Virus record (IMG/VR): IMGVR_UViG_3300015371_000027 | Span: 3,072 to 67,071 of that record | Source of the DNA: a virus | Length of the DNA stretch: 64,000 bases | Strand: one strand, 5' to 3' | In this document: one piece after another, positions 1 to 64,000 of the stretch | Layout of the letters: the number at the start of each line of letters is the position of its first letter | Numbering within the stretch: position 1 is the first letter of the stretch | Made by a program: the position numbers and the translations under genes | The notes under the pieces: model-generated | What the model was told of the DNA's origin: nothing | Seen by the model: only the letters and a program-made list of their open reading frames with translations | Databases searched by the model: none

Positions 1-1
1 G

Positions 2-1492
2 CCCCCACGGGAGCATCTGATAATCTCCCAAAGGGAACCAACTTCTGGAAGTAGCTCCTAGCCCTTCTGTATATAGAACTAAATCCGCAGCAACAGTTAA
101 AGCTCTACCACCTAATCTATACTGACCAAACCCATCCCACTTTGCTCGTTCCAGATGGTATGATGTATTCTTACACACAAAAGTAACAACCACCTTACCA
201 TAGTCATCCCACACCGGAACAACATCAGTAATATATCCGGTGAACATTACATACCATTCTTCAGACCCATCATGATGCTCATATCCTAGTCGTATTCTAA
301 CAGCCCTATCCCTATAGCTTTCTGCTGCTAGAATATCTGCTGCGGAACGAGCCTGTACTTGAAAAGTGGCTGTAGTTTGATCTAGACTTCTAGGCAATAT
401 TATATTTACATCTATAAGATTATCATCCCAAGGGAATGTACTACTTAATGTTGGAGTAGAAGATTCTACCGCATATTTAGTATCTACTGCATATAACGTC
501 GGTGTTTTATACCACTGGAAAGGAACTGCTGTAGCACTTCCTATTACCCCTGGAATTAATTCAGCAGCCCATCCTACTCTCCCATGAAGAGGATCGGAGT
601 TATCTACCAGAATTAAATTAGATGGACTAGGAATATCAGCAACAGGCTCCAGACTATCAAGCATAGTTCCCGGTACTCTGGAAGTAAGAGTATCTAGTTT
701 AGGATCGAGAATTATCTTTCCTGCTGCCTGCTTTAGCTGATGAAACCCGAAAGCTATAATTCCACCTTCTGTAGTTAGTCTAGCTTTACTAGATGGAACA
801 TTTACAGGTATTCCTTCTACTGTAGCCAGCTTATAACTCTCTCCAAAATTACCTGATACTAATATCACTCCAGAAACACATCTCACAAAAATTAATCTCT
901 CGTCCGAGGTATCTCCTACACTTGGACTAGGAGTCCCTACTCTTTCCAGAGTTGACCAGGGGTCGGAAGTAGTAGGACGGAATTGAACATAAGCCCCACT
1001 CTTATCTATGTATATACACCATAGAAACTGTCCAAACTCAAATCTGATATGAGCGGGATGAGTATCAACGTCCTGTCCTTCAACCGTATCAGGTAAGATA
1101 AAGCTAATAGCAAACTCAGGATTAATAGGGAGATTAAAGATAGAAATCCTCTTACCAACAATATTAGGATTACCATCATACTGAACTAACCTTTTTACAA
1201 TATAGTCTCCCCAAGCAGGAACCTGTTCTTCCCAAGAACCAGTATCTCCCGCAGTAGAATTCCATTGAGCTAGAGTAGTATCTTTCGCTACCCAATATGC
1301 TCTATTAATGATACCTTCTAGTTTGGGTATCCATTCCAGAAGTGGTGTTCCTGTTAGGTCAGCATTGTATAGAGATCGTTCTTGCACACTCTTTATAGTA
1401 GAGTATGCGCTGAATCCCCTGTCAGTTACTACAGGTTGGAACTCAAATACGTCGAATAATTCGACTGAAGCGATAGCATATTTTCTAGCCAT
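2..1492 (-). CDS. Minor tail protein, partial (runs off left edge)
   Basis: Absent from the ORF track. ATG at 1492 preceded by AAGGA; reads MARKYAIASVELFDVFEFQ... and the same frame is open at the edge (...GATSRSWFPLGDYQMLPWG). Middle not fully translated by hand. Lies downstream of tape measure. Confidence 0.65.
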   Translation of the reverse strand, partial: MARKYAIASVELFDVFEFQPVVTDRGFSAYSTIKSVQERSLYNADLTGTPLLEWIPKLEGIINRAYWVAKDTTLAQWNSTAGDTGSWEEQVPAWGDYIVKRLVQYDGNPNIVGKRISIFNLPINPEFAISFILPDTVEGQDVDTHPAHIRFEFGQFLWCIYIDKSGAYVQFRPTTSDPWSTLERVGTPSPSVGDTSDERLIFVRCVSGVILVSGNFGESYKLATVEGIPVNVPSSKARLTTEGGIIAFGFHQLKQAAGKIILDPKLDTLTSRVPGTMLDSLEPVADIPSPSNLILVDNSDPLHGRVGWAAELIPGVIGSATAVPFQWYKTPTLYAVDTKYAVESSTPTLSSTFPWDDNLIDVNIILPRSLDQTTATFQVQARSAADILAAESYRDRAVRIRLGYEHHDGSEEWYVMFTGYITDVVPVWDDYGKVVVTFVCKNTSYHLERAKWDGFGQYRLGGRALTVAADLVLYTEGLGATSRSWFPLGDYQMLPWG

Positions 1493-1496
1493 ATCC

Positions 1497-2876
1497 TTAT
1501 GTAAACGTCGCTGTCCCTCCAGAAGTAGAGAGATTTTTACAGGTCTTTACAACCCTATTACCAGTGCTGTCCTGCTGATAAGTAAACTCCCAATTACCAC
1601 TCCCTTTCTGCACTAATCTGCCGATAGTAAATTTAGCATCTGTAGCTATAGTAGCAGGAGAAGACCAAGTATCTGCACTATTATTATATATTGCAATAGA
1701 CCAGGTTTTACCAGATTTACTATATATTAAAGCAACAGGAAATGATAAACTACCTAACGCTCCTGCTCTCTCATATACTAATATATCTCCAGAGAAAGGT
1801 AACGTTGTCAAAGTCCAAGTCCTCCCTCTATCTCTGGAAGTAGCTTTATAGCCTGTCGTTCCTCTTCTATAGAAGACCTGTAATGTGTGTTTACCTAACT
1901 CAAATATTCTGGGTTGATGACACGTAGTATTAGTGTCTATAACTACCGACCTATCTAATGTTCCGTCACCCTTATATGTTCTAAACGAGATTTTATGTGT
2001 ATCCCAATCATCTACTTCATATTTATGTTTATCAAATTCACTATACAGAACATCTATCATTCCAGGCTCAGGGCTAGGGTCCCACGGTCCTCCATCAGAC
2101 CACCAGAAATATATAGTATGGGTAAGATGATAATGATACATCCTCCCAACAGCATCATTATTCTGATCATATATATCACTCGTATCGTAATCCCATCGTA
2201 GTTTTTCTTCACACTCTTCATTATAAGCTAATTCTTTACACCAAATGGAATGGTGCTGATAGCCGTCAGAAGTATAGTAAGGTACAGTAGCGCTTGGAGA
2301 TATAGTTCCATTTCCATTAAACTCGTAATCAAGAGTCATCTCATCAATTGTTTTACTATAACCTCCATCTACCTGTATAGCACCTTCAGCAAAAAATTCA
2401 CTTATAACAAAAATTGTTTTATCAGTTAGATTATTTTTATATCTAGCAGTCCATAATTCCTCTGCTGAAACAACACTACCGTCGTCATTATCATAACCAG
2501 CACTATGAACCCTGGTTGCTATAGTACCAGAAGTACTATCAAAAAGATCAGCACCTTCAAGCTTATACACTACTAGATTTGCAGACCAGTTATAACCTTC
2601 ACTACCAATACTAGGCGTACCCATTCTTACTGATACTGCAAAATCACTAGGCGTATCACTAGGTAATATTCTAGCATTAAGTTCATGTGGTAAATAAGTA
2701 TAACCTAAAGTGTCGCCAAAATACTCTGTAACAGAGTAAAAATATCCTGTAAAAAATACTATTAATATAACACCCGCTTCTAGTACTCCCACATTTACTG
2801 TTAATGTATCTGCTGTTGGATAGCTATCTCCATAATACTCTACTGCCCCTATTCTAGTTAATGTATACTGAGGCAT
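1497..2876 (-). CDS. Putative minor tail / tail tip protein
   Basis: 459 aa, beta-rich T/S/Y/G composition, directly after tape measure. Confidence 0.55.
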   Translation of the reverse strand: MPQYTLTRIGAVEYYGDSYPTADTLTVNVGVLEAGVILIVFFTGYFYSVTEYFGDTLGYTYLPHELNARILPSDTPSDFAVSVRMGTPSIGSEGYNWSANLVVYKLEGADLFDSTSGTIATRVHSAGYDNDDGSVVSAEELWTARYKNNLTDKTIFVISEFFAEGAIQVDGGYSKTIDEMTLDYEFNGNGTISPSATVPYYTSDGYQHHSIWCKELAYNEECEEKLRWDYDTSDIYDQNNDAVGRMYHYHLTHTIYFWWSDGGPWDPSPEPGMIDVLYSEFDKHKYEVDDWDTHKISFRTYKGDGTLDRSVVIDTNTTCHQPRIFELGKHTLQVFYRRGTTGYKATSRDRGRTWTLTTLPFSGDILVYERAGALGSLSFPVALIYSKSGKTWSIAIYNNSADTWSSPATIATDAKFTIGRLVQKGSGNWEFTYQQDSTGNRVVKTCKNLSTSGGTATFT

Positions 2877-2879
2877 AGA

Positions 2880-5800
2880 TTACCTCGCATACATAGGACT
2901 AGAGGATTGCTGTCTGGCAATCATATTCAACCACTCTTGGAATGTCTTCCAGAGCTGAGCCTGTGTAGCATTAGGATCGAGCGTAATTTGGAATACAACA
3001 GGACGACCTAAAGCTTCTCTATTAGCCATACGTTTCGCTTCATTATTACTCTGTTCAGTATGAGAATCTATATATCCTAACTGGTTATAGACACTCATCA
3101 TATCTCTTCTATTAAACGCTCCTCCTAACGGTCCTCCACCCAACGTTCTCATTCCACGTCTATTCATCCCCATTGCTTCGAATATTTCTCTTCTAGTTTG
3201 TTGAGCTTCCGTTCTTCGTCGTTCTGCTTCTAGCTCCGTCTCTCCAGAAACAGCTTGCATCATATCCTTATAACGCTCCATAAGAACTTTAACAAGACCG
3301 CGTTCTCGTTCTCTAGGATTAAGGAAAGGATTAGCCTTAATAGCTTCTTCCTGCGTTTTAGTCCTCTGAATAAGAAGGTTATGCTGATCCTCGGCTGTTT
3401 TCTTTGCTTCTCTTTCTGCCTTCTTCTGATTCTCTTCTCGTTCCTTTATAGCATCTATCTGGATATTAGATATCTCTCCCTCTAACTTCCAGTAATCATT
3501 AGCAACTTTATTATATTCTTCCGTTCCTGCTTTAAGTCTCTGCGCCTTATTAAACAGAAATTCTTGCTCATTCTTAAGAACAGGAATTAAAACTTCTGCT
3601 TCTGCTTGCTTCTTTACATCATCTTTTGCTGAATTTACCCTAGCTTTAGCTTGTTCTCGTAGGGCATCAAAATATGAATCTGTATCCCTCCTCTGCTGAT
3701 CTACAATCTTCTTATTATTCTGTTCTCTTTCCTTTTGTCCTCTTCCCAGAAGATCATAAGCTTCTCTTTCCTTCTCGTATCCTTCCTTTTGTAGATCGTT
3801 ATACTCCTGTGCATCATCTTTATTAGTTTTGATGGTAGGAAGTAAAGCCTTCATTCGATCTTTAATTTCTTTTATTCGCTTTTGAAGGAGAGGGATTTCT
3901 ACTGCTGCCCTGGCTTGATCCTGTTGATCGTCGGCAAACCTGGCAACCATCGCTTCAGCTTGAGCAGCCATCGCCTCTCTTTGCGTTTGATTAATCTTAT
4001 CTTGCTTTTCTTTACTCTTCTTTATATTTTCCTTTTGTTCGTTCTCTGCATCCTGCTGAAGCTTCTGGAGTTTGGTTTTCTCTTCAAAGAACTCGCCAAT
4101 AGTTTTATTAACTTCCTGTGCTGCTTTTGCATCTGTTTTCGCATCTTTATAAAGTCTGTCGCCTTCTTTTTTCAGATACTCCATACGCTCTTTTATAATA
4201 GGAGCATATGCTTTATATTCTTGTTGCGCTCTAGTATCTTCATCTCCAGAAATAGTAGACTCAGCTATAGATAAACTAGTCCTATATCGACTATCCTGAA
4301 TTCTTCGCTTTTCTTCTTCGTCAAATACATCCTGCACTTGCTTAGCAGCCGCAGCCGCTTTAGCTCTGGAAGCAGGAGTTCCCTCTCTAGCAATTCTCGC
4401 CTGTACTTCATTCTTTGCTTCATCAGCTTGTTTTTGTGCCCATTCTTCATCCTGTTTAGCAGCAACACCGGGCCATAATCTACGAGGATCAAGATTTCGC
4501 CACCAATCACCAGGAGTTCTTTTTGGGTCTAAACCTTGCTGATTTCTTTCATGCCCTTCCACAAACCATTCTGATACCACCGGAGCAGCCATAGCAGCTA
4601 ACACATACGGGTTAGTCATCATAGGTCCAATTTTAGGACCTGCTAGACTAGCGAGCATTAGATAATTAAGAGCATTACTGCCCGCTCCTTTTATCTGCCC
4701 CGATACACCCCCATCGGGCAGCATGCCTAATGCCATTTGTCCGCCGAGGATAGCTCCAAACCCACCTATACCACCACCAAGCCAACCACTAACAGCACCT
4801 TTTACTTTTTGCCATGCAGTTGCAGAAGTAGTAGCCGCTTGAACATTAGCAGTAGCAACAGCAGCAGCAGAAGCTACTCCAGCAGCAGTAGTAGAATTCA
4901 AACTAGCTCTTCTTAAAGCTAATTCTTCGTCTATAGCGAGACGCTTTATTTGTAATTCTTCTTTTGTAATCTTTCCTTCTTGCGCGAGACGATCTAACTC
5001 GAAATTCTTATTCATAGCTGCTTCGTCTGCAAGAGTTTGCTTAAATTTTAACACAGCATCTTCTGTCTTAGCTGTGTTAACAGTAGAAGCTACTACTACT
5101 TCTTCCGCTCCCGCAACCTGATTAGCTTGTAGCCTTTCTACATTTGCAGTAGTTTGCGCTACTCTTTGTCTCTGTAAAACAACTCTATTATTAGCTTCAT
5201 CCACTGCTCTTTGCGCTGAACGTGCTTCATTCATTTCTACTTCAGCACGCTTAGTCATAGCTATCTCATCAGCAAGTTCTTTTTCTTTAAGCTTTAACTC
5301 TGCTTCCAGTTCTACTTTTCTGGAAGTAGCTATAGCTTTATCTTCTTGTGTTCTCTTAAGAGTAGCTGCTTTATTGTCCGCATCTCGCTTTGCAAAATCT
5401 AATCGCCGCTGTGCCTCTACAATTTTGGATTGTTCTTTGGCAGCCTCGGCAGTAATTAATGTTTCTTTAGCTTTCTCTTCCTTAAAAAGAGCCTGCTCTA
5501 AAGTTAGCTCTTGCTGTTTTTCCCGTAATCCAATAGTTTCTATACCTCTGGAAGCAACTTCTATACTTCCAGAAATACTTCCTACCCGCCGCTGTAATCT
5601 ATCAACACCTGGACCGCCACCTTGCTGAGCCATTCGCTGAGCGATTTGCTCTTTTTCAATTGCTGTCTTCTGTAACTCTTTTGCTCTATATTCAGCTACT
5701 TCTAGATTATTAACAGCAGTTCGATGGGTAAGTAAAGCATTTTCTAGACGAATAGAATTATTAATTCTATCCTGTTCGGCTTTCTGTTTTGCTTCATCAC

Positions 5801-6770
5801 CAGAGCGGTCGTACATAAATCTCTGGTAAGCAAGAGATACAAGCTGAATTTGACCGATAAGGTGAATAACAGGACCCGCAGCCGCAGCAACTAAACCCAA
5901 ACCACCAACTAAAGCCTGAATAGGAACAGGGAGTTTAGCAAATAAATTCCCCATTAATTCCAAGCCAGGATTAATTATTTTCAGAAATTGGGTAATAGCT
6001 GGTAGAGCGGTTTGTCCTATTGCAGCCGCAGCCTGATTAACAGAGTCCTTAAAGTTATCGAACGCATTCCTCGCAGTATCCATAGGAGCACGAGGCATTT
6101 TCTGCATACGTTCGACAAGCCTATCCATTACCTGCTCAACAGATAGACCTAATTCCTTAATCTTCTTAGCAGGATCATCTCCATACTGCTCTTTTAGTAG
6201 ACTGAAGATTTGAGGCATACGACGAGAAGTTTCTCTCAATTCTCTTTGAGAAACTACTCCTGCGCTCATCATCTGCTGAACATTAACCATTACTTCATAA
6301 AGGTCTTCCTTCTGCCCACCCGCCAAAGCGATGGCATTAGAGAATTCCTTCATATATCCAGCAGCTTTTTGTGCGCTCAAACCTACAGATTCTAACCTAA
6401 CCGCTCCCTGAATAGCCTCCTCGAAACCAATACCAGGGAGTTTAGCTAACTCCCTCAATTCCTTAAATTGTTTATTAGCTGCTTCAGCACTGCCTGCATT
6501 TATTTTAAGAGCCTGCGTTAAACTCTCAAATCTAGTAGCAGTATTAATAGCAGCAGTACCTAACGCAACGAGGGGAACCGTTAACCCAAAGGTTAACGCC
6601 TCCCCCGCGCGTCTTAGAACTAGCGACTCATTATAGAGTTCGCGCAGTTTAGCTTTTACATCCTCGGATGTTCTCCCTACGGATTTGAGATTATTATCGA
6701 AGTTCCTAATTACACTCGAAGCGTTATCATTTGCTGTTATATTAGCATTTAATGTAGCGTCGGAAGCCAT
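2880..6770 (-). CDS. Tape measure protein
   Basis: 1296 aa; N-terminus ITANDNASSVI...GEALTFGLTVPLVALGTAAINTATRFE typical of TMPs; long Ala/Glu/Lys coiled coils; follows tail chaperones. Confidence 0.92.
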   Translation of the reverse strand: MASDATLNANITANDNASSVIRNFDNNLKSVGRTSEDVKAKLRELYNESLVLRRAGEALTFGLTVPLVALGTAAINTATRFESLTQALKINAGSAEAANKQFKELRELAKLPGIGFEEAIQGAVRLESVGLSAQKAAGYMKEFSNAIALAGGQKEDLYEVMVNVQQMMSAGVVSQRELRETSRRMPQIFSLLKEQYGDDPAKKIKELGLSVEQVMDRLVERMQKMPRAPMDTARNAFDNFKDSVNQAAAAIGQTALPAITQFLKIINPGLELMGNLFAKLPVPIQALVGGLGLVAAAAGPVIHLIGQIQLVSLAYQRFMYDRSGDEAKQKAEQDRINNSIRLENALLTHRTAVNNLEVAEYRAKELQKTAIEKEQIAQRMAQQGGGPGVDRLQRRVGSISGSIEVASRGIETIGLREKQQELTLEQALFKEEKAKETLITAEAAKEQSKIVEAQRRLDFAKRDADNKAATLKRTQEDKAIATSRKVELEAELKLKEKELADEIAMTKRAEVEMNEARSAQRAVDEANNRVVLQRQRVAQTTANVERLQANQVAGAEEVVVASTVNTAKTEDAVLKFKQTLADEAAMNKNFELDRLAQEGKITKEELQIKRLAIDEELALRRASLNSTTAAGVASAAAVATANVQAATTSATAWQKVKGAVSGWLGGGIGGFGAILGGQMALGMLPDGGVSGQIKGAGSNALNYLMLASLAGPKIGPMMTNPYVLAAMAAPVVSEWFVEGHERNQQGLDPKRTPGDWWRNLDPRRLWPGVAAKQDEEWAQKQADEAKNEVQARIAREGTPASRAKAAAAAKQVQDVFDEEEKRRIQDSRYRTSLSIAESTISGDEDTRAQQEYKAYAPIIKERMEYLKKEGDRLYKDAKTDAKAAQEVNKTIGEFFEEKTKLQKLQQDAENEQKENIKKSKEKQDKINQTQREAMAAQAEAMVARFADDQQDQARAAVEIPLLQKRIKEIKDRMKALLPTIKTNKDDAQEYNDLQKEGYEKEREAYDLLGRGQKEREQNNKKIVDQQRRDTDSYFDALREQAKARVNSAKDDVKKQAEAEVLIPVLKNEQEFLFNKAQRLKAGTEEYNKVANDYWKLEGEISNIQIDAIKEREENQKKAEREAKKTAEDQHNLLIQRTKTQEEAIKANPFLNPRERERGLVKVLMERYKDMMQAVSGETELEAERRRTEAQQTRREIFEAMGMNRRGMRTLGGGPLGGAFNRRDMMSVYNQLGYIDSHTEQSNNEAKRMANREALGRPVVFQITLDPNATQAQLWKTFQEWLNMIARQQSSSPMYAR

Positions 6771-6775
6771 TTTTA

Positions 6776-6988
6776 TTAGCCCTGTAATGGACTCGTCTCT
6801 CTTAAAACATCACATTCTAATAAGAGTAGAGCCATCGTTTTGTAGTATATGGGTTTAGTTCTCAATTCCCAGGGAGCAACACCTAAAGCTTTAGCAGCCC
6901 GAAAGAGGTCAACGTTAGGAGGACATTCTCCTGACATTCCCTTTGTTACGTAAAACTCCCTCCATCGGTCTGCTTCTTCGGGTTTGGG
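6776..6988 (-). CDS. Tail assembly chaperone, -1 frameshift extension (gpT-like)
   Basis: ORF 6776..7015 is the -1 frame of 6946..7296; in-phase slippery heptamer C CCA AAC at 6988-6982. Confidence 0.7.
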   Translation of the reverse strand, partial: PKPEEADRWREFYVTKGMSGECPPNVDLFRAAKALGVAPWELRTKPIYYKTMALLLLECDVLRETSPLQG

Positions 6989-7296
6989 ACGATAGCATTC
7001 ATAATACCGTCCCAAATAGCTGTAAGAACTCGAAGAGGAAGTTTCTTAAAACCTTCTTCTGAAACAGGAAGCTTTTGAGTTACTGTCTCTTCCTTCTTAC
7101 CTTCTTTAATCACTACATCATGAGTAATATCCCAATCCGAAATAAGTCCTATCAACGTAGAATTCATATCCTTATGATTTTCTACAAACTCATCCGTATA
7201 CTTATTAGGAGAAAACTTAATGTGAATAGTCTCTTTACCAAACGGAATATCTAGTTCAGCAACTTCTTTATCAACTATAGAAATGTTGAGCGGCAT
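6946..7296 (-). CDS. Tail assembly chaperone (gpG-like)
   Basis: 116 aa between tail tube and TMP, with an overlapping -1 frame ORF. Confidence 0.75.
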   Translation of the reverse strand: MPLNISIVDKEVAELDIPFGKETIHIKFSPNKYTDEFVENHKDMNSTLIGLISDWDITHDVVIKEGKKEETVTQKLPVSEEGFKKLPLRVLTAIWDGIMNAIVPNPKKQTDGGSFT

Positions 7297-7344
7297 TTCT
7301 ATCCTTTCTCTCGGCCTAACAGCCTCGTTATTTCTGGAAGAGAA

Positions 7345-8310
7345 CTATAGAGCAGCGATATTATTTATAACAACAATTTCCAGCCCATTACCAGTACCAC
7401 TCTCGTAATTAGGCATTAGAGAAAAAGTCGAAGCAAAGATATTATCTACATCTCCCCTGGTAGGAGTTTGGAACTTGAACGGAAAAGTAATCTGAATAGA
7501 AGCATTAATTCCCGTCTGAACCAGAGGACCTGTAATCAGATATCTACAGAACTTCTGAGCAGAATTCCTAAGGTCTGCCATATAACCAGCAGCCACAGAG
7601 TTATGCTCCACCTGAATTTGAGCCATATAATCAGGTGCGATTTCCACAATATCCGAATAACTATCTTGATCTGCTCGAAGGAAAAACGCCGGTCCTACCC
7701 TATTTCTGAAATGTATATTAGCAGATATACAATTCTGAAGCATAGTAAGACCACCAACTGTATCTCCTACTGATATAGTTACTAGTTTAGGGCTTGCTAC
7801 AAGAGATGCTACATTAGTAGTACTAGCCATTGTAGCAGTTTCAGACATCGTTCTAGCAAATACATCACCTCTAACTGTTAGACCATTTCTAGCTAGATTA
7901 ATCTCTACTCCAGAGAAAACTCCAAATCCACAACGTTCTGCTCTAGCACTAGAACCATAATCCATAGAGTAAGTCTGGATTACATCAGGGTCCCAACCAC
8001 TTGGAATAAATGTCCAAGTTTTAGCCGTACCACCACCCGAAGGAGCAGAAGGAACTACAAGAGCAGATGCTAATATATAAACAATATCATTAAAGCCTAG
8101 AACTCCTTCAAACGTTCCTGTGCTCCATTCCTTTTCCAGAGTTAGATCGGTATTAAACTTAACACCTACTGGCCTGAACGGCTGAGTGGGCACGTTAGGA
8201 TTAAGGCTAAACCTAGTATCCAGCAATCTTTTAGTTGCACTTACCAAAGTTCCCGGCGTAACTTCAGGACCTATATTAAGGTGCTGAAATACTGAAGCTC
8301 TTAGCGCCAT
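7345..8310 (-). CDS. Major tail (tube) protein
   Basis: 321 aa; N-terminal IGPEVTPGT motif typical of tail tube proteins; position. Confidence 0.8.
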   Translation of the reverse strand: MALRASVFQHLNIGPEVTPGTLVSATKRLLDTRFSLNPNVPTQPFRPVGVKFNTDLTLEKEWSTGTFEGVLGFNDIVYILASALVVPSAPSGGGTAKTWTFIPSGWDPDVIQTYSMDYGSSARAERCGFGVFSGVEINLARNGLTVRGDVFARTMSETATMASTTNVASLVASPKLVTISVGDTVGGLTMLQNCISANIHFRNRVGPAFFLRADQDSYSDIVEIAPDYMAQIQVEHNSVAAGYMADLRNSAQKFCRYLITGPLVQTGINASIQITFPFKFQTPTRGDVDNIFASTFSLMPNYESGTGNGLEIVVINNIAAL

Positions 8311-8313
8311 CCC

Positions 8314-8751
8314 TTATACTCCTCTGGAGATAAACATCCTGTAGTATCCACCGATGTAATTATAACGAATTCCATCTTCAACTGAAGTGTAGTCAATATC
8401 GTTTACTCTCCAACATCCCTGAATATTATACTGTATACCATCCAGAGTTATAGTGTCTACCGCTCCTTCTAAAGCCATATCTATCAGGTTAGCTATCTCG
8501 TAAGCTGCCTGTTTATCCTCACCCTGAGTAGTAGCATTGACCTGAAATACAGGTTCTATCTTTACTCTCGCTTCGGGTATATCCATCATAAATCTAAAGT
8601 CATCCCCACCTCTGCGAGAATAAATAATATACGGAAAAGGAGAGTGTGACGGTAGATCGCTAAATATTCTATCATCTACTAAATCAGCCAGCGGAGCAGA
8701 AGCCGCCAGCTTACTATACACAAATCTATTAGCGACTTCTGTTTCTCTCAT
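8314..8751 (-). CDS. Tail completion/terminator protein (DUF3168-like)
   Basis: YSKLAASAPLADLVDDRIFSDLP..PFPYI motif; position. Confidence 0.75.
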   Translation of the reverse strand: MRETEVANRFVYSKLAASAPLADLVDDRIFSDLPSHSPFPYIIYSRRGGDDFRFMMDIPEARVKIEPVFQVNATTQGEDKQAAYEIANLIDMALEGAVDTITLDGIQYNIQGCWRVNDIDYTSVEDGIRYNYIGGYYRMFISRGV

Positions 8752-9098
8752 TGACCGTACAGCTCCATCCTTAAGTTGCGATAGAGATTATCTGCCTGCG
8801 CCTCAACAGCAGGACGAAGGAACGGTTTAGCACTCATCTTTACCGTCCCGTACTCGAGAAATATAGCGTGTCTAGCACCTACATTAACTCTCCAATGATT
8901 CCAGGCTATCCTCTCATTACTCACAGATTCTACTAATGCTCCCGACCTCTGATTAAACTTCTCCGATATATTCTGGAGGGTTTGTAGAGAAGCCTGATCT
9001 GCTGTCTTCTCTAACGCCCTGTCTACTCTTTCCTCGAACGTATCCTGTATTTCCTTCAGTCGGATACGATCTAGGAATACATTTATCTGTATGTCCAT
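8748..9098 (-). CDS. HK97 gp10-like neck protein
   Basis: HAIFLEYGTVKMSAKPFLRPA signature. Confidence 0.88.
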   Translation of the reverse strand: MDIQINVFLDRIRLKEIQDTFEERVDRALEKTADQASLQTLQNISEKFNQRSGALVESVSNERIAWNHWRVNVGARHAIFLEYGTVKMSAKPFLRPAVEAQADNLYRNLRMELYGQ

Positions 9099-9478
9099 TA
9101 CGTTAACCTTATAAGAGATAATTTTAGAGTTATTCTATTACTATCTCTCCTATTAGTATCCAGAATTTGATACACCTCTCCGCCTAGTAAAATCTCATCT
9201 AATTCGTTAGCATCGTAATTCCACGGCAGAAGCAGAGTAAATCTCTGGAGAGAAGTAACATTCGATCCTATATCCTGTTCCACAGCTAAATTCTGAACAG
9301 TTTGCAGAAGTCCTTTAACAATTCTGGAAGATAAGAGTGTCCTAGTTTTTCCCCCTGTTGCCGTAGTCGCGCTTTTTGTGTATCTATTAATAGTTATATT
9401 AGCAGTAAGCAATCTCAGAACTTCTTTGCGTGCCGTTACTATATTAATATCTGGTATAGATTCTGGAGGGTAAATCAT
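9098..9478 (-). CDS. Head closure / head-tail joining protein
   Basis: 126 aa; ends DEILLGGEVYQIL as in SPP1 gp16-like stoppers; position. Confidence 0.6.
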   Translation of the reverse strand: MIYPPESIPDINIVTARKEVLRLLTANITINRYTKSATTATGGKTRTLLSSRIVKGLLQTVQNLAVEQDIGSNVTSLQRFTLLLPWNYDANELDEILLGGEVYQILDTNRRDSNRITLKLSLIRLT

Positions 9479-9916
9479 TTACCATCCCCATCTTCTAGGA
9501 TAACATCTGCCTTTAGGATACCCAGAATAATAATGGTTACGCATATCTACGAACTCTTCAGTTACATCTGGAAGAGTGGATTCTGTAGCAGTCGATCCAA
9601 AATTACCTAGCGTAACGGTAGGATCAAGAACTTTAAGTTTACCAAACTCTATACTAAATAGAGATTGATAATTACGAAGTTTCTGACTATACTTAAAGCT
9701 ATCAGTTCCGGCAGTAGTATCTACCAAATCTTTTAGCTTTCCCATCAGCATAGTAAGAACAGATAACTTCGTATATAGCATCACTACTTCTACATTACTA
9801 CTCTTACTCTCATGTAAACTCCAGTATTGAGCAATCCTACGCTCAATCTCTGGAATATCATTACTACCAATCTCTTCTCTTATTAACTCCTGAGCCTCGG
9901 CAGCAGTTATACTCAT
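9479..9916 (-). CDS. Head-tail adaptor (putative)
   Basis: 145 aa helical protein in adaptor position. Confidence 0.5.
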   Translation of the reverse strand: MSITAAEAQELIREEIGSNDIPEIERRIAQYWSLHESKSSNVEVVMLYTKLSVLTMLMGKLKDLVDTTAGTDSFKYSQKLRNYQSLFSIEFGKLKVLDPTVTLGNFGSTATESTLPDVTEEFVDMRNHYYSGYPKGRCYPRRWGW

Positions 9917-9931
9917 TAACTGTTCCTTTAT

Positions 9932-9980
9932 AAAAAGGAGAGAGGGTAAAGCGCCGCTCGAACTTTACCCTACTCTCCTT
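9932..9980 (-). terminator. Intrinsic terminator after capsid cluster
   Basis: AAGGAG-AGAGGGTAAAG...CTTTACCCT-ACTCTCCTT hairpin with A-run on + strand (U-tail on minus). Confidence 0.7.
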
Positions 9981-10017
9981 CTCGCTACGCTACTAATCAT
10001 AACAGCGTAACCTGTTA

Positions 10018-10551
10018 TTATTCTTCCGTCTCTTCTACTTCTTCTTCATCTTCGTCGTCGGCGCTATCATTTCTGGAAGGATACCTACCTACTCTTACCT
10101 GTCCCATTTCATCTACTTCTACGGGAGGCGGAGTACGCCTTATTAGTTCTTCCTCTTGACGTTCCCGACGAGTTTTAAGGACCGCTCTAGCAATTGCTTC
10201 TCCCGTTTCCTGATCAGGGCAATCCACTACTCCGGGTCCCCAATGCTGTCCCCTAAAGGTAACTACAATATCACCCGTATCGACAGCATACTTACCCATT
10301 TTTCTTGCTGCACCGCGCTGAGCCTCTTTATCTGCCTTTTCAATATTACGCAGGCTTCTCTCCGCAGAAAGGCGACGCTGTTCAGCAAACTCCTGCTTTT
10401 CTTTTTCTAGTTGCTGCCTTTCCTGCTCTAGAGCCTCTCTAGCAGCAAGAATATCTTCTGCCGCATTACGTGCGGTCTGACCGGCAACAGTATCTTCGCC
10501 GGTATCCTCTACTTCTGTAATCTGTCGCCGCAAACTACTCTTTTTAGCCAT
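10018..10551 (-). CDS. Hypothetical coiled-coil/acidic protein after capsid gene
   Basis: 177 aa ORF tightly coupled to MCP stop. Confidence 0.6.
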   Translation of the reverse strand: MAKKSSLRRQITEVEDTGEDTVAGQTARNAAEDILAAREALEQERQQLEKEKQEFAEQRRLSAERSLRNIEKADKEAQRGAARKMGKYAVDTGDIVVTFRGQHWGPGVVDCPDQETGEAIARAVLKTRRERQEEELIRRTPPPVEVDEMGQVRVGRYPSRNDSADDEDEEEVEETEE

Positions 10552-10553
10552 TA

Positions 10554-11663
10554 TTAAAGTCCCGTAATAACGTAAATCGCTTCCGGTTCAAGAACTACAG
10601 GAAGTCCTGCCTGCCATGCCTGTCCCTGAAGGCGATACGGCTTTTCATCCGTAATTGCCTTTACGTGGCTAATACGACCAGGAGTACTCTCACCCTGAGC
10701 AGTACCAATGCCGTAATAACCAAGTGTATTCTGAATAGGAAGGATTTGGTTATCTCCCAGGTCCAGATCAATCGTCCTATCAGTTTCAGCAATAATAACG
10801 AAAACGGTTCGCTTTAGGAACCATCCCGTTGTCGATTGAGTACGATACTGAAGGTCGTACGTTTCGATTCCGGGCATTTCGTTATCGAGCATGATCTGAT
10901 TAAGAGCGCCCGGAGTAACTCGACCAGGGAAACCTACTACCGATCCAGAAGCAATCTGAATCGAACCAACACGGTTCCTGATCTTATCATTACCAAGCAT
11001 CTTATTACGAACCGTTAGACTGGTAATAAATCGCTTGGCTCGATATCCTTTTCCCTGAAGGAAATTAAGACCAGCAATAATATCATCCAGCGGATCATAA
11101 CTATCGTTTGCCCAATCACCACCTGTAGCGACCCTATGACCAGTAGGATTAACATAGGTGAAGGTATCCGTATAGTTATTATCGCCAACGATAGGAACAG
11201 AAGCATCTACAATCGCTTCCCATCGCTGCTTTTCCTGCTTATCCAGAAGTGGTCGGAGAAGTGTAAGATCAGACCATCGGAGAACCCTTTGCATTGCTTC
11301 AAAGGTTCCCATTCCTGCCTGTCCTGCGCGGGCAAGCATTCTATTCAGGGTATCATAATCCTTAGCCGTAAGCTGAGAACCGATATCCTGATGCCCAAGC
11401 CTTACACTAATCGAACCGAACATAACCGATTGCTTGATCTGAACAGGACTATATCTAGTCCCATCATTAGCAACCACAGTTCGATACCTTACCTGATCGT
11501 CGGTATACTCATTCTCTTCCACCGTTTGCTCTGGAAGAATAGTAGGTCCGAGATACGTTCGTTCAGGCGGGCCGAACTGTGCCAAAGGATTATTGAGAAC
11601 TTTATTAAAAACATCTCTCTCAATAAGTGTATTTACCAGCCCTGGAATAGAATATTCGTTCAT
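10554..11663 (-). CDS. Major capsid protein (lambda E-like family)
   Basis: 369 aa; W..D..DPLDDI segment and C-terminal GLPVVLEPEAI as in phage_cap_E proteins; follows scaffold and decoration genes. Confidence 0.85.
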   Translation of the reverse strand: MNEYSIPGLVNTLIERDVFNKVLNNPLAQFGPPERTYLGPTILPEQTVEENEYTDDQVRYRTVVANDGTRYSPVQIKQSVMFGSISVRLGHQDIGSQLTAKDYDTLNRMLARAGQAGMGTFEAMQRVLRWSDLTLLRPLLDKQEKQRWEAIVDASVPIVGDNNYTDTFTYVNPTGHRVATGGDWANDSYDPLDDIIAGLNFLQGKGYRAKRFITSLTVRNKMLGNDKIRNRVGSIQIASGSVVGFPGRVTPGALNQIMLDNEMPGIETYDLQYRTQSTTGWFLKRTVFVIIAETDRTIDLDLGDNQILPIQNTLGYYGIGTAQGESTPGRISHVKAITDEKPYRLQGQAWQAGLPVVLEPEAIYVITGL

Positions 11664-11665
11664 TA

Positions 11666-12301
11666 TTAATCAGCTCCGGTAATAGTATTCCAACGAGCCC
11701 TTACAACTGCTTTAAGGCCAGAAGAAAGTCCCGACCACCCAGGGAGAAAATTCTCCGCAACAGTTACTCCAGCATTAGGACGAAGAAGTTCGATATCAGG
11801 ATATCGAACCAAATCTTCCTTATCAAATAGAAGCAAGCCAAACTCATCATCTGAAGTTGCCGCAGGACCAAAACCTGTTCCTGCATCCCTTTCAGTATAA
11901 GTTCGACCCAACAGCGTACCAGAAGGAAGAAATTTCCTTCCATATCTGGAGAGAATAGCAGTATCTCCAGAAGCAAGAGCTACCACCAATGCTTCTACTG
12001 TAAGAGCAGTAGCACCCTTAGCAGCCGCAGCAGTAACATAAGCAATCTTACCTGATCCTGCTGCACCAAAATAAAGAAATGTTCCAGCAGGAATAGCATC
12101 AGGCAAAGCAGTTACAGCAACAGAAGTAGCACCAATTGCTGCGATAGCGCTAGTAGTAACTAGAATACCCCCTTGATCCGTAAACTGGCTAGGATCAATA
12201 ATAGCAGGGTAGTGAGAGATCATATCTAGCTCAAGGAAATCCTTAAGCCATACCGGCGCTGTTTTAACATTATCCCATCGAAGAACAGCACTTCTAGCCA
12301 T
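11666..12301 (-). CDS. Head decoration protein
   Basis: GRKFLPSGTLLGR...FGPAA..D..GLL resembles gpD-like decoration proteins; between scaffold and MCP. Confidence 0.65.
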   Translation of the reverse strand: MARSAVLRWDNVKTAPVWLKDFLELDMISHYPAIIDPSQFTDQGGILVTTSAIAAIGATSVAVTALPDAIPAGTFLYFGAAGSGKIAYVTAAAAKGATALTVEALVVALASGDTAILSRYGRKFLPSGTLLGRTYTERDAGTGFGPAATSDDEFGLLLFDKEDLVRYPDIELLRPNAGVTVAENFLPGWSGLSSGLKAVVRARWNTITGAD

Positions 12302-12888
12302 TACTTCTTTCCTCCAATTAGACCAAGATTTTCCTTAATCGCACCATACCTACTATTCATGTACTCGTCTGCAACATTCCTCTCTTTACCGCTACCACCT
12401 CTAGAAGAACCATGCTCCGTAGTAATAGTAGATTTACTCATTAGCTCTTTAGCCATTTCAGAATGGCTATCGAACCAATTCATTCTAGCATCTGCATCTT
12501 CTGCACCAGGATCAGACTTTTTAACACTTACAGGCCAGTCCTTCACCTGAGCGTCAATGGTATCATTAATCTTTTTAGCGTACCGTACCGCCGCCTCATC
12601 TCTGGAAGTAAGTTCATCTAGCTTTTTCTTAGACTCTTCATAGAGCGACTTATAATCATTCTTTTCTTGAGCCTCTTTCTCCTTATTACTCTTTTCCTGC
12701 TCCTCAGAAACATTCTTAAGAGCAAGCTTAACGGCTTCACTTACAGCGGATTGAAAATCATCTTTGGTGAGATACTTCGGCGATTCTTTCTCTTTAGTTT
12801 CCTTCTGTTCCCCTTCGGGCTTCTTTTCCTCAGGCTTCTTATCTTCCTGCTGTTCATTTTTAATATCTTCGTCTGGCATTATTCCCAC
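12301..12888 (-). CDS. Capsid scaffolding protein
   Basis: Highly charged K/E coiled coil upstream of decoration and MCP; start probably at MPDED. Confidence 0.7.
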   Translation of the reverse strand: MGIMPDEDIKNEQQEDKKPEEKKPEGEQKETKEKESPKYLTKDDFQSAVSEAVKLALKNVSEEQEKSNKEKEAQEKNDYKSLYEESKKKLDELTSRDEAAVRYAKKINDTIDAQVKDWPVSVKKSDPGAEDADARMNWFDSHSEMAKELMSKSTITTEHGSSRGGSGKERNVADEYMNSRYGAIKENLGLIGGKK

Positions 12889-13715
12889 CCTAAAATCTCT
12901 GGAAGTAAGTATGATCCAGTAGCATCTGTTGTAAATGTAACGCGAACTGCATCTTCATTATCTCCGCGCCACGCTTGATATGTAGAACTTCTTAACAGAG
13001 TAACCATTAAGAGTCCTAATGAGTCACTACTCTTGATAAATTGCCTAGAATAGTGTGATTGACCAGCCTCTCCCGGCCCAGCAATTAGTTTGAACGTAAT
13101 ATCTACATTACCCTCTAGCGCTCCTGTTCTATCGTAAGTGTAAAGTGTCGCATTGGTGGTTAATGGATTACTACTCGAAGGAACTACTGTAGCCGACATA
13201 ACTCTGGTAATATCTTCATCTCCAGAGATTGTCTCTTCAGTAGGAGTATATTCATACCCTGATTTTTCCATAACCAGAGTATAAGTTCCATTTTCTAACC
13301 CAAATGAGGCTACTCCATTTATATCAGTAATATTAGAGTAAGAATATATACCAATTACTAACCTTACTGATACTCCACTCAAGTTATTTCCATCACCATC
13401 TTGAACAGTAAGATTAACTAGATTAGGACCCGCACCCGCAGAAGCAGAGGCTCCTTCAGGATCAAAAGCTACAACAGGAAGATTAGGAATAGGCAGTCCA
13501 TCATTCGTATCAAAAAACTGAACTGCACCTCTAAAATCATCTAAATAATCGTAAACAAATACGAAATCTCCATTACTACCTATTGCTGCAAATCCTGAAG
13601 AAACAAGTCCACCTACTAATGCTCCAGTAGTATCATATAATTGTGCTCTTAATCTAGATAGAGCCCCTATATATGTAGCACCTAACGAGAGCGAAACAGT
13701 TCTTGTTTGTGACAT
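12879..13715 (-). CDS. Virion protein with carboxypeptidase-regulatory/Ig-like domain
   Basis: TVQDGDGNNLSGVSV...TDINGVASFGLENGTYTLVMEKSGY signature. Confidence 0.65.
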   Translation of the reverse strand: MSQTRTVSLSLGATYIGALSRLRAQLYDTTGALVGGLVSSGFAAIGSNGDFVFVYDYLDDFRGAVQFFDTNDGLPIPNLPVVAFDPEGASASAGAGPNLVNLTVQDGDGNNLSGVSVRLVIGIYSYSNITDINGVASFGLENGTYTLVMEKSGYEYTPTEETISGDEDITRVMSATVVPSSSNPLTTNATLYTYDRTGALEGNVDITFKLIAGPGEAGQSHYSRQFIKSSDSLGLLMVTLLRSSTYQAWRGDNEDAVRVTFTTDATGSYLLPEILGWE

Positions 13716-13721
13716 GCATAA

Positions 13722-14447
13722 TTACTCTTCCGTTGTAGTTGTGTCATGTTCTATAGATCTACCGACAGGACTAACTGAACTACCACTCATTACCATTGGT
13801 TTTCTACTAAATTTAGTAGCACTATCATACACTGCTCTAGTAGGCCAATTACGAGCAAATGTATGGTCAGCATGAGTAGCGCCGTTAATTGTACACCTCT
13901 GGAAAGAAATTGGATTAGTAGAGAGAAGATTTAGCGCAAAATCATTCTCCACAATCGTATCTATTACCTCACAGGGACCACATTTATCTGCCGCACTTTC
14001 AGCATTAAATTGAAGGCATGCCAGAGCAGTATGAGATAAGTGACACCTCTTAAGTCTGATTTTCTTTGTGATACCTCGATTAATATTACCAAAGTAGACA
14101 GCATGTTGAACTGCCACATTTTTAACAGTAACATTATTCAACAAGACGCCCTGAGCATTTACGCCCAGAATTCCCTGCTGTCTACACCCTATAACACTCA
14201 CTCCATCTACTACAATATCTTCCCAATCCCCATTTGTATTCCCAATCCATATACCGATGAACGATCTAATAGTATTACTAGAACTGCCCTCCACCCTTAT
14301 TTTATTAGACCGCTCGATATGAATAGCGTGATTCTGCCCAGGAACATCCAACGAAGCGCCAGTAGCAAAACGAATAATTACATCTCTTTGCCCCTTGACC
14401 ATAATTGGTCTAGTTTGATGCCCGATAACAGCTATAATTTTAGACAT
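13722..14447 (-). CDS. Right-handed beta-helix protein (pectin lyase-like)
   Basis: Repeating coils HAIHIERSNKIRVEG / GILGVNAQGVLLNNVTV / HAVYFGN. Confidence 0.55.
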   Translation of the reverse strand: MSKIIAVIGHQTRPIMVKGQRDVIIRFATGASLDVPGQNHAIHIERSNKIRVEGSSSNTIRSFIGIWIGNTNGDWEDIVVDGVSVIGCRQQGILGVNAQGVLLNNVTVKNVAVQHAVYFGNINRGITKKIRLKRCHLSHTALACLQFNAESAADKCGPCEVIDTIVENDFALNLLSTNPISFQRCTINGATHADHTFARNWPTRAVYDSATKFSRKPMVMSGSSVSPVGRSIEHDTTTTEE

Positions 14448-14460
14448 ACCATCTATACCT

Positions 14461-14823
14461 CTATAGTTGACCCATAGCCCTCAAAATAACCTGTCCTCCA
14501 TCACGTATAGGTTGGCCTGCAATTCCAAATTGTTTAGTAAAAGGAGTCTCAGGAATTATCGAGTCTAGAATAACAGAATCTATAAGTGTAGTTACGAGTC
14601 TCTGTAGCATTGGGTCTTCATTACTAATATCATCTTTTAGATTTGCTCTTAAAACCTGTGCCTCTTCTATCCATTTACCTTCTTCATCTACAGGCCGTAA
14701 CAGAATATTAATCTCTGAAGGAGTAGTGCTGTCACCTCTTTCTATAGTCCATTGCCATATCAACAAAGGAACTTCTTCTTCTACTTCTACTGTCCTCTTA
14801 ATTCTAGCTATAAAATCTGCCAT
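14461..14823 (-). CDS. Hypothetical protein (possible fibre chaperone)
   Basis: 120 aa after fibre gene, AGGAG RBS. Confidence 0.55.
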   Translation of the reverse strand: MADFIARIKRTVEVEEEVPLLIWQWTIERGDSTTPSEINILLRPVDEEGKWIEEAQVLRANLKDDISNEDPMLQRLVTTLIDSVILDSIIPETPFTKQFGIAGQPIRDGGQVILRAMGQL

Positions 14824-14835
14824 GTCATCTCCTAG

Positions 14836-17334
14836 TTACGCAGGTGCGATAGTAGTTACTGTACCACCACTGCCCCTGTATTTAAGAGCACCCGCTTCCA
14901 CATACAAATAACCACCATTAGTAGGATTAGCACCAGGAACAGCAGGACTATTACCCATAAATACTACTACATTCTTGTCGATGGAGTAATTAGGAACTGT
15001 TCCACCAGAAGCATTATATAGAGCAAGACCGCGCCAGTAAGTTAATAAAGCACCAGATGGTTGAATTCTAAGGGCATCCTGAGTTACATCATCAGAAGCC
15101 GATCCTAACATAGAAAGTCTGGTTTGCCCACCATCAGCAATACTAACTACCGTAGTTCCATTATCAAGTGCTCTAAATATATCAGCAGCAATAGCAGCAT
15201 TATCAGCAGCTAGAGCAGCACTACCACTACCACCCACAGTGGGAAGCGTCCCTTCTAGCACACCACTATCATAAAAGGTAAAATACCCACCATAAGAAAT
15301 AGTAGCACCACTTCTTGTATGTCCTAATACACCAATAACATGTGCTCCAGTTGCATTATTACTTCCAGCACCAAATATAGCACCATATAATTTAGAAGTT
15401 GAACTAGGGTTATTAATAGCGCCAGTTAAACCATAAACCGCTACTTGAGTCTTACTTCCAACATTTAATAAATTTGTACCCATTACTCCAGCACAAAGAG
15501 TTGTGGCATTAGGAGCAGCACTTATTTTTCCATTTATAGCGTAGCAGTATCCATTATTATTATTACTAGCATCAAGAGTTGCTCTAATTAAACAAGCCGC
15601 ACCAGCATTAGAACCACTAGTCATACTACCAGTTAGATTCAAATAAGGAGCCACACCATTCCAAGTACTCGCTGCTACTACCTGTATAGCACCCGCGGAA
15701 TCTGTATATACAGTAGGAGTTGTCGCAGCAGAAGTGGGATAGACTGCAAGTCCTCTATAGTTAGCTGCTAACGTAGTACTAGGCTGAATCCTAACAGTAT
15801 CTTGCGTACTATCATTTACTGATGAACCTAAAGCAGTAAATTTAGTCTGAGCATCAATACCTAATCGAGTAGCTGCTAATCTACTTATATTAATATCTGG
15901 AGTAGCAAAACCTGAACTTCCAAATTGAATTTTACCACCAGAAGCTACTATAACATTATTACCAACACTAATATCGCCAGCATTAGATACACTAAATTTC
16001 CTCACACCAGCAACTTGCAAATCAACAAAATTACCAGCAAATCCAGTAACAGCATTAACTGCTATATGAGTTCCACCACTCGCTGTAGCATCTCCAACAA
16101 AAAATCCAGTAGTCGAGCCGTCAAATGGACCTGCTCCTAGAGACAACAAACCATAGTTAGCATTTACCGTTGGAGCAATAGGAACAGTTAAACTAGAAAT
16201 CGCATTTCCACCAATTCCTAGTTTAGAGTTAATTCTAAGTGCTCCCGCAGCCGATCTCTGAAAAGAAGTATCTAACGCAGACGATCCTCCCACTCCCCAC
16301 TCTAATTTTCCATCTTTATTTAGTGTAAAAGTAGGACTAGTATCAGTAGAATTTAGATATTGAGTAAGACCTCTATAATTAGCAGATAATGCACTACTAG
16401 GCTGGATTCTAATAGCATCCTGAGTATTATCATTTACCGAAGACCCAAGATGTTGAGCCATTATTTGTTTATTAGCACCTACTCTACCAGTATAATCTAT
16501 ATAAAATAGAGTAGGAGAAAGTACCCAGTCAGTAACAGTAAGAATAGGACCGACGCTATCTTTTACTTTACAAACAGAAACACCAGCATTAATACCACCA
16601 TAAGACGTTCCCGCAACTATAAGCGGTAAACTAAAATCGCCCCCAACATTAAGAAGCTGACCCGGAGTAGTTACCTCTGTAGTATGGAATGATAGCGTAT
16701 TTCCATATGTATAGATAAACATTCCGCTATTTGCTGCTGCAACAGCATCACTTGTTAAATAATAACCACCACCTGTTTTTGGAATTATATTATTGAAGAT
16801 AACAAATTCTGATAAGTTATCTTCATTTCCAAACATTAGACTAGCATAACCATTAGAAATCCCCGCAGCAAATTCAGAAGTAGTCAGATCAATATCAGAA
16901 GTATCTATTTTTCCTAGCTGCAACATTCCATTGGCACTAAATTTATATTTAGTTTCTCCGAATTTCTGAATATGAAAGATATCACCAGCAAAGCTGTTAG
17001 CGGTGTTTATAGCAAAATATGTTCCAGCGGAGTTTCCTGCATAAAAGCCTGGAGTAGCGCCATCGAAAGGAGAAGGACCAATAGAGAGAGTTCCAAAGTT
17101 AGGAGAAGCAGTAGCAGTGACAGGCAGAGTTAGTTTAGGAGTTATTAACTCCCCTGTCATAGTATCTCCAACTTTATGAACCAGAGTACTAGTATCAATA
17201 CTACCGCCAGAACTCCCTATAAACTTACCAGAACCAGCATCGAATGTGGGAACTTCACCATCTGAAAAACTATTTTTATCCCAATCATCTGCGTCCATTA
17301 CGCGCGTGATTGCTCTCTGAAGAGTCGCGCTCAT
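14836..17334 (-). CDS. Fibre/spike-like virion protein
   Basis: 832 aa G/S/T/A/N-rich; VHKVGDTMTGEL fibre motif; internal repeats (LGSSVNDNTQDAIRIQPS x3; GPFDGxTxGF module x2). Confidence 0.7.
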   Translation of the reverse strand: MSATLQRAITRVMDADDWDKNSFSDGEVPTFDAGSGKFIGSSGGSIDTSTLVHKVGDTMTGELITPKLTLPVTATASPNFGTLSIGPSPFDGATPGFYAGNSAGTYFAINTANSFAGDIFHIQKFGETKYKFSANGMLQLGKIDTSDIDLTTSEFAAGISNGYASLMFGNEDNLSEFVIFNNIIPKTGGGYYLTSDAVAAANSGMFIYTYGNTLSFHTTEVTTPGQLLNVGGDFSLPLIVAGTSYGGINAGVSVCKVKDSVGPILTVTDWVLSPTLFYIDYTGRVGANKQIMAQHLGSSVNDNTQDAIRIQPSSALSANYRGLTQYLNSTDTSPTFTLNKDGKLEWGVGGSSALDTSFQRSAAGALRINSKLGIGGNAISSLTVPIAPTVNANYGLLSLGAGPFDGSTTGFFVGDATASGGTHIAVNAVTGFAGNFVDLQVAGVRKFSVSNAGDISVGNNVIVASGGKIQFGSSGFATPDINISRLAATRLGIDAQTKFTALGSSVNDSTQDTVRIQPSTTLAANYRGLAVYPTSAATTPTVYTDSAGAIQVVAASTWNGVAPYLNLTGSMTSGSNAGAACLIRATLDASNNNNGYCYAINGKISAAPNATTLCAGVMGTNLLNVGSKTQVAVYGLTGAINNPSSTSKLYGAIFGAGSNNATGAHVIGVLGHTRSGATISYGGYFTFYDSGVLEGTLPTVGGSGSAALAADNAAIAADIFRALDNGTTVVSIADGGQTRLSMLGSASDDVTQDALRIQPSGALLTYWRGLALYNASGGTVPNYSIDKNVVVFMGNSPAVPGANPTNGGYLYVEAGALKYRGSGGTVTTIAPA

Positions 17335-17806
17335 TTACCTTCTCCAATTCTATGCTTTTATCTATCTCAGTTTGATAGTATTTCTGGATGGAAAGGCATT
17401 CAGCTAAAGCGCGACCAAATCCTTCTTCATCTAACGTTGAGATAATTACCGGCTGTTTGCCAGGAATATGTTGAAGAGGAATTTCCTGAACTATATTTCC
17501 TTTTCCATCCAGAACTCCTAAAAATCCATCTATCACCATCCTCACTTTTACAATGCGCGGTTTATCTCTGGAAGAGAAGTTAGTATCTTTTAGTTTAACT
17601 TTCCCCTTTACAGGAGGAGATACTACCTTCTCATCCTCACAAGTTTTTGTTAATAGCTCCTGGATCGGGTCCTGTTCCTTGCTCATTTTGTTGTCCGAAT
17701 CTATTTCTATTATCAAACTGTGATTGGTTTCGTGCGATTTGGGCGGATTGGAATTCAGTAGTTTCTTTGATCTTTTCGGCGATGATTTTTTCGACACTGC
17801 TTTCAC
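17285..17806 (-). CDS. Hypothetical protein
   Basis: ORF after portal; true start probably internal (MSKEQDP). Confidence 0.5.
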   Translation of the reverse strand: MKAVSKKSSPKRSKKLLNSNPPKSHETNHSLIIEIDSDNKMSKEQDPIQELLTKTCEDEKVVSPPVKGKVKLKDTNFSSRDKPRIVKVRMVIDGFLGVLDGKGNIVQEIPLQHIPGKQPVIISTLDEEGFGRALAECLSIQKYYQTEIDKSIELEKVNERDSSESNHARNGRR

Positions 17807-19157
17807 TATATCCCATCTTTCTCAGACCTTCTCTGCGAGAAATAAAACCACCTAGCTGTTGAATAGTCTGAGCCATATCGCCGAATTCTACTCGTTCGGT
17901 AGGCCCAAACTCCGATACAATCGGGGCCTTTACCACATCTTCTTCCAGAGTTTGATCTTTAGAAAAAGCATTACTAATTTCCGTAGCTCGATGAGCTACT
18001 TCCGACCATTTTACTCTTCCTTTTCTTACGTTCCTATTAGCCTTCTGAACAGCAGGACGTTCTGCAATTCTCAATGCATCGGCACTAGGCCAGTCTCCTC
18101 CAGAAATAACGTGAAATGGAGTTCTGGTCATTTGTGCTACACGTCTTTGTTTCGTACCGTAAGCAGAAAGCAAAGGATTGAGATCACCAGCAGGAATTCT
18201 CCCAAACTTTGCATCAGGATTACTGGACCAAAGTAAACGCCCCGGACCCACTTCTGGAGGTAAGTCATCCCCTTTAGCATCTTTCTTTGGTTCAATTCCT
18301 GCTGCGGTATACATTTGATAAGCTGTCATTCTAGCAGCGGCTGTAATAGCATATTGTAGATCATTAATTTGATCCTGAAATCCTAGAACTCCGCCAGCTA
18401 GATCACTTCTACCATACGCTCCTCTTACTGTTTTTCCAGAATTAATAAAGTGAACATATGGAATTGCCATATCAGAGCCATCTGCCTTTTTCCACGGCAG
18501 CGGCCATTGACCGTTATCTTCTGGAAGAGAATATGGTATCCATTCAGACCCGCCACCCGGAGAAATATATCTCTCTAGACGACCCTTAAACCATATATTC
18601 CTTCTTTTCAAATTATCATTGGGATTACCATCTTCATCATAGCCTGGATACCACTCCTTCACACCATATTTAGGCTGTCGAAGGTCATCGTAAGCTATAA
18701 ATACTCCTTCTCTTTCATCCCACCACGGTTCGGAATGTAGAGTTACTCTTTGTGCTTCCTGGTCCCATCCTAGAGCTACTACATGATTACCATCCTGAAT
18801 CATATTGAAGTGGATTTCTCCTGCAAAATCTTCAACAGAGGAGGTAATAAATAGAGCATCTAGAAACTCTTGAACTTTCTTATCTTCACAAGTCCATCTA
18901 ATCATATTTAATCGGTCAGCAGCTTCAGCAATAATTTGCAAACATACATTATCTGCAAACTCGTGACCGATTACTTCTCGTAGAATCTCTCTCTGCCCTA
19001 TTGTTAGAGTTTGCTGCTGCTTTCCTTCTACGTAATTTCTATATAATCTTAAAGGATCGCAACCACTAACATACTTATTTCTATCATTATTAATGATACT
19101 ATGAATTGAAGCAGAGGGAGCAGAACTATAAAACTGCTCAGAAAGGATAACGGGCAT
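17637..19157 (-). CDS. Portal protein (SPP1 gp6-like)
   Basis: 506 aa after terminase; YVEGKQ...N.C..I...ADRL and IPYVHFIN...YGRSDL....QDQIN motifs. Confidence 0.88.
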   Translation of the reverse strand: MPVILSEQFYSSAPSASIHSIINNDRNKYVSGCDPLRLYRNYVEGKQQQTLTIGQREILREVIGHEFADNVCLQIIAEAADRLNMIRWTCEDKKVQEFLDALFITSSVEDFAGEIHFNMIQDGNHVVALGWDQEAQRVTLHSEPWWDEREGVFIAYDDLRQPKYGVKEWYPGYDEDGNPNDNLKRRNIWFKGRLERYISPGGGSEWIPYSLPEDNGQWPLPWKKADGSDMAIPYVHFINSGKTVRGAYGRSDLAGGVLGFQDQINDLQYAITAAARMTAYQMYTAAGIEPKKDAKGDDLPPEVGPGRLLWSSNPDAKFGRIPAGDLNPLLSAYGTKQRRVAQMTRTPFHVISGGDWPSADALRIAERPAVQKANRNVRKGRVKWSEVAHRATEISNAFSKDQTLEEDVVKAPIVSEFGPTERVEFGDMAQTIQQLGGFISRREGLRKMGYSESSVEKIIAEKIKETTEFQSAQIARNQSQFDNRNRFGQQNEQGTGPDPGAINKNL

Positions 19158-20828
19158 CTTTTATCCCACCCAGATAATCGAATGAATGGACTTCAGAACT
19201 AAAAGCCCCATCCACAGGTGCAAAAGTCATCATGAGCGACATAAAGCGGTCTGGCGATCTACCAATCTTTTCTTTAATATCATCAGTAGATTCCATAGTA
19301 ATCTTACCAGTGACAGGATGTTTACCGTAGTTAGGAGCGATGAGTTCTTCATGCAAATCTTTATCATCAGGAATTGCAGCGTGCTCATCTGTCCTTAACC
19401 ATTCTCTCATCATCCACATCATCTGATCGCGTAGTTTATTAAACCGCCCTAAATCTTTCATCTCTTGAGTCAGATATTTTTCATTAACAGCAGACTGAAC
19501 CATAACGCGATTAGCTTTACAACCTCGACCCATCATGGTTACAACAGTTCCCGATCCTAAACCAGAACAATCCACATTAGCGTATCGAGCGTGAGCGGGA
19601 ATGTAAATATCTGCTGCTGTATTCCCATTCCTGATAGCATCCATACCATTCCAAACAACTTGCGGAGCCACAAAATAATTATACCGAAGCGTCGCAACCG
19701 TAAGGTCGCCCTGTTCACTTTCCGCCAGGTCAACACCCATAATTGGTCTAATACCTGGAACATGGAATAATCCAGTTCTTCTAGTATAGTTCCTATAATT
19801 TCTTACTGCCTTATCAATCCATTCCTGTGAGATTAACTGCTCCTCACTTCTGGAAGGATATTTAGCCAGTACCATATAAGAAAACGATGGATTTACCACT
19901 CTCCTATACCCAGAAGGAAGGGGAGGATAAAAATCATCTTTCTTATATGTTTTAGCCTGAAATCCCTCTAAGTACTCTGGAACCTTAAAACTGTCGGAAT
20001 TTAACTGATCTCCTAATGGAATAGGAACAGTCCATTCATTAATCCTACGAACGGTTGTATCACGGGTAACAGCACCAGGGATAATGTTGTCCCCACTAAC
20101 CACGTTAGGGTGAGATAAAGCATTAATCTCGACAACGTTCGCAACTTCATCCCTTTCCATAAAATACACAGGACCGCTGGCACGTCTTGGATTAAATAAA
20201 ACTAATAATCTTGCCAGACTACCACCCGAGAGACATGATTCTATTCCTCTATAAACTTCATCAGGAACAGCATCACCCTCATCAATAATAAAGAAAATGT
20301 GTTCTCTATGCTTTCCAGAGAATTTAGCCTCTCGCTGTTGAGGTGTTCCTGCCAGCGGAATAGTTAATCCCTGGATAAAATCAAGCTTAGAACGTCTAAT
20401 ATACATGCTAGCAAACGAGATATCGCAGCCAACAAATAATTCGGGATGTTTTTCTACTATACTACTAATTTCACCCCATAAGATATTTCTCAGATTATTT
20501 TCGGGAGGAGCCGCCGCTAGGTAGACCTGAACTCTCTGGAAGCAAGTAAAGGCCCATATTGCTATCCTAGCAGCGGCATGACTTTTCCCACCGCATTCCC
20601 TGTTTTTGCTACAGTTACAGGATTATCTCTCACACTCAGCATTAAACGCTGAATCTCTGGAGTATAGATATCCCCTAGAACTTGCATCCCGAATTTTACT
20701 GGACTTCGCGTGTATTTTGCATATTTAGATGGTTTCTTTGCGTTATCTGACTGTCCGCGAAGGCTAGAAATAACATGATCTTGAATAGCTTTATTAAGAG
20801 TACCATCCAGAAATTGCGTCTTAAGCAT
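19138..20828 (-). CDS. terL: Terminase large subunit, split by a -1 frameshift in the Walker A motif
   Basis: ORF 20562..20828 gives VTVAKTGNAVGK; the -1 frame continues SHAAARIAIWAFTC...LWGEI into ORF 19138..20406 with Walker B FFIIDEG, coupling motif FNP, nuclease GVDLA and SPDRFMSL. Confidence 0.88.
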
Positions 20829-20833
20829 TTTAT

Positions 20834-22672
20834 TTATCTATCAGTCGGAATACCTACTTCTCCAGCTTCCCCGATCAATCTCTGGAGAGAAGTATATGAT
20901 ATGTATACAGGAGGATAGCTTTTACCCCATGAATTTCGAAGTTTTACCGCCTGCCTCGAATCACTAGCTCCATTAATACAAATAGCATGACCACCACGAA
21001 TAGAAGACCAATCTGATCTAGTCCCAATCCAGTATTCAGTAATTGCACCGCGTTTCCTCATAACTGGTCTATCAAATTCCGAATACCAGTTACAACCCAA
21101 AACGCAAGGAATTCTCTGATTTATAGCAGCCCTGATATCATCTATTGTCTGAGCCCATCTATATATTTTAACGCCTTCTTTAACATCAGGACCATTACTT
21201 AATCTAGTACGTATATTTTCTATTACATGACCTTTATTTTTCAGCGTATCAAAAGCCGCACGTATGGTAGAACCTTCTTGTGGAGGTGTATTTCTATTAC
21301 CATCTACTAACTGTGCTTGTCTATAAAGCCAGAAAGCATCATAACCTAGATGGATAGCAAGTTTATTTAGAAGACTCATCACCCAGGAGGCAGAGAAACC
21401 TGTACAGTTATGTACGCCTACACCTTCAGCTATGTAAGATTCATCTCCCTCAACCGACATATTATATACGTAGTCATCGAATTTCGTGCTCTCTATTTTA
21501 CGTAATTTTCTCCACGTATAATGTTCATCACTCTCAGCCCGCCAGTGTTTATTAGTATCTAGTTGAAAACCAACTTCCCATATATTTTGTCGAACCTTAG
21601 CATACCTGTTATTAGAGGGCTCGCGTGTACTTATAATAGGTTGGTAGCCTAGATAATTAATAATCTCAAACATACCAATTGCTAGATCATGAGAAATGGT
21701 AACTCCAGAAACTACATTTCGTTTACCATTAGAAGTTTCATACCTACAATGACCATCTCCTAGTAACCAACCTTCTACAAGTCCAGCTAGAAATTCATCA
21801 GGGCCTGAGATAATATCAGGATGAATAAACTTACTTCCTGATCCAGTTGCACATAATTTTTCAAATAATGTTTTCCATATTTTACCAAATATAGTTACAA
21901 CTATACTACCATTACCTCTAATCTGCACGTAAGGCTCAACACCTAGTTTCTCTCTAAGTAGCTGATCTAATCTAGGAACAAGTGTTTTTCTTTCATGACC
22001 ACCAAAATAGAATGATACTTTATTTGATGTAGTAGCTCCTTCAGCTAAAAATAAACCCACTATAACACCAAAATCATTATCTAATATAATCTCTTTAGGT
22101 GCAGGATTTAATCTTACAGTACAAATTCTACGACCAGGAATTTGCCAATTTCTTGTTCCTGTAGTTTGAATTCTATTAAGATTAATATCTGCAAGATAAT
22201 TGTAAGGCTTTATTTTCTTACTTACGTACTCGGTAAGACACTTAGGGAATGCTATAAAATCATCTTCAGTAAGATTTTTAGCTTTAATATATCCTCTTTT
22301 TGTTAGAACAGGATGTTCAGGTGTGAGAGCAAGATGTTTATGACCCCATATAACTAAATTTAGTATATCTCCTTTATACTTTCTAACACTTAAATTAGTT
22401 ACCTGCCCTACTCCACATTCAGCAGTCATAACTCTATCAAGAAGATTTACATCTTCTATATGCTTGATAGAGCCATCAGACATTAGAATGTGAGTTCCAG
22501 CAGGAAAACACGCGCCTTCGTTTCCCTGATTATAGAAAACGATCAATTCATCCATATAAGGTGTAGTTATAGTAGTCTCCACCTTTTTAGGGACTGGTAA
22601 AGCTGCACCTCTAATCGGATACTTCTCTACATGCTCCCAATCCTGCGGTATCTTTCTACCTAAACCAGCCAT
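20834..22672 (-). CDS. Papain-like (C1) cysteine peptidase containing an intein
   Basis: Exteins NQGNEGA|CTGFS (oxyanion Gln, catalytic Cys), GGHAICING (His), LRNSWG (Asn). Confidence 0.85.
   Translation of the reverse strand: MAGLGRKIPQDWEHVEKYPIRGAALPVPKKVETTITTPYMDELIVFYNQGNEGACFPAGTHILMSDGSIKHIEDVNLLDRVMTAECGVGQVTNLSVRKYKGDILNLVIWGHKHLALTPEHPVLTKRGYIKAKNLTEDDFIAFPKCLTEYVSKKIKPYNYLADINLNRIQTTGTRNWQIPGRRICTVRLNPAPKEIILDNDFGVIVGLFLAEGATTSNKVSFYFGGHERKTLVPRLDQLLREKLGVEPYVQIRGNGSIVVTIFGKIWKTLFEKLCATGSGSKFIHPDIISGPDEFLAGLVEGWLLGDGHCRYETSNGKRNVVSGVTISHDLAIGMFEIINYLGYQPIISTREPSNNRYAKVRQNIWEVGFQLDTNKHWRAESDEHYTWRKLRKIESTKFDDYVYNMSVEGDESYIAEGVGVHNCTGFSASWVMSLLNKLAIHLGYDAFWLYRQAQLVDGNRNTPPQEGSTIRAAFDTLKNKGHVIENIRTRLSNGPDVKEGVKIYRWAQTIDDIRAAINQRIPCVLGCNWYSEFDRPVMRKRGAITEYWIGTRSDWSSIRGGHAICINGASDSRQAVKLRNSWGKSYPPVYISYTSLQRLIGEAGEVGIPTDR
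21407..22510 (-). mobile_element. Intein with LAGLIDADG homing endonuclease (368 aa)
   Basis: Starts CFPAGTHILMSDG; block B LTPEHPVLT; LAGLIDADG helices VGLFLAEG and EGWLLGDG; ends VYNMSVEGDESYIAEGVGVHN then C+1. Confidence 0.93.
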
Positions 22673-22694
22673 ATTTAATCCTTAAACATAGACG

Positions 22695-22731
22695 AAAAAA
22701 AAAGGGTTATACCTGTTTCCAGGTATAACCC
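22695..22731 (-). terminator. Intrinsic terminator upstream of peptidase/terminase genes
   Basis: Minus strand GGGTTATACCTG-GAAA-CAGGTATAACCC followed by 9 T. Confidence 0.85.
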
Positions 22732-22798
22732 ATAACGCCTGTTCATGTGTGGTCGGTGTAGAGGTTATCAGGAGAAAGCTACTCCCAAGCCCAACTTC

Positions 22799-22827
22799 AT
22801 TATACCCTAGTTGTCAAGTAACGTCAC
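22799..22827 (-). promoter_or_regulatory. Sigma70-like promoter
   Basis: Minus strand GTGACG-N17-TATAAT in intergenic gap. Confidence 0.55.
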
Positions 22828-22842
22828 ATAGCCCCTTTTTAG

Positions 22843-23307
22843 TTAAAAAGTAAGATCAACCGTAGCCTGCATTACACTCCGAACAATGTCTTGTTGCGTA
22901 CCTTTGATTATATCTGGATTACTTTCTTTCATAATAGCCATTACTTTAGCATGTTGACTATTAGATATCTGTTTGGCAACAAATGTAATCGGGATTATCT
23001 TCTTCCAGATATAATAACCGATCTCTTTAGTTAAAACATCGAAACCTTTAGTCTCTAACGTAAAGCCCTTATTTCTAAGAGTCTTAGCCATCGTCTTAAT
23101 CTTATCATCAGTCATGTAGATTTTATGAAAGGCTTCTCTGATAGCCATATTTAGAGCCTGAATTCCCATATGCTCCAGATCGCCTTCCAAACCTAACATA
23201 TGGCCTATAATAACAAGCCATCCTAAACTAATATCTCCTCTAACAGTCGTCTCACCATACGGATCGGCTGTAAAGATAGTTTTCTTCGGAGCGGCTGTCG
23301 TAGTCAT
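22843..23307 (-). CDS. Hypothetical protein
   Basis: 154 aa, AAGGAG RBS. Confidence 0.65.
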   Translation of the reverse strand: MTTTAAPKKTIFTADPYGETTVRGDISLGWLVIIGHMLGLEGDLEHMGIQALNMAIREAFHKIYMTDDKIKTMAKTLRNKGFTLETKGFDVLTKEIGYYIWKKIIPITFVAKQISNSQHAKVMAIMKESNPDIIKGTQQDIVRSVMQATVDLTF

Positions 23308-23319
23308 AATTGTCTCCTT

Positions 23320-23586
23320 CTATATAGTGGGTTTAGGGAATCTAACGTATAGAACTCTATACTTAAAAGGTGTCGTCCCTGGTTCCTTACTATCGTAATC
23401 TGTTTCTGTCTTATCTCCTTTTTTAATAAATACAGGAGTAGCAGCAGCTTCCATTTCCAATTCTGATAAAACCATTTCCTTATCTTTTAATTCATCTTCT
23501 CCTGCTGCTGCTCCTCTAGCAGTAAGCCTAATTAAAGCCTCTACTGCTTCTCCCCATTCAGCTTTATCCGAAACATCATCAGGCAT
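23320..23586 (-). CDS. Hypothetical protein
   Basis: 88 aa, GGAGG RBS, coupled to neighbours. Confidence 0.6.
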   Translation of the reverse strand: MPDDVSDKAEWGEAVEALIRLTARGAAAGEDELKDKEMVLSELEMEAAATPVFIKKGDKTETDYDSKEPGTTPFKYRVLYVRFPKPTI

Positions 23587-24007
23587 GAGGATTACCTCCG
23601 CCTAGAAATGGACTTTCTGTACCTGCATCTACAGGATCAGTAGGCGGATTAATAGGACTATCTGTTCCGCCTCCTCCACTATGAGGCTGCGTACCAGGCC
23701 CGAAGAAAGATAGCCTTAAATACCTTACATAAACTCTCAAATTCGAGTTATCTGTCACGTTTCTATCTCTAGAACCACCTAGCTTTAGAGATACAGGTAT
23801 CGCGGGAGCCGCAGCAATCTCTATACCTCCTTCTATATGAGTATTAGTAATGATATTATGGTCATATTTACCCTCTATTTCCACCTCTGCGAGAGGTAAA
23901 AAAGGAGTTTCCGCTTCTAAACTATTCTTAAGAACAGTTTTTACTGTTTGCCCTATTCCTGCGCCTAACTCTGGCATTTGTCGCCCCTTATCTCTGGAAG
24001 AATACAC
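23579..24007 (-). CDS. Hypothetical protein
   Basis: 142 aa, coupled ORF. Confidence 0.55.
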   Translation of the reverse strand: MYSSRDKGRQMPELGAGIGQTVKTVLKNSLEAETPFLPLAEVEIEGKYDHNIITNTHIEGGIEIAAAPAIPVSLKLGGSRDRNVTDNSNLRVYVRYLRLSFFGPGTQPHSGGGGTDSPINPPTDPVDAGTESPFLGGGNPHA

Positions 24008-24013
24008 ATAATA

Positions 24014-24979
24014 CTATTCCTCGTCCATGTCATCTTCATCTTCTTCTATAGGTTTAGTGTAATTACTAGGGTTAACACCAAAAGGTACATCAATAACATC
24101 GTCATCATTCGTTTCATCGACTATATTAGGTCTTTCTTTCATAAAACCAGCGTTTCGGCGCTCCTCCATAAACTTCCTAATTCCTGGAAGAGAACCTTTA
24201 GGCACCTGCATTAGCTTTTCTACATCATCAGCAATCATCTCCAGTATAGTTATATCCTTAACATGATTATTAACGATAGCGACCAGTCCAGTAGCAAACT
24301 GAATAGCCTGTTCTGCTGTTAATTGGCGCATTTTAGAAGAAATTAGCTTCGATTCTGTTTCGCTTAATTTCCTTCTATGCTCCTGATGCGTCTTAATTCT
24401 ATCTACAGATGCCTTTTTACTCTTAAACTGCTCTACAGCGATAGCAATAGCGTATGCTCTATCCCTTAATTTTTCTGTTCCTTTATGGGTAACATCGTCT
24501 GCAAGTTCGATGATATCAGCAGATAGTTCTTCTATAACCTTCATAGAAGCGAAATTGAAGTCCTTAAATCCTTCGATTTCTTCTGAAATAACAGCATCTA
24601 TAAAAGCTATCTCTGACTTTACCGACACAACTTCCTCGTCAGGAAGTTGCATCGTCGTAATGAAAGAACCAACCATTCCTGGAGGTAAATGGCTATATTT
24701 GGCCGTCATGCCCTTCATTTCGGGCATTTTTGCTAACGCTGTATTCTTCGGATAAGCTTTACCTTTATGCTTCCAGCATCTACCATTAGGTCCTACAGGC
24801 TTTCTAATACATATCTCATCATTTCCTAGCTGACTTATAGCGCCACAGATAGGTTCATTAGTTTTAGGATGGAGAGCAAATACCTTTGTTCCATATTCAT
24901 CTATATATAAGGGCTTTTTCTTATTTTTATAAACTAAATCTAGCCTTCTTTCATCTCCTTTTTTCTTCTTTACTTTCAT
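24014..24979 (-). CDS. Probable terminase small subunit (HGGxSTG-like Cys/His domain)
   Basis: ICGA....C.RKPVGPNGRCWKHKG motif plus helical oligomerisation region; upstream of terL. Confidence 0.55.
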   Translation of the reverse strand: MKVKKKKGDERRLDLVYKNKKKPLYIDEYGTKVFALHPKTNEPICGAISQLGNDEICIRKPVGPNGRCWKHKGKAYPKNTALAKMPEMKGMTAKYSHLPPGMVGSFITTMQLPDEEVVSVKSEIAFIDAVISEEIEGFKDFNFASMKVIEELSADIIELADDVTHKGTEKLRDRAYAIAIAVEQFKSKKASVDRIKTHQEHRRKLSETESKLISSKMRQLTAEQAIQFATGLVAIVNNHVKDITILEMIADDVEKLMQVPKGSLPGIRKFMEERRNAGFMKERPNIVDETNDDDVIDVPFGVNPSNYTKPIEEDEDDMDEE

Positions 24980-25427
24980 CCTTATTCCTCGCTAAACTTT
25001 CGTATATAGTAACTATAATCATCGAATAGTTCGCATTATCTATAGCCGTATCGACAAAACTCTCGTCTTTTACCTCATAATACTCCCTTCTAGCAAAAGT
25101 TTTAAGACGAGCCCACTTATCCATCATTCTAATCATAACGCCTTTCCAGGCAGGTATCCCTATTTCCTCGCTTGCCATTAAATTAGAACGATAACTAGGA
25201 TCATTATCACAATAATCGCTACCTTTTTCTATTAACTTAACAGCACAACGAACCATTACATTAAAAATATCAGGTCGTTTTCTATATAAATCATATAGAA
25301 TTTCGCTATCTTTTACAGGAATACACCCCGTCATCGTAGGACGCATCTCGTTATCTCTTAAAGGGGCTGTATTCCCCTCGCCCTCATGTGTATCATCTCT
25401 ATATACAACGGTGTTATTATCTTCCAT
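24951..25427 (-). CDS. DUF1599 / nucleotide-modification-associated domain protein
   Basis: KGSDY...GVMIRMMDKWARL...ESFVDTAIDNANYS signature. Confidence 0.75.
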   Translation of the reverse strand: MEDNNTVVYRDDTHEGEGNTAPLRDNEMRPTMTGCIPVKDSEILYDLYRKRPDIFNVMVRCAVKLIEKGSDYCDNDPSYRSNLMASEEIGIPAWKGVMIRMMDKWARLKTFARREYYEVKDESFVDTAIDNANYSMIIVTIYESLARNKDESKEEKRR

Positions 25428-26103
25428 AGATTCCTCGGGATTTCATTCGCGCAAAATTCTGGAAAGCAATTTAGATGTACCTTATAGATTCCGTCCTTTA
25501 GAATTATTTCCATGAAATAAGGATCATCAGGATCGAAATCTTGTTCGCAGGACATACACCATCTCGGAGGAGATAAATTCTGGAAGGAAATAATATTCAT
25601 ATTAGATTCCCCATTTTTCCTTCATCATCTTAATAAACTCCGGGGCGCTTATGATATGAGATTGTTCCAAATATCTTAACGCCCGTATAAAATCATGTTT
25701 AAGATGAGATATAGGATGAGCAGCGCAAGTCATAATATGACGGCTTACGGCCTGTACAGACATACGATCAGGCGGTTCTACCGCTTTACTAGGGTGCCCT
25801 TCAGCATCCACCTCGAAGGTCTGACCACAGTAGGCACAGTAGGTAAAGCCTGGTTTATATGTACGCTCGTTATCTTCTACTTTAATAGCAGTATTACTAA
25901 CAGTATTATCCTGTTCCATGCTTTATCTCCTCTAAATCTCTGGAAGATATATTTGCAGCTTGTATAGCTTTGGTTATACGTTCAAGCATAGCATTATTTC
26001 TTCTAGCTAAAGGAGTATCATAAGATCGAAAAATGAAATCTTGTGTTTCTATAACGGCTGTAGCTCCGATTTGTGCTAACTTTTTAGTAAGATCGTTACT
26101 CAT
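25358..26103 (-). other. Three small hypothetical ORFs (25358..25600, 25602..25919, 25906..26103)
   Basis: Contiguous minus-strand ORFs; two have CxxC pairs. Confidence 0.55.
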
Positions 26104-26118
26104 AGCTAATGTATTCTC

Positions 26119-27006
26119 CTATATCAGTGTTAAAGCTTTAGAGTCCCATATTCTTACTTCTTTTCCATCATTGTTCGCTATGCAGATACAAAAGAAAACT
26201 CTTCCTTCTTCAGACCTGTTCCATAGCGCGACAAGTATATCACAATTCTTCACTAGCTTCACACACCTGGATTGTAGCTTATTCCATGTTCTAGGTATCT
26301 CACTTTCATTAACATTAACCACGTTAATTTCTCTATTTAACCTCTTACCTACTTCAATAACTTGATTACAGAAACTATTAGTATCGCTTTCACAGTACCA
26401 TTTAGCTTTAGGAAACTCTTTAGCAATCCTTTTTATATATAAAGGGTCTATAGTACTATCTTTACTCCCTATAAAGCTGATTGCTTTTGGATTTTTAACG
26501 CGAGGACTATTGACTGCATCATGTATCGCGTTAATCATCTTTCTCTTTTCTTCTTCCTCTTTTAACTTTGCTTTTCTTTGTCTAGCTTTTTCTATATTAT
26601 TTTGACGTTCAGCACCATTTACTATAATAGGGTCTAAAGTTAATACTTCTCTATTTAAGGTTTGAGCATATCTAAGTGTGCGACCGATTAAACCTCTAGG
26701 TTTGTTATCTGTTAATATAACAACCAGATTAGAGGCTTTTATAAGCCTTTCACTCTTAAATGGAATTCTTTCATCCTTCCAATCCGAGCATATCCACGAT
26801 ACAGGCATAGGTTTAGGATTAATACAAACCGATGTTAAATCCATATCAAACTTTTTACCTACTCTCATTATTTGTTTATCAAAATCAGAATTTGCACCAT
26901 GATACCATTCAGCAAAAGGATACTCATTAATTAGCTCTATTAAATCACTATCACTCGCACAATAACCTCTAATACCGATAAAACCTATTATCATTTTCCT
27001 TTTCAT
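26119..27006 (-). CDS. Tandem SLOG-family (YspA/DprA-like) domain protein
   Basis: Two repeats: IGFIGIR...WYHGANSDFD...ASNLVVIL and ISFIGSK...WYCESD...NCDILVALWN. Confidence 0.6.
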   Translation of the reverse strand: MKRKMIIGFIGIRGYCASDSDLIELINEYPFAEWYHGANSDFDKQIMRVGKKFDMDLTSVCINPKPMPVSWICSDWKDERIPFKSERLIKASNLVVILTDNKPRGLIGRTLRYAQTLNREVLTLDPIIVNGAERQNNIEKARQRKAKLKEEEEKRKMINAIHDAVNSPRVKNPKAISFIGSKDSTIDPLYIKRIAKEFPKAKWYCESDTNSFCNQVIEVGKRLNREINVVNVNESEIPRTWNKLQSRCVKLVKNCDILVALWNRSEEGRVFFCICIANNDGKEVRIWDSKALTLI

Positions 27007-27291
27007 TCCTTAACTATAAAGGACTGTAAAAATAATAGATATTACGATCTCCTTATCATCGCAACATCTACATCTTCTGTTCGCTCTATTATCTAGTATA
27101 CGATCTTTTGTACTGAATTCCTTCTTGTTCCGAAAAGCGTGCCTAACTGTTAGAACGACTAAAGTGTAGACGAACTCGTCTGAATAATTGTATGAGTTAG
27201 GACTCAGGGTAGGTAGCGAGAGAAAAAAAAGTGTGCCGAGAGAGGTGTGGGCTAGATTACAACTCTTTATCATCGCAACATCTCTGGAAGG

Positions 27292-27346
27292 ATATGTAAA
27301 ACATATGTAAAACATATGTAAAACATATGTAAAACATATGTAAAAC
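27292..27346. repeat. Tandem repeat (ATATGTAAAAC) x5
   Basis: Five perfect 11-bp units read directly. Confidence 0.97.
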
Positions 27347-27484
27347 ATAACGTTATATAATAGGAAATCCCCCTGGACCCCCTATCGTGGGCTTAGTGAC
27401 AGTGTAATCTGGGTTACGCTGCCTTATATTTTATATTATCCTAAGTATAAGTATACTTATGAGTTATCTAAGTACTTAGTACTA

Positions 27485-27547
27485 AGTACTAAGTACTTAG
27501 TACTAAGTATAAGTAGTACTTATACTTAGTACTAAGTACTTAGTACT
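27485..27547. repeat. Perfect palindrome, 31-bp arms around G27516
   Basis: AGTACTAAGTACTTAGTACTAAGTATAAGTA-G-TACTTATACTTAGTACTAAGTACTTAGTACT checked base by base. Confidence 0.95.
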
Positions 27548-27558
27548 AAGTATAAGTA

Positions 27559-27584
27559 GTACTACTACTACGTAGTAGTAGTAC
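27559..27584. repeat. Perfect 26-bp palindrome
   Basis: GTACTACTACTACGTAGTAGTAGTAC. Confidence 0.95.
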
Positions 27585-28645
27585 CTTATTCGCGCACGCG
27601 CATGTATATATCATATACGCGCATGTGTATATGATATACGCATACGAGCAACTTCCCTAGCAACTTTTTCCTACATCACCTACCCTAAGCTCTAACACAT
27701 ACAATTATTCGCATAGCCTCCGACACATAGTAGCCACCCTAACGGTTAAACCGCCCGGAAGGATAATCGAACTCTACGGTTAATTATATAAGTATTCTTC
27801 CAGAAATAAGCGCGATTTTCTAAAATCTAAAATTTTTATTTTAGATCATATTTTCTTCCAGAAATAGGGGGGGGGTATTAATAATTAAAATAAGGTTTAT
27901 TTTCTAAATATTAAAATTTTTCTGTAATAAGGCTCCCGACTGTTTTCGAACCTACAATTCCCGGACCACCCCCTTATGGTATACACTTAACCCTTACAAC
28001 CCTGCCTAATGTAAATCGAGATTATATTGTCCCCCTAACAAGCCCTAACAAACGCCCTATTCGATTACTATTATTAGTTTCCCTTTAGTTTTTGCAACCT
28101 GGTCGTACATACCATTCCTCTCCTGGTCGTCCCTCTCTCGTCCCTCTCCCATCGCAGGCAGGGTTCCTCTCACCTTCCCTCGCCCATTGGCATACCCCTA
28201 GAAAGCGTCCAGAACTGCGAGAAAACCCTTCTACGTCCCTCTACGTCCTTCCGCCTCTCCCGTCTCTCTCGTTAAGCCCTTAAGAACCCTCGCCCCTTTC
28301 CCGAACCCCCTTTCCACCCTATTTCCTACCCCTAGAAAACGGGTCAGACATGTCTATGGAAAAGACTAGTAACCCCTTTCCGAACCCCCGCAAAACCCCC
28401 TGAGCAGCGAAACAATAGTAATCGAAACTACCCCATTTCTAAACATGATCTAAAGATTGTTTTCGTGTCTCCCGCCGTAGACAGGAACTATTTTCGTCCC
28501 TCTAAAATCCCTCTATATTTACCCGTCCCCTGGCCTTATCCGTCTCCCTTCCCATATTCCCCCTACCCATTACTATTACCCATACCCCATTTATATTCCC
28601 GCTCACTCTCCCGCAACAAACTCGCGCACCTATTCCTTCCAGAAC

Positions 28646-28674
28646 TTGACCTCTCATGTAGGAGTGGATAGGGT
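28646..28674 (+). promoter_or_regulatory. Putative early promoter
   Basis: TTGACC-N17-TAGGGT; CTTCCAGAA motif just upstream of the -35. Confidence 0.45.
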
Positions 28675-28680
28675 AGGGCA

Positions 28681-29530
28681 GACCCGAGAAAAAACGGGCC
28701 GGCGGAACTCCCTTACCGGGGTTCCCCTCTCCCCTCTCCATCCTTACCGACGCGAGAGGCGAACAGCAGACAGAGGAACTCTCTTAAACCTCTCCTGTAA
28801 TAACGGCGGATAGCTAACCCGATACAAAACACTCCCTTCCGGTTAGATCGGTTCCCGAAAGACGTTACTCTTTCCCGAACCCTTCTAGTGTGAACCGGCT
28901 AGAGACCAAAGGGAGAAAGCGGCGAAAAGCCCACTTGGTTGTAACCCTCTCCTTAAGAGACGGCCAGACGAGAATCGGAAGCTAAGGCAAACGAATAGAG
29001 AGAACGCGAAACCTTCCCTAGCAGGAAGGCGAACCGGCTAGCACTTCGAAGGCGAAAGAAGCCTCTACGGTTTCCCGAACCCTCTCGCTGTCCGATTCTC
29101 CCTCTTGCCTGTTCTTATCGACTAGGGACACCATAGGGTTTCCTTCCAGAGATTCCGGGTAGTAACGATACCCCATTTCGAAGGACGTTCTTTCTAGCTT
29201 CGTAGCTACAAACAGGGTTGATAATCGAATAACGGTATGTCCCTTATAACCCTTCCGATTCTACTCGAATCGCGGATAGTCTTAATAGGCGAGAAGGAAC
29301 CTCATTCCTTCTGAACCGAACCGACTAACCCTTTTCGAATGAACAGCGCGAAGGACGGTCTGATAGTTACCCGGAAACACAAGCGTAGCAGGAGAGGGAA
29401 CCACTAGCCTATCCGTACCAAGAGGTTCAATTCCCGACGGGAGTAGGTTCCTCGGTTTCCTACAGAGGAACTCCTGCGATGAAACCTACCCTTCTTCCCC
29501 GAAGGGCTAGGCTTACCGGGTAAAGTGTAT
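28681..29530 (+). ncRNA. Putative large structured non-coding RNA
   Basis: No credible ORF; several long-range complementary segments and hairpins; family not recognised. Confidence 0.5.
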
Positions 29531-29561
29531 GAATCCCTCAGGTTTCCTGCCTGAGTGGTGT

Positions 29562-29630
29562 TAGGTCTGGCAGGCAAAGGGTTTCCTGCGAGTGTATGCG
29601 ACACTTACCCGTTCGAATCGGGCGGACCTA
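29562..29630 (+). ncRNA. tRNA-like element 1
   Basis: TAGGTCTG/CGGACCTA stem; GCAGG..CCTGC arm; AGTGT..ACACT arm; CCCG-TTCGAAT-CGGG. Confidence 0.7.
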
Positions 29631-29675
29631 TTCCTAGCATAATGCTAGGCTGTTACCTTCCAGAGGTAAGTTTCC

Positions 29676-29858
29676 GTGATTATCCTAATCGAAGAGGAAG
29701 ACGGCCGTTTCTATGTCCTGTTCAGCAAGTCTGACTCTGGTATATGGCAGGAGTATGCCTGCTACCCTTCCCTGAGGGAAGCAAAAGACCGCGCAGGAAC
29801 CTTTGCCCGGCAGAATGGAACGGGATTCTTCCTAGCTGAGAACTACTTCTCAGACTAA
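29676..29858 (+). CDS. Small early protein
   Basis: 60 aa, GAGGT RBS, sits between tRNA-like elements 1 and 2. Confidence 0.6.
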   Translation: MIILIEEEDGRFYVLFSKSDSGIWQEYACYPSLREAKDRAGTFARQNGTGFFLAENYFSD

Positions 29859-29866
29859 CCGCAGCA

Positions 29867-29907
29867 GACAGGAATGGTTTCCAGAGGGTTCGATTCCCTC
29901 TCCTGTC
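29867..29907 (+). ncRNA. tRNA-like element 2 (minihelix)
   Basis: GACAGGA-ATGGTTTCCA-GAGGG-TTCGATT-CCCTC-TCCTGTC: 7-bp acceptor plus 5-bp T-arm. Confidence 0.75.
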
Positions 29908-29967
29908 CTGTCCCCATAACCCTCGGCAATCTAGCCAGGGGTTCCTTCCAGAGATAAGGTTACCATC

Positions 29968-31059
29968 ATGGCAGACACCTTTTACACAGCGTGCTACGCG
30001 TACGCCACCAAGCCAGACGGTTCGCCCCGTTTCCGCAGCATCTCCACAAACACGAGCATGCAGGGAGCAATCCTATCTGCTCAGAACTTCGACCGCCAGA
30101 ATCCGGGTAGCCTGGTGGTAGTAACAGACGGCAGTACACATCCTGTCTGGACGAATGAACCGGCAGAAGAGGACATTGAAGTATCGTTCCCTGCGTCCCT
30201 GACTGCCGTTCCCGAACCCATGCCCGTACCCATGCCCGAGATATCTCGTTTCGTCCCTATGTCCGAACAGGTTTCGGACGATACCCCTACCCAACCTACC
30301 CAAGAGGAGAATGACATGTCCAAGAATCGCAAGCGCAATCTGTTCTCGATCCAGACGCTGAACAACAAAGGCCAGTGGTACGACATTAAGACATATGCTG
30401 CCGCTCCCCAGAAGGACGCGTGCAAGCAGGAAACCATTCGTCTGGCGAAAGAGAACCCTGGCAAGCCTTATCGCGCGGTCGGACACAAGCCTCAGACTGG
30501 CGACTACGTGTTCTGGAATTCCGCGGACAGTACTAACCCTGAGATTAATCCGCCGACTCCTGCGCCTGCGCCTGCCCCTAAGGCGAAGGACGAGAAAACC
30601 GAGAAAGAGCGGGATTCGAAGGACGAGAAAGAGCGGGATTCGAAGGAGAGAGCGTTCTGTCTGCTAGTGGGACAGTTCATGAACACGCCCGATGATGCAA
30701 ACCTCGCGCGGCTTATACAAGCGGCAGTTTCTTTTCAGAAGTCTGCCTCTTCGCCTTCGACTCCGCCCGCTCCCGCTCCCCCCGCTCCTTTCTTCGACCG
30801 CGAGAAAGCGGTCCTCGCGGTTACCAATGCGCTTTCTAACGGTGCGGCGAATACCCGCGTCCTTCGGATGAGTCGGGTACAGGAAGGCGAGAACAAGAAG
30901 ACTCTCGTCCGGTTCGGGACCTTCTCCGGTGCGATTCTCGGAAACTGCAAGTTCGGTTGTTATGCGAACGACTCCGAAATGGATTCCCTCGCGGAGTCGG
31001 TTTCCTTCGCCTTCGTAGAGGAGAGCGAAGGCGAGAGACTCTACACCAAGAAGGTCTAA
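29968..31059 (+). CDS. Multi-domain early protein with Pro-rich linkers
   Basis: 363 aa; 24-bp tandem duplication (EKERDSKD) at 30601-30647; possible internal start at MSKNRKR. Confidence 0.7.
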   Translation: MADTFYTACYAYATKPDGSPRFRSISTNTSMQGAILSAQNFDRQNPGSLVVVTDGSTHPVWTNEPAEEDIEVSFPASLTAVPEPMPVPMPEISRFVPMSEQVSDDTPTQPTQEENDMSKNRKRNLFSIQTLNNKGQWYDIKTYAAAPQKDACKQETIRLAKENPGKPYRAVGHKPQTGDYVFWNSADSTNPEINPPTPAPAPAPKAKDEKTEKERDSKDEKERDSKERAFCLLVGQFMNTPDDANLARLIQAAVSFQKSASSPSTPPAPAPPAPFFDREKAVLAVTNALSNGAANTRVLRMSRVQEGENKKTLVRFGTFSGAILGNCKFGCYANDSEMDSLAESVSFAFVEESEGERLYTKKV

Positions 31060-32394
31060 CCCGTCTCTCTCTCTCGTCCCTTTCTACCCGCCGGATAATC
31101 TCCGGCGGGTATTCTCGTCCCTGTCTCTTCGTCTCTAGGAGATAACCCATGTCCGCTAAGCCCATGTTCCTCGTCTTCGGTTTTACCCCTGCTTCCATGC
31201 GACAAGTTCCTGAGGGAACCCTCGTATACGTTATACGAGCAAACCCTACCCGGAAGAAAGGACGGGGTGGATTCGAAGTGTTCGCTGGACCTTGTACTGC
31301 TGAGCGAGCTATCCCTCTTTCCGAAGAGCACGCTGCTCTTGCCCATGCCCGTCTAACCGAAGCGGGATATACCCGTGTTACCTGCGTTCCCGTTCCCTCT
31401 CTTGCGTCTGTACGCCCCTTCTAGGAGTATCCCTGTGTCTACCTGTACCCGTCCTTCGCCTTCGTTCCTCTTCGTCGTACGTCCGAAGGGTTCCCGACCG
31501 GAAACCTTCCCTGCTGACATGCTGCGGTACGATGCCTGCGAACCTGCCGATGAAGTTTCGCGCTATCTAGTGGAAACGAGGAACGCGAAAGGACGTTCCA
31601 TTCCTACCCTGTCCGGTATTGCCCTTCGTTCCCTTCGTTCCCCTACCCCTGAGCGGTGGGAGTCCTTCGGTTGGTCGGTAGTATCTGTTACCCGCGAGAA
31701 GGTAAAGGAGTAACCCTGCCATGCGTATCTCAGACATGCGAACCGCTAGGATGAAAGGCGAATACATCGCTGTTTCGTACGACCGCAAAGGTGTCTGGCA
31801 GCAGACATGGCTAGTCGGTTGTGATCTACCCGACGCGATAAAGGAAGCTCGACATATCCGGGCGTACGTGAGCAACGGTTCCCGCGTGGAACTACAGGAT
31901 GATAGGAATCGCCCCGTCGTAACCTTCTACTCCGCCCGCTAACCCTCGTCTCTCGTCCCTAGGAACCCGTTAGCTAACCCTAGCGGGTTTCTTCTCTCGT
32001 CTCTCGTTCCCGTTAAGGAGTAAACCCATGTCCGAATCCAAATCCGAACCCTTCTGGAATGAAGTAGCGAACCACCTACCCGCATTCCAGGCGAGAGTAA
32101 TCGCGTTTGCTGCTCGCCTTTCGACAGATCAGAGAGTATCGCGGTATTGCCAGCGGCTGATACTGGCCGGCTATCGCTTAGACGGTAGTAAGAAGCCGGG
32201 CGTCATGGCGTGGCTAATGCGAAATGGGCATGCGGGATTCGTCCCGTCCCCTAACATGCCCTACTATGGCGATTATGTCCGTAATGGTTGGGCAAGTAAT
32301 GAGTACGCCCGACGTGCTATCGCGGGTATGGATACCCATACCGTAAAGGAGTAATACTCGTTAATCCTCTCTCGCCTTTCCCCCGCTATCCCGT

Positions 32395-32474
32395 AGGAAC
32401 GCTAGGAAGGTCCCTAGCATATCTCCGATTCTTTTCCAGAGATATTGTGTCGGGTTCGATTCCCGACCGTTCCT
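32395..32474 (+). ncRNA. tRNA-like element 3
   Basis: AGGAACG/CGTTCCT; CTAGG..CCTAG; ATATCTC..GAGATAT; GTCGGG-TTCGATT-CCCGAC. Confidence 0.78.
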
Positions 32475-33364
32475 GTGTCCCCTACCCTCTCCTAGAAAGG
32501 AGCAAGTTCCCATGTTCCGTTTCCGCACCCGTCGATATCGCGTGTTCTGCGAGAAGGATGGAGAGACTCTCTTGGTGTCTGAAACCATGGGCGACCATGG
32601 CAGGGTTGTCTGTGTCGGATTCTCTCGTTCCTTCCCTCGCGACGGTTCGCTAACGGGTTTCCATTGGTCGGAAAGCTATGCTAGGAAGATCGTTTCCTGC
32701 CTGAGGGACGTTCCTGGTGTATCGAATATCCGACGAGAACTCGTCTCTTCGGAATCCCTCTATGGGTCGTACTGCCTGTAAACCCTAGCGCGTCTCTAGC
32801 GCGTTCTCTCGTCCGTACCCTACGATCCTAGCAGGAGAGGGTTCCTAACCCTCTCCTGCCTTCCCTTCTCCCTTTTAGGAGTATCCCTGTGCGTATCCCT
32901 AACCGTTCAGACATAAAGGTATCCTGTCCCTCATGCGGGCGTTCTTTCTCGCATGGGATTCCCTTCATGGAACATGCGACGGTCGTATACAGGCGAACCT
33001 GTCAGAATCCCGATTGCCGGGAAAAGTGGAACCTCGTAGTTAAGCCGTTAGGTGGTAAGCCTAAGCAGTACTTCGCCCATGAAGTAACCTTCGCCTTCCT
33101 AGGAGTAAAGGAGTAAATCCATGCGCTCGATTCCTTCCCCGGAGAAGTATCTCTCTACCGTCTATCGACGCGCTAAGCGTGCTCGTATGCATAGCCTAGA
33201 GGATAAGCTTAAGCATACCCGCCGAAAGCTTCGTACGACTATCCCCTACGCTAACCCGTACTGGGAGTATTGGTTCGAACGATACGAACACCTGTCTGCT
33301 GCTTTAAGAGTAAATAATACCCGCAACCAAAGTAATACCCGCTAACCCTCGCTTAGGTTAGGGT

Positions 33365-33449
33365 TCCCTTTGCCCGTACGGTACGGGACCTATCTATCCT
33401 TACCTTCCAGAGATAGGATGGATAACGCGGTTCGATTCCGCGCGAGGGA
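33365..33449 (+). ncRNA. tRNA-like element 4
   Basis: TCCCTT/GAGGGA; CCCG-TACGGTA-CGGG; CCTATCT..AGATAGG; CGCGG-TTCGATT-CCGCG. Confidence 0.78.
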
Positions 33450-34914
33450 GTAGTGTATCGGAATAATCCGGTCGCTAGATCGCTTCGGTTAAGAAGCGCT
33501 AGGAGAAACCGTTCCCATGAGTTACCCGCAAGTGTATCTGTTCCCTCGTAGCGATGGAAACTGGTGGTACGAGCGTTTTAATACCCGTAAGGATTCCTTC
33601 GTGGAATCGACGGGTCTGCCCGTAGGTATCTTTACCTTTCAGGCAGTAGAGTTCTTGCTAAGGAATGGCGGAGCGTTTCCCGAAGGAACCTTCTTTGACT
33701 ATCGCAATAGCGAAGTGGAATGGTTAGAAGCAGGCAACCCTAACCATACTCCTAAGGGTTACGGTCCTTTATCTCTGGAAAGAAAAGAGGTTTGGAGTAA
33801 CACGCAAACGAGAGGGAAGGTATCTGTAAGCCAATTCTGCATGGATAGCATGTGGTATCCCCTTCAGGATTGCGCGGGTAGTAGGGTATTACTTTCGCAA
33901 GAAGGCTTTAGTACGCCTGAGTTAGCATGGGCGTTTGTAAAGGAGAACAGGTAAACAAACCATGCCCCGATCTATCGTGCTACGAAACGCGCAGTATACT
34001 GCGTTAGGTATCGCGCTTCACTTCATCAAAGGAGTACGTATCTTTTTCGACGAAAAAGACGTTAAGTATAACGGAGTAATCCTCGCTATGGAAAGGTACG
34101 CTATGGAAACTCCTATCACGCATTACTTCATTCTACTGCGGATAGAACACTGTCCTAAACCTGTTCGCTTTCTCGTCCCTGTCCGCCCTTCGACTAACGT
34201 TATCTCTTCCAGAGATAACCAGGAGTAAGGAGTAACCCATGCCCGAACAAGAACAGGAACCAATTTACGCTATCTATCGCTTCGTATCTAAACAGGAGTT
34301 AGGTACGCCAGGAGTTATGGAAGTAACGAGAGACTTCGTACGCTCCTACGCTTCTCCCGTGGTAGCTATGGGCCATGCCCTAACGATCAAACATAACTCC
34401 GATCCAGACTATGTTTGGATTAGGGTTAAGAACCTGGCGACAGGAGAATGGATAGAGGTTAACTAGCCATGCATATGTACGACATAGGTAATCTTCCCGT
34501 TCCGCCTATCGAAGAGAGAGGACCGTTTCCCGAAGAGGAAGAGATAACCGTCTCTTATTCCGAAGCCGGACGAAGGATTTACTACCGTTCGCCTAGCGGT
34601 AGTACCTACCCTGCGACGGTTCTATTCCGTCTCTCTACGGGTTTGTATCGTCTCTCTGTAAACGGTAGACCCGTTTATGCTTCTCCCGAACAGGTAAGTT
34701 AACCATGCGACGGCTTTACTACATCGAAAACACGGTACGTACGAATACCATACTGTCCTCTTATCCCGAGGAAAGGGTTATCGAGAGGATTAAAGAGCAG
34801 TACCCGGATGTTAAGTTCATCTATCGAGAAACTACTTCAAAGGAGTATGATGCTATGGATGGAGAACAGTATGTATTACTATGGGAAAGAGATAAGTTAG
34901 ACTAACTATTTCAC

Positions 34915-35002
34915 AGGGAAACACGCTTCATGGAGCGGTCCTTATCTTATCTCTGGAAGGAAAGGTAAGGATGTAATAGGGTTCGAATCCCTATGCTTCC
35001 CT
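34915..35002 (+). ncRNA. tRNA-like element 5
   Basis: AGGGAA/TTCCCT; CGCT-TCATGG-AGCG; TCCTTATCTT..AAGGTAAGGA; ATAGGG-TTCGAAT-CCCTAT. Confidence 0.78.
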
Positions 35003-37647
35003 TTCCCTTACTTAACAATCCCGTTAAGAAGGGCGTTTGCATCGAGAGGGTTATTATGTACTCGGTAGACGTTAAGCTTCCCGTTTCCGCTAAGGCAGGC
35101 GCGTGGCAGTTTGTTAAGTACTGCGGTTCTATCCCTGTAGCGGAGAAGGACATTAACAGGGTAAAGTCTCTTTCCAGAGATAACCCAGAGTTCCGCATTC
35201 GTGATACCCGAACGAATAAGATCATTCGTTCTTACTAGGAGAGGAAGAGGAAAAAGAGAATGTCTAAGCTTATTAAGAACCCGACTGTGTGGGAATCTGT
35301 GCCTGTGTGGGAATCTGTATCCGGTATCCCTACAGAACAAACAATTTACTCTGTTCACATAATCAATGATATGATGATTGAGAGTGGAGGTGTAATGTTT
35401 TCTAGCTTAGAGAAAGCGAAGGAGTATGCGGAAAATCTGAAAGTAGTCCCTTATATATCCATGATCTATATCATAGAGAGTAAGCGTGTTTGTGTAGTTA
35501 AGAACGGGCAAGAGGAGAAAGAGAATGCTTAGGTATGCTGTTTACTTCGGAGAAATAGAAGTAGCTAACTTCGTTATGGGTATCCATGCCATGAAGTTTG
35601 CTCGGGACACGTTTAATGCGAGAGAAAAGGGCATGCTCTACTGCTCGATTAAGGTGGTAAACAAAGAGACAGGACACATCCCCGTCTATTACGAAGAGGT
35701 AAAGGAGTAACCCATGCCACTTAAGTTCGTAGAACCGGAAGCACCTAAATACGAGGTATGGTATCTCTTGCAGGATAGATACCAAGGTAAACCTTCTTTT
35801 GTTTCGAAACAAGAAGCCCTTAACTTCTTGGTAAAGCTTAAGAAGAAACCCGATCTCGTAGAGGCTAGACTCTACAGGGTAAGTAATAGGCTGTCCTACC
35901 ATAACGAGGACATAGACCCGAGAAGGAGTCTCTAGCTACCCGTCGAAGTTAATAGTAGAGACGAAACTAAACCCTTTGTCTCTACTTCCCCATACCGGAC
36001 TATTCCGGTAGTTCCCTCGCTTCTAGTAAAGGAAAGGAAAACCCATGCGAAGAGTAAGGAAGGGAAAACCCGCTTTCTACACTGTGACAGTAGAAACTAA
36101 AAAAGTAATAAACGGATTAAACGGATACAGTCGTATCTTTAACTCTGAAGAGAAGGCTAATGCTTTTGCCCAGACAATTCTGGAAAGAGAGAATACTGAA
36201 CTTCTAAAAGAAGTATCCATCGTTAAAACCGTAACCCTGGTTTGCTTCTCTAACGATCCGAAGAAGGAAGATTATGAGTAAAGATAAAGCCCTTCCGATA
36301 GCGATATTCCTGTTCGTTATGTTTGCCATATCTATGGCGATAGGAGATTTAACAATAGCAGCAGTACTGATAATGTCTGCTGTTATCGTGCTTATACTAG
36401 AAAGGGGAAACTAGGAATGCCTAAAGATGGTAATTATGGAATGCAAGCATTAGAACCAGACGATGGTAATACCACTTGCGAGTTCGAATATTCGCAACCA
36501 GAGTTTCCTACCCGATATCAAATCGTAATATACGAAGACGATCTAACGCCCGTCTTTTATGCATGGTCGGAAGACGAGTTAATATGGGTTACTATAACTC
36601 CCGAAGTAATGCCTAGAGAAGCAGTACAAGCCCTTAAGATTGCTGTATGGTTAGAGATGAAAGGAAGAGAGATTAACTCTCTTAAAGATGAACTGTTTCC
36701 TGAAATGCGACTTAATATGAAAGGAAGAAAATAGAATGCCGACGCCAGACGAGATTATGCAGGATAAGGAGTTATCTTCCAGAGATAAGCTTGCGCGTAT
36801 GAGGAAACTCGTATGCGAACTTCCTAAAGGAAGTAAAATGTACCATCTTGCAGTTAAGTACTGCGGGCAACTGTACGACTATGTATTAGATGAAAAGTCG
36901 GAAATAGGTAAAGTCATGATCGAAGTAGTAGCGGCTCGAAAGAAGACGTATGTTAAGCCAGGAGAAATTTTCATATCCGCTAACCCATATAGCGAGGTAT
37001 GTATGCATATGAAGGTAGCTGGAAAGCTACAAGCCAAATACATTACCACGGGTAGATATCCGATGGTACAGCTTCTCAATCTAGAAAACCCTGCTCTCCC
37101 TTGTCCTTTCTCCTTCCCTATTACACTAGGAGAAGGCGGAATATATAGGGAAGACGAAGGGAAATATTACTACGTTCCCGAATATGCGATTAATATTCCC
37201 GAAGCAGTATATGAGTACGATAATGGGTTCTGCTACTACGACGAAGTACAGGGGAATGTAGGACCTTTTTCTTCCAGAGATGAGGCTGAGAAGGATAGAG
37301 CAGCCTACATAGACAAGCTTATAGAAGAGAGGAGAAACGAGAATGTCGGGTAGATATCGCCCCGTTAGCGAGGTAACGAAAACTATTCTTATGATTATTC
37401 CCGATACGGAAAAGGCAATTAAGAATGAGTTTAAGGAAGCTACCCGGCATATTATGTCGAGTGGCCCGTATCGTGCGCCTGAGGATCAGGCTGATCTCTG
37501 GAAAGAATTACTGTATGCATTATCTAGCATCGTAGGGGACCCTGGAGAAAGAGAATGGGCGATTAAAATATCGCTCATTATGCGCGGGAAAATTGACTAC
37601 AGAATATACATGCCATCCCATAAAAGGGATGAGAATAGGAGCTAAGC

Positions 37648-38022
37648 TTGTTATTATTGCTGAGGTATGAGGAAGTAGAAGAGAAGCTAAGAGCGTGGCA
37701 AAAGATTCTACGCTTACAGGATTGGTTTGTGGAAGTAGAAATAGTTCGCAAGCATGAAATGGAATGGCATACTTCTAAAGGAGAGGTATGGACGAGAACT
37801 AATGCTAATAGGGCATTGATTAAACTACTTGACCCTGTGGACGATACTTGTCCTAAAACTGATCCTTATGATATGGAAGAAACTCTCGTGCATGAGTTAC
37901 TACATCTACATATGGATAGGTTCGAACCTCCGAAAGAGGATACGATTAGGAGCAACGAATTAGAGCGAACTATAGATACATTAGCAAACGTGCTAGTAAA
38001 TCTGTATAGGGATAGGAGCTAA
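37648..38022 (+). CDS. Zincin-like metallopeptidase domain protein
   Basis: EETLVHELLHLH (HExxH) with downstream E. Confidence 0.7.
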   Translation: MLLLLRYEEVEEKLRAWQKILRLQDWFVEVEIVRKHEMEWHTSKGEVWTRTNANRALIKLLDPVDDTCPKTDPYDMEETLVHELLHLHMDRFEPPKEDTIRSNELERTIDTLANVLVNLYRDRS

Positions 38023-38031
38023 CGTTTAGGT

Positions 38032-38097
38032 TTCCCTCGTGCTCAGGTAGCTTATTTCCTTTCAGAAATAAAGAGCGTTCGAATCGCTCCGAGGGAA
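38032..38097 (+). ncRNA. tRNA-like element 6
   Basis: TTCCCTCG/CGAGGGAA; GCT-CAGGT-AGC; TTATTTC-CTTTCA-GAAATAA; GAGCG-TTCGAAT-CGCTC. Confidence 0.8.
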
Positions 38098-38149
38098 TGC
38101 TCCCTATTAACAATAGAGTTAATGGGAGTATGTGCCAGGAGAAGGATAA

Positions 38150-38539
38150 ATGTCTAAGGGAGTAAAGCAGGTTAAGCGTATGTCCATTGTCGGCCTTAAG
38201 GTAGAAAGGGTAATTGATGAGGAAGAAGTAACAGTCGCATGTGAGACTAATAAAACGCATTATGCCCTTACGACGGATGGAACTAGTGTTAGTTATCACC
38301 TATCGCTAGATGATGCTGACTCTTTCATTAAATGCGAGTACGAGGAGGTTCCGCCTAGAGTAATTCAAGCTTTTGCAGAAGACCTTCTGGAAATTGCATG
38401 GGATCAAGCGAAGAAGCTTCGGAAAGAAGAAGACGACGAAGATGAAGATAACGAAGACGATGAGGATAGCGAGGACGAAGAGGGCGAAGACGAGGAGGAA
38501 GAAGATGAAGATGAAGATGAAGATGAAGACGATGACTGA
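38150..38539 (+). CDS. Protein with poly-Asp/Glu C-terminal tail
   Basis: Last ~37 aa almost all D/E. Confidence 0.7.
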   Translation: MSKGVKQVKRMSIVGLKVERVIDEEEVTVACETNKTHYALTTDGTSVSYHLSLDDADSFIKCEYEEVPPRVIQAFAEDLLEIAWDQAKKLRKEEDDEDEDNEDDEDSEDEEGEDEEEEDEDEDEDEDDD

Positions 38540-38563
38540 ATAAATAATAATATAAAAAGAATA

Positions 38564-40433
38564 ATGGATATATACGAGGGTCGAACAAAACACCACGACA
38601 ACAGTATATATGATATATTCATGGCTCTAGTTCATATAAAACCTGCTTCTTTATGCTGTAAATCCAGTTTAGAGGAGCTAGGTTTATATAAGGGTATACT
38701 AAAACTGGCAAAGTGTGAAGGGTTAACAACTGCTTTATGGTTAGGTACGATTATCGTAGGTAAGAAAGAGAGTGTGAATGAGATAGTAGAAGTATTCACC
38801 AAAGGTATAAGGGGTAACGAAAGGCACAGACGACTTGGTAAAGCGTTAGGTTATTCTGATGAGATGATCGAGCAGTTTATAAGGAAGATAGACGAAGATG
38901 AAGACGAGGACGAAGAATGAAGACGACACAATATGTATGCGATAGCTGTAATAAACCGTTTGAACCAGGCTACAATAAGGAAGGAGGTATAGCTTCCGAT
39001 ACGGAAGATAAGTATATAAAGATAAAGGAAGGAGTGTACCTGTTCATCTCTGGAAGTAATTATGGGAAAGATGCCCATAGCTACAAAGGAATTGTGAGAC
39101 CTACGGATATCTGTATGAAGTGTATTGCCGTCGCTCTAGGGTTAAATCCTAACCCTACGTTTAAGCTTAAAAAGGGAGAGAGTTACGATGTTTAATGTAT
39201 CGAATGCGGCTGATGGTGGAATTCTTATCGAAGCCGAAGAAGAGAACAAGTTTTCTCTTATCGTTAACGTCTCTATCGAAGAGGCTTATGATCTTGCAAA
39301 GGAGCTAATGAAAGCCGCTATTATGGCGGAGATGAAGAAGGCTACGTTTAAGGTTCCGTCTTCTACTCCTACCTCGCCACCTATCAAGGTAGGAACAATA
39401 TCGGGAGGAAAGTTAGAGATAACTAATCCTACTGTTACTGCTCCCGTTAGTAAGCCGAAGGAAGAGAAGAAAGATAAGGAACCTGTCCTGATTATTACGC
39501 CTGATATGATTGACGAAGAGGAAGATGAGGACGAGGACGAGGATACTCCCGCCGATCCTTTTGCAGACGAGGAAGAGAAAGAGGAAGAGGAAGAGGAAGA
39601 GGAAGAGGAAACTCCTCCGCCAGTAGAAGTACCTGCTCCTAAGAAGAAGAACGGGAAGAAAAAGAAGAAGTAATTAAGTAAGTAGAAGGATTCCCTGGCT
39701 ATGGTAGCTATTTCTGGAAGTAAAGGATTTACTAGGGTTCGATTCCCTAGCAGGGATTTACTCTAATAGTAGAGTAAGAAAGAGAGAAGGGTAATGCTTA
39801 CACCTCATCAGCAGTATCTTGCTAGGGTAGAGAAGGAGAGGAAGGAATGGGAAGAGAGAAGGGAAGAGGCTTTACATATGCCTTACGCTCTTATGCAAAT
39901 GTCTCCTCGTAAGTATGCTGTAATATACAATATTGGTAACCATTATTCTGGAAACGATCTTATTCCTGTTCCTCGATGGGGAATATCAGTAGGGAAACTA
40001 GATTATACGGAAGCACATGATATGGTAACTCGTCTTAATCGAGAGTATAGAGAGAAAGTAAATGCTAAAAAGGAAAAAGATTAAAGATTATATATTAGAA
40101 CCAAGAACAGAAGTAGAGGAAGAAAAGGAAGAACTAAGACCAAATCCGCTTAGCCTCTCTGACTCGGAACGTCTGAAGCAAGCTAGACAAGTGGCGGAAG
40201 CAAGCAAGAGTAAGTACGCCATTCTAGCCAGGACTGTGCGGAAGACACAGTACGGAAAATATGTACAAACCTTTACAATCCTCGTTCGGAATCCCGAACC
40301 TCATCTACTTGGTAGCCACGAATTACCCATTTTCGAATACAAGCCACTTTACAGTCTACTGTCCAAGAGAAGCTTAGCTAAGATGCTCTGTAAACTGCAC
40401 GAAGCAGAACTTGACGAGGAAGAGAAAGGATGA
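38564..40433 (+). other. Hypothetical genes 38564-38920, 38917-39195, 39188-39673 (acidic with Lys tail), 39794-40084, 40062-40433
   Basis: Coupled plus-strand ORFs. Confidence 0.65.
39690..39758 (+). ncRNA. tRNA-like element 7
   Basis: TCCCTG/CAGGGA; GCTA-TGG-TAGC; TATTTCTGGAAGTA; CTAGGG-TTCGATT-CCCTAG. Confidence 0.78.
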
Positions 40434-40475
40434 TAATATGATCCTGATACCTGTTCGACTCCCGAGGAGGCTGCT

Positions 40476-41864
40476 ATGCTAGGGACGGTCGTAGAGTTTC
40501 AAAGCTATGGAGAAACCCCTACTCCCACTATTAAAGGAACCCTAAAGCAAGTTTTGCCCACAGGACATTTTGTATTCGAGTTTGTGAACCCTGTATCTCC
40601 AAAATACAGCGTCTTACAAAACGTCCGTAATACGGATGGACGATTAGTATTAGCTAATAGTTATGGGGGATTTGAAATACCCAAACGTATGCTGGCTTAT
40701 CTAAATAAATACGCACAGACTATGAAGGAGCCGAATATATCGTTAAAAGAACCTGAAGCCGCCCCTAATATAAAGTTACCTTCCAGAAATGTTGATCGTG
40801 ACCTGGATATCTCCGAGAGGAAAAAGAAGTTCAAGATGAAGAAAAAGATTATACGAACCAGTACGCGAGATGATGAGGACTTGCCCGTACTCGATCCTAA
40901 TAAGAAAGAGTATCGTAATGCCCGAGGTTTGAAACCGAAGAATTCCCTTACCAGAAACAGAGAGGATATTAAAGAAATGTCTACCGCTACAGTTAACAAG
41001 AAGAAGAGTTCGCCGTTTGCCGAAGAGAAGAGTTCGAAGTCTATGTCTACGTCTAATGGAAAGGATGATACCATGAGCAGCAAGAGCACCGTTACTGTTA
41101 AGATGGCCGAAGGGCTTATCACTACGCTTTATGAGAGCGTTAAGGGTAAGAAGAATAAGGACAACGAGGAGAAGCAGTATATTAAGGAGATTATCGAAAG
41201 CGCAGAAGAGAAGAATAACCAGTTTAATATCGAACTAACTAAGAAGAAAGCGCGCGCTCTTCTTGCTTACTTTGATTCCGGCGTGCTCGATGATCTTAAC
41301 AATAAGTCGATGCGTGGAGTCGTAAGGATTAGCCAGGAACTCAATAAGGAGTTTGATCTTAAGATTCCGAAGGTAGCAAAGGCTCGTATGGAAGAGACTG
41401 GAATTAGTTCTTCTTCTGCCCCTACTCCTAAGGCAAAGAAGGATAAGGACGAAGATAAGCCGAAGGCAAAGAAGAGTCGTTTTGCTTATGGCGAAGATGA
41501 CGATGATGAGGAAGAGGAGACTCCTACTCCGAAGGTAAAGAAGGGTAAGATTAAGACGAAGGAAGTAAGTAAGTCAGAAGCTAAGACGCTTCTGGAGAGA
41601 GGAAAGATTAATCGTCCCAAGAAGGCAGCAGAAGAAGACGTTCCTGTAAAGCGCGGACCCGGACGCCCGAAGGGTTCTAAGAATAAGCCGAAGGACGAGG
41701 AAGAGGATGTAGTAGTAACCTTTACTCGAAATGGTAAGAGTAAGAAGGATGACGAAGATACTACTGTAAAGAATATTGCTAGTAAACTAAAGAAGGCTGG
41801 AGAAGAGGTTCGCGCAGGAAAGAAACTGTCCGGTCTCAGCAAGAAGCTTGCCTCTCGCCGTTAA
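40476..41864 (+). CDS. Lys-rich DNA-binding protein with AT-hook
   Basis: KRGPGRPKGSKNKPK AT-hook; very K-rich with acidic patches. Confidence 0.65.
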   Translation: MLGTVVEFQSYGETPTPTIKGTLKQVLPTGHFVFEFVNPVSPKYSVLQNVRNTDGRLVLANSYGGFEIPKRMLAYLNKYAQTMKEPNISLKEPEAAPNIKLPSRNVDRDLDISERKKKFKMKKKIIRTSTRDDEDLPVLDPNKKEYRNARGLKPKNSLTRNREDIKEMSTATVNKKKSSPFAEEKSSKSMSTSNGKDDTMSSKSTVTVKMAEGLITTLYESVKGKKNKDNEEKQYIKEIIESAEEKNNQFNIELTKKKARALLAYFDSGVLDDLNNKSMRGVVRISQELNKEFDLKIPKVAKARMEETGISSSSAPTPKAKKDKDEDKPKAKKSRFAYGEDDDDEEEETPTPKVKKGKIKTKEVSKSEAKTLLERGKINRPKKAAEEDVPVKRGPGRPKGSKNKPKDEEEDVVVTFTRNGKSKKDDEDTTVKNIASKLKKAGEEVRAGKKLSGLSKKLASRR

Positions 41865-41889
41865 CTAATAACTAAATACTAGCCCTATC

Positions 41890-41928
41890 AGGGGAGAGAT
41901 GCTGTTTATCTCTCCCCTATTTCTATTT
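41890..41928 (+). terminator. Intrinsic terminator
   Basis: AGGGGAGAGAT-loop-ATCTCTCCCCT followed by ATTTCTATTT. Confidence 0.7.
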
Positions 41929-41959
41929 AAGCCGAACATATCTCTGAAAGGAAAGATGT

Positions 41960-42677
41960 ATGATCCGTATTCAGACGCAGTTCACCATTCCTAAAACGGG
42001 TAGTAGTATTTGGGTGACATATTTAGGGTTAATCTATGAAGACCCTAATATGCATAGGGTAGTAGTAAAGAATGGAGATGACTTTTACTATGCTGATATC
42101 TACGAAACCGATCCTAAACTTCCGGGTTCCGATTACACTATTTCGCAAGAATATCTAGAGACAGCAGAGAAACTCTGGAATATACTTAATAACGAAGATG
42201 AAGAAAGATAAGGTTAGAGTAAAATGGATCGAAGTTAGTAGGAAAAGCATAAAGCCCGGATTAAGAATGGTTTGTCAGTTTCCTTCTCTGTCGAAGGATT
42301 CATATCTCGGTACGGTAGAAACTGTGGATTGGGCTTATAAGAAAGGAGATATAGATGATAATGGGCACGTTCTACTAAATATATTAGTAGAAATGCCGAA
42401 GAGTAATATACTCTATGGATATTCATGTATGAGAGGCGAAACTATTCCTGCCCTGATAAATAAAAAGGGTAAAGTAGTAATAAAGGAGCTACCATATATG
42501 AAACCTGTCTCCCTCAAACCTAGAGGAGCATATACATTACCTTCCAGAGATAAGGAAGAGGAAGAGGTAAAAACCTCCTTTAAGTTAAAGAAAAAGAAGA
42601 AAATAAATAAGGAAGAGAAAGTAAAGAAATCAACAAACACGCTCCGTTTGAAGCCTAAGAAGGGAAGTGGGCAGTAG
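41960..42677 (+). other. Two hypothetical genes (41960-42211, 42198-42677)
   Basis: Coupled ORFs with RBS. Confidence 0.6.
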
Positions 42678-42710
42678 AAGGCGAATGTAGTATAATAGGA
42701 GAAGAGAGCT

Positions 42711-43595
42711 ATGATGAAGGTGAAGAAGATTAAGGCTCCGAAGGAAACCGTTTCTGTTACTAATAAGTCTGTGGATAAGATTAAAGTAGATAAGCCAGTA
42801 GATAATAATCCCTATAAGCTTATCGAGCGCCAGTTTAGGAATAAGGAACTAATTAAGGAAGTAATTATCGCAGAAGGAAAAGATGAAGAGGAATTGGAAG
42901 GAGAATGGTATTATATAGTTAATAAGAGAAAGTCGCAGAACTTCTTTATGAAAGATGTCACTCCCCTGGAGAACGAGGTTCGTAGGGTAGAGGGATGGGA
43001 TGACTTTAAGCATGATACGGAGATTAGTATTATCCGTATTACTCCAGAAATGGATAAGACTGACAAGTATTTCAAGTCCTTAGGAAAAGGTCCGTTTGGG
43101 AATGGTAGAACTGTTTCGCCTAGTCCTTTTCCGCCGGACCCTGTATTTGCCTCTAATGTATCGACAGAGAAGACGCCTCCGCCCTGTAAGGTTAAGGACG
43201 GATTCTATACCTGCGTATTTAAGGATGGAGATTATCGCACGTTAAAAGTAGAGACGAAACCTCTCGATGCCATTACTCTTCCAGGTAAGACTATTATCTC
43301 TTATCTACATGGTCCCGATAACAGTAGGGATTATAGTGGCTTCGGATTTATTAATCACGATAAGGAAGGGGACGAGGTATTCTATCTCTGGAAGAAACAT
43401 AAGAAGGAAGATGGGTCACCTAGCGAAAGCGCAAAGTCTCTAGTTAGGGCAGTGGAGATTCTTCTGAAGAAGCCTGAAAAAGCAGGGCTGGAGTATGCTA
43501 CTCGCAGCGGTAATTGTTATCGTTGTGGACGACAGTTAACCGTTCCTGCTTCTATTAACGCAGGGCTCGGTCCCGACTGTGCTAAGAAAGTCTAG
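42711..43595 (+). CDS. DUF6011-like Zn-ribbon protein
   Basis: C-terminal CYRCGRQLTVPASINAGLGPDCAKK signature. Confidence 0.75.
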   Translation: MMKVKKIKAPKETVSVTNKSVDKIKVDKPVDNNPYKLIERQFRNKELIKEVIIAEGKDEEELEGEWYYIVNKRKSQNFFMKDVTPLENEVRRVEGWDDFKHDTEISIIRITPEMDKTDKYFKSLGKGPFGNGRTVSPSPFPPDPVFASNVSTEKTPPPCKVKDGFYTCVFKDGDYRTLKVETKPLDAITLPGKTIISYLHGPDNSRDYSGFGFINHDKEGDEVFYLWKKHKKEDGSPSESAKSLVRAVEILLKKPEKAGLEYATRSGNCYRCGRQLTVPASINAGLGPDCAKKV

Positions 43596-43727
43596 AAACT
43601 ACAATGATAGGGATTCTTATAGCGACATTGGTAGTTTCGATACTTAACTTGATGATTCTCTGCGGAGTTTTTATCTATACGTTTTATCTGATAAAGATAT
43701 TCGCAGACTCAGGTATACCTAATCCTG

Positions 43728-46700
43728 ATGAGGACTGCCGCTAGAATAACTACTGTCGCCTTAGGTTTGTATTGCGTTTTCCATAACGGGTGGTCACTAT
43801 TACTGTTCCTGTTATCCATTCTCATATGGATTCCAGTGGTAGTAGTGACTGCCTGGAAACGCGGAGCAAGCGTTAAAGGTGTTAGCCAGAAGGGAATTCC
43901 CCTCTTCTGGTATTGGTGGTGAGAAAAGGGGAGTATAAAAATGCCGCTCATAGAAGGTAAGTATATATCCTTTACCGCCATAGAGAAGGATGTATACGAA
44001 GTTCTGGAAGTAAATCCTAATCATAGACGAGAAAAGCTTATAGGTATTATTTCCAGAAATGAACAGGGATGGGTGATAAATAATGACGCGTTAGATACCG
44101 ATCTACGGTATTCTTCCAGAGATAAAGCGGCGCAAGCTTTAGTTCGAACCTATCTAGGGAAGGATGTAGAAGAACCTGAAAAGGGTGGAGAGATATATAA
44201 GCCAAGGGTTGTAGAGGTACTAGGCAGGGAAGTTCAAATCGAGAAAAAGCAAGTTGGGGAAGGGCATAACTATTATATTTATCTTCTCGATGGAGCTAAA
44301 CCAGATAAACCCATCGGTTATATATTCCGATCCATTACTGGAAAATGGGCTTCTAATACATATAGAGAAGCATATGAGAAAAAGAAGCATGCATTGGAAG
44401 CTATAGTGAGAGGCTACGAAGTGCCTGTGTTTAAGGTTAAGAAGAAGGTTGAGACAAAGGAGAAAGAAGAGATGGCATCGAACTTGAAAAAGAAGTCTGC
44501 TCCCGTTGTAGAACCCGTTAAGAAGGTTAGCTCTAACGGTATTAAGCCGAGTAAGGTTAGAGTAAAGGTTCCCCATGAGTTCGAAATAAATGATGATGGA
44601 GATATTATTCTTACCATTCATCCTAATCCTCGTCCTTCTAAATCTGGAAGAACTGTCCTGATAGGTAGTATGGGAATGAAGTCTACGGGACTCTATGTAG
44701 AATATGAAGGCGAAGAGTACGAAGTAACTGGTAGCTTTAACTTCTGGATCAAACCCGAATGAGTAAGAAAACAGATACCTCTGGAGATGAAGCTTGTCAT
44801 ATCTCTGCTCTGCGAGAGTATCTAACAGTAGAATACGATATAGAAGCAAACGAAGTAGGACGCCTACTTATTAAGTATGAGCATCGCATTAATGTAGCCT
44901 CTCGTTTCGGAGATAAAACGCGCGATGTAGCGAAGGATATAATGAGAGCAGAGGGTAAGTAGATATGCCTATGCAGCAATTTAACGTTCTGCCTAGATGG
45001 TTAGATGGTATCCCACCTAAAAGTGCGTACAAGTTATGGGAGGTAGATTTGGATTGCGGAAAAGTGATATATTCTATGCGCCTTAAGGCATTTGATAGAA
45101 TAGATGCTCAAATAAAAGCGCAAGATTACATGCAAAAGATGAATGAAGCAGGTAAGAAAGGTTTATCCTTAAATGCACCTCCAGGTGTTCCATTGAAGGA
45201 TGGAGAGTTCTATGGTCATAGTATTAAGTTTAGGCAGCATTTAGTGATAACTCTAGACATACGGCCAGTGAGATAGAGGTAGATATGGATCGAACATGGG
45301 TGGAAAAGTTACTGTATCCATACGGGAAGATATTTCCTGATAGGCGAGTGGTTCTTTATCACCCAGAACTAGTAGACCCAAAAACCGGAGAGTTAGGTGC
45401 TCTCCATATGAAAAAGCAAGGAAATTTATGGTACGTCTCTCATGTGACCTATCCACGCGGGATTGTAGAGGAAGGAATTAAAGCACTTTCTTCCAGAAAT
45501 TTAATGCTACGAGATCACAAAGATTACGAACCCGTTATAGTTAGAAAGGGTGGAACTGTAGATGAAAGAGATGAAGATTAATAAAGTAAAGGCTTATGAA
45601 ATGATTACAACGGAAACTGGACGTAAGCTTCTTGACCAGGGTTTTGCTGTTCTGGTAGACGGTGGTTTCTCCACTGTTAAGAAGATTAAAGAAGGCGCGA
45701 TTACCCGCTACTTGTGGAAATTTTAATGCCTAAGAAATTCGGAGAGTTTTCCGTACTAGATAAAAACAAACCTACTAAGACTTACGCTCCAGAAGTTCCT
45801 AGCCCTATAGATAAAAAGGCAAAACCTCTAAAAGATTTTGAACTGACAGGAGAGTTTAGATGCCCTTTAGAGGGAGAATGGATAGTAGGTATGACAGGCT
45901 ATCCTAGACGAGTAGGTTTAGATTATGGCACTATGAAGTTTCACATCCTGCGTCGAAAGATTCAGGTTGTGGAAAACGAAAATGAAAGTCAAAAGAAAAC
46001 CTCAAAGGGTAAAAATAATACCCGTAAGGATTGAAGAGACTTCCATTTTCGGCCTCGTCTGTACTCGTTGCAATACGTTAGTCCTTTGCCCCTTTAATAA
46101 TACTCCCTTCTGGGATCATTCGCATGTTCTGATAAGAAAGAATGTAGATTGTCAGAACTGCGGATTACTTATTAAAGTGGGCAAAGGCTATCGTATTATT
46201 TCTGAAGGAGAAGAAGAATATGGATGATGTAAAGGAAATGACTCGACTAGTTAAGGAAAAGGAAGTTGCTGTGCTAGAGCACCTCGATGCTGCGGATAAA
46301 GTCGTAGCACGTATGCTTAAGCTTTACGATAGGGGCGAAAGGCCCGGCGTAGAAATGGCTTCCGATCTTGAAGGTCATCTTTCCAGTTTGCGAGGAGCTG
46401 TTACTTCGCAAAAGGCAGCCAATTTTGGTAATGCCTCAGTAACCGAACAGGAGGCTAAACAAGCAGCAGCAAAACCAAAATGAGAACTTTACTGTTAGGC
46501 GTGTTAGGTGCTCTATGCGTATGTGCGACACTTACTATCCTGATTGAACTCAGGAAGATACAGGAACAATTGAAAGCTATGGCCGACCAGACTCAAGAAC
46601 TTCAGGACGCAATTAACGAGTTGGTTACTTCTGTTCAGAATGAGAAGCAGGAAGTACAGGCTTCCATTTCAGAATTGAACCAGAAGATCAGTGACCTTCA

Positions 46701-46836
46701 GGCTGCGATTGATCAGGGACAGAATCTTGCGCCCTTTATTCAGGAAGTTAAGGACGCAAGCAACGAGGTTAAGGGTATTGTTGATCGCCCCGTTCCTGTT
46801 CCTGTAGAACTGAAAAGGGCAAGTCGGAAGTCCTAA
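43728..46836 (+). other. Hypothetical genes (43728-43922 membrane, 43941-44762, 44759-44962, 44965-45276, 45285-45581, 45714-46034, 45967-46227, 46220-46483, 46480-46836 membrane-anchored coiled coil)
   Basis: Contiguous plus-strand ORFs. Confidence 0.6.
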
Positions 46837-46869
46837 CTTAATAGAGGCTAAGTCGTAAGGGAGAGGCTA

Positions 46870-48333
46870 GTGTCTGTACGAACTGGCCTCTTTCTTTATT
46901 TATTTCCAGAGATGAAAATCCCAAAGAAGCAGTTACCACCGCTTAGAGAACTAATGCCCCACCAGCAAGAAGCATTTGATAAATACTTCAGGATGTATAA
47001 ACATCCTGCCCTATTTATGAGAATGCGTCTTGGCAAAACACTTCTGGCTATTCGATGGGTTAAGTCGCTTCGCCTAATAAAGAATGTTCTGGTTGCCTGT
47101 CCGGGTCCCGTGATTAGGGAATGGGAGAAGGAGCTAAAGTTAGAGAGAGAAGAATATATTCGCTTCTGGTCTCTTCCAACCGCGAAAAAGATACCAATTC
47201 TGGAAGAAAATTGGGATGATCCTAATCGAAAATGGTTTCTATCTAATTACGAAACTATACGGGTTTCGCCAGGATTAGTCAATCTTAATTGGGATGTAGT
47301 GATAGCTGACGAGGGGAAGATCATAGCTAACACTAAATCCTTTATAGGACAGCTTTTTGTTTTAGGGTTTAGAGAAACCAGGCATAGATGCCTATTAAAT
47401 GGAATGCCATTTTCCGAACATGAGCTAGAGCTATTTAACCAGATGAAGTTTCTCGACGGACATTTTTTGGGCCATGAAAATTTCTGGAAGTATAGACATG
47501 CTTTCTTTCAGAAATACGATAACTGGAATTGGTCGCCAAAGCCAGGAACGAGAGAGAAGCTTAAAGTAGAAATACATAAAAGAGCATTTGTAAAGACCCG
47601 TAGAGACGCAGGGATGAAAGAAAGCTGGACTCATCAGGTTCGGCGTATAGAAATGTCAGATAGCCTGCGTCGGATATATAAGGATATAGAATACGATTTT
47701 GCATTTCAGATAGAAGTAGGTAAAGAACAGCTTTCCTTCGAAACGAAGTATGCTCCTGTTCAGTATATATGGCTACTTCGTTTGTGCGGAGGGTTCAGTC
47801 CTACCGCAGATATTATCCTTTCTCGACAGAAGATAAACGAATTAATAGCACTTCTGGAAGGAGAGCTATGCGATGAAAAAGTAGTCATATGGTTTCACTT
47901 TAAGAAAGAACTGGAAGAGATATCTAACACACTAACAAAGCGTAAGATAGAACATGTGAACGTGTATGGAGATGTTAAGAGTAAAGCCGAGAGAGATAGA
48001 AGGTTGGATGTATGGAATAAAGATAAGAATGTGAAGTTCTTATTAGCTACAGAAAGTATCATCAAATATGGAGTAGACTGTTCTGTAGCTGATACAGAGA
48101 TTTACTATTCCAATGATCCATCATATGCTATCAGAGCACAGAGTAAAGAGAGAATCTACCATCCGAAGAAGAAAACTAATCTCTTATGTATTGACCTGGT
48201 TATGGCTGATACAGTAGATGAAGATATGGTAGACCTTCTTAATGAAAAAGGTATGAGTGAAAAGATGTTCATGATGAGGATGGCAGATAGGTTTGAACAG
48301 AGGAGATATAAAGGTGTCAGTACGAGAGGTTAG
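46870..48333 (+). CDS. SNF2-family helicase/ATPase
   Basis: LMPHQ, MRMRLGKT, LVACP, SNYE, WDVVIADEG, EKVVIW, YGVD, QSKERI motifs. Confidence 0.85.
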   Translation: MSVRTGLFLYLFPEMKIPKKQLPPLRELMPHQQEAFDKYFRMYKHPALFMRMRLGKTLLAIRWVKSLRLIKNVLVACPGPVIREWEKELKLEREEYIRFWSLPTAKKIPILEENWDDPNRKWFLSNYETIRVSPGLVNLNWDVVIADEGKIIANTKSFIGQLFVLGFRETRHRCLLNGMPFSEHELELFNQMKFLDGHFLGHENFWKYRHAFFQKYDNWNWSPKPGTREKLKVEIHKRAFVKTRRDAGMKESWTHQVRRIEMSDSLRRIYKDIEYDFAFQIEVGKEQLSFETKYAPVQYIWLLRLCGGFSPTADIILSRQKINELIALLEGELCDEKVVIWFHFKKELEEISNTLTKRKIEHVNVYGDVKSKAERDRRLDVWNKDKNVKFLLATESIIKYGVDCSVADTEIYYSNDPSYAIRAQSKERIYHPKKKTNLLCIDLVMADTVDEDMVDLLNEKGMSEKMFMMRMADRFEQRRYKGVSTRG

Positions 48334-48769
48334 TAAGGACACAGATTATTGGTCTCATACAGAAGTTGATATTAGAGTTAATGCTGTTAACTGTATGGGA
48401 GTAATGGGAAAAGGTATTGCTCTAGAATTCAAGAAGCGATATCCTGGCATGTATTACGATTACTTAACTAGATGTAGTAAGAGAGAGATAGAGCCCGGCG
48501 GTATTCTTGCCTATAGAAAGGAAGATGTACACATACTTAATGCTGTTACTAAGTATAAATGGCAGGAGCCATCTAAGTATTTATGGATCGCATTAATAGC
48601 TTGCGGGCTTAAACATTATCTATCTATTCATCCAGATAAAAAAGTAGCTCTACCAGCATTAGGATGTGGTAATGGTGGACTTAAGTATGAGGTAGTAAAG
48701 GAGATAATAATAGACGAACTCAACGATAGTTGTGCAGATATTCTACTATTTCCTCCTTGGAGCAAATGA
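48293..48769 (+). CDS. Macrodomain (DarG/Poa1p-like ADP-ribose hydrolase)
   Basis: VNAVNCMGVMGKGIALEFKKRYP and ALPALGCGNGGL signatures. Confidence 0.9.
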   Translation: MNRGDIKVSVREVSKDTDYWSHTEVDIRVNAVNCMGVMGKGIALEFKKRYPGMYYDYLTRCSKREIEPGGILAYRKEDVHILNAVTKYKWQEPSKYLWIALIACGLKHYLSIHPDKKVALPALGCGNGGLKYEVVKEIIIDELNDSCADILLFPPWSK

Positions 48770-48980
48770 ATAAGATGTTAAATAAGACGACGAAACTATC
48801 GTTGATGGAAGAGATGATTATAAATGATCTTAGCGAAGGCAAGCATAAAGAAACTATCTCTAGTATAAGAAAAGGTATGCCGGAACATATCTCTGATAAC
48901 CTATCGGATGTAGAAATAGTAATGGTTATGGTTCTTTTTGTAAAAGATCTTAAAGAGAGAGCGCAAAATAGAACATCGTT

Positions 48981-49331
48981 ATGAAAAAGCTTGCCTTTAC
49001 AGGACATAGAAATAAGTTAGCTAACCCAGACGATCTACGAATAGCTACCTATAAGTATAGAGGTTATGAATGGGTACACGGAGGTGCAAAAGGATTTGAT
49101 ACACAAGTAGATAATCTCGCTAAAGAACTCGGCGTAAAAGTTACAGTTATCCGACCGGACTATGAAAATAACCCGCCTAAAATAGCACCTCTACTTCGTA
49201 ATCACGATATAGTAAAAGGAGCTAAACTATTAATTGCTCTTTACGATGGACGAAAAGGAGGCGGTACGTTATACGCAATTAACTTTGCTAAAAAATCAGG
49301 CGTTCCTGTCCATATTATAATTCCCGAGTAA
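48981..49331 (+). CDS. YspA/DUF2493 SLOG-family protein
   Basis: FTGHR...VHGGAKGFD...APLLRN...YDGRKGGGTLYAI. Confidence 0.82.
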   Translation: MKKLAFTGHRNKLANPDDLRIATYKYRGYEWVHGGAKGFDTQVDNLAKELGVKVTVIRPDYENNPPKIAPLLRNHDIVKGAKLLIALYDGRKGGGTLYAINFAKKSGVPVHIIIPE

Positions 49332-49335
49332 CTAG

Positions 49336-50694
49336 ATGATACAGGAATACTGTAAAGGTCCTTTACTTCTCTACCAGGGAGATTTTAACGAACTACAAGA
49401 AGGAGTAGAGAGTTCTGTAGTAGACGCCTGCGTATGCGATCCTCCCTATGTCCTTACCTCTAACGCTAGATATAAGCCTGGACAACAACCTACTAAAACT
49501 ACAGCAGGACAATATAAACGTTTAGCTAAAGGTTTTATGGGAGAATCCTGGGATGGATCGGATGTAGCCTTTAAGAAAGAAACCTGGGAAAATGTATGGC
49601 GGCTTATTAAGCCCGGTGGTTATCTACTTGCTTTCGGCGGGCGTCGCACATTTCATCGTATGGTTGTCGCAATCGAAGATGCAGGATTTAAGATCAACGA
49701 TTTTATAGTCTGGGGGTTTTACTCAGGATTTCCTAAGTCGCATAACTTCCCTCTTGATATAGATAAATTAGAAGGAGTAGAGTCGGAAGAAAACGAGAGG
49801 CGGGTATATAACAACTCTGGAATGAAGTTTGCTCTAGCAGATAACGGTGGATATAATGATCCAAAAAAAGTAGGAACGTTAGTTAAGTTAAAGCAAGCTA
49901 CTTCTTCCAGAGCTAAGGAGTGGGCAGGGTGGGGGACCGATCTCAAACCCTGCTTCGAGCCGATATGTGTAGCCCAAAAACCTCTGGAAGAAAAGACGTA
50001 TGCGAAGAATGTCCTTCGCTTCGGAACAGGAGGAATGAATATAAATGGAACGAGAATCTTCCGAGAAGGTAAGGAGGCTGGTTGGCGATCTAGCGGTGCA
50101 GATGGTAGAAAAGGATTCCATAGAAAAGGATTTGTTATCAGAGAGAGAAGTAGAGATGATATTGCGACCAGAACTTCTGTGGGAAGCTATTGGCCGGGAA
50201 ACTTTATCCTCGGAACCCCTGCCGAAATTCTGGAAGAACAGTTAAAGATAAAAGATTACCTTCTCTGTCTAGAGTATCCTACTCCCTTTATATACTGTCC
50301 GAAGACGACACCTAAGCAAAGGGATATAGGATTATCTTCCAGAGATAGTGTAGAGGTTTATCGGGCAGGACACGGTAATAAAGAAGAGGATGATGTAACA
50401 AAAAGATTTAGGACTCAAGTTAAGAACGGGCATCCGACTGTAAAACCTCTTAACTTAATGCGTTATCTTGTTAGATTAGTATGTCCTACAGGCGGAGTAA
50501 TCCTCGATCCTTTTATGGGTTCAGGAACGACAGGCTGCGCTTCTATCCAAGAAGGTATGCACTTCGTAGGTTTCGAGCTAATAGAAAGCTTTTTCGATTT
50601 ATCGAAGGAAAGAATAAACTACTATTATAAACAGCAAATCGCTGCGTACAGGTCAATAGAATGTCTAAACAAAAGGAGCGGAAAATCTTCATAA
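49336..50694 (+). CDS. DNA amino-methyltransferase (N6-A/N4-C, beta class)
   Basis: DPPY near N-terminus; HPTVKP and LDPFMGSGTT near C-terminus. Confidence 0.93.
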   Translation: MIQEYCKGPLLLYQGDFNELQEGVESSVVDACVCDPPYVLTSNARYKPGQQPTKTTAGQYKRLAKGFMGESWDGSDVAFKKETWENVWRLIKPGGYLLAFGGRRTFHRMVVAIEDAGFKINDFIVWGFYSGFPKSHNFPLDIDKLEGVESEENERRVYNNSGMKFALADNGGYNDPKKVGTLVKLKQATSSRAKEWAGWGTDLKPCFEPICVAQKPLEEKTYAKNVLRFGTGGMNINGTRIFREGKEAGWRSSGADGRKGFHRKGFVIRERSRDDIATRTSVGSYWPGNFILGTPAEILEEQLKIKDYLLCLEYPTPFIYCPKTTPKQRDIGLSSRDSVEVYRAGHGNKEEDDVTKRFRTQVKNGHPTVKPLNLMRYLVRLVCPTGGVILDPFMGSGTTGCASIQEGMHFVGFELIESFFDLSKERINYYYKQQIAAYRSIECLNKRSGKSS

Positions 50695-51155
50695 TTCCAA
50701 AGAAGAAATATGTAAAGCCTGCTAAAAAGAGAAACTATCCGATACTGTCAGGTTTCTGTAAGGTGTTTAGTTGGTACAGACCGGACTGGAATCCGCATAC
50801 TCTAGGAATTAGAACACCTATAGAGATATGGGAATGGGGCTGCTTTAGGGGTGGTAAGTACAGAGGTGTTCCTTTCGATAAAGTTCCTACGTGGTATTTC
50901 ATATGGTTTCTTAATACTCAAGCCCCTCGAAGCAACGGGCTATGGTTCAAAGTAGAGCATGAATACTGGAAAAGGACAGATAGAGAAGACCCAGACGTTC
51001 TTAAAAAAGCATCTGTCGGTCGATCCAGGGAGCGCAGGCAGCGGCGTCGCATTGTGGGACTCAGAGAAATACCACGAGATGCAAATGCCAAGAGATTTAT
51101 TTTCCCTCTTGAGCCGCCAAAAAACATGGGAGAACCGCGTACAGGATATATCTGA
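50661..51155 (+). CDS. DUF3820-like protein
   Basis: FRGGKYRGVPFDKVPTWYFIW resembles the (F)GKYKG...P..YL.W motif. Confidence 0.5.
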   Translation: MSKQKERKIFIIPKKKYVKPAKKRNYPILSGFCKVFSWYRPDWNPHTLGIRTPIEIWEWGCFRGGKYRGVPFDKVPTWYFIWFLNTQAPRSNGLWFKVEHEYWKRTDREDPDVLKKASVGRSRERRQRRRIVGLREIPRDANAKRFIFPLEPPKNMGEPRTGYI

Positions 51156-51486
51156 ACAACTAATAGTTAAAATTAGACCATATGAAATATTAACTGCTAG
51201 TATAGAGTTTCCAGAGTTTATGGAAGGAGTGAGAGGCTACGCAGCAGCCAGGGAAGAGAGCGTCACTAAACTAGCCTTTATGGTAGGTGTAATATCTGAG
51301 AAGCTATGGCGCTTAGGTACAGAGGTGAAGCTTATTCGTCCGCATGAATGGAAAGGACAGTTAACCAAACACGCAGTAGAAGCTAGAATCATACGTCGTC
51401 TTCCAGAGATTAAGGAAAAAATGAATCCGCGTTCCCATCAATGGGACGCTATAGGAATAGGGCTTTATGCAAAAGGACATTTTTGA
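50959..51486 (+). CDS. RuvC-like Holliday junction resolvase
   Basis: SVDPG..GSGVALW, SIEFP, P.EWKG, HQWDAIGIG catalytic pattern. Confidence 0.82.
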   Translation: MNTGKGQIEKTQTFLKKHLSVDPGSAGSGVALWDSEKYHEMQMPRDLFSLLSRQKTWENRVQDISEQLIVKIRPYEILTASIEFPEFMEGVRGYAAAREESVTKLAFMVGVISEKLWRLGTEVKLIRPHEWKGQLTKHAVEARIIRRLPEIKEKMNPRSHQWDAIGIGLYAKGHF

Positions 51487-52090
51487 TGAGTTAATGGAAT
51501 GGAAGAAGTGTACTGAATGCGAAATAGGTAAGACCGCATATAGGCATGTTCTATTTGATACCATTCCTAGACGAAAACATAAAGTGGATATCCTATTTAT
51601 AGGAGAAGGTCCAGGGCAATCAGAAAATACAATAGGTCGTCCATTCGTAGGAAGATCGGGACGACTATTACGGGCCGCTATTAGAAGCGCGAATGAGGAT
51701 ATAGAGCTAGATATAGGTATAGCTAATCTAGTAGCTTGCCGCCCGTGTGATACAATTAGCTCGGGCAACCGACCACCTTCCGACGAAGAGGTTAAAAACT
51801 GCAAAGATAGGCTGCATCTAACTATAAAGCTACTAGAGCCTAAAGTTATAGTAGCTCTAGGTAATGTGCCCGGAAGATGGGTAGAAACCTTTAATAAGGA
51901 ATGGTTACTAACATATCATAAGCTATATCATCCCTCTTTTGTATTGAGAAATGGAGGTACGGGAGGAGTTATGTATAGTAAATATGTAGAGGATATAAAG
52001 GATATTTTAGAAAATGTTAGTAAAGAAAAAGAAAAGTCTGCCGATAATCGAACCTCCATCCCCTCCCTCCGAGTTTTGGAATCTCTATAA
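51467..52090 (+). CDS. Uracil-DNA glycosylase family 4
   Basis: CTEC, FIGEGPG..E...GRPFVGRSG, CRP...NRPP..EE..C, YHPS. Confidence 0.92.
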   Translation: MQKDIFDELMEWKKCTECEIGKTAYRHVLFDTIPRRKHKVDILFIGEGPGQSENTIGRPFVGRSGRLLRAAIRSANEDIELDIGIANLVACRPCDTISSGNRPPSDEEVKNCKDRLHLTIKLLEPKVIVALGNVPGRWVETFNKEWLLTYHKLYHPSFVLRNGGTGGVMYSKYVEDIKDILENVSKEKEKSADNRTSIPSLRVLESL

Positions 52091-53066
52091 AGATGGAGTA
52101 ACTAAATCGTTTATAGAGAGGCTGCTGTCCTGTCCCGAGAAGGGCAGACTAATGATGGTAGAAGGTCTACAGAGTAACGGCTTTCGTCATGCGTTAGAGT
52201 TCGGTAATATTATACATGATGCTCTGGACAAATTATATACCCACGCAAAAGAAACTAAAGTAATTAAATGGGACGTAATGCTAAATCTTGTTCCAGAAGT
52301 GATGAAGGGCATAGAAGCAGAGCAAATAGCGAAGCTAAACTCATTATCTGTTACTCCCCCTTCTTCTCATGAAAATCTGGAAGAGATGTTAGCGGTTGCA
52401 GAAGTACTTCTGGAAGGATACTTCCTTAACTATAAAAGAGATTATAAGAAGTTTAATTGGGTATTTCTGGAAAAGGAGTTTGCTGTTAGGTTCCTTCCCC
52501 GAATATCTCTTGGTGTAGATAGGGACCCTATATGGGTTAGAGGAAAATGGGACGGCGTGTTTCAAACTGAAGGGCAGTTCGACCATCTATGGTTGTTCGA
52601 AACAAAAACGAAGGGGCGAATAGAGCACGATAATATCCTAAGCAAGCTTCATTATGACCTACAGGTTATGCTTTACCTCTGGGCGCTTAGAGCGCAAACA
52701 GGTTATACTCCTAGAGGAGTAGTGTATAATATTCTTCGTCGCCCCATGCATGAGAGAAAGAAGGCAGAGTCACTTCCAGAATTCGCGCAGCGCATTAAAA
52801 AGGACATTAAGAGCAGGCCAGAACATTTCTTCGTAAGGTTCGATGTAAGAATAAATCTCGATGATATGAAGAAGTGGGAAGAGGAGTTTAACAGAATAAT
52901 GCTCTTTGTCATAAGGTGGCATGATGGAGATTACAGATACAAGAACTCCTCTGCTTGTGTCGATGGATTAGGACCCTGCGAGTTCTTACCTATCTGTTCA
53001 AGAGGAGATATGTCCTATTACGTAAAGCGAGAGACTTGCTTTCCAGAATTAAAAGGGCATGAGTAA
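52014..53066 (+). CDS. Cas4/RecB-like PD-(D/E)xK exonuclease
   Basis: CP..., FGNIIHDALD, RGKWDG, FETKT, QVMLY, C....GPCEFLPIC. Confidence 0.85.
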   Translation: MLVKKKKSLPIIEPPSPPSEFWNLYKDGVTKSFIERLLSCPEKGRLMMVEGLQSNGFRHALEFGNIIHDALDKLYTHAKETKVIKWDVMLNLVPEVMKGIEAEQIAKLNSLSVTPPSSHENLEEMLAVAEVLLEGYFLNYKRDYKKFNWVFLEKEFAVRFLPRISLGVDRDPIWVRGKWDGVFQTEGQFDHLWLFETKTKGRIEHDNILSKLHYDLQVMLYLWALRAQTGYTPRGVVYNILRRPMHERKKAESLPEFAQRIKKDIKSRPEHFFVRFDVRINLDDMKKWEEEFNRIMLFVIRWHDGDYRYKNSSACVDGLGPCEFLPICSRGDMSYYVKRETCFPELKGHE

Positions 53067-53234
53067 ATGAGTAAGCGTAGTACTACACAGCAAAAGTTTT
53101 ACGAAATTGAAAAATCACTAGCTCTTGCTCTCTTCCATCTTCAGGAAGATGAGCCAGGTCAAGCAAAGGAAGAAATAGCTAAAGCAAAAAAGATAGCTAA
53201 TTACTACGCAAACGAACAAGTGAAGTGAAACAAT

Positions 53235-53450
53235 ATGCACAAAGGAAAAGTTAAGTGGTTCAATAAAGCAAAGGGTTATGGGTTTATCGTAAACGAATCT
53301 CTGGAAAAAGATGTATTCGTGCATTATAAACATATAAATTCTGATAACCCAGATGAGTATTTATATCTAAAAGAAGGGCAGGAAGTGGAGTTTTCTTATA
53401 GAGAGAAAGATGATGGTAAGTTAGAAGCAACAAAGGTAATAAGAAAATGA
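53235..53450 (+). CDS. Cold-shock domain protein
   Basis: [15 protein letters not shown]...DVFVHY (RNP1/RNP2). Confidence 0.95.
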
Positions 53451-53677
53451 TAAAGACGTATCTAGAATACGATATGCTAGAAAGGGATGAAAACTTTAAG
53501 TCTCAATGGAATATGCTAAATGGAGCAGGAGGAGTAGCTGACTCTAGTCTTCCAGAGTTTCTTACTTACCTTAATAAAACAGAAGGGTGGCAAGTAGTAA
53601 GTATGACTGACACTAGGATTCTTCTAGTGAGAGAGGTGCTTTTGGAGGCTAGAGAAGGAACTAGCCGCTATGAGTAG
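53447..53677 (+). CDS. Hypothetical protein
   Basis: 76 aa, ATGA-coupled to cold-shock gene. Confidence 0.55.
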
Positions 53678-53689
53678 AATCTATAAAGT

Positions 53690-54496
53690 ATGAGAAGATC
53701 AGATAAGCCGGAGGTATCGCTGCCTACAAAGAAAAGCGAACCCATCAAAACGCCTGGAGAAACTATTACCTTTCTATTCGGGGAACCGAAGATCGGTAAA
53801 ACATCACTTGCATCTCAATTTGAAGATGCATTATTCTTAATGTTCGAGCCCGGAGGTAAAGGACTACGTATATACCAAGAACCCGTAACTACATGGGCAG
53901 AGTTTATTGCTTATGTTGATTTGATAGAGAAAGATAAGCAGTTCAAAACAGTAGTAGTCGATATCATCGACAAGTGCTATAAACGTTGTTCTGATACTGT
54001 ATGTAAGGAAGCAGGAATTAAACATCCTTCTGACATGCCGTACAGTAAAGGATGGGACCTCGTGCAGAACGAGTTTACCAAACAGATAGATAGGCTTACA
54101 GCTAGAAAAGGAGTTGTGTTTATAAGCCATGCAACCATAAGAGATATTCCTACCAGAACTGGTAGAATCTATTCCAGAATTGAACCGACAATTTCTGGAA
54201 AAGCAGGACAGTATGTTATCGGTATTTCCAATATCCTAGCTTTCTACGGGTATTACGGGGACACTAGATATATTACTGTCCAAGGATCAGATGAAGTCCA
54301 GGCAGGAACTCAACTAGATGAGAACTTCTGGACTTCTAGTAAGAAGAAGCGTGTTCATTCTATATCTGTAGGGGAAAACAAGCAAGATGCGTATGAGAAC
54401 TTCGTGAAAGCGTTTAAGAACGAACAAAAGGATGAAAATAATCCTGCGAAGAAAGCTGTTATCACACCTACCAGACAGAAGATCGGAAAGCGTTAA
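53690..54496 (+). CDS. Sak4-like AAA ATPase / recombinase
   Basis: FGEPKIGKTSLA, TVVVDII, VVFISHA; between exonuclease and SSB. Confidence 0.82.
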   Translation: MRRSDKPEVSLPTKKSEPIKTPGETITFLFGEPKIGKTSLASQFEDALFLMFEPGGKGLRIYQEPVTTWAEFIAYVDLIEKDKQFKTVVVDIIDKCYKRCSDTVCKEAGIKHPSDMPYSKGWDLVQNEFTKQIDRLTARKGVVFISHATIRDIPTRTGRIYSRIEPTISGKAGQYVIGISNILAFYGYYGDTRYITVQGSDEVQAGTQLDENFWTSSKKKRVHSISVGENKQDAYENFVKAFKNEQKDENNPAKKAVITPTRQKIGKR

Positions 54497-54513
54497 CAGG
54501 AGAAAGTAGAACC

Positions 54514-55359
54514 ATGAAGACCAAGATGAAGAACAAGCCCGTTGTTGAAGAGAAGAATGGAAAGATGAAGAAGAGTAAAGATCAGGAAGAAGAACCGAGT
54601 CGCTTTAATCTTAACAAGTTTGTTAAGAAGGGTAAGGAAGTATGGACGGCTGCTGCTCAGGCTGCTAAAAAGAACTCTACCATTAATCTCGATCCGGGCG
54701 ATTATATCGGACGAGTTAATAAGCTTCAAGTTAAGGAATATGAGAAGAAAGGCGAAACGCAGTATCTCGCTATTTGGGGACTGACAGTTATCGAAGGTAA
54801 GGAAGCAGGGAACTCCTGCGATAAGCTTGCCGGTCTTAACGATGAAAGAGGAAGAGAGTTCTTCCTTCGTGATCTAGGAAGATTTGGTTACGATCCTGAG
54901 GAAGTAATTGATAACCTCGAAGAAGTATGTGAGGCGTTTGCAAAGGATCAACCTGTAATCCAATTCCGAGTCGTTCCTAATAAAGATAATCCCGAATACG
55001 TTAATATTTACTTCCAGAAATATATCGAGGATTACGAGGAAGATGAAAAGGACGAAGACGAAGACTCCGACGAAGATGAGGATGAAGACGAAGAAGACGA
55101 GAAGGACGAAAAGGAAGACGATGAGGACGAAGAAAACGATAGCGAAGATGAGGACGAAGAAGATAGCGAAGACGAGGAAGACGAGGGAGAGCTAGAAATC
55201 GGCTCTATGGTAGAGTTTGAACATGAGGGAGAAGACCTTCAGGGTAAGGTAGTCTCCATCAATGAGAAGGACGAAGTAGCAAAGGTTAAGGTTAAGTCTC
55301 TCGGAAAGTCGCTTATGGTTCCCATCGAGGAGCTAACCCTACTTTCTGAAGAGGACTAA
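54514..55359 (+). CDS. Single-stranded DNA-binding protein (DUF669-like) with acidic tract
   Basis: LDPGDYIGRV OB-fold start; long D/E tract; follows Sak4. Confidence 0.65.
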   Translation: MKTKMKNKPVVEEKNGKMKKSKDQEEEPSRFNLNKFVKKGKEVWTAAAQAAKKNSTINLDPGDYIGRVNKLQVKEYEKKGETQYLAIWGLTVIEGKEAGNSCDKLAGLNDERGREFFLRDLGRFGYDPEEVIDNLEEVCEAFAKDQPVIQFRVVPNKDNPEYVNIYFQKYIEDYEEDEKDEDEDSDEDEDEDEEDEKDEKEDDEDEENDSEDEDEEDSEDEEDEGELEIGSMVEFEHEGEDLQGKVVSINEKDEVAKVKVKSLGKSLMVPIEELTLLSEED

Positions 55360-55396
55360 AGGGTTAGGTCGGAGCACTAAAACTCCGGTCTAGCAA

Positions 55397-55440
55397 AGGG
55401 GAGTCTAGTCTATCATTAGCTAGACTCCCCTCTTTATTTC
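55397..55440 (+). terminator. Intrinsic terminator
   Basis: AGGGGAGTCTAG...CTAGACTCCCCT followed by CTTTATTT. Confidence 0.72.
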
Positions 55441-55464
55441 TACTTTACCTTAAAGGAAACTTAA

Positions 55465-55731
55465 ATGAGTAATACAGTAGATTTAGGTAATGGTCATAGG
55501 ATAGAATTCACTAGAGATAATCTAGGTGATAATGCTGGTTTAATTCACTACCATCCCCGCCCGGATGGACAGGGAGAATGTGCGGGCGCCATCACGTTCC
55601 GCGGGCGCGGCTCCGGGCAGCCGGAGTGGGATTTAGTTTCATTAGAGCCATTGACTGCTACACCATCTCTTTTATGTGGAATCTGTGGTAGTCACGGATT
55701 CATTCGTGATGGAAAATGGGTCGATGTTTAA
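55465..55731 (+). CDS. DUF6527-like Cys/His protein
   Basis: W......LT.TPSLLCGICGSHGFIRDGKW. Confidence 0.65.
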   Translation: MSNTVDLGNGHRIEFTRDNLGDNAGLIHYHPRPDGQGECAGAITFRGRGSGQPEWDLVSLEPLTATPSLLCGICGSHGFIRDGKWVDV

Positions 55732-55976
55732 TGTCTAAAAGTCGTACTCTTTATACATTAAAAGCTGGACTTAATCAGGGTAATGTTATATATGTAAAGA
55801 AGTCCGAACTCCCTGTGATTAAGAAGTATGAGAAGTTCTTAAAGCGTAAACCAAAGATGTTATCTCTGGATAATAGAGGTAGACCTAAATATAGTGAGAA
55901 GGACGAGAAATACATTAAAGCCGACCCGGAGTTACTAGCTTATGTAAAACGACTAGGAGTTCAATTAGATGAGTAA
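55716..55976 (+). CDS. Hypothetical basic protein
   Basis: 86 aa coupled ORF. Confidence 0.5.
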   Translation: MGRCLMSKSRTLYTLKAGLNQGNVIYVKKSELPVIKKYEKFLKRKPKMLSLDNRGRPKYSEKDEKYIKADPELLAYVKRLGVQLDE

Positions 55977-56409
55977 CCGTAATTATATGCTAGATATAAT
56001 AGCCGAATTCGATGAAAAGAAATATAAATGTAAACCTACCAAAACTAGACTGACTAAAAAGCAGATTCTAGAGATTAGAAGTTTCTCTCCAGAGATAACC
56101 GATACAGTTCTCTCTCGCAGATATAAAGTCAACAGGCATTACATAGGCAGGATTCGTAGAGGACAAGAACGTAAGAATATCGGCGGAAAGGTTATCAGGC
56201 GATTAAGAGTTTATGGTGGTAGTTCAGGCGAGTTTCGCAAACTTCGTTATAGATTAGAGCTAACTCAAAAGGAACTCGCAAAGATAATGCATGTGTGTAT
56301 ATACACTATAGTTAAATACGAATCAGGAGTTTGTCCCATTCCGCTATATAGATGGGAGAAAATAAATGAGCTTGTTCAATCCAAAGAAGCTTCTAGTAAT
56401 AGACACTGA
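55969..56409 (+). CDS. Double HTH protein (C-terminal XRE-type)
   Basis: LTKKQILEIR...LSRRYKVNR and LRYRLELTQKELAKIMHV...VKYESG. Confidence 0.75.
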   Translation: MSNRNYMLDIIAEFDEKKYKCKPTKTRLTKKQILEIRSFSPEITDTVLSRRYKVNRHYIGRIRRGQERKNIGGKVIRRLRVYGGSSGEFRKLRYRLELTQKELAKIMHVCIYTIVKYESGVCPIPLYRWEKINELVQSKEASSNRH

Positions 56410-58498
56410 ATGCTCAGGTTTAAGACCCTGGCATGGGGATATGCCTTTTGCCTTTCCTCTGTGTGATGAAAATGGAAACAAGAAGTATATAGAATGGGAT
56501 GTTGATCCTATCTCCAGAATTCCTATCGCCAAACCTGATGAACTGGAATTTCTGAAAGAGATAATGGATAGTAAAATACCGAAGGTCTTCTTCAACGCAA
56601 AATATGACGTGCGTATGATGGCGACCTTCGGTATATTTGTCCGAGGCTATATACACGATGTTTCTATCGCCGCTAGGATAAGCTACACATTAGAGCTAGT
56701 CAACGCTCTGAAGCCTCTTGCCTGGAAGTACGCCCGGTATCCTATGGACGACCAGAAGGACCTACAGAAAGCAGTTAATCACTGTAGGAGGATAGCAAAG
56801 AAAGAGTTAGGATGGAATATAGGCTCTAGCCCGGCTATGGATTACTGGTTGCCTAGAGCCTTACATAAAGCGGGCTATCCTGTCGATCCTAAAGCCTGCT
56901 CCCGATATGCTTTAGGAGATGTAGAAAGAACTCTGATCCTTCATTATATGTATAAGGAGATAATGGAAAATGATCCATATCTTCTCAATACGTATAGAAT
57001 GGAAATGGAGGAGCTATGGCCCATCGTATATAAGATGGAGGAGAGAGGCATACGTATTCATCCAGAGATAGCGAAGGCAAAGCAGAAAGAGCAGGGAGAA
57101 ATTCTGGTAAGAGAGTTAGCAGAGATAAGGAGATTGGTAGGTGATCCGAAGTTTAACCCTAACTCTCATATACAATTAAAGAAGAAGCTGTTCGGTCCTA
57201 AGTCCGAAGGTGGTCTAGAGTTACCGATCCTTAAATACACTACCAGTAAAAAGAAGCGCGGAGCTAAGGTTAAGACAGATAACCCGTCTACCGAAGCTGA
57301 TATCTTAAAGAAGTTTGTAGATACTCCTCTCGTTCGCCATATTCTATACTTCAAATCTGCTTCACATTCCAAGAGTCAGTTCTTCGATAAGATCAATGAA
57401 CTAATGGTTGCTGATATAAACCATTACGTTTATTGTATTCACCATAATCTCCAGCAATGTGATACGGCAACGGGCCGCACGTCCTCTAGAGACCCTAACC
57501 TACAAAACCAGCAGAACGCCGACACAAGCGCCAAGAGCTTCGTAGCTGTTCAGACGCGAGATTGCTTCGGCCCGCGCCCAGGTTATGTATGGATTAAGAT
57601 AGATTGGGCGCAACAAGAGATTAGAATCTTTGGAGAATGTGCTAATATCCAGAGCATCTACGATGCTGCTATCTCTGGAAGAGATATTAATGATGATAAT
57701 ACTAACCTCGCCTGGGGCGGTAAAGATAATCCTTATGCTCTACAAGCCGCCGCTTACGCTCTAGAGTTAGGAAATACAGAGATAGTTGAACGAGCAGAGC
57801 AAATACATAAAGATAAAGTTCTAATCTCTAATCTCTGGAAAGAACTAGGATGGTCTAGAAAACACGTTGAGAAGTATGGAGCATCAAGTGATGCAGCCTT
57901 CACCATTGCAGATGAGTGGCTTTCCAGATTTGACTATGATATTGTTAAAGCTGAAAAGAGTATTGGTAAAAAGGCTAGTCGAACCAGGGCAAAGAACTGC
58001 TTTTATGCCAAGATTTACGGAGGTGGTGCTGAAGCAGTTATGTATATGCTTTACTGTCCCAGAGATGAGGCAGCAGAGTTCTTATCCCAATTCGATGATA
58101 TTTTTCCTGGGATTAACAGGTATTCCCGTTACCTCTCGAACAAAACGAAACGCGATGGTTTTGTCATTACTAAATACGGACGGAAGCTTAGTGTTGACCC
58201 TGATTTTGCGTATCGCTCCGTTAATTATGAAGTCCAGGGCACCGCTGCTGATATGTGTAAACGGTCGATTATTCGATGTGACTCAAAGATTAAGGAAGTC
58301 GGATGGGACGCCCATATTCTATTACCTGTCCACGATGAGTTAATATTCGAAGTGAAGGAAGGACAGGACGATCTGGAGTTCTGTCGAACAATGGCTAACA
58401 TAATGAGAGATACAGAAGGTCGCCTGGAAATCCCTATGGAAGTAGAGGTTACTAGGGCTAGAACGTACTGGCATGAGAAAGAAGAAGTAAAAATATAA
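56366..58498 (+). CDS. polA: Family A DNA polymerase with 3'-5' exonuclease
   Basis: IDTE, NAKYD, YALGD exonuclease motifs; TGRTSSRDPNLQN; motif A DWAQQEIR; motif B RTRAKNCFYAKIYG; motif C VHDEL. Confidence 0.95.
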   Translation: MSLFNPKKLLVIDTECSGLRPWHGDMPFAFPLCDENGNKKYIEWDVDPISRIPIAKPDELEFLKEIMDSKIPKVFFNAKYDVRMMATFGIFVRGYIHDVSIAARISYTLELVNALKPLAWKYARYPMDDQKDLQKAVNHCRRIAKKELGWNIGSSPAMDYWLPRALHKAGYPVDPKACSRYALGDVERTLILHYMYKEIMENDPYLLNTYRMEMEELWPIVYKMEERGIRIHPEIAKAKQKEQGEILVRELAEIRRLVGDPKFNPNSHIQLKKKLFGPKSEGGLELPILKYTTSKKKRGAKVKTDNPSTEADILKKFVDTPLVRHILYFKSASHSKSQFFDKINELMVADINHYVYCIHHNLQQCDTATGRTSSRDPNLQNQQNADTSAKSFVAVQTRDCFGPRPGYVWIKIDWAQQEIRIFGECANIQSIYDAAISGRDINDDNTNLAWGGKDNPYALQAAAYALELGNTEIVERAEQIHKDKVLISNLWKELGWSRKHVEKYGASSDAAFTIADEWLSRFDYDIVKAEKSIGKKASRTRAKNCFYAKIYGGGAEAVMYMLYCPRDEAAEFLSQFDDIFPGINRYSRYLSNKTKRDGFVITKYGRKLSVDPDFAYRSVNYEVQGTAADMCKRSIIRCDSKIKEVGWDAHILLPVHDELIFEVKEGQDDLEFCRTMANIMRDTEGRLEIPMEVEVTRARTYWHEKEEVKI

Positions 58499-58559
58499 GT
58501 CAGGCCGCTTATAGGGCGTAATAAAGGATACCCTAATGATAAAACAGAGGTAGGCAGTA

Positions 58560-60809
58560 ATGCCGAAATCTAAAGTAGATAGAAACTATCTTCCAGTATT
58601 TGAGAAGCTAGGATTTGATCCTGTAGGAGAATCAGGAGGAAATCATTATGGCGACTGTCCCTTCTGCGGAAAGTCAAATAAGTTTTACGTTAACAGAACA
58701 ACAGGACAATACCAGTGCAAATCTGCGTCTTGCGGTAGTGAAGGGAATATCTATAACTTCCTTAACCAGAGCTATGAAATGCTATGGGAGAATCATGCTT
58801 CGTTCCCCTGGGAGGACTTATCCGAACACAAGAATATTTCTGTAGAACTCCTTAAACATCATGGTCTAGTATACGAACATGGGCAATGGATTATACCAGT
58901 TCGTAATGAGAAAGGAACGATGGTAAATCTCCTATTCTATGATCCTCAGGCTAAGAAACCGAAGCCTATGGGGTTAACAGGAATGGGACAATACCTTATC
59001 GGGCTAGACCTATTACATAAATACGATCCAAAATGTCCGATATACTTAACCGAGGGAAAATGGGATCAGATATGTTTGCAGGAATTATTAGGAACAAAGG
59101 GAGTTGCGATAGGAGTACCAGGAGCTAACTCTTTCAGAGATGAATGGATCAAACCCCTGGAAGGTAGGAATGTTGTTATCTGTTATGATAACGACATAGA
59201 TGGGGAGAAAGGAGGAACGAAGGCTGCTAGTAAACTCTTGAATATCTGTCCTAAAGTTAAGAAGATATACTGGCCCGAAGGATTACCCGACGGGTTTGAT
59301 ATACGAGACTTCTATAAATCAGGACAGCCTCTCAAAGAGTTAAAGAAGTTCATCAAGAAGTTTCGTCCAGAAGATGATCTATCTCTGGAAGAAGTAGCTG
59401 AAGGTAATCCTATAGATGAATACCCTCTGCTCTCTTCCGGTAAGAGACCACCTCTGGAAGAAATAATAGACATATATAGAAAGTATCTCTTCTTTACCCA
59501 AACCCTTATAGACGCTCTGCGTTGTATATTCGCAGTAGTCATATCTAATCAATTAGAGGGATGCCCATTATGGTTATTCATTGCTGGACCGCCCGGATAT
59601 GGGAAAAGCGAGCTACTAACTTCTACTTCAGAAGTAACCTGCTGCGTCAACAGATCGACGGTAAGTCGTCCTACGTTAGTATCAGGATGGAAGGTCGGGA
59701 AAGACCCTAGCCTTATCCCTAAACTTATAGGGAAAACCCTGATACTTAAGGACTTCACCGAAGTTCTACAGATGGGTAAACAACAAAAGGAAGAAGTATA
59801 TGCTGTTCTCCGAGGGGCATTTGATGGTAAAGTAGAGAGAGATTTTGGCTCCGGTATTATGAGAGAATACACGGGTCAATTTACTATGGCAGCAGGTGTT
59901 ACGAATGTTCTCTTTGCGGAAAGTAATACTACAATGGGAGAGCGGTCATTAACATTTCGCCTTCCAGAGATGAACTCGGAGCACGAGAACATCCTGATTA
60001 CTGCCGCCATATCCAATTCTGGAAAGCAAGTAATGATGAAAGAGGTACTCCATAAAGCGGCTAAATCTTTCTTAGAGTATAAGATAAAGGAAGAGGATTA
60101 CCCATTAATACCAGTAGATTATGTCTTAAAGATCGTAGCTCTTTCCAGAGTTGTCGCCTACCTTCGGGCGGCGGTAGATCGGGACCCGTATAAGGACACT
60201 ATTTTATATCAGCCCATGCATGAGTTAGGGAGTAGGATTGCTATACAGTTACATAAATTAATGGTAGCACTTGCTCTCCAGAGATACCCGGCAGAGGTGA
60301 CAGAAGATGACTTTCGCGTAATAAGAAAAGTAGCTCTAGATAGTTGTTCGGAATGGAACCTTAAGATCATTAATGTGTTAGTAGAGAGAGATGGTCTAGA
60401 CCTTAATGAGATAGCTAAATTACTCGCTACTCCTAAAACAACGGTTAAGCTACATGTGGATGATCTAGTTCTCCTTAAGGTTATAAGAGTCGAGACACAT
60501 AAAACAGGAGAGATAGGTCGTCCTGTTAGTCATTATTACCTGGAAGAAGAGATTAAAGATTTATGGGTAAAAGCGGGATTCGAAATTAAAACTACCGCTC
60601 CTATAGAAGTAGAAGTTAAGAATGATCTTAACGGGCATGTTACTCCTATAGAGCCTATTACTTTAGCGAAGAAATTTAAGATTAAGAAGAAGGTCAACCC
60701 TAATGGCAATCACACACCCGAACCCGATAACTCTGGAAGAAAAGATAACCAGGCTCCAAGAATTAGAATCAAAAGGATGGATAAAGGATTTAGAAAGAAT
60801 AAGATTTGA
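58560..60809 (+). CDS. Primase-helicase fusion (Zn finger, TOPRIM, AAA+ ATPase, wHTH)
   Basis: CPFC..CKSASC; TEGKWD; YDNDIDG; GPPGYGKS; ILKDF; C-terminal HTH. Confidence 0.85.
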   Translation: MPKSKVDRNYLPVFEKLGFDPVGESGGNHYGDCPFCGKSNKFYVNRTTGQYQCKSASCGSEGNIYNFLNQSYEMLWENHASFPWEDLSEHKNISVELLKHHGLVYEHGQWIIPVRNEKGTMVNLLFYDPQAKKPKPMGLTGMGQYLIGLDLLHKYDPKCPIYLTEGKWDQICLQELLGTKGVAIGVPGANSFRDEWIKPLEGRNVVICYDNDIDGEKGGTKAASKLLNICPKVKKIYWPEGLPDGFDIRDFYKSGQPLKELKKFIKKFRPEDDLSLEEVAEGNPIDEYPLLSSGKRPPLEEIIDIYRKYLFFTQTLIDALRCIFAVVISNQLEGCPLWLFIAGPPGYGKSELLTSTSEVTCCVNRSTVSRPTLVSGWKVGKDPSLIPKLIGKTLILKDFTEVLQMGKQQKEEVYAVLRGAFDGKVERDFGSGIMREYTGQFTMAAGVTNVLFAESNTTMGERSLTFRLPEMNSEHENILITAAISNSGKQVMMKEVLHKAAKSFLEYKIKEEDYPLIPVDYVLKIVALSRVVAYLRAAVDRDPYKDTILYQPMHELGSRIAIQLHKLMVALALQRYPAEVTEDDFRVIRKVALDSCSEWNLKIINVLVERDGLDLNEIAKLLATPKTTVKLHVDDLVLLKVIRVETHKTGEIGRPVSHYYLEEEIKDLWVKAGFEIKTTAPIEVEVKNDLNGHVTPIEPITLAKKFKIKKKVNPNGNHTPEPDNSGRKDNQAPRIRIKRMDKGFRKNKI

Positions 60810-61053
60810 GATACCATTCCCGTATATAAGAGACCAAATAGCAGATATAATAGACCGTATTACTGTATCTTGCATGAGAGAGAAGGTACAGCCTGCTATA
60901 TGTATCTCCGTTCCCGAGGGAGTAGATTCTTTTGCCCTTAATAACGCTATAAACAATATAGCACAGAAGATGGCGGTAGATGGGATGAAGGGACATATGG
61001 AAGAGTTACAGAAAGATAGCAGTAAGATAGACCAGCTACAGGAGAAGAAATAA
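60703..61053 (+). CDS. Hypothetical protein
   Basis: 116 aa; overlaps helicase tail. Confidence 0.5.
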   Translation: MAITHPNPITLEEKITRLQELESKGWIKDLERIRFEIPFPYIRDQIADIIDRITVSCMREKVQPAICISVPEGVDSFALNNAINNIAQKMAVDGMKGHMEELQKDSSKIDQLQEKK

Positions 61054-61055
61054 AG

Positions 61056-62048
61056 ATGGCAGAGTTACCGCCTATTCCAGAAGAACAGAAGGGTTATCAA
61101 TACGAGATTATAGCCGACTCCGTTAATAAGATAACGGGTGATAGAATTACTACGTTCGAGTTAAAGTATCCTCTTATTGTCCATGCGGAGTTCTGCCGCC
61201 ATAGATGTTTCTCTCGCTCTGTTGCTTCTAATAGAACCATTCGCACAGAACGAATTATACAGATGGTAGAAGAGGACCCTTTCATTCCAGAAAGATTCCC
61301 TATCGAACAAAAAGGGATGCAAGCAGAGGGATTTTATGAACTTGGGAGTAAAGAATACGATCAGTGTAAAGAAGTATGGCTAAGAGGAAGATTAGATGCT
61401 ATAGCTCATGCGAAGGAGTTAATATCTCTAGGTGTCCATAAACAAATAGCTAATAGAGTTTTAGCACCTTATCAATGGGTAAGAGAGGTTATTACAGGAA
61501 CGGATGAAGGATATGCTAATTTCTTCGCCTTACGCGATCATTCCGCAGCACAGGGAGAGTTATCTAAAATGGCTAGGATGATGAAGAAAGAGTACTTAAG
61601 GAGGATACCTGCTCCTAGAAGCCCAGGAGATTTTTTTGTATATTCATCTCATATACCATTTATGAGATCATTTGATGAGAAACAAAGTTTAATATCTACA
61701 TACGGACGTATGTCAGCACATCCTGGTGCTAGTCTTGCAGTAAATAATAAATTCTTAAATCTAGTAAATAACTGCATAAAAGATAAGAATAATCTATCAC
61801 TTCTAGCTTTTGCTATCTCCGCAGCTAGATGCGCGAGAACTTCTCTTTTACTTTACGAGGGAAAGGAGTTTACTTACGAGGAAGACCTTAACTTGTACTG
61901 TAGACTAATAGAAAATACACCTCGACATGTTAGCCCTACAGAGCATCAGGCTATGCCTATCTCTGAAAGCAAATATGTGCATAACTTGAAGGGATGGAGA
62001 AGTCATAGAGATATGATTAAAGATAATACAATTACGGAGATAAGTTAA
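61056..62048 (+). CDS. thyX: Flavin-dependent thymidylate synthase
   Basis: AEFCRHRCFSRSVASNR (RHRx7S), HKQIANRVLAP, NFFALRDHSAAQGE. Confidence 0.88.
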   Translation: MAELPPIPEEQKGYQYEIIADSVNKITGDRITTFELKYPLIVHAEFCRHRCFSRSVASNRTIRTERIIQMVEEDPFIPERFPIEQKGMQAEGFYELGSKEYDQCKEVWLRGRLDAIAHAKELISLGVHKQIANRVLAPYQWVREVITGTDEGYANFFALRDHSAAQGELSKMARMMKKEYLRRIPAPRSPGDFFVYSSHIPFMRSFDEKQSLISTYGRMSAHPGASLAVNNKFLNLVNNCIKDKNNLSLLAFAISAARCARTSLLLYEGKEFTYEEDLNLYCRLIENTPRHVSPTEHQAMPISESKYVHNLKGWRSHRDMIKDNTITEIS

Positions 62049-62275
62049 TGCCAGAAGAATCTAAGTGGGGCTACTATAATAACGATCCTCCATGCGAACA
62101 TCTCTTAGCTTTACGTAAATTTCTGGAAGAAAAAGATATGGAAGTATGGTCAGAACATGGAACTGGCCCGCATGGTTGGGTGAATGTTCACTGTGCAGCT
62201 TGCAAGAAGACTTACGAAACAACTCTACAAACTCCCTGGGAAGAAGTAGCATACTCATCGTTAAGCTTGTTTTAG
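62048..62275 (+). CDS. Small Cys/His protein
   Basis: CEH...HCAAC. Confidence 0.55.
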   Translation: MPEESKWGYYNNDPPCEHLLALRKFLEEKDMEVWSEHGTGPHGWVNVHCAACKKTYETTLQTPWEEVAYSSLSLF

Positions 62276-62276
62276 A

Positions 62277-62912
62277 TTGAAGTGGACTCAAATGATTATC
62301 TGTCTGTGTGGATCGACGAGGTTTAAGGAAGAGTTCGAGAAAGTTAACCAGCAGTTAACTCTGGAAGGACACATAGTCCTCTCTTGCGGAGTATGGAAGA
62401 AACCCGAGGGAGAACCCGATTGGTCCGAATGTGTGAAGGATAAACTAGACGAATTACATCTTCGTAAAATTGAGTTAGCAGAAGAAATTTATATAGTAAA
62501 TGTATTCGGTTACATTGGTAGCTCTACCCGTAGAGAGATTAGATATGCGTTAGAGATAGGAAAGAAAATAAGTTTTCTAGAATCTTATATACATAGTGAT
62601 CGTGATCTTCTTAATAAAGAACTAGAAGAATGGAAGCGTAAAAAGAATACAGAATATTACGTGTATCCTGATAAAAATAAGTCAGAAGAAGCAGGAGCAG
62701 TTCGTGTTATTAACGAACATACGTATGATTTAGAAAAGAAGAAAGTAAAAGCAAGCGACACATACGAAGTAAATTCTGGTAGTATAGAAACACAGTTCGA
62801 TATATGGTTAAGATATGGTAGAGAGCGTAAATTTATAAAAGATAAACCGCTCGGAAACTATATTTCTCAAGCATTTCTTGAGAGCCTAGCGACAGATACT
62901 AAAGCTAAGTAG
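62277..62912 (+). CDS. Nucleoside 2-deoxyribosyltransferase-like (flavodoxin-like fold) protein
   Basis: ICLCGSTRFKEEF...HLRKIELAEEIYIVNVFGYIGSSTRREIRYA. Confidence 0.6.
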   Translation: MKWTQMIICLCGSTRFKEEFEKVNQQLTLEGHIVLSCGVWKKPEGEPDWSECVKDKLDELHLRKIELAEEIYIVNVFGYIGSSTRREIRYALEIGKKISFLESYIHSDRDLLNKELEEWKRKKNTEYYVYPDKNKSEEAGAVRVINEHTYDLEKKKVKASDTYEVNSGSIETQFDIWLRYGRERKFIKDKPLGNYISQAFLESLATDTKAK

Positions 62913-62916
62913 ACAC

Positions 62917-62972
62917 AAAAATAGGGGGCATCTCTTTCCATCTCTGGAAGGAAATGTCCCCTATTTTTTTTT
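62917..62972. terminator. Bidirectional terminator between converging arms
   Basis: AAAAATAGGGG...CCCCTATTTTTTTTT hairpin. Confidence 0.85.
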
Positions 62973-62981
62973 GTACCTGTT

Positions 62982-63533
62982 TTATAGATTTGTATACTTC
63001 TTTACTTTCTCGAGAAACATATCTACCGGAAAGAAAGGACCCGGATCAGTATGTGTTCCCATCTTATACGCTTCCGTAATCATCCTATGTGTGGTGAAGC
63101 CTTTAGCAGTAGGTTTACTTTTCAGAGATACTGCATCGAGATAGACAGCAGGTATATGATATTTAGGGCACAAAACTTTAGCGCAGAGTTGAGCTACATT
63201 ATCTATCATGTTAAGACTATATTCGTCTTTCCATTCCGCTAAACTCTGTCTAGCATAACCTGCCATCTCGATATGTATTCCGTCTTTATTAGCTCCTGGC
63301 GCTCCGTAGGCTACATCTTTACACTGAACACACTGGACAATGCTATTATTATCTACGCAGTAATGGGCACTAGCTTTCCTATTCAAGTTATGGAAGTAAT
63401 TAGCTACCGCTTCTGCTGTAGCTCCCTTTTCAGGTGCTTCCATACTGTGAAGAACTATGAGCCTAATATATGTTCTATTAGCAGGTGTATACTGCTTAGC
63501 CTGCAAGAACGGTATATTATTGAAGTCTATCAT
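62982..63533 (-). CDS. Endolysin, N-acetylmuramoyl-L-alanine amidase (Amidase_2)
   Basis: IVLHSME, ASAHYCVD, GIHIEMAG, TTH, HTDPG. Confidence 0.92.
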   Translation of the reverse strand: MIDFNNIPFLQAKQYTPANRTYIRLIVLHSMEAPEKGATAEAVANYFHNLNRKASAHYCVDNNSIVQCVQCKDVAYGAPGANKDGIHIEMAGYARQSLAEWKDEYSLNMIDNVAQLCAKVLCPKYHIPAVYLDAVSLKSKPTAKGFTTHRMITEAYKMGTHTDPGPFFPVDMFLEKVKKYTNL

Positions 63534-63535
63534 AA

Positions 63536-63772
63536 TTACGTTTCTACTTTAGGGTCCTTATTAACAGCCTCTCGAACTCCTGCCTTAATCTCCGCTCCTT
63601 TCATAACAGTATCCCTCACGAATACTGCCATCCATAGTCCTACTGCGATCTGAATCTCTCCCTCTGTAGGTTGTCTATGCTGGAACCCGAAAATCCAGAT
63701 AGCTCCAGCTAGAGTTGTAATTAGCGCAGTCCAGAATGTTTTACTCTTCCAGAAATCATATGCCCCGCTCAT
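63536..63772 (-). CDS. Holin (putative)
   Basis: 78 aa, WKSKTFW start, two hydrophobic segments, next to endolysin. Confidence 0.75.
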   Translation of the reverse strand: MSGAYDFWKSKTFWTALITTLAGAIWIFGFQHRQPTEGEIQIAVGLWMAVFVRDTVMKGAEIKAGVREAVNKDPKVET

Positions 63773-63999
63773 TTTTTATGTTTCTCCTGTATCTTATAGT
63801 GTATTTCATAGTCATCTAATATCTCTAATATATCAGAGATACCAAATAGACTGCATTGCAGACCTTCGAGGTAGCGTTCATCACCCGCTCTTTCGGGATA
63901 CTTTTCTAGATACTGTCCAAAATATATTTTTACTGTCGCGATAATTCTAGCGTAAGCTTCTACCTTAGCGGGCGTATGAGTTAGAGCCTTTATAATATT
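63769..63999 (-). CDS. Partial hypothetical protein entering from right edge
   Basis: Open frame ...NIIKALTHTPAKVEAYARII...QEKHKK stop; TGA overlaps holin ATG. Confidence 0.55.
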   Translation of the reverse strand, partial: NIIKALTHTPAKVEAYARIIATVKIYFGQYLEKYPERAGDERYLEGLQCSLFGISDILEILDDYEIHYKIQEKHKK

Positions 64000-64000
64000 A

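Follow-up and report, generated by a model that had tools for sequence, protein, structure and literature searches.

A dispersed, asymmetric DNA word is under selection in a phage clade and is inherited with its replication module

The genome of an uncultured phage is interspersed with copies of an asymmetric word, CTTCCAGAGATA, a cis-acting signal in the DNA that is under positive selection and is inherited together with the replication module. What matters is the number of copies across the genome, and not the placement of a few regulatory ones. The word is a lineage trait of a phage clade and its sites are under purifying selection; the lineage keeps it at about one copy per kb, at the cost of codon choice in essential genes, and its form drifts with the lineage. 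The sequence analysed here, referred to as the window, is a stretch of 64,000 nucleotides that covers bases 3072-67071 of a phage contig of 67,071 bp, the completeness of which is estimated at 65%.

Abundance and Distribution of the Word

The exact 12-mer occurs 14 times in the window, seven times on each strand, against an expectation of 0.07 and a maximum of 1 in 100 dinucleotide shuffles. The initial annotation had located these copies by eye and judged that fewer than one would be expected by chance; all 14 start positions match exactly, and the shuffles agree with the estimate. When up to two mismatches are allowed, the family tttYC-TTCCAGA-R-n-T has 82 matches on the two strands of positions 1-64000, compared with 9.4 expected and at most 17 in the shuffles. 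For the whole contig, expectations were taken from an order-2 Markov model applied to both strands. The core TTCCAGA, dozens of variants of which had already been noticed, is present 111 times (25.2 expected), CTTCCAGA 69 times (6.9 expected), and the 10-mer TTCCAGAGAT 35 times (0.6 expected).

A codon-preserving null, which the initial annotation had suggested as a check, does not account for this excess. Shuffling synonymous codons inside genes (19,456 codons, 200 shuffles) leaves 4.4 copies of the 12-mer (maximum 6) where 14 are observed, 9.8 of the 10-mer (maximum 15) against 35, and 42 of the 7-mer (maximum 52) against 111. Copies survive the shuffle because they are mainly intergenic and were left unshuffled. 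For intragenic 10-mers, 17 sense copies are found against 1.2, and 10 antisense copies against 0.7, an enrichment of about 14-fold in each orientation. The early suggestion that the DNA itself is the target of selection is upheld, as against the encoded proteins: the enrichment outlasts the codon shuffle in both orientations, the word leaves its imprint on unrelated proteins as xSSRDx peptides, and the copies in polA lie on conserved peptides by codon choice and not by insertion.

Coding sequence holds 27 of the 35 10-mers and intergenic DNA the remaining eight. The coding copies are distributed over sense frame 2 (12 copies), sense frame 1 (five) and the three antisense frames (10 together), so the word does occur in both orientations, in several frames and between genes, as first described. 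The coding strand of the phage is purine/pyrimidine-skewed. Spacing is Poisson-like across the whole genome and both of its arms (CV 0.98). Only 4/35 10-mers are situated 0-40 nt upstream of a start codon, others being intragenic; the exact 12-mers are intergenic in five of 14 cases, compared with 14% of the genome (p = 0.04). The orientation bias in this phage is weak (21 sense and 14 antisense; p = 0.3), and no clean positional polarity of the sites was found along its genome.

Most exact copies are embedded in open reading frames. Sense copies lie on the minus strand at 1829-1840 (ORF 1497-2876) and on the plus strand at 36776-36787 (close to the start of ORF 36736-37353), 42541-42552 (ORF 42198-42677), 44113-44124 (ORF 43941-44762) and 50336-50347 (the DNA methylase gene, 49336-50694). 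Antisense copies, all on the minus strand, lie at 43383-43394 (ORF 42711-43595), at 57670-57681 in polA, where the word covers the conserved peptide SGRD, and at 59380-59391 in the primase gene. A copy at 17563-17574 (minus strand, sense) is intergenic, between the portal gene and an 832-aa ORF. Copies upstream of starts are found at 23989-24000 (minus strand, 11 nt before a likely ATG and with a Shine-Dalgarno-like AAGGGG), 29945-29956 (plus strand, 11 nt before the ATG of ORF 29968-31059) and 34206-34217 (plus strand, 21 nt before the ATG at 34239). The last two exact copies belong to tRNA-shaped elements and are described below.

Between the two divergent arms of the genome there is an origin-like region (27292-27641) with an 11-bp unit repeated 5.3 times, palindromic arrays of the AGTACT type, and a 21-bp unit repeated 2.2 times. 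A one-mismatch word on the bottom strand (27279-27290) adjoins these repeats on the left. To the right, in the main control region, two one-mismatch words CTTCCAGAAATA on the top strand (27797-27866) have the same orientation and enclose a 46-bp AT-rich stretch.

Form of the Word and Its Inheritance

The logo of the family is asymmetric and not palindromic, with at least 10 informative positions. Its information content is about 14 + 4.5 bits, with a core of 7-8 nt and some 4.5 additional bits outside the core. In the sites of word-bearing genomes CC-AGAR is invariant, and it is preceded by a 5' pyrimidine tract: four out of four positions are pyrimidines at 17-40% of sites in eight word-bearing genomes, and at 0-12% of sites in three relatives that lack the word.

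Relatives were found with the family A DNA polymerase (polA, 56366-58498, plus strand) as a marker. At 33-40% PolA identity and 42-59% GC, they have their own variants of the pyrimidine tract followed by CCAGAR. The most overrepresented k-mer is a CCAGA variant in all five whole relatives, and the variants track phage relatedness, each relative having its own. Within a PolA clade with a support of 0.99 (GC 42-58%), YYCCAGARA is enriched 4-fold or more in each of the seven members; with the pattern reversed as a control, relatives have 0-2 matches, compared with 19-25 for the word. Between two relatives, 17 of 21 aligned sites are retained, as opposed to 29% of random 9-mers (p = 1e-6). When strong sites of six genomes are pooled, sense copies outnumber antisense ones by 79 to 37 (68%, p = 1e-4).

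In two relatives, G001 and G003, the best copies form part of an element of about 28 nt, GCGGAG-N6-8-CTCYCCAGAAGATGGGCC. This element is mostly located outside open frames, is co-oriented with the genes and lies 8-40 nt upstream of starts; some copies are arranged as convergent pairs that give hairpins.

Outside the clade the word was met only at background level. None of 401 sampled Bacillota genomes has more than 13 copies of the 11-mer, and counts of the 10-mer and 11-mer are at background in these and in six other genomes sampled. Among the matches listed for a 14-mer (at least 116 viral and at least 120 genome stretches), all are single copies except one double, which belongs to a MAG that is not enriched overall (five copies in 1.5 Mb); no multi-copy genome is present among the genome stretches listed.

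The genes common to the relatives are only the SNF2-family helicase (46870-48333, plus strand), which lies within the shared replication/recombination core, a RuvC-like protein, the PD-(D/E)XK exonuclease (52014-53066, plus strand), an AAA_24/Sak4-like protein, PolA and the DNA primase (58560-60809, plus strand). PolA and the primase were matched in 10 of 10 related records and the other four in nine, with none of the four in fragment G010.

tRNA-Shaped Elements Carrying the Word

Seven elements of the phage with a T-arm of at least 4 bp resemble tRNAs in their cloverleaf and GTTCRAWYC T-loop. They depart from the canonical 5-bp anticodon stem and 7-nt loop, having stems of 7-11 bp and loops of 6-16 nt. 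The cloverleaf is the minimum free energy (MFE) structure in four of the seven (z -2.3 to -4.0). In five of the seven, the word (up to two mismatches) is found within 40 nt on the 5' side of the T-arm, where 0.36 would be expected (p = 4e-5). The word is thus carried in the anticodon arm by five of the seven tRNA-shaped elements.

All of the elements located here are on the plus strand. In 32395-32475 (z -4.0) the word makes up the 15-nt anticodon loop and the 3' stem. In 33346-33449 (z -2.3), with a 10-bp anticodon stem, the exact word at 33404-33415 (plus strand) occupies the loop. In 34916-35002 (z -3.2), ARAGORN calls a 12-nt 'intron' that is the complement of the word, corresponding to the exact minus-strand copy at 34948-34959 in the anticodon-arm loop. 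The 6-nt loop of 38032-38098 (z -3.3) goes with a two-mismatch variant, CTTTCAGAAATA, and 39693-39768 carries the complement of a one-mismatch variant, its MFE structure not being a cloverleaf (z -0.4). A tRNA-like element at 29809-29908, where TTCCAGAG adjoins the T-arm, is a weak call obtained only at a lowered ARAGORN threshold; at default settings, ARAGORN makes a single odd call in the phage. An Rfam scan of the elements gave nothing at gathering score, the best match being tRNA-Sec (E = 1.7).

It is conceivable, if improbable, that the word works at the RNA level, with tRNA-shaped RNAs whose enlarged anticodon loop displays the word, or the complement of it, and pairs with the copies in transcripts. 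Apart from the excess of word-bearing elements, such a role would fit the presence of both polarities, the 12-nt complementarity between the loops of 33346-33449 and 34916-35002, and the AAATA variant common to 38032-38098 and 39693-39768. Against it, word-bearing relatives lack such elements (a strict T-arm search of five related records found one, and ARAGORN with introns found none in G001, G002, G005, G009 and G010), and flank-swap folding shows that the word has no general hairpin context.

Candidate Readers of the Word

The initial annotation had put forward two candidate binders, an HTH ORF (55969-56409) and a Lys-rich 462-aa ORF (40476-41864). Neither has a tblastn relative in the 10 whole related records, and both were rejected as conserved partners. 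The HTH in this phage is a weak match only; no positional HTH was found upstream of polA in 16 loci, and no HTH_3 match in four relatives, two of them complete, although these relatives carry the word. A site driven by methylation had also been suggested, and this was not supported: the methylase (49336-50694), of the N6/N4 type with a large insert, has a homologue in one of 10 records. The N6_N4, D12 and C5 methylase families are absent at E <= 0.001 from two complete word-bearing relatives, and in five word-bearing relatives (two complete genomes) there is no match for PF01555 or PF02086 and none reaching cut-off for PF00145. Tyrosine integrase (PF00589), serine integrase (PF00239) and ParB (PF02195) were not found in the contig (about 65% complete) or in four relatives, two complete; hence nothing in these searches pointed to a temperate lifestyle.

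Tentatively, we propose that the zinc-ribbon/Toprim primase of the phage starts preferentially at the word on a single-stranded template. T7 gp4 and DnaG are primases with a module that reads short DNA words, and by this analogy the primase is the only shared gene with such a module. The zinc ribbon spans residues 25-79 and the Toprim domain residues 161-240; Pfam hits are slightly under cut-offs, and the annotation rests on PHROG phrog_47 (E = 4.5e-25). A primase with a zinc-binding domain is thus encoded and co-inherited. In T7, primase sites combine a 3' recognition part that is not copied with a copied part, and the form of the word, CC-AGAR with a 5' pyrimidine tract, is compatible with this layout. 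If the T7 rule carries over, AGA-R-n-T would be recognised and left uncopied, primer synthesis would begin opposite the invariant CC, and the purine-rich primer (about pppGGAAGRAAA) would be specified by the pyrimidine tract. The identity of the reader, the direction of priming and the sequence of the primer are all inferred. A primase of such long specificity would need sites every 0.6-1 kb on both strands, which selection would create at any position where the encoded protein allows it. With forks that start from the origin-like region, the favoured sense strand would template lagging-strand synthesis; one bottom-strand copy to the left of this region and two top-strand copies to its right agree with such a layout.

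In favour of the primase is the density-dependent behaviour of the word, namely the roughly 14-fold enrichment in both orientations, the Poisson spacing and the codon choice in PolA. The inheritance of the word within the clade, the retention of its sites and the 8-nt primase site on record for phage NrS-1 (PMC8718748) also favour it. Several observations speak against it. Known sites are 3-5 nt, and a word with at least 10 informative positions is longer; the NrS-1 site was later reduced to 4 nt, according to the accessible part of PMC8718748. Relatives G006, G007 and G008 keep a primase homologue and have weak (G006) or no enrichment. Exact copies are overrepresented in intergenic DNA, and the sense bias of this phage is weak. 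The start-proximal, hairpin-forming element of G001 and G003 is not predicted by a priming site, and the tRNA-shaped elements are not explained by it. Since the contig is about 65% complete, the reader could also be a gene outside it.

Two other readings have a weaker but real claim. One is a binding array for a fast-evolving DNA-binding protein of the phage, acting as a stoperator-like roadblock or as an activator of transcription, with high-affinity copies before genes and weaker ones inside them; we regard this as rather unlikely. It would fit an asymmetric word of 12-13 bp that occurs dozens of times over the two arms and has variants that are similar but not identical among related phages, as described for Cluster A stoperators in the accessible part of PMC6550527. 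The intergenic share of exact copies, the mostly non-coding, gene-co-oriented and start-proximal element of G001 and G003, the pair of copies around the AT-rich stretch of the main control region and the pooled sense bias of 68% point the same way. However, neither the HTH and Lys-rich ORFs nor HTH_3 provided a conserved binder in the records searched, integrase and ParB were not found in the phage and four relatives (two complete), and a regulator predicts neither the intragenic majority (27/35), nor antisense enrichment equal to sense, nor random spacing. The stoperator analogy of the initial annotation stands as regards asymmetry, dozens of copies and lineage-specific variants; it falls short on lifestyle genes and probably on strict orientation. 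The other reading, about as doubtful, is a signal of the Chi type. A helicase-nuclease, which may be RecBCD/AddAB of the host or a helicase together with the PD-(D/E)XK exonuclease of the phage, would read it on single-stranded DNA and change over from degradation to recombination, to the protection of the phage DNA. A core of about 8 nt that is dispersed and built through codon choice agrees with this, as do both orientations with about 68-75% of strong sites co-oriented, a benefit that would scale with density, and the recombination module of exonuclease, Sak4-like and RuvC-like proteins common to the relatives. Hosts that differ in GC, such as E. coli and Haemophilus, have similar Chi words. 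Against a Chi-like signal, information extends past 8 nt (in G001 and G003 it covers about 28 nt), the 60-fold enrichment of the 10-mer is far above that of any Chi genome we know of, and the Bacillota sample and the 14-mer matches listed, nearly all single, include no enriched host.

A methylation- or repair-linked bias of the HIP1 kind, acting through the phage methylase, is very improbable. The phage does encode this enzyme, and its gene holds a copy of the word, but homologues are nearly absent from the relatives, as detailed above, and the word is not palindromic. As to a compositional, codon-usage or assembly artefact, the chance is negligible. Only the skew of the coding strand would favour it, whereas the observed counts lie more than 10 standard deviations from each of the dinucleotide, order-2 Markov and codon-preserving nulls, and the reversed-pattern control stays near zero. 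Contigs from three further runs cover parts of a 20-kb stretch, and the pieces listed are free of differences; a fourth run, the best match, may be the sample of the window's own assembly. The initial annotation had named an adapter or assembly artefact, judged unlikely, as one of the things that would undo its claim; this is excluded because ORFs run intact through the copies.

Implications

Chi, uptake sequences, KOPS and stoperators each led to the discovery of a molecular machine that travels along DNA and reads it on the way. If the primase is the reader here, the start-site specificity of a replisome shapes genome sequence, and we know of no earlier case. Nuclease control would make the word a phage-private Chi, and with a regulator as reader, the stoperator principle would also hold for lytic phages and intragenic sites. 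A broader idea, speculative and unlikely, is that these lytic soil phages label their chromosome with a word of about 10-12 nt that is private to the clade and required by its replication/recombination machinery, be it a primase of long specificity or a Chi-like control of a nuclease that the phage encodes. The replisome would by this means tell self from host DNA; the tRNA-shaped RNAs of this phage, displaying the word or its complement in the anticodon arm, would then be decoys or regulators of the same reader. Whichever the reader, the word is a simple sequence handle for spotting phages of this group in metagenomic data and for in vitro tests of candidate readers.

Comparison with Known Systems

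HIP1 of cyanobacteria is a hyper-abundant, short, methylase-linked palindrome inside genes. The phage word is likewise hyper-abundant, short and within genes, but it is asymmetric and has no conserved methylase. The start-associated sequences of Cluster K mycobacteriophages reportedly consist of a conserved word just before many start codons. A few copies upstream of starts in this phage, and the long element found in G001 and G003, are similar to these, in contrast to the 10-mers of this phage as a whole, only 4/35 of which have such a position.

Cluster A mycobacteriophage stoperators, the sites of L5 gp71-type repressors, are also asymmetric (about 13 bp) and present in dozens of copies in both arms. 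According to the accessible part of PMC6550527, they are mostly in one orientation relative to transcription, and each phage has a similar but distinct motif. Here, too, each relative has a motif of its own, and a sense bias is seen in the pooled genomes (79 to 37), though it is weak in this phage (21 to 14). Unlike stoperators, the word is mostly intragenic, the antisense copies make up 30-40% and are enriched to the same degree, searches of the phage gave no repressor, integrase or ParB, and copies are more numerous (35 10-mers, 111 cores).

Chi is a dispersed, asymmetric word of 5-8 nt in coding DNA, overrepresented and replication-skewed in the host chromosome; its strand skew is partial and its benefit depends on density. 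The phage word shares the dispersal, the asymmetry, the embedding by codon choice and the partial skew with the Chi of RecBCD/AddAB; it differs in being probably longer (a core of 7-8 nt with further information outside it), far more enriched and specific to a phage clade, with a reader that is only putative.

The DNA uptake sequences of Neisseriaceae and Pasteurellaceae occur about once per kb in both orientations, leave an imprint on proteins and form hairpins as inverted pairs. Density, orientation and protein imprint are the same for the phage word, and hairpin pairs are found in G001 and G003. Uptake sequences, however, arise in competent bacteria via uptake bias, whereas the carrier here is a phage, and no bacterial genome enriched for the word was found among the genomes sampled and the matches listed.

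Known primase sites include 5'-GTC for T7, 5'-(G/C)GGA for AtTwinkle and 5'-TTTGGTTA for NrS-1 (PMC8718748, PMC5737085). They are 3-5 nt (at most 8 nt), unlike the phage word, and the accessible parts of these sources do not report genome-wide enrichment. Their layout, with an uncopied 3' part and a copied 5' part, fits the word, and the phage encodes a conserved zinc-ribbon primase.

A dispersed word selected at the DNA level

The phage genome carries an asymmetric 12-base word whose occurrence is genuine and far from random; it is under selection as DNA and is common to the phage lineage. All 14 start coordinates given for it in the initial annotation hold exact copies of CTTCCAGAGATA, seven on each strand, where 0.07 are expected. 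When up to two mismatches are allowed, there are 82 matches against 9.4 expected. Counts over the full contig are 111 for TTCCAGA (25 expected), 69 for CTTCCAGA (6.9 expected) and 35 for TTCCAGAGAT (0.6 expected); maximal-order Markov ranking gives no information on such nested words. The logo built from the 111 cores reads t-t-t-Y-C-TTCCAGA-R-a-T-r. Position -1 is C in 69 cores and T in 29, position +7 is G in 61, A in 43 and never C, and position +9 is T in 95 of the 111. The core holds about 14 bits of information, and the positions outside it add about 4.5 bits.

The initial annotation had proposed a codon-preserving shuffle as a check on this excess, and the excess survives it. When synonymous codons were shuffled within each gene (19,456 codons, 200 shuffles), 4.4 of the 14 exact 12-mers were left (shuffle maximum 6), 9.8 of the 35 10-mers (maximum 15) and 42 of the 111 7-mers (maximum 52). 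These residual copies are mostly the intergenic set, which was left unshuffled. Within genes, the 10-mer is found 17 times in sense, compared with 1.2 in 150 shuffles, and 10 times in antisense, compared with 0.7 (also 150 shuffles). Since the enrichment is equal in both orientations, a DNA-level signal is favoured and an mRNA-level signal is disfavoured. Neither codon usage nor protein sequence accounts for the excess.

The gene for the family A DNA polymerase, PolA (56366-58498, plus strand), illustrates how the word is accommodated. Two antisense copies lie over residues that are conserved in relatives (xSGRDx and xLWKELGW), and the alignment is ungapped. For proteins, an origin of the word by insertion or from mini-introns was rejected because these copies align gap-free to conserved residues. 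The word is made through codon choice wherever the protein permits, and not by insertion.

Each 4-kb bin contains 3-11 TTCCAGA cores. Regular spacing was rejected (coefficient of variation 0.98, random range 0.85-1.14), and no KOPS-type positional strand polarity was seen. General presentation in hairpins was also rejected, as real flanks folded no better than swapped flanks in seven of eight tests; the single nominal p was 0.04, and two related genomes, G001 and G003, went in the opposite direction. Strong sites show 21 sense and 14 antisense copies in the phage itself, and 79 sense versus 37 antisense when six genomes are pooled (p = 1e-4). Five of the 14 exact copies are fully intergenic, compared with 14% of the genome (p = 0.04), and a start codon follows within 0-40 nt for only 4 of the 35 10-mers (background 6%). 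Between convergent genes, a hairpin with A- and T-run flanks (62920-62975) resembles a bidirectional terminator and has a one-mismatch copy (62939-62950) in its loop.

Relatives carrying the word

PolA homologues of the phage, with about 33-42% identity, are found on uncultured contigs of 50-88 kb. The degenerate form of the word, YYCCAGARA, is enriched at least 4-fold in 10 of the 16 closest loci, the exceptions being L005, L007, L008, L009, L011 and L016. In the PolA tree, the phage falls in a clade of seven (support 0.99, GC 42-58%), all seven of which are enriched. In all five of the whole related records G001-G005, a CCAGA variant heads the k-mer ranking: TTCTCTCCAGAGA in G002, CCCAGAGAAG in G004, CATCCCCAGAGA in G005, and ATCTCTCCCAGAAGATGG in both G001 and G003. 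In G001, CTCTCCCAGA is present in 24 copies versus 0.2 expected. Among the further whole records, YYCCAGARA is present 19 times in G009 (reversed-pattern control 2) and 25 times in G010 (control 0). Enrichment is only slight in G006, where 12 of the 13 copies share a strand, and is lacking in G007 (1 copy) and G008 (3 copies). The tract 5' of CCAGAR has four pyrimidines out of four at 17-40% of sites in eight word-bearing genomes, and is absent from three others (0-12% of CCAGAR sites). In codon shuffles of the relatives, both orientations exceed the null, with the sense orientation being stronger. Enriched 8-mers of L009, L018, G006 and G008 were rejected as dispersed words, since they are peptide repeats, terminal repeats or local iterons.

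G003 (L094-L098) is colinear with G001 (L089-L093) along its whole length with about 83% identity, which does not bear out the 'provirus' label of G003. Of the 34 CTCCCAGAR sites in G001, 21 fall within ungapped aligned blocks, and 17 of these are identical in G003, compared with 29% for random 9-mers from the same blocks (p = 1e-6). The best word copies of both genomes form part of a longer element, GCGGAG-N6-8-CTCYCCAGAAGATGGGCC, which spans about 28 nt and has about 40 copies per genome. Most of these elements occupy stretches without an open frame. They run in the orientation of the local genes, 8-40 nt upstream of a start codon, and the ATG of the element is sometimes itself the start. 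Some elements are paired, convergent and overlapping, giving long hairpins of about 50 nt. The intergenic and start-proximal copies in the phage are a faint echo of this pattern.

Other words are avoided by some of these genomes. CCAGG and CCCAG are nearly missing from G007 (L102-L104; 0-1 copies versus 74 expected), and GANTC is scarce in G004 (L085-L088) and G010 (L113-L114), with 0-9 copies versus 49-100 expected, which suggests different host restriction systems.

The phage, its samples and its possible host

The window corresponds to bases 3072-67071 of the 67,071-bp contig of a siphovirus-type phage, which CheckV estimates to be 65% complete. The minus-strand arm (1-27.3 kb) encodes the tape measure, major head protein, portal and large terminase. 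The plus-strand arm encodes a SNF2-family helicase, Macro and SLOG domains and an N6/N4 methylase; it also carries genes for a RuvC-like resolvase, a PD-(D/E)XK exonuclease and a Sak4-like AAA_24 protein, and for a family A polymerase, a primase and ThyX, with a minus-strand amidase gene downstream. Upstream of the terminase nuclease-domain ORF (19138-20406), a 612-aa ORF (20834-22672) has a Hint/intein splicing domain (E = 7e-13); the large terminase could be in two pieces or harbour an intein. The adjoining Macro domain, YspA-like SLOG domain and methylase, the last with an insert of about 200 aa, may form an anti-defence or DNA-modification module (48293-50694).

No match was obtained by megablast of 20 kb of the phage against a phage collection or by a single-protein PolA scan of viral contigs, and tblastn of PolA and portal against cultured phages gave only distant matches (<30% identity). 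These searches yielded neither a cultured relative nor a host. Ten sequencing runs contain parts of the stretch, all as contigs; the majority are labelled rhizosphere metagenomes and none is listed as an RNA run. Contigs from four runs compared with the stretch have no microdiversity at word sites.

A 14-mer form of the word was scanned for in viral contigs (at least 116 stretches) and genome contigs (at least 120 stretches); among the matches listed, all but one are single. The one double match is L299, a contig of a Saccharibacteria-labelled MAG (5793-6796), where two exact 14-mers lie 990 bp apart with a third 10-mer nearby. The MAG is not enriched overall (5 copies in 1.5 Mb), so the pair is probably a local repeat. 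Five other genomes have background counts only, and none of 401 sampled Bacillota genomes exceeds 13 copies of the 11-mer. The whole contig under-uses CAAGG/CCTTG (17 versus 88 expected), GATCT (96 versus 222) and CTAAG (88 versus 214), a pattern that resembles avoidance of restriction sites and could be a clue to the host.

The region between the arms and the tRNA-shaped elements

An origin-like non-coding region (27292-27641) lies between the divergent arms. Its repeats are ATATGTAAAAC, an 11-bp unit present 5.3 times, and a 21-bp unit present 2.2 times. AGTACT-type palindromic arrays take up about 100 bp of it and match many miRNA hairpin models, purely because of their shape. Eight consecutive G are found at about 27868. 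The region adjoins a block of small ORFs (28136-34180, about 28-35 kb) with 48-54% GC, compared with 41% for the genome. Within this block, the box TCTCGTCCCT has five exact copies, all on the plus strand and upstream of small ORFs, and 19 copies with up to one mismatch, where 4.5 are expected; its appearance is that of an early promoter or leader box in its own right.

Seven plus-strand elements have a canonical T-arm (GTTCRAWYC), with T-loops at 29612, 29889, 32455, 33431, 34982, 38078 and 39738. The cloverleaf is the minimum free energy fold in four of the seven (z -2.3 to -4.0), and the anticodon arms are over-long (stems of 7-11 bp, loops of 6-16 nt). None of the seven passes Rfam thresholds, and ARAGORN misses them at default settings; at a lowered threshold, it calls a tRNA at 34916-35002, the 12-nt 'intron' of which is complementary to the word. 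In five of the seven, the anticodon arm contains the word or a form of it with up to two mismatches, in either polarity, versus 0.36 expected (p = 4e-5), and in a sixth TTCCAGAG abuts the T-stem. Such elements are absent from the word-bearing relatives, so in this phage they come on top of the system and do not underlie it. One study describes phage tRNAs with anticodon-loop changes that evade host nucleases (PMC10264068), which may offer a context for these elements.

Candidate readers of the word

When all phage ORFs were compared with the ten related records by tblastn, only the SNF2 helicase, RuvC-like protein, PD-(D/E)XK protein, AAA_24 protein, PolA and primase were broadly common. The 146-aa helix-turn-helix (HTH) protein (55969-56409) and 462-aa Lys-rich protein (40476-41864) put forward as binders in the initial annotation have no relatives in the ten records. 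In addition, the 16 PolA loci lack a positional HTH ahead of polA, and HTH_3 finds no match in four relatives. The phage methylase has a homologue in one of the ten, G009, and that of L004 is unrelated to it. Neither N6_N4 nor D12 methylase matches were found in G001-G005, two of which are complete genomes, and no C5 methylase match attained its cut-off in the same set. PDB sequence searches with the primase and exonuclease gave no match.

What the data require is a function tied to the density of copies. It must act on either strand while somewhat favouring one, be passed on together with the replication module, and withstand slow change of the word. T7 and DnaG primases follow rules by which short template words are recognised. 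Among the proteins common to the relatives, the primase (58560-60809, plus strand) alone has a domain known for this; published work bearing on the subject includes PMC2910064, PMC2978363, PMC5737085, PMC6136900 and PMC8718748. The word is tentatively proposed as a start site of the phage primase, the leading explanation but one that is less likely than not. Its layout suits such a role: the 3' part, AGA-R-n-T, would be the uncopied recognition part, primer synthesis would start opposite CC, and the 5' pyrimidine tract would be copied. For forks that set out from between the arms, the lagging-strand template would be the sense strand. Word copies flank this region, one on the bottom strand (27279) and two on the top strand (27797 and 27855). 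Against this explanation stand the length of the word, which is unprecedented, the relatives that have a primase but not the word, the long form found close to starts in G001 and G003, and the tRNA-shaped elements, which it leaves unexplained.

Two other readings each explain a different subset of the facts. That the word is a Chi-like signal seems unlikely. That it is an array of sites for a candidate duplex-binding regulator is about as improbable. Searches of the contig and of G001-G004 detected no integrase, resolvase-type recombinase or ParB, and nothing detected hints at a temperate lifestyle with an immunity repressor. Whether it is read by the primase or otherwise, the word is closest in kind to the known words under genome-wide selection, none of which it matches on their defining features.

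What the first reader, a model, noticed from the sequence alone, without database searches (positions are those of the whole stretch)
28681..29630. Probable large structured ncRNA leading the early transcript
Seen: about 950 bp with no credible ORF, downstream of TTGACC-N17-TAGGGT and ending in tRNA-like element 1. Long-range complements include GAGAATCGGA 28970 / TCCGATTCTC 29091, AGGGACA 29124 / TGTCCCT 29238, TTACCCGG 29367 / CCGGGTAA 29516, GCAGGAG 29388 / CTCCTGC 29471 and CTCCCTT / AAGGGAG. Local hairpins include AGAAGGAA-cctca-TTCCTTCT and GTTCCTC..GAGGAAC, and GCGAA(A) loops recur. Established: phages carry large ncRNAs such as GOLLD and ROOL, often near tRNAs. I cannot assign a family.
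Basis: partly seen in the sequence, partly recalled or inferred. Interest (0 to 1): 0.72.

Follow-up and report, generated by a model that had tools for sequence, protein, structure and literature searches.

The report
Untranslated phage leader ending in tRNA-like element
A gene-free stretch at the head of a soil phage's early genes is real and ends in a tRNA-shaped element, but nothing shows that it is a large folded RNA with a function of its own.

Summary
The ORF-free stretch is real. It is part of a 2.3-kb gap (27349-29675) between the divergent late and early operons of an uncultured ~67-kb tailed phage found in rhizosphere metagenomes. It ends in a genuine tRNA-like cloverleaf (29562-29630).

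The case for a large structured ncRNA does not rise above this genome's background:
- The 881-nt body folds better than its shuffles (z -3.05, 0 of 184), but 4 of 18 equally long control windows, mostly coding, score lower.
- The excess of inverted k-mers is as large or larger in neighbouring coding windows.
- 3 of the 5 quoted long-range pairings are absent from the MFE.
- No Rfam family matches.
- I found no homologue in any collection, so covariation cannot be tested. Six distant relatives lack the region.

Best reading (about 0.45): a long untranslated leader or spacer of the early operon. Its 3' end would be set by the first of 6-7 tRNA-like elements that sit in the operon's intergenic spacers, probably as RNase P/Z sites. 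A new stand-alone large ncRNA remains possible (about 0.15), as does an untranscribed DNA-level region (about 0.3).

The parts
27349..29675 (.). Whole ORF-free gap between the leftward (late/structural) and rightward (early) operons
   Evidence: ORF lists; stop counts in all frames
27300..27354 (.). Four tandem 11-bp repeats (AACATATGTAA) at the left edge of the gap
   Evidence: the repeat finder family D1
27468..27585 (.). AT-rich cluster of nested palindromes (TACTAAGTAC units); candidate operator, origin or packaging region
   Evidence: Inverted repeats I1-I4 and I9; 150-nt fold z -5.2 and -6.6; matches hairpin models on both strands
28100..28680 (+). C-rich, G-poor tract (C 37%, G 14%) with repeated CCTTTCCCGAACCCC and TCTCGTCCCT units
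   Evidence: Composition; repeats D6, D10, D19; motif counts
28646..28674 (+). Promoter-like TTGACC-N17-TAGGGT, 8 of 12 consensus positions; weak and not unique
   Evidence: Coordinates; one of 7 candidates at 8/12 or better; absent from the tool scan
28681..29561 (+). Body of the proposed ncRNA; here read as an untranslated leader or spacer
   Evidence: MFE -298.2 kcal/mol, z -3.05, 0 of 184 shuffles; not an outlier among 18 controls; no Rfam match
29144..29152 (+). One copy of the genome-wide motif TTCCAGAGA inside the body
   Evidence: 40 copies in the window vs 1.6 expected
29562..29630 (+). tRNA-like element 1: 8-bp acceptor-like stem, two internal arms, T-arm with TTCGAAT loop; arm 2 has a 5-nt loop, so no normal anticodon loop
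   Evidence: Folds (z -2.97); ARAGORN -mt call at 29561-29634; 150-nt window z -3.77
29633..29671 (+). Two small hairpins (CCTAGCA-TAA-TGCTAGG and TTACCT-TCCAG-AGGTAA, the second holding a TTCCAGAGG motif) just before the first possible cistron
   Evidence: Sequence read directly; motif hit at 29658
29676..29858 (+). First possible cistron (60 aa, GTG start, GAGG 8 nt upstream); no family match
29867..29912 (+). tRNA-like element 2 (acceptor + T-arm minihelix) between the 60-aa ORF and the 363-aa ORF
   Evidence: Fold z -3.83, 0 of 200; Rfam mascRNA-menRNA 22.6 bits and tRNA-Sec 18.9 bits, both below gathering

Best explanation
The stretch 28681-29561 is an untranslated leader or spacer at the head of the rightward early operon, inside a GC-rich early block (28-34.5 kb) whose intergenic sequence is generally pyrimidine-rich and hairpin-rich.

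Inferred mechanism: host RNA polymerase starts somewhere in the gap (start site not determined) and reads through, since no terminator is predicted there. The first tRNA-like element (29562-29630) is recognised by host RNase P at its 5' side, and perhaps RNase Z at its 3' side. This cuts the leader away from the first cistrons. Further tRNA-like elements in later intergenic spacers would do the same between cistrons.

The leader has ordinary local hairpins, but no demonstrated conserved global fold and no demonstrated function of its own.

SHOWN: non-coding status, the tRNA-like folds, and their strand and intergenic placement.
INFERRED: transcription, cleavage by RNase P/Z, and the absence of an independent function.
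For: - Non-coding in all six frames under any single stop reassignment.
- The sequence is reproduced exactly in an independent metagenome contig (L019, 100% over 28822-31713) and in contig pieces from other runs. It is not an assembly artefact.
- Base composition of 28681-29630 (C 28%, G 24%) matches the sense strand of the adjoining early genes.
- All motif copies and tRNA-like elements nearby are on the + strand.
- No terminator-like site on + between 28100 and 29700.
- tRNA-like element 1 folds as a cloverleaf.
- It belongs to a set. GTTCRAWTC occurs 14 times in the window vs 2.0 expected (0 of 100 shuffles reach it). Seven + strand copies between 29.6 and 39.8 kb are flanked by T-stems of differing sequence, and each lies in an intergenic spacer.
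- Six of the seven give cloverleaf or minihelix MFE folds; five of those have z -2.5 to -4.9.
- RNase P is known to cut non-tRNA substrates, including phage M3 and C4 RNAs and operon mRNAs (passages of PMC11143913).
- tRNA-like t-elements are reported to mark mRNA ends in plant mitochondria (abstract of PMC1920247).
- Nothing singles the body out as specially structured: 4 of 18 control windows have lower z, and neighbouring genes show the same inverted k-mer excess.
Against: - Transcription is not shown. The proposed promoter matches only 8 of 12 positions and is one of seven such candidates.
- The body does fold significantly better than its shuffles on the + strand (z -3.05, 0 of 184), and better than on the - strand (z -1.89). 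A real structured RNA would show this too.
- A leader of about 880 nt is unusually long, and 2.3 kb without genes is costly for a phage. That argues for some function.
- RNase P/Z cleavage at the tRNA-like elements is an inference from shape only. None is recognised as a tRNA by default ARAGORN apart from the odd call at 38032-38098, and none reaches an Rfam threshold.
- Relatives G001 and G005 have no such elements, so the arrangement cannot be checked by conservation.
Confidence: 0.45

Rival explanations
1. A genuine new large structured non-coding RNA. It would be about 0.9 kb, transcribed from near 28680, released at its 3' end by RNase P cleavage at tRNA-like element 1, and would act on its own (for example as a scaffold, a decoy for a host factor, or an RNA-only assembly).
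For: - + strand fold z -3.05 (0 of 184 shuffles) and -3.17 for the full 950 nt, against -1.89 on the - strand.
- ORF-free.
- The 10-bp helix 28970/29091 and the 7-bp helix 28832/28909 have pair probabilities of 0.78 and 0.96.
- A hairpin lies directly upstream of the tRNA-like element and could cap a released 3' end.
- The layout is the one known for MALAT1 and mascRNA (recalled).
- A large gene-free segment is costly for a phage.
Against: - The z-score ranks 5th of 19 when compared with 18 control windows.
- Most 150-nt windows in the body have z between +0.9 and -1.9.
- The inverted k-mer excess is not specific to the region.
- 3 of the 5 quoted long-range pairs are not predicted to form.
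- No Rfam match at E up to 10.
- No homologue anywhere, so there is no covariation support.
- Six distant relatives lack it.
Confidence: 0.15
2. A DNA-level or non-functional region. It could be part of the phage's origin, regulatory or packaging region. It could also be leftover spacer sequence from gain and loss of early gene cassettes in a horizontally acquired GC-rich block. Either way it would have no role as RNA.
For: - The gap begins with tandem repeats and dense AT-rich palindromes typical of operator, origin or packaging regions.
- GC jumps from 0.36 to 0.51-0.57 over 28-34 kb, against about 0.40 elsewhere. No relative examined has such a block, which suggests foreign origin.
- A natural variant contig lacks 31714-32342, deleted between GTAAAGGAGTAA junction repeats. 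Cassettes in this block are therefore gained and lost.
- The body shares short repeat units with the C-rich tract and with early spacers.
- G005 has the same divergent layout with almost no gap, so the sequence is dispensable for this type of phage.
Against: - tblastx of the gap against the rest of the window finds no pseudogene remnant.
- Strand-specific signals (the tRNA-like element, + strand motif copies, a better fold on +) point to an RNA-level reading.
- No origin-type iterons lie inside 28681-29561 itself.
Confidence: 0.3
3. Cryptic coding: small proteins, or a gene read with an unusual genetic code or with frameshifts.
For: Short ORFs of 31-59 aa exist on the + strand.
Against: - Every frame has several stops of at least two kinds.
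- None of the short ORFs has the strong AGGAG-type ribosome site seen before the real early genes (sequence read directly).
- tblastx finds no similarity to anything else in the window.
Confidence: 0.03

Closest known systems
GOLLD and ROOL large ornate RNAs (Rfam families; cryo-EM complexes described in the abstract of bioRxiv 10.1101/2024.12.08.627333, seen in the listing)
   Same: Hundreds of nucleotides long, ORF-free, phage-associated, and next to tRNA or tRNA-like sequence.
   Different: No covariance-model match to these or any other Rfam family, even at E up to 10. No homologues and no covariation. The fold score is not above the genome background.
MALAT1 / MEN-beta with mascRNA (long RNA whose 3' end is made by RNase P cutting at a downstream tRNA-like element; biology recalled, Rfam model RF01684)
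   Same: The layout: a long non-coding stretch directly followed by a tRNA-like element that could set its 3' end. The mascRNA-menRNA model gives weak hits at 29867-29907 (22.6 bits) and 34969-35000 (20.1 bits).
   Different: Those are eukaryotic nuclear RNAs. Both hits here are below the gathering score of 42.5, and neither is on element 1. Cleavage is untested.
t-elements of plant mitochondrial mRNAs and tRNA punctuation of organelle transcripts (abstract of PMC1920247)
   Same: tRNA-like cloverleaves that are not decoding tRNAs sit at cistron boundaries and are proposed RNase P/Z signals. Here 6-7 such elements lie in intergenic spacers of one operon.
   Different: The setting is a phage and its bacterial host. 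No transcript ends have been mapped. Several elements carry enlarged or shortened 'anticodon' loops that contain a phage-wide motif.
Phage RNAs processed by RNase P: phi80 M3 RNA and the P1/P7 C4 antisense RNA (passage of PMC11143913); T4 stable 'species 1 and 2' RNAs (recalled)
   Same: Phage transcripts with tRNA-like features that host RNase P can cut.
   Different: Those are short RNAs with mapped ends. Here the element follows a ~0.9-kb leader and nothing is mapped.

Membership tests
GOLLD / ROOL / any Rfam 15 family | Match to the family covariance model at its gathering score | tested here: not met
   0 matches in the whole window at gathering. In E-value mode up to 10 over 27300-30100, only palindrome-driven miRNA hits and sub-threshold tRNA-like hits appeared.
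Structured ncRNA (generic) | Folding energy lower than dinucleotide shuffles | tested here: met
   z -3.05, 0 of 184 shuffles; z -3.17 with 20 shuffles.
Structured ncRNA (generic) | Folding signal stands out from other sequence of the same genome | tested here: not met
   4 of 18 control windows have z below -3.05 (-5.95, -5.03, -3.88, -3.71). The inverted k-mer excess is equal or larger in coding neighbours.
Structured ncRNA (generic) | Compensatory base changes among homologues | not testable with these tools
   No diverged homologue found. The only other copies are 100% identical.
Canonical tRNA (for element 1, 29562-29630) | Detected by ARAGORN default or the Rfam tRNA clan; 7-nt anticodon loop | tested here: not met
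   Not called by default ARAGORN and no Rfam tRNA-clan hit at E up to 10. Arm 2 has a 5-nt loop.
tRNA-like element (t-element type) | 7-8 bp acceptor-like stem abutting a T-arm with a GTTCRAWTC-type loop, in cloverleaf or minihelix form | tested here: met
   MFE cloverleaf, z -2.97. TTCGAAT loop. ARAGORN -mt call at 29561-29634.
tRNA-like element (t-element type) | Cleavage by RNase P and/or RNase Z at its borders | not testable with these tools
   No RNA-end data. The only RNA-labelled run holds two read-length contigs that show no ends.
Sigma-70-type promoter (28646-28674) | Good match to both hexamers with 16-18 nt spacing, standing out from background | tested here: inconclusive
   8 of 12 positions with a 17-nt spacer. 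Seven candidates score equally or better in the gap. The tool scan finds promoters at chance level. The host is unknown.

The most novel reading that the evidence does not exclude
The ~0.9-kb stretch is a new class of phage large non-coding RNA. It would be made MALAT1-style: RNase P cuts at the tRNA-like element that follows it and releases a stable, hairpin-capped RNA that acts early in infection, for example as a decoy or scaffold. The remaining tRNA-like elements would form a phage version of tRNA punctuation for the early operon.
Probability: 0.13. Interest if true: 0.72.

Novelty: new variant of a known kind. Interest (0 to 1): 0.33.

Why it matters
If the leader-plus-tRNA-like-element reading holds, this phage would use tRNA mimicry to cut up its early polycistronic RNA. 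That strategy is described for organelles and for a few eukaryotic long RNAs. The three literature searches I ran listed no paper describing it for a phage operon.

For the scan itself, the useful lesson is negative. In this genome a fold z-score near -3 and a list of long-range complements do not separate a candidate ncRNA from ordinary genes. Such calls need same-genome controls.

The ncRNA idea stays open only because no relatives exist to test it.

Tried and rejected
RFAM. Gathering mode on the whole window gave 0 matches. E-value mode on 27300-30100 and 30000-38500 gave only sub-threshold hits.

HOMOLOGUE HUNTS THAT FOUND NOTHING USABLE
- blastn of the gap against GenBank phages and plasmids: no match.
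- The search for related loci in viral contigs with the 363-aa, 295-aa and DNA-polymerase proteins: none.
- The 295-aa neighbour has only itself among 5.8 billion proteins.
- The 363-aa neighbour has itself plus one 181-aa protein (41% identity) on a 961-nt contig. That protein has no locus in viral contigs.
- The metagenome scan returned one contig of the same phage at 100% identity.
- A motif-plus-T-loop pattern scan of viral contigs gave 17 single hits, about chance level. None of those loci carried the phage motif.
- Portal relatives are at most 48% identical.
- 37 portal-related and 7 helicase-related loci were fetched. Six records (G001-G006) were searched with the gap's DNA and gave only chance-level matches of 13-20 nt.

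SEQUENCING RUNS
- No RNA holder was listed.
- Three rhizosphere DNA runs hold scattered pieces identical to the window.
- One wastewater run labelled RNA-Seq (flagged by the tool as probably DNA) holds two read-length contigs identical to 28779-28928 and 28994-29143. They look like the two mates of a single duplicated fragment. I draw nothing about expression from them, nor from the parts without cover.

REJECTED
- Alternative genetic codes.
- Pseudogene remnants (tblastx).
- Relaxed ARAGORN settings (-ps70/-ps80 with introns) gave hundreds of calls and were discarded as noise.
- The MAFFT alignment of the seven tRNA-like elements (A2) was not in structural register upstream of the T-loop. I therefore built no covariance model and ran no pair counts on it. 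T-stem variation was read from the individual folds instead.

Paper supplements were not opened.

Full report
CONTEXT
The window is bases 3072-67071 of a 67-kb IMG/VR virus record. It is a tailed phage.
- A tape-measure protein, an SPP1-type portal and an intein-bearing protein lie on the minus strand of 1-27348.
- Helicase, DNA methylase, a UDG-family protein, a PD-(D/E)XK nuclease, DNA polymerase, primase and ThyX lie on the plus strand from about 36 kb on.
- Between the two divergent gene sets lies a gap without credible ORFs, 27349-29675.
- GC content jumps from 0.36 to 0.51-0.57 over 28-34 kb, against about 0.40 elsewhere.

The gap has three parts:
- An AT-rich part with 11-bp tandem repeats and dense palindromes, 27300-27650.
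- A C-rich, G-poor tract, 28100-28680 (C 37%, G 14%).
- The finding's stretch, 28681-29630, whose composition matches the sense strand of the adjoining early genes.

CHECK OF THE OBSERVATION
Coding. The stretch is non-coding. Only 31-79 aa ORFs overlap it, and all six frames carry several stops of at least two kinds.

Strings.

Promoter. TTGACC (28646) and TAGGGT (28669) are 17 nt apart and match 8 of 12 consensus positions. Six other + strand sites in the gap score as well or better. The tool's scan finds promoter-like sites at chance frequency (6 vs 5.9).

Pairings. Two of the five quoted long-range pairings are in the predicted MFE structure with pair probabilities of 0.78 and 0.96. Three are not (0-0.25). 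Both local hairpins form.

Chance. A perfect inverted repeat of 11 nt or more arises in 40 of 300 dinucleotide shuffles. Shorter inverted k-mers are in clear excess: 6-mers 241 vs 152.7 (0 of 300), 7-mers 72 vs 40.5 (1 of 300).

IS IT SPECIALLY STRUCTURED?
The 881-nt body without the tRNA-like element has an MFE of -298.2 kcal/mol against -269.4 +/- 9.4 for 184 shuffles (z -3.05, none as low). The full 950 nt gives z -3.17. The minus strand gives -1.89. Taken alone this would count as support.

I then folded 18 control windows of the same phage at the same length, on the sense strand. Their z-scores, in window order:

| Window start | z |
|---|---|
| 27800 | +0.63 |
| 29968 | -1.75 |
| 30918 | -1.63 |
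| 31149 | -0.08 |
| 32099 | -5.03 |
| 32980 | -2.12 |
| 33861 | -2.56 |
| 34742 | -3.71 |
| 36736 | -3.88 |
| 40476 | +1.10 |
| 46870 | -2.94 |
| 49336 | -0.28 |
| 56366 | -5.95 |
| 58560 | -2.21 |
| 2880 | -0.41 |
| 14836 | -1.82 |
| 17637 | -1.76 |
| 20834 | +0.65 |

- Four of the 18 are lower than the candidate, including fully coding stretches (36736-37616 and the start of the DNA polymerase gene).
- The candidate ranks 5th of 19.
- Inside the body, 150-nt windows have z between +0.9 and -2.3. Only the window holding the tRNA-like element reaches -3.8.
- The inverted k-mer excess (z 5.95, 3.48, 2.31 for 6-, 7- and 8-mers) is matched or exceeded by coding windows of the GC-rich block, for example 6.21/6.08/4.22 at 29968 and 5.14/6.07/6.07 at 30918. 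Windows outside the block vary, from about zero at 2880 and 20834 to 3.8/3.5/4.8 at 56366.
- The thermodynamic and complementarity signals are therefore real, but they belong to the whole early block and some other genes, not to this stretch.

KNOWN FAMILIES AND HOMOLOGUES
No Rfam 15 family matches at gathering score anywhere in the window. At E up to 10 the stretch gives nothing but noise, so GOLLD, ROOL, introns, RNase P RNA and tmRNA are excluded at that sensitivity.

I found no diverged homologue:
- No blastn match in GenBank phages or plasmids.
- No close relatives of the flanking proteins in IMG/VR.
- The 295-aa neighbour is unique among 5.8 billion proteins.
- The 363-aa neighbour has a single partial relative on a 961-nt contig.
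- The one metagenome locus is the same phage at 100% identity, as are the contig pieces in other runs.

Family-level relatives do exist: the portal is at most 48% identical. I fetched 44 loci through portal and helicase alignments. Six records searched with the gap's DNA gave only chance-level matches. Two relatives were examined in full:
- G001 (63.9 kb) has all genes on one strand, a 1.6-kb AT-rich gap of a different nature, no GC-rich block and no tRNA-like elements.
- G005 (63.7 kb, 62% GC) has the same divergent layout with almost no gap.
Covariation therefore cannot be tested, and the stretch is not a conserved feature of the group.

WHAT IS SOLID: THE tRNA-LIKE ELEMENT AND ITS SIBLINGS
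Element 1 (29562-29630) folds into an 8-bp acceptor-like stem, two arms, and a T-arm with a TTCGAAT loop (z -2.97).

The T-loop word GTTCRAWTC occurs 14 times in the window against 2.0 expected. Seven + strand copies between 29.6 and 39.8 kb are flanked by T-stems of different sequence, and each lies in an intergenic spacer of the rightward operon:

| Element | Coordinates | Fold | z |
|---|---|---|---|
| 1 | 29562-29630 | cloverleaf | -2.97 |
| 2 | 29867-29912 | minihelix | -3.83 |
| 3 | 32394-32475 | cloverleaf | -4.85 |
| 4 | 33346-33448 | cloverleaf | -2.49 |
| 5 | about 34973-34996 | T-arm hairpin only, weak | -0.96 |
| 6 | 38032-38097 | cloverleaf; ARAGORN's 'tRNA-???' | -2.97 |
| 7 | 39692-39756 | cloverleaf | -1.25 |

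None has a normal 7-nt anticodon loop, so they are not decoding tRNAs. Their shape is what RNase P and RNase Z recognise. RNase P is known to cut phage M3 and C4 RNAs and operon mRNAs (passage of PMC11143913). tRNA-like t-elements are proposed processing signals at plant mitochondrial mRNA ends (abstract of PMC1920247).

MOST LIKELY MECHANISM AND RIVALS
I read the stretch as a long untranslated leader or spacer of the early operon (confidence 0.45). Its 3' end would be set by cleavage at element 1, and the later elements would punctuate the cistrons.
- Shown: non-coding status, tRNA-like folds, strand and placement.
- Inferred: transcription, cleavage, and lack of an independent function.

Rivals:
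- A true new large ncRNA released MALAT1-style (0.15).
- An untranscribed DNA-level or leftover region of a foreign, cassette-shuffling block (0.30). A natural deletion of 31714-32342 between junction repeats supports cassette turnover.
- Cryptic coding (0.03).

VERDICT
The 'large structured ncRNA' label is not earned with present data and cannot be excluded either. Interest is moderate to low for the stretch itself. The tRNA-like punctuation and the genome-wide hairpin motif listed under Noticed in passing are the more unusual features of this phage.

Noticed in passing
whole window, e.g. 29144, 29658, 29879, 29946, 32434, 33405, 34207; also record G001: The 9-mer TTCCAGAGR occurs 40 times (1.6 expected, 0 of 100 shuffles reach it), inside genes and between them, on both strands; 11 of the 12 copies left of the gap are on the minus strand. 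The consensus tTTyC-TTCCAGAGAT-a is a near-palindrome (ATCTCT-TCC-AGAGAT) that can form a 5-6 bp hairpin with a 3-nt loop. The distant relative G001 (portal 32% identical) has 32 copies with consensus TTCTCT-TCC-AGAGAA (control 0). Five other relatives have 0-2 copies. Function is unknown. A DNA-level signal seems likelier than an RNA one, because about half the copies in G001 are antisense to its genes.
   Followed up: partly
29867-29912, 32394-32475, 33346-33448, ~34973-34996, 38032-38097, 39692-39756: Six further tRNA-like elements, all on the + strand and all in intergenic spacers of the early operon. Several carry the TTCCAGAG motif, or its reverse complement, in the 'anticodon' arm. None has a normal anticodon loop.
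   Followed up: partly
28000-34500: A GC-rich block (0.49-0.57 against about 0.40 for the rest of the phage) covers the right part of the gap and an array of small early genes without family matches. Neither relative examined in full has such a block.
   Followed up: partly
31714-32342 (locus L019): An independent metagenome contig of the same phage is 100% identical except that it lacks 31714-32342 (two small genes). The deletion lies between two copies of GTAAAGGAGTAA. This junction encodes V-K-E-stop of one gene and the ribosome site of the next, and several early ORFs end in VKE.
   Followed up: partly
27300-27650: Four tandem 11-bp repeats overlap the annotated start of the 112-aa ORF. 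Next to them is a dense cluster of nested palindromes built from TACTAAGTAC units (arms up to 40 nt). Together they are a candidate operator, origin or packaging region. G001's gap has different repeats with an ACTAAGG core.
   Followed up: no
28136, 28492, 31072, 31113, 31951, 31995, 32623, 32807, 34171: The pyrimidine motif TCTCGTCCCT (up to 1 mismatch) occurs 19 times against 4.5 expected. The copies are concentrated on the + strand of the C-rich tract and the early intergenic spacers, often flanking small hairpins.
   Followed up: no
20834-22672 (minus strand): The 612-aa protein carries an intein (Intein_splicing and Hint matches over about residues 54-431) inserted in a protein whose C-terminal part matches a phage peptidase family.
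   Followed up: no
56366-57246, 32099-32979, 36736-37616, 34742-35622: Several mostly coding 881-nt windows fold much better than their shuffles (z -5.95, -5.03, -3.88, -3.71). Unusually strong RNA or DNA self-complementarity is therefore widespread in this phage, most of all in the early block.
   Followed up: partly
49336-50694, 48293-48769, 48981-49331: The phage encodes an N6/N4 DNA methylase, a macro-domain protein and a SLOG-family protein next to each other.
   Followed up: no

Follow-up and report, generated by a model that had tools for sequence, protein, structure and literature searches.

Six tRNA-shaped elements, E2 to E7, lie between the early genes of a soil phage, on the plus strand at positions 29867-39756 of the window (the 64,000-nt stretch of DNA that was analyzed). 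In E3 to E7, the sequence TTYCAGAR, a form of a word that is dispersed over the whole genome, occupies the arm equivalent to the anticodon arm of a tRNA; in E2 it is found in the linker. Why should a genome-wide word sit at the anticodon position of a tRNA mimic? The original prediction offered two answers: either an unconstrained arm is simply colonized by the motif, or the tRNA scaffold displays it as a guide, decoy, or kissing sequence. The motif strings quoted there for E2 to E7 were all found in place (Table 1). Its element 1 (about 29380-29450) has a fold z-score of +0.52 and is missed by the descriptor that detects the other elements, and it is not retained here as a tRNA mimic.

Table 1. 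The tRNA-like elements, the motif copies that they carry, and the hairpins that follow them (window coordinates; MFE, minimum free energy).
Feature	Position	Strand	Structure	Motif
E2	29867..29907	+	Minihelix; 7-bp acceptor-like stem GACAGGA/TCCTGTC; T arm GAGGG-TTCGATT-CCCTC; fold z-score -3.28; descriptor match	TTTCCAGAG, 29878-29886, occupying the linker and extending into the T stem
E3	32395..32475	+	MFE cloverleaf; z-score -4.61; arm with 7-bp stem ATATCTC/GAGATAT and 13-nt loop	TTTCCAGAGATA, 32433-32444; sense motif TTCCAGAGAT, 32434-32443 (loop, TTCCA; 3' stem strand, GAGAT)
E4	33364..33450	+	Cloverleaf; 10-bp arm; descriptor match	CTTCCAGAGATA, 33404-33415; sense motif, 33405-33414, mainly in apical loop
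E5	34915..35001	+	Cloverleaf; 11-bp arm; z-score -3.33; descriptor match	TATCTCTGGAAG, 34948-34959; antisense ATCTCTGGAA, 34949-34958, in apical loop
E6	38032..38098	+	Most tRNA-like; 7-bp A/T arm stem, 6-nt loop; z-score -2.87	CTTTCAGAAATAA, 38059-38071; degenerate sense motif TTTCAGAAAT, 38060-38069
E7	39692..39756	+	Cloverleaf; weak arm (4-bp stem, 8-nt loop); z-score only -0.51; descriptor match	TATTTCTGGAAG, 39709-39720; one-mismatch antisense motif ATTTCTGGAA, 39710-39719
Hairpins after E4	33451..33516	+	Ahead of next start codon; z-score -3.17	
Hairpin after E5	35002..35056	+	CCCTTACTTAAC...GTTAAGAAGGG; directly after E5	
Hairpin after E6	38099..38149	+	Directly after E6; z-score -2.66	
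Hairpin after E7	39757..39793	+	9 bp; directly after E7; z-score -3.01	

All six elements have an acceptor stem and a T arm of the GGTTCGAWTCC type. A descriptor combining these two parts matches exactly E2-E7 in the genome, versus a mean of 0.05 matches in shuffled sequences (n = 20). The cloverleaf is the unconstrained minimum-energy structure of E3-E7, the stem sequences of which differ among elements, whereas E2 folds as an acceptor/T-arm minihelix. The canonical T arm (5-bp stem closed by G53-C61, loop TTCRANN) is present in all six, with GGTTCGAWTCC or GCGTTCGAATC at the T loop. With G-U allowed, the 7-bp acceptor stem is fully paired in E2, E3, E4, E6, and E7, the register of E7 being a shorter alternative to its folded cloverleaf, and has 6 of 7 pairs in E5. 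The arm that carries the motif stands between the D and T arms at the anticodon-arm position, 1 nt past the D stem and 3-5 nt ahead of the T stem, and the motif is split between its loop and its 3' stem strand. The elements do not have a canonical anticodon arm (5-bp stem, 7-nt loop, U33, purine 37). The apical loops of the minimum-energy folds are 6-8 nt long, but in E3, E4, and E5 they sit atop inner helices of only 2-3 bp; without these, the main-stem loops measure 13, 14, and about 13 nt, respectively.

Are the elements then tRNAs? No Rfam family matched anywhere in the window at its gathering score, and within the canonical tRNA clan, at E-values up to 10, the only hit was tRNA-Sec against E3 (21.8 bits; gathering score, 47). 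Membership in the Rfam mascRNA-menRNA family (RF01684) was rejected: the matches of E2 (22.6 bits) and E5 (20.1 bits) are weak and far under the gathering score of 42.5. ARAGORN in its default run reported E6 alone, as tRNA-??? with a 2-base 'anticodon', and none of the six elements reached the tRNA threshold. True tRNAs are found in related phages, for Asn in G002 and for Thr in G005 and L033. Thus, the elements share the cloverleaf, the T loop, and the 7-bp acceptor stem with canonical phage tRNA genes but differ from them in arm loops of 6 to about 14 nt, in tiny D loops, in the missing 8-9 linker of E3, and in attaining no tRNA model threshold.

Each of E3-E7 stands alone in a 120- to 171-nt spacer between same-strand genes; spacers of such length are otherwise rare between these small genes. 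Hairpins begin directly 3' of E4, E5, E6, and E7, that is, of four of the five cloverleaves. Those after E4 may cap the 5' end of the mRNA that follows, and the spacer hairpins following E5 and E6 are paralogous to each other (local alignment score of 15; none of 200 shuffles exceeded 10). The acceptor stem and the T arm are the parts of a tRNA that are read by RNase P, RNase Z, and the CCA-adding enzyme, and, judged by structure alone, the elements offer an acceptor/T-arm minihelix of the kind readable by RNase P and RNase Z. Known relatives in kind are mitochondrial tRNA punctuation, the t-elements of plant mitochondria, and the MALAT1 mascRNA. Like these, the phage elements combine an acceptor stem and a T arm with no decoding anticodon loop, and they are sited between the cistrons of a polycistronic unit; unlike these, they belong to a phage early operon, come as six paralogous copies with downstream hairpins, and are only candidates for cleavage. 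From shape and position alone, we infer that RNase P and RNase Z may process E2-E7.

The consensus of the dispersed motif is yCTTCCAGAGAT, with the core CCAGAG. The 10-mer TTCCAGAGAT occurs 32 times in the window versus 0.24 expected, and the 67,071-bp genome (G000) contains 35 exact and 57 one-mismatch copies. The motif is found on both strands and in all reading frames: of the 35 exact copies, 6 fall between genes by an uncurated ORF set, and the others run with the gene in 17 cases and against it in 12. The proteome is distorted by it, as the peptide SRD occurs 17 times versus 4.2 expected and is encoded by TCCAGAGAT in 12 of the 17 cases, although TCC makes up 12% of Ser codons. A hairpin stem of at least 5 bp is found at no more than 3% (G000) to 15% (G006) of the copies, approximately as in permuted controls. 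No strand polarity was detected along any of five genomes, and plus and minus counts are balanced in each decile of G000, G006, G007, and G008; the absence of polarity speaks against a Chi-like recombination signal. The mycobacteriophage cluster A stoperators are mostly intergenic and have one orientation relative to transcription. The motif is similar to them as an asymmetric word of about 13 bp that is present genome-wide in tens of copies and differs among related phages; however, 29 of its 35 copies are called inside ORFs, in both orientations. Stoperator-type repressor sites were rejected on these counts.

Related phages have their own variants of the motif (TTCCAGAGAA, TCCCAGAGAA, TACCAGAGA, CCGGAGCCGG): we counted 21 copies of TTCCAGAGAA in G006, 17 of TCCCAGAGAA in G007, 27 of ACCAGAGAA in G008, and 46 of CCGGAGCCG in G003. 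The motif position is shared at 4 of 103 orthologous aligned sites. Large excess, presence on both strands and in all frames, and positional turnover are features of uptake sequences and HIP-like words, which the motif resembles in behavior; a shared mechanism does not follow. Dispersed genome words selected for density include the Haemophilus USS, the Neisseria DUS, the cyanobacterial HIP1, and Chi. Like them, the phage motif, a word of about 10 nt, exceeds expectation more than 100-fold, occurs on both strands and in every reading frame, leaves its mark on peptide content, and is not kept in place from one relative to another. Unlike them, it belongs to a phage lineage, with variants that differ by phage, and it lacks the polarity that Chi would show. 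In this phage lineage, the motif behaves as a signal at the level of DNA, and it would be favored for density, not position.

The arms of the elements are nevertheless far denser in the motif than other non-coding DNA. The 196 nt of arm contain 5 copies of TTCCAGA (25.5/kb), compared with 14 copies in the 7,358 nt of non-coding DNA elsewhere (1.9/kb) and 92 in the 59,285 coding nt (1.55/kb). The excess over other non-coding DNA is about 13-fold (at least 5 copies, Poisson P = 4.4e-5, with the caveat that paralogy of the elements makes the six arm copies mutually dependent), and plain colonization of the arm at the background rate is therefore rejected. In all five spacers that hold one element, the only TTYCAGA lies inside the arm, whereas 6 of the 20 other spacers of at least 50 nt have any copy. 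By position weight matrix, the arm copies do not stand out within the motif family: their ranks are 3, 14, 32, 59, 65, and 109 of 119.

E2-E7 are, on the evidence of their sequences, a paralogous family. When the E5 arm is reverse-complemented, it agrees with the E4 arm block CCTTACCTTCCAGAGATAGGAT at 20 of 22 positions; for the E6 arm and the reverse-complemented E7 arm, 14 of 16 positions agree. These two pairwise alignments point to an inversion of the hairpin apex, although part of the similarity in both pairs could stem from the extended motif consensus. The motif is in the sense orientation in E2, E3, E4, and E6 and in the antisense orientation in E5 and E7, a pattern that would have arisen because the apex inverted between paralogues. 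Within the arms, the motif block is preserved best, and the D arms of most elements are unalignable. This suggests that the arm copies may be under stronger constraint than the coding copies, for which the turnover comes only from comparisons at about 30-40% protein identity.

The explanation that we favor, and in which we place about as much trust as doubt, is that E2-E7 are tRNA-like RNA-processing units, the free hairpin apex of which inherited a motif copy and kept it. They would form a paralogous set within the early, rightward operon of a siphovirus-like phage of 67 kb, constrained in their acceptor stem and canonical T arm, and their job would be done at the RNA level, likely by punctuating and stabilizing the polycistronic early transcript. 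The anticodon-equivalent arm would not decode, and the sole demand on it would be to form a hairpin. The arm of the ancestral unit would already have held one copy of the motif, which would then have been duplicated along with the unit and flipped by apex inversion (E4 versus E5, E6 versus E7). Because the motif appears to be favored anywhere in the genome, and because a copy would be free of cost in a sequence-free loop, the arm copy would have been retained. On the other side, permissiveness alone cannot yield a 13-fold excess over other non-coding DNA, and it leaves unexplained why all five element spacers have the motif when 6 of 20 other spacers do. The stronger constraint suggested for the arm copies also counts against this explanation.

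There are several rival explanations. Pure chance co-occurrence of motif and arms is extremely improbable: with paralogy there were perhaps one or two founding events instead of six, and at non-coding density a 30-nt arm would contain a copy with a probability of about 0.06, but the motif was retained in all six diverged paralogues while the remaining arm and the D arms diverged. Alternatively, the arm word may come from a real tRNA arm resembling the motif by chance, such as a class II UUCCA-GAAA-UGGGG variable-arm hairpin. The pattern TTCCAGARAT-N(3-30)-GGTTCGAWTCC was found in 96 stretches of bacterial genomes; 31 of the 80 loci examined are called tRNAs by ARAGORN (22 Leu, 8 Ser, and 1 Glu), and among the listed Leu(UAA) and Ser tRNAs the word is placed within the long variable arm, in most cases with 8-10 nt between it and the T arm, similar to the 9-nt spacing in E3. 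However, the arms of the phage elements are at the anticodon-arm position and offer no GGGG strand to pair with, two of them (E5 and E7) are inverted, GAGAT predominates over GAAAT in the phage word, and a few such tRNA families would be expected by chance in 596 Gb by our own, uncomputed estimate; this makes such an origin highly improbable. The motif could also be a promoter-, operator-, or leader-like signal that each long spacer needs, lying in the arm by happenstance. Intergenic CCAGAGA in relatives is co-oriented with genes in 18 of 26 cases, and in many of these copies a start codon follows 10-35 nt later. A longer form (TTCTACCAGAGAGAACGGGGAACC) is repeated in G008, copies are enriched about 3-fold within 40 nt upstream of starts, and in G000 a copy stands 12 nt ahead of the first early gene, at 29946. 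We nevertheless consider this very unlikely: 14 of the 20 other G000 spacers of at least 50 nt have no copy, the distance from an arm copy to the next start is 69-110 nt, with both orientations represented, the majority of copies lie far inside genes, and a sigma-70-type scan was at chance (15 versus 16.5). Equally unlikely is presentation in single-stranded DNA, in which the cloverleaf or arm hairpin would extrude during replication or packaging and its loop would offer the motif, orientation being irrelevant, to a DNA-level reader. The motif is indeed orientation-free, and it co-occurs with candidate readers, namely, a CCCH zinc-finger, terminase-small-subunit-like protein (window 24014-24979) in five genomes (G001, G003, G006, G007, and G008) and a DnaG-type primase in four (G003 and G006-G008); neither protein nor motif was found in G002, G004, and G005. 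However, a DNA hairpin has no need of a conserved tRNA T loop, the zinc-finger protein is also present in L021, where CCRGAG is unenriched (9 versus 8.4 expected), and its structure model is poor (pLDDT of 57.6).

Display in RNA would require a stable, processed small RNA, the arm motif of which acts as a decoy for a motif-reading protein or pairs, in a guide or kissing interaction, with transcripts that bear the motif. The 13-fold excess and the conservation of the motif block are in keeping with it, most of the motif is predicted to be unpaired in E4 and E5, and the two polarities would permit 10- to 12-nt pairing between elements and with mRNAs of either sense. On the other hand, there is no common presentation: the probability that motif positions are unpaired varies by element and spans 0.00 to 1.00, the 3' half of the motif (GAGAU/GAAAU) is buried in a stem in E2, E3, and E6 (unpaired probability of no more than 0.01), and the copies in E6, E7, and E2 are the degenerate ones, at ranks 59, 65, and 109. 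The genomic copies also lack the sense bias that an RNA target needs. Relatives have the motif without the scaffolds: G006 has 30 copies of TTCCAGAGA and no tRNA-like match. Nine related records contain no clear homologues of E2-E7. Moreover, none of the three convincing tRNA-like matches in G007 and G008 contains CCAGAG or carries its own genome's motif, which is weak evidence, as they are not clear homologues of E2-E7. We therefore regard display as unsupported and unlikely. Of the two observations that were to count against it, equal motif density in other DNA was not found, the arms being denser, whereas motif-free arms in the tRNA-like elements of relatives were. A further possibility, more doubtful still, is that E2-E7 are natural tRNA scaffolds, which tRNA-processing enzymes would excise from the early transcript. 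Accumulating as small RNAs, they would show the DNA word, in one polarity or the other, to a putative reader; the zinc-finger protein and the primase are candidates for being titrated in this way. In the engineered 'tRNA scaffold' for RNA expression, a laboratory design, an insert replaces the anticodon arm. E2-E7 likewise have a foreign sequence at the anticodon-arm position of a tRNA body recognizable by processing enzymes, but they are natural, and any RNA role of the inserted word is putative.

If the motif were displayed in RNA, both signals would be joined in one regulatory system, and if E2-E7 were natural scaffolds, their RNAs would imitate phage DNA and, by titrating the reader, set the timing of replication or packaging, akin to 6S RNA mimicking an open promoter. 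Of the original proposal that the two signals are linked, the linkage stands; most probably, descent and retention account for it, not base pairing. In the explanation that we favor, the motif and the tRNA-like elements would be found together through descent and permissiveness, and a guide, decoy, or kissing mechanism would be unnecessary.

Six tRNA-like elements, E2 to E7, lie on the plus strand between window positions 29867 and 39756, and they are the only matches in the genome to a descriptor that combines a T stem of 5 bp with a closing G-C pair, a TTCRANN loop and at least six of seven acceptor pairs (shuffled genomes gave 0.05 matches each). The descriptor search and its shuffles were used in place of a covariance model, for which the 5' side of a MAFFT alignment of E3-E7 was too poor. 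In unconstrained folding, E3, E4, E5, E6 and E7 form cloverleaves and E2 forms an acceptor/T-arm minihelix. An extra candidate, element 1 (~29380-29450), had also been proposed as a tRNA mimic; neither folding nor the descriptor search supports it. None of the six elements passes as a canonical tRNA, and the main-stem loops of their anticodon-equivalent arms range from 6 nt in E6 to 13-14 nt in E3, E4 and E5. Rfam returned no match at the gathering score and only weak ones at E-values of up to 10, and the 117 calls made by ARAGORN with introns allowed at low stringency are noise. Contigs from four DNA runs were short, near-identical pieces in which the elements showed no variants. In titles and the opening lines of abstracts we found no description of such elements or of the word discussed below, although one may still be published.

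The acceptor stem and the T arm, through which RNase P, RNase Z and the CCA-adding enzyme recognize their substrates, are the conserved parts of the elements. The early operon has few long spacers, and each of E3 to E7 is the sole element in one of them; a hairpin directly follows E4, E5, E6 and E7 on the 3' side (z-scores of -3.2, -1.2, -2.7 and -3.0, respectively), and another precedes E4. Predicted sigma-70 promoters (15 vs 16.5 expected) and terminators (20 vs 13) between 27 and 41 kb gave no signal tied to the elements. This layout would suit elements that punctuate a polycistronic transcript and leave the neighboring mRNAs with structured ends. In kind, we place E2-E7 with tRNA-like processing elements; their phage lineage is marked by a striking dispersed word.

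That word, with the core CCAGAG, occurs in the anticodon-equivalent arm between the D and T arms (the linker in E2), in sense orientation in E2, E3, E4 and E6 and in antisense in E5 and E7; every string that the original prediction quoted from these arms was confirmed at its stated position. Motif density is far from equal in all unconstrained DNA: the 196 nt of arm sequence contain 5 copies of TTCCAGA (25.5/kb) and the remaining 7,358 nt of noncoding DNA contain 14 (1.9/kb), a 13-fold excess, and coding DNA has 92 copies in 59,285 nt (1.55/kb). In all five single-element spacers, the sole TTYCAGA is inside the arm, and any copy at all is found in only 6 of the 20 other spacers of at least 50 nt. 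However, the arm copies are not independent, because the arm of E4 matches the reverse complement of that of E5 at 20 of 22 positions, E6 matches the reverse complement of E7 at 14 of 16, E6 and E7 have acceptor and D-arm sequence in common, and the spacers 3' of E5 and E6 are homologous (a score reached by none of 200 shuffles). Thus, the elements are paralogues, copied together with the arm and partly with the downstream hairpin. Inversion of hairpin apices occurs in other genomes, and the alternation of sense and antisense copies is what inversion of the apex would be expected to produce.

The 64-kb window is part of a single contig of 67,071 bp, at the ends of which the same 40-nt context recurs with two differences (genome positions 192 and 66818; window -2879 and 63747), suggesting terminal redundancy or a circular assembly. 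The gene set (tape-measure protein, portal and large terminase; SNF2-type helicase, DNA polymerase I, DnaG-type primase and exonuclease; an AAA_24 protein, a Holliday-junction resolvase and an N6/N4 DNA methylase) identifies a siphovirus-like phage. Genes for Macro-domain, SLOG-like and ThyX-like proteins may serve in counter-defence or nucleotide modification. The late genes extend to the left from ~27.3 kb; those for early functions and replication point the other way, starting at 29.97 kb. The gene-free region between these divergent arms, all seven of whose own TTYCAGA copies are on the plus strand, probably corresponds to the origin and to the control region for the early genes. The GC content drops steadily over the early genes (window 30000-36000), from 56% at 30-32 kb to ~41% beyond 36 kb. 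In the first 3.4 kb of these genes, which are GC-rich, the motif is absent from coding sequence and present only between genes (29946, E3 and E4).

Features of the phage genome and of related contigs (window coordinates for this phage, record coordinates for G007 and G008)
Feature	Genome	Position	Strand	Remarks
Zinc-finger protein, 321 aa	this phage	24014-24979	-	invariant C-C-C-H, long helices; upstream of terminase and portal genes
Gene-free region between divergent arms	this phage	27349-29967		2.6 kb, GC-rich (~51%); includes E2 and unsupported element 1
Macro-domain protein	this phage	48293-48769		
SLOG (YAcAr-like) protein	this phage	48981-49331		below Pfam cut-off
DnaG-type primase, 749 aa	this phage	58560-60809	+	CHC2 zinc ribbon and Toprim
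Long ThyX-like protein	this phage	61056-62048		
tRNA-like element	G007	17999-18112	-	class-II-like long variable arm, very short 'anticodon' loop; missed by ARAGORN
tRNA-like element	G008	55755-55863	-	class-II-like long variable arm, very short 'anticodon' loop; missed by ARAGORN
tRNA-like element	G008	55886-55963	-	78 nt, partial fold only; missed by ARAGORN

Across the genome, the motif behaves as a DNA word and not as an RNA signal. We counted 32 copies of TTCCAGAGAT in the window (0.24 expected) and 35 in the whole genome, which has another 57 at one mismatch, and position counts over the genome copies give the consensus TTTyC-TTCCAGAGAT-rrrg. Copies occur on both strands and in all usable frames: in an uncurated ORF set, 17 are co-oriented with a gene, 12 are anti-oriented (two of them in doubtful antisense ORFs) and 6 are intergenic. 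The proteome is bent by the word, with 17 SRD tripeptides vs 4.2 expected, 8 SSRD vs 0.3 and 5 LWK vs 1.6; SRD is encoded by TCCAGAGAT in 12 of the 17 cases, although TCC makes up only 12% of serine codons. Several known kinds of signal were considered and rejected. No strand polarity of the Chi or KOPS type was found along the genome; hairpins with stems of at least 5 bp form in at most 3% (this phage) to 15% (G006) of copies, near the values of permuted-partner controls; and the flanks, judged by eye from position counts, lack the consistent pairing of an anticodon stem-loop mimic.

Near relatives were found neither in the phage collection nor, by single-protein searches, in IMG/VR, where a motif-plus-T-arm pattern returned three matches, all unrelated. 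On one unrelated IMG/VR contig (L002), the anticodon region of a tRNA-like gene at 3483-3527 carries TTTTCCAGAGAT and, after it, ~25 additional bases; the motif is present there as a single copy. More distant contigs were reached through portal homologues with 32-48% identity, and nine IMG/VR records (G001-G009) were examined in full, G009 being identical to part of G007. The over-used words are TTCCAGAGAA in G006 (21 copies), TCCCAGAGAA in G007 (17), ACCAGAGAA in G008 (27), CCGGAGCCG in G003 (46, with CCGGAG at 274 vs 30.6 expected) and CGCCAGA in G001 (206, with CCAGAT at 146 vs 22.3 expected); G002, G004 and G005 have no CCRGAG excess. Together they make up a word family with the core CC(A/G)GAG and phage-specific flanks (TTCCAGAGAT, TTCCAGAGAA, TCCCAGAGAA, TACCAGAGA, CCGGAGCCGG and CGCCAGATC), represented in G001, G003 and G006-G008 (loci L107-L109, L113-L115 and L129-L140). 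In the relatives, too, the words occupy both strands and all frames. A copy is common to only 4 of 103 aligned sites in orthologous proteins; the conserved feature of the word is its density and not its position. The replication module is common to this phage and its CCAGAGA relatives G006-G008 (tblastn of its proteins against G001-G008). In G008 (L137-L140), a longer intergenic repeat, TTCTACCAGAGAGAACGGGGAACC, with six related copies, lies 5-10 nt upstream of start codons (e.g., at 23315, 26913 and 37590, numbered in gene-sense orientation) and could be a motif-based promoter or leader. Words containing CGATCG are hugely over-represented in G001 (L107-L109; CGATCGC, 196 vs 10) and G004 (L116-L118), which additionally has GAAAGGGTTCAGG; they recall the core of cyanobacterial HIP1.

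How, then, did the word come to sit in the arms? Most probably, the link arose through descent and retention. In the reading that we favor, with about as much doubt as confidence, the arm would be a hairpin with no sequence requirement, the apex of which acquired a motif copy once; this copy would then have been inherited and flipped among the elements and kept by the same genome-wide pressure that maintains motif copies elsewhere. On the other hand, the arms have a 13-fold excess over other noncoding DNA, and no portion of the arm is better preserved than the motif block; both observations suggest more than passive retention. Such retention would be accounted for if, as originally predicted, the tRNA scaffold displayed the motif as a guide, decoy or kissing sequence, but we consider this unlikely: the structural presentation of the motif is inconsistent between arms, the arm copies are of ordinary or degenerate quality (position weight matrix ranks of 3 to 109 among 119), and genomic copies have no sense bias. 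The same note asked whether homologous elements in phages with another motif carry that motif instead. Nothing in the relatives is clearly homologous to E2-E7; the descriptor search finds no tRNA-like element in G006, the relative with the closest motif, and the elements of G007 (one) and G008 (two) are of another build and contain no CCAGAG. The motif thus occurs without tRNA mimics and mimics without the motif, which counts against one obligatory system; display as an add-on peculiar to this phage is compatible with these data. In sum, the association of the two signals is real and nonrandom, and nothing found points to a guide, decoy or kissing role.

The remaining explanations are minor. 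Co-occurrence by chance has to be set against a Poisson P of 4.4e-5 for the arm enrichment, a naive value that treats the copies as independent. Among the relatives, word copies are ~2-fold enriched in intergenic DNA and ~3-fold directly upstream of start codons, as a gene-start signal might be, and presentation of the motif in single-stranded DNA carries similarly little weight. Descent of the arm word from a real tRNA arm finds a parallel in bacteria. A scan of bacterial genomes with TTCCAGARAT-N(3-30)-GGTTCGAWTCC matched 96 stretches; 31 of the 80 loci examined are real tRNAs by ARAGORN (22 Leu, 8 Ser and 1 Glu). In the Leu(UAA) and Ser rows displayed, the word is the variable-arm hairpin UUCCA-GAAA-UGGGG, a stable GNRA hairpin found in several phyla: TTCCAGAAAT forms this hairpin in tRNA-Leu(UAA) of many Burkholderiales and in tRNA-Ser of Planctomycetes, Saccharibacteria and others (loci L146-L221). 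The word adjoining a T arm is thus not exotic in itself; however, the arms of E2-E7 differ from the class II variable-arm hairpin in position, pairing and orientation.

Two proteins are candidate readers of the word, judging from their distribution. The zinc-finger protein is present in G001, G003, G006, G007 and G008 and absent from G002, G004 and G005 by tblastn (the G001 row, with an internal stop, was left out of the homologue comparison); the DnaG-type primase is present in G003, G006, G007 and G008, all with CCRGAG words, and absent from the same three genomes. The association between the zinc-finger protein and the motif is imperfect, as locus L021 has the protein and no CCRGAG excess, and L084 has a 2.5-fold CCAGAG excess and lacks the protein in the portion examined. 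The protein belongs to no Pfam family, has two database matches, one of which is itself, and yields a structure model with a pLDDT of 57.6. Its nearest named Atlas clusters are terminase small subunits (0.76-0.79, to be taken as a lead), and it may be a small terminase subunit of a zinc-finger type.

Display of the motif by the arms, if real, would have no natural precedent: a nucleic-acid mimic on a tRNA scaffold, connecting a small RNA with a DNA signal that spans the genome. If the ordinary reading is true, an array of non-decoding tRNA-like units punctuates the early operon of a phage, and a word specific to its lineage saturates the genomes strongly enough to rewrite peptides. Because tRNA finders and Rfam miss such elements, similar arrays in other uncultured phages may be overlooked. 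Of the two phenomena, word saturation is the more interesting, since two candidate proteins for its reader are open to direct test.
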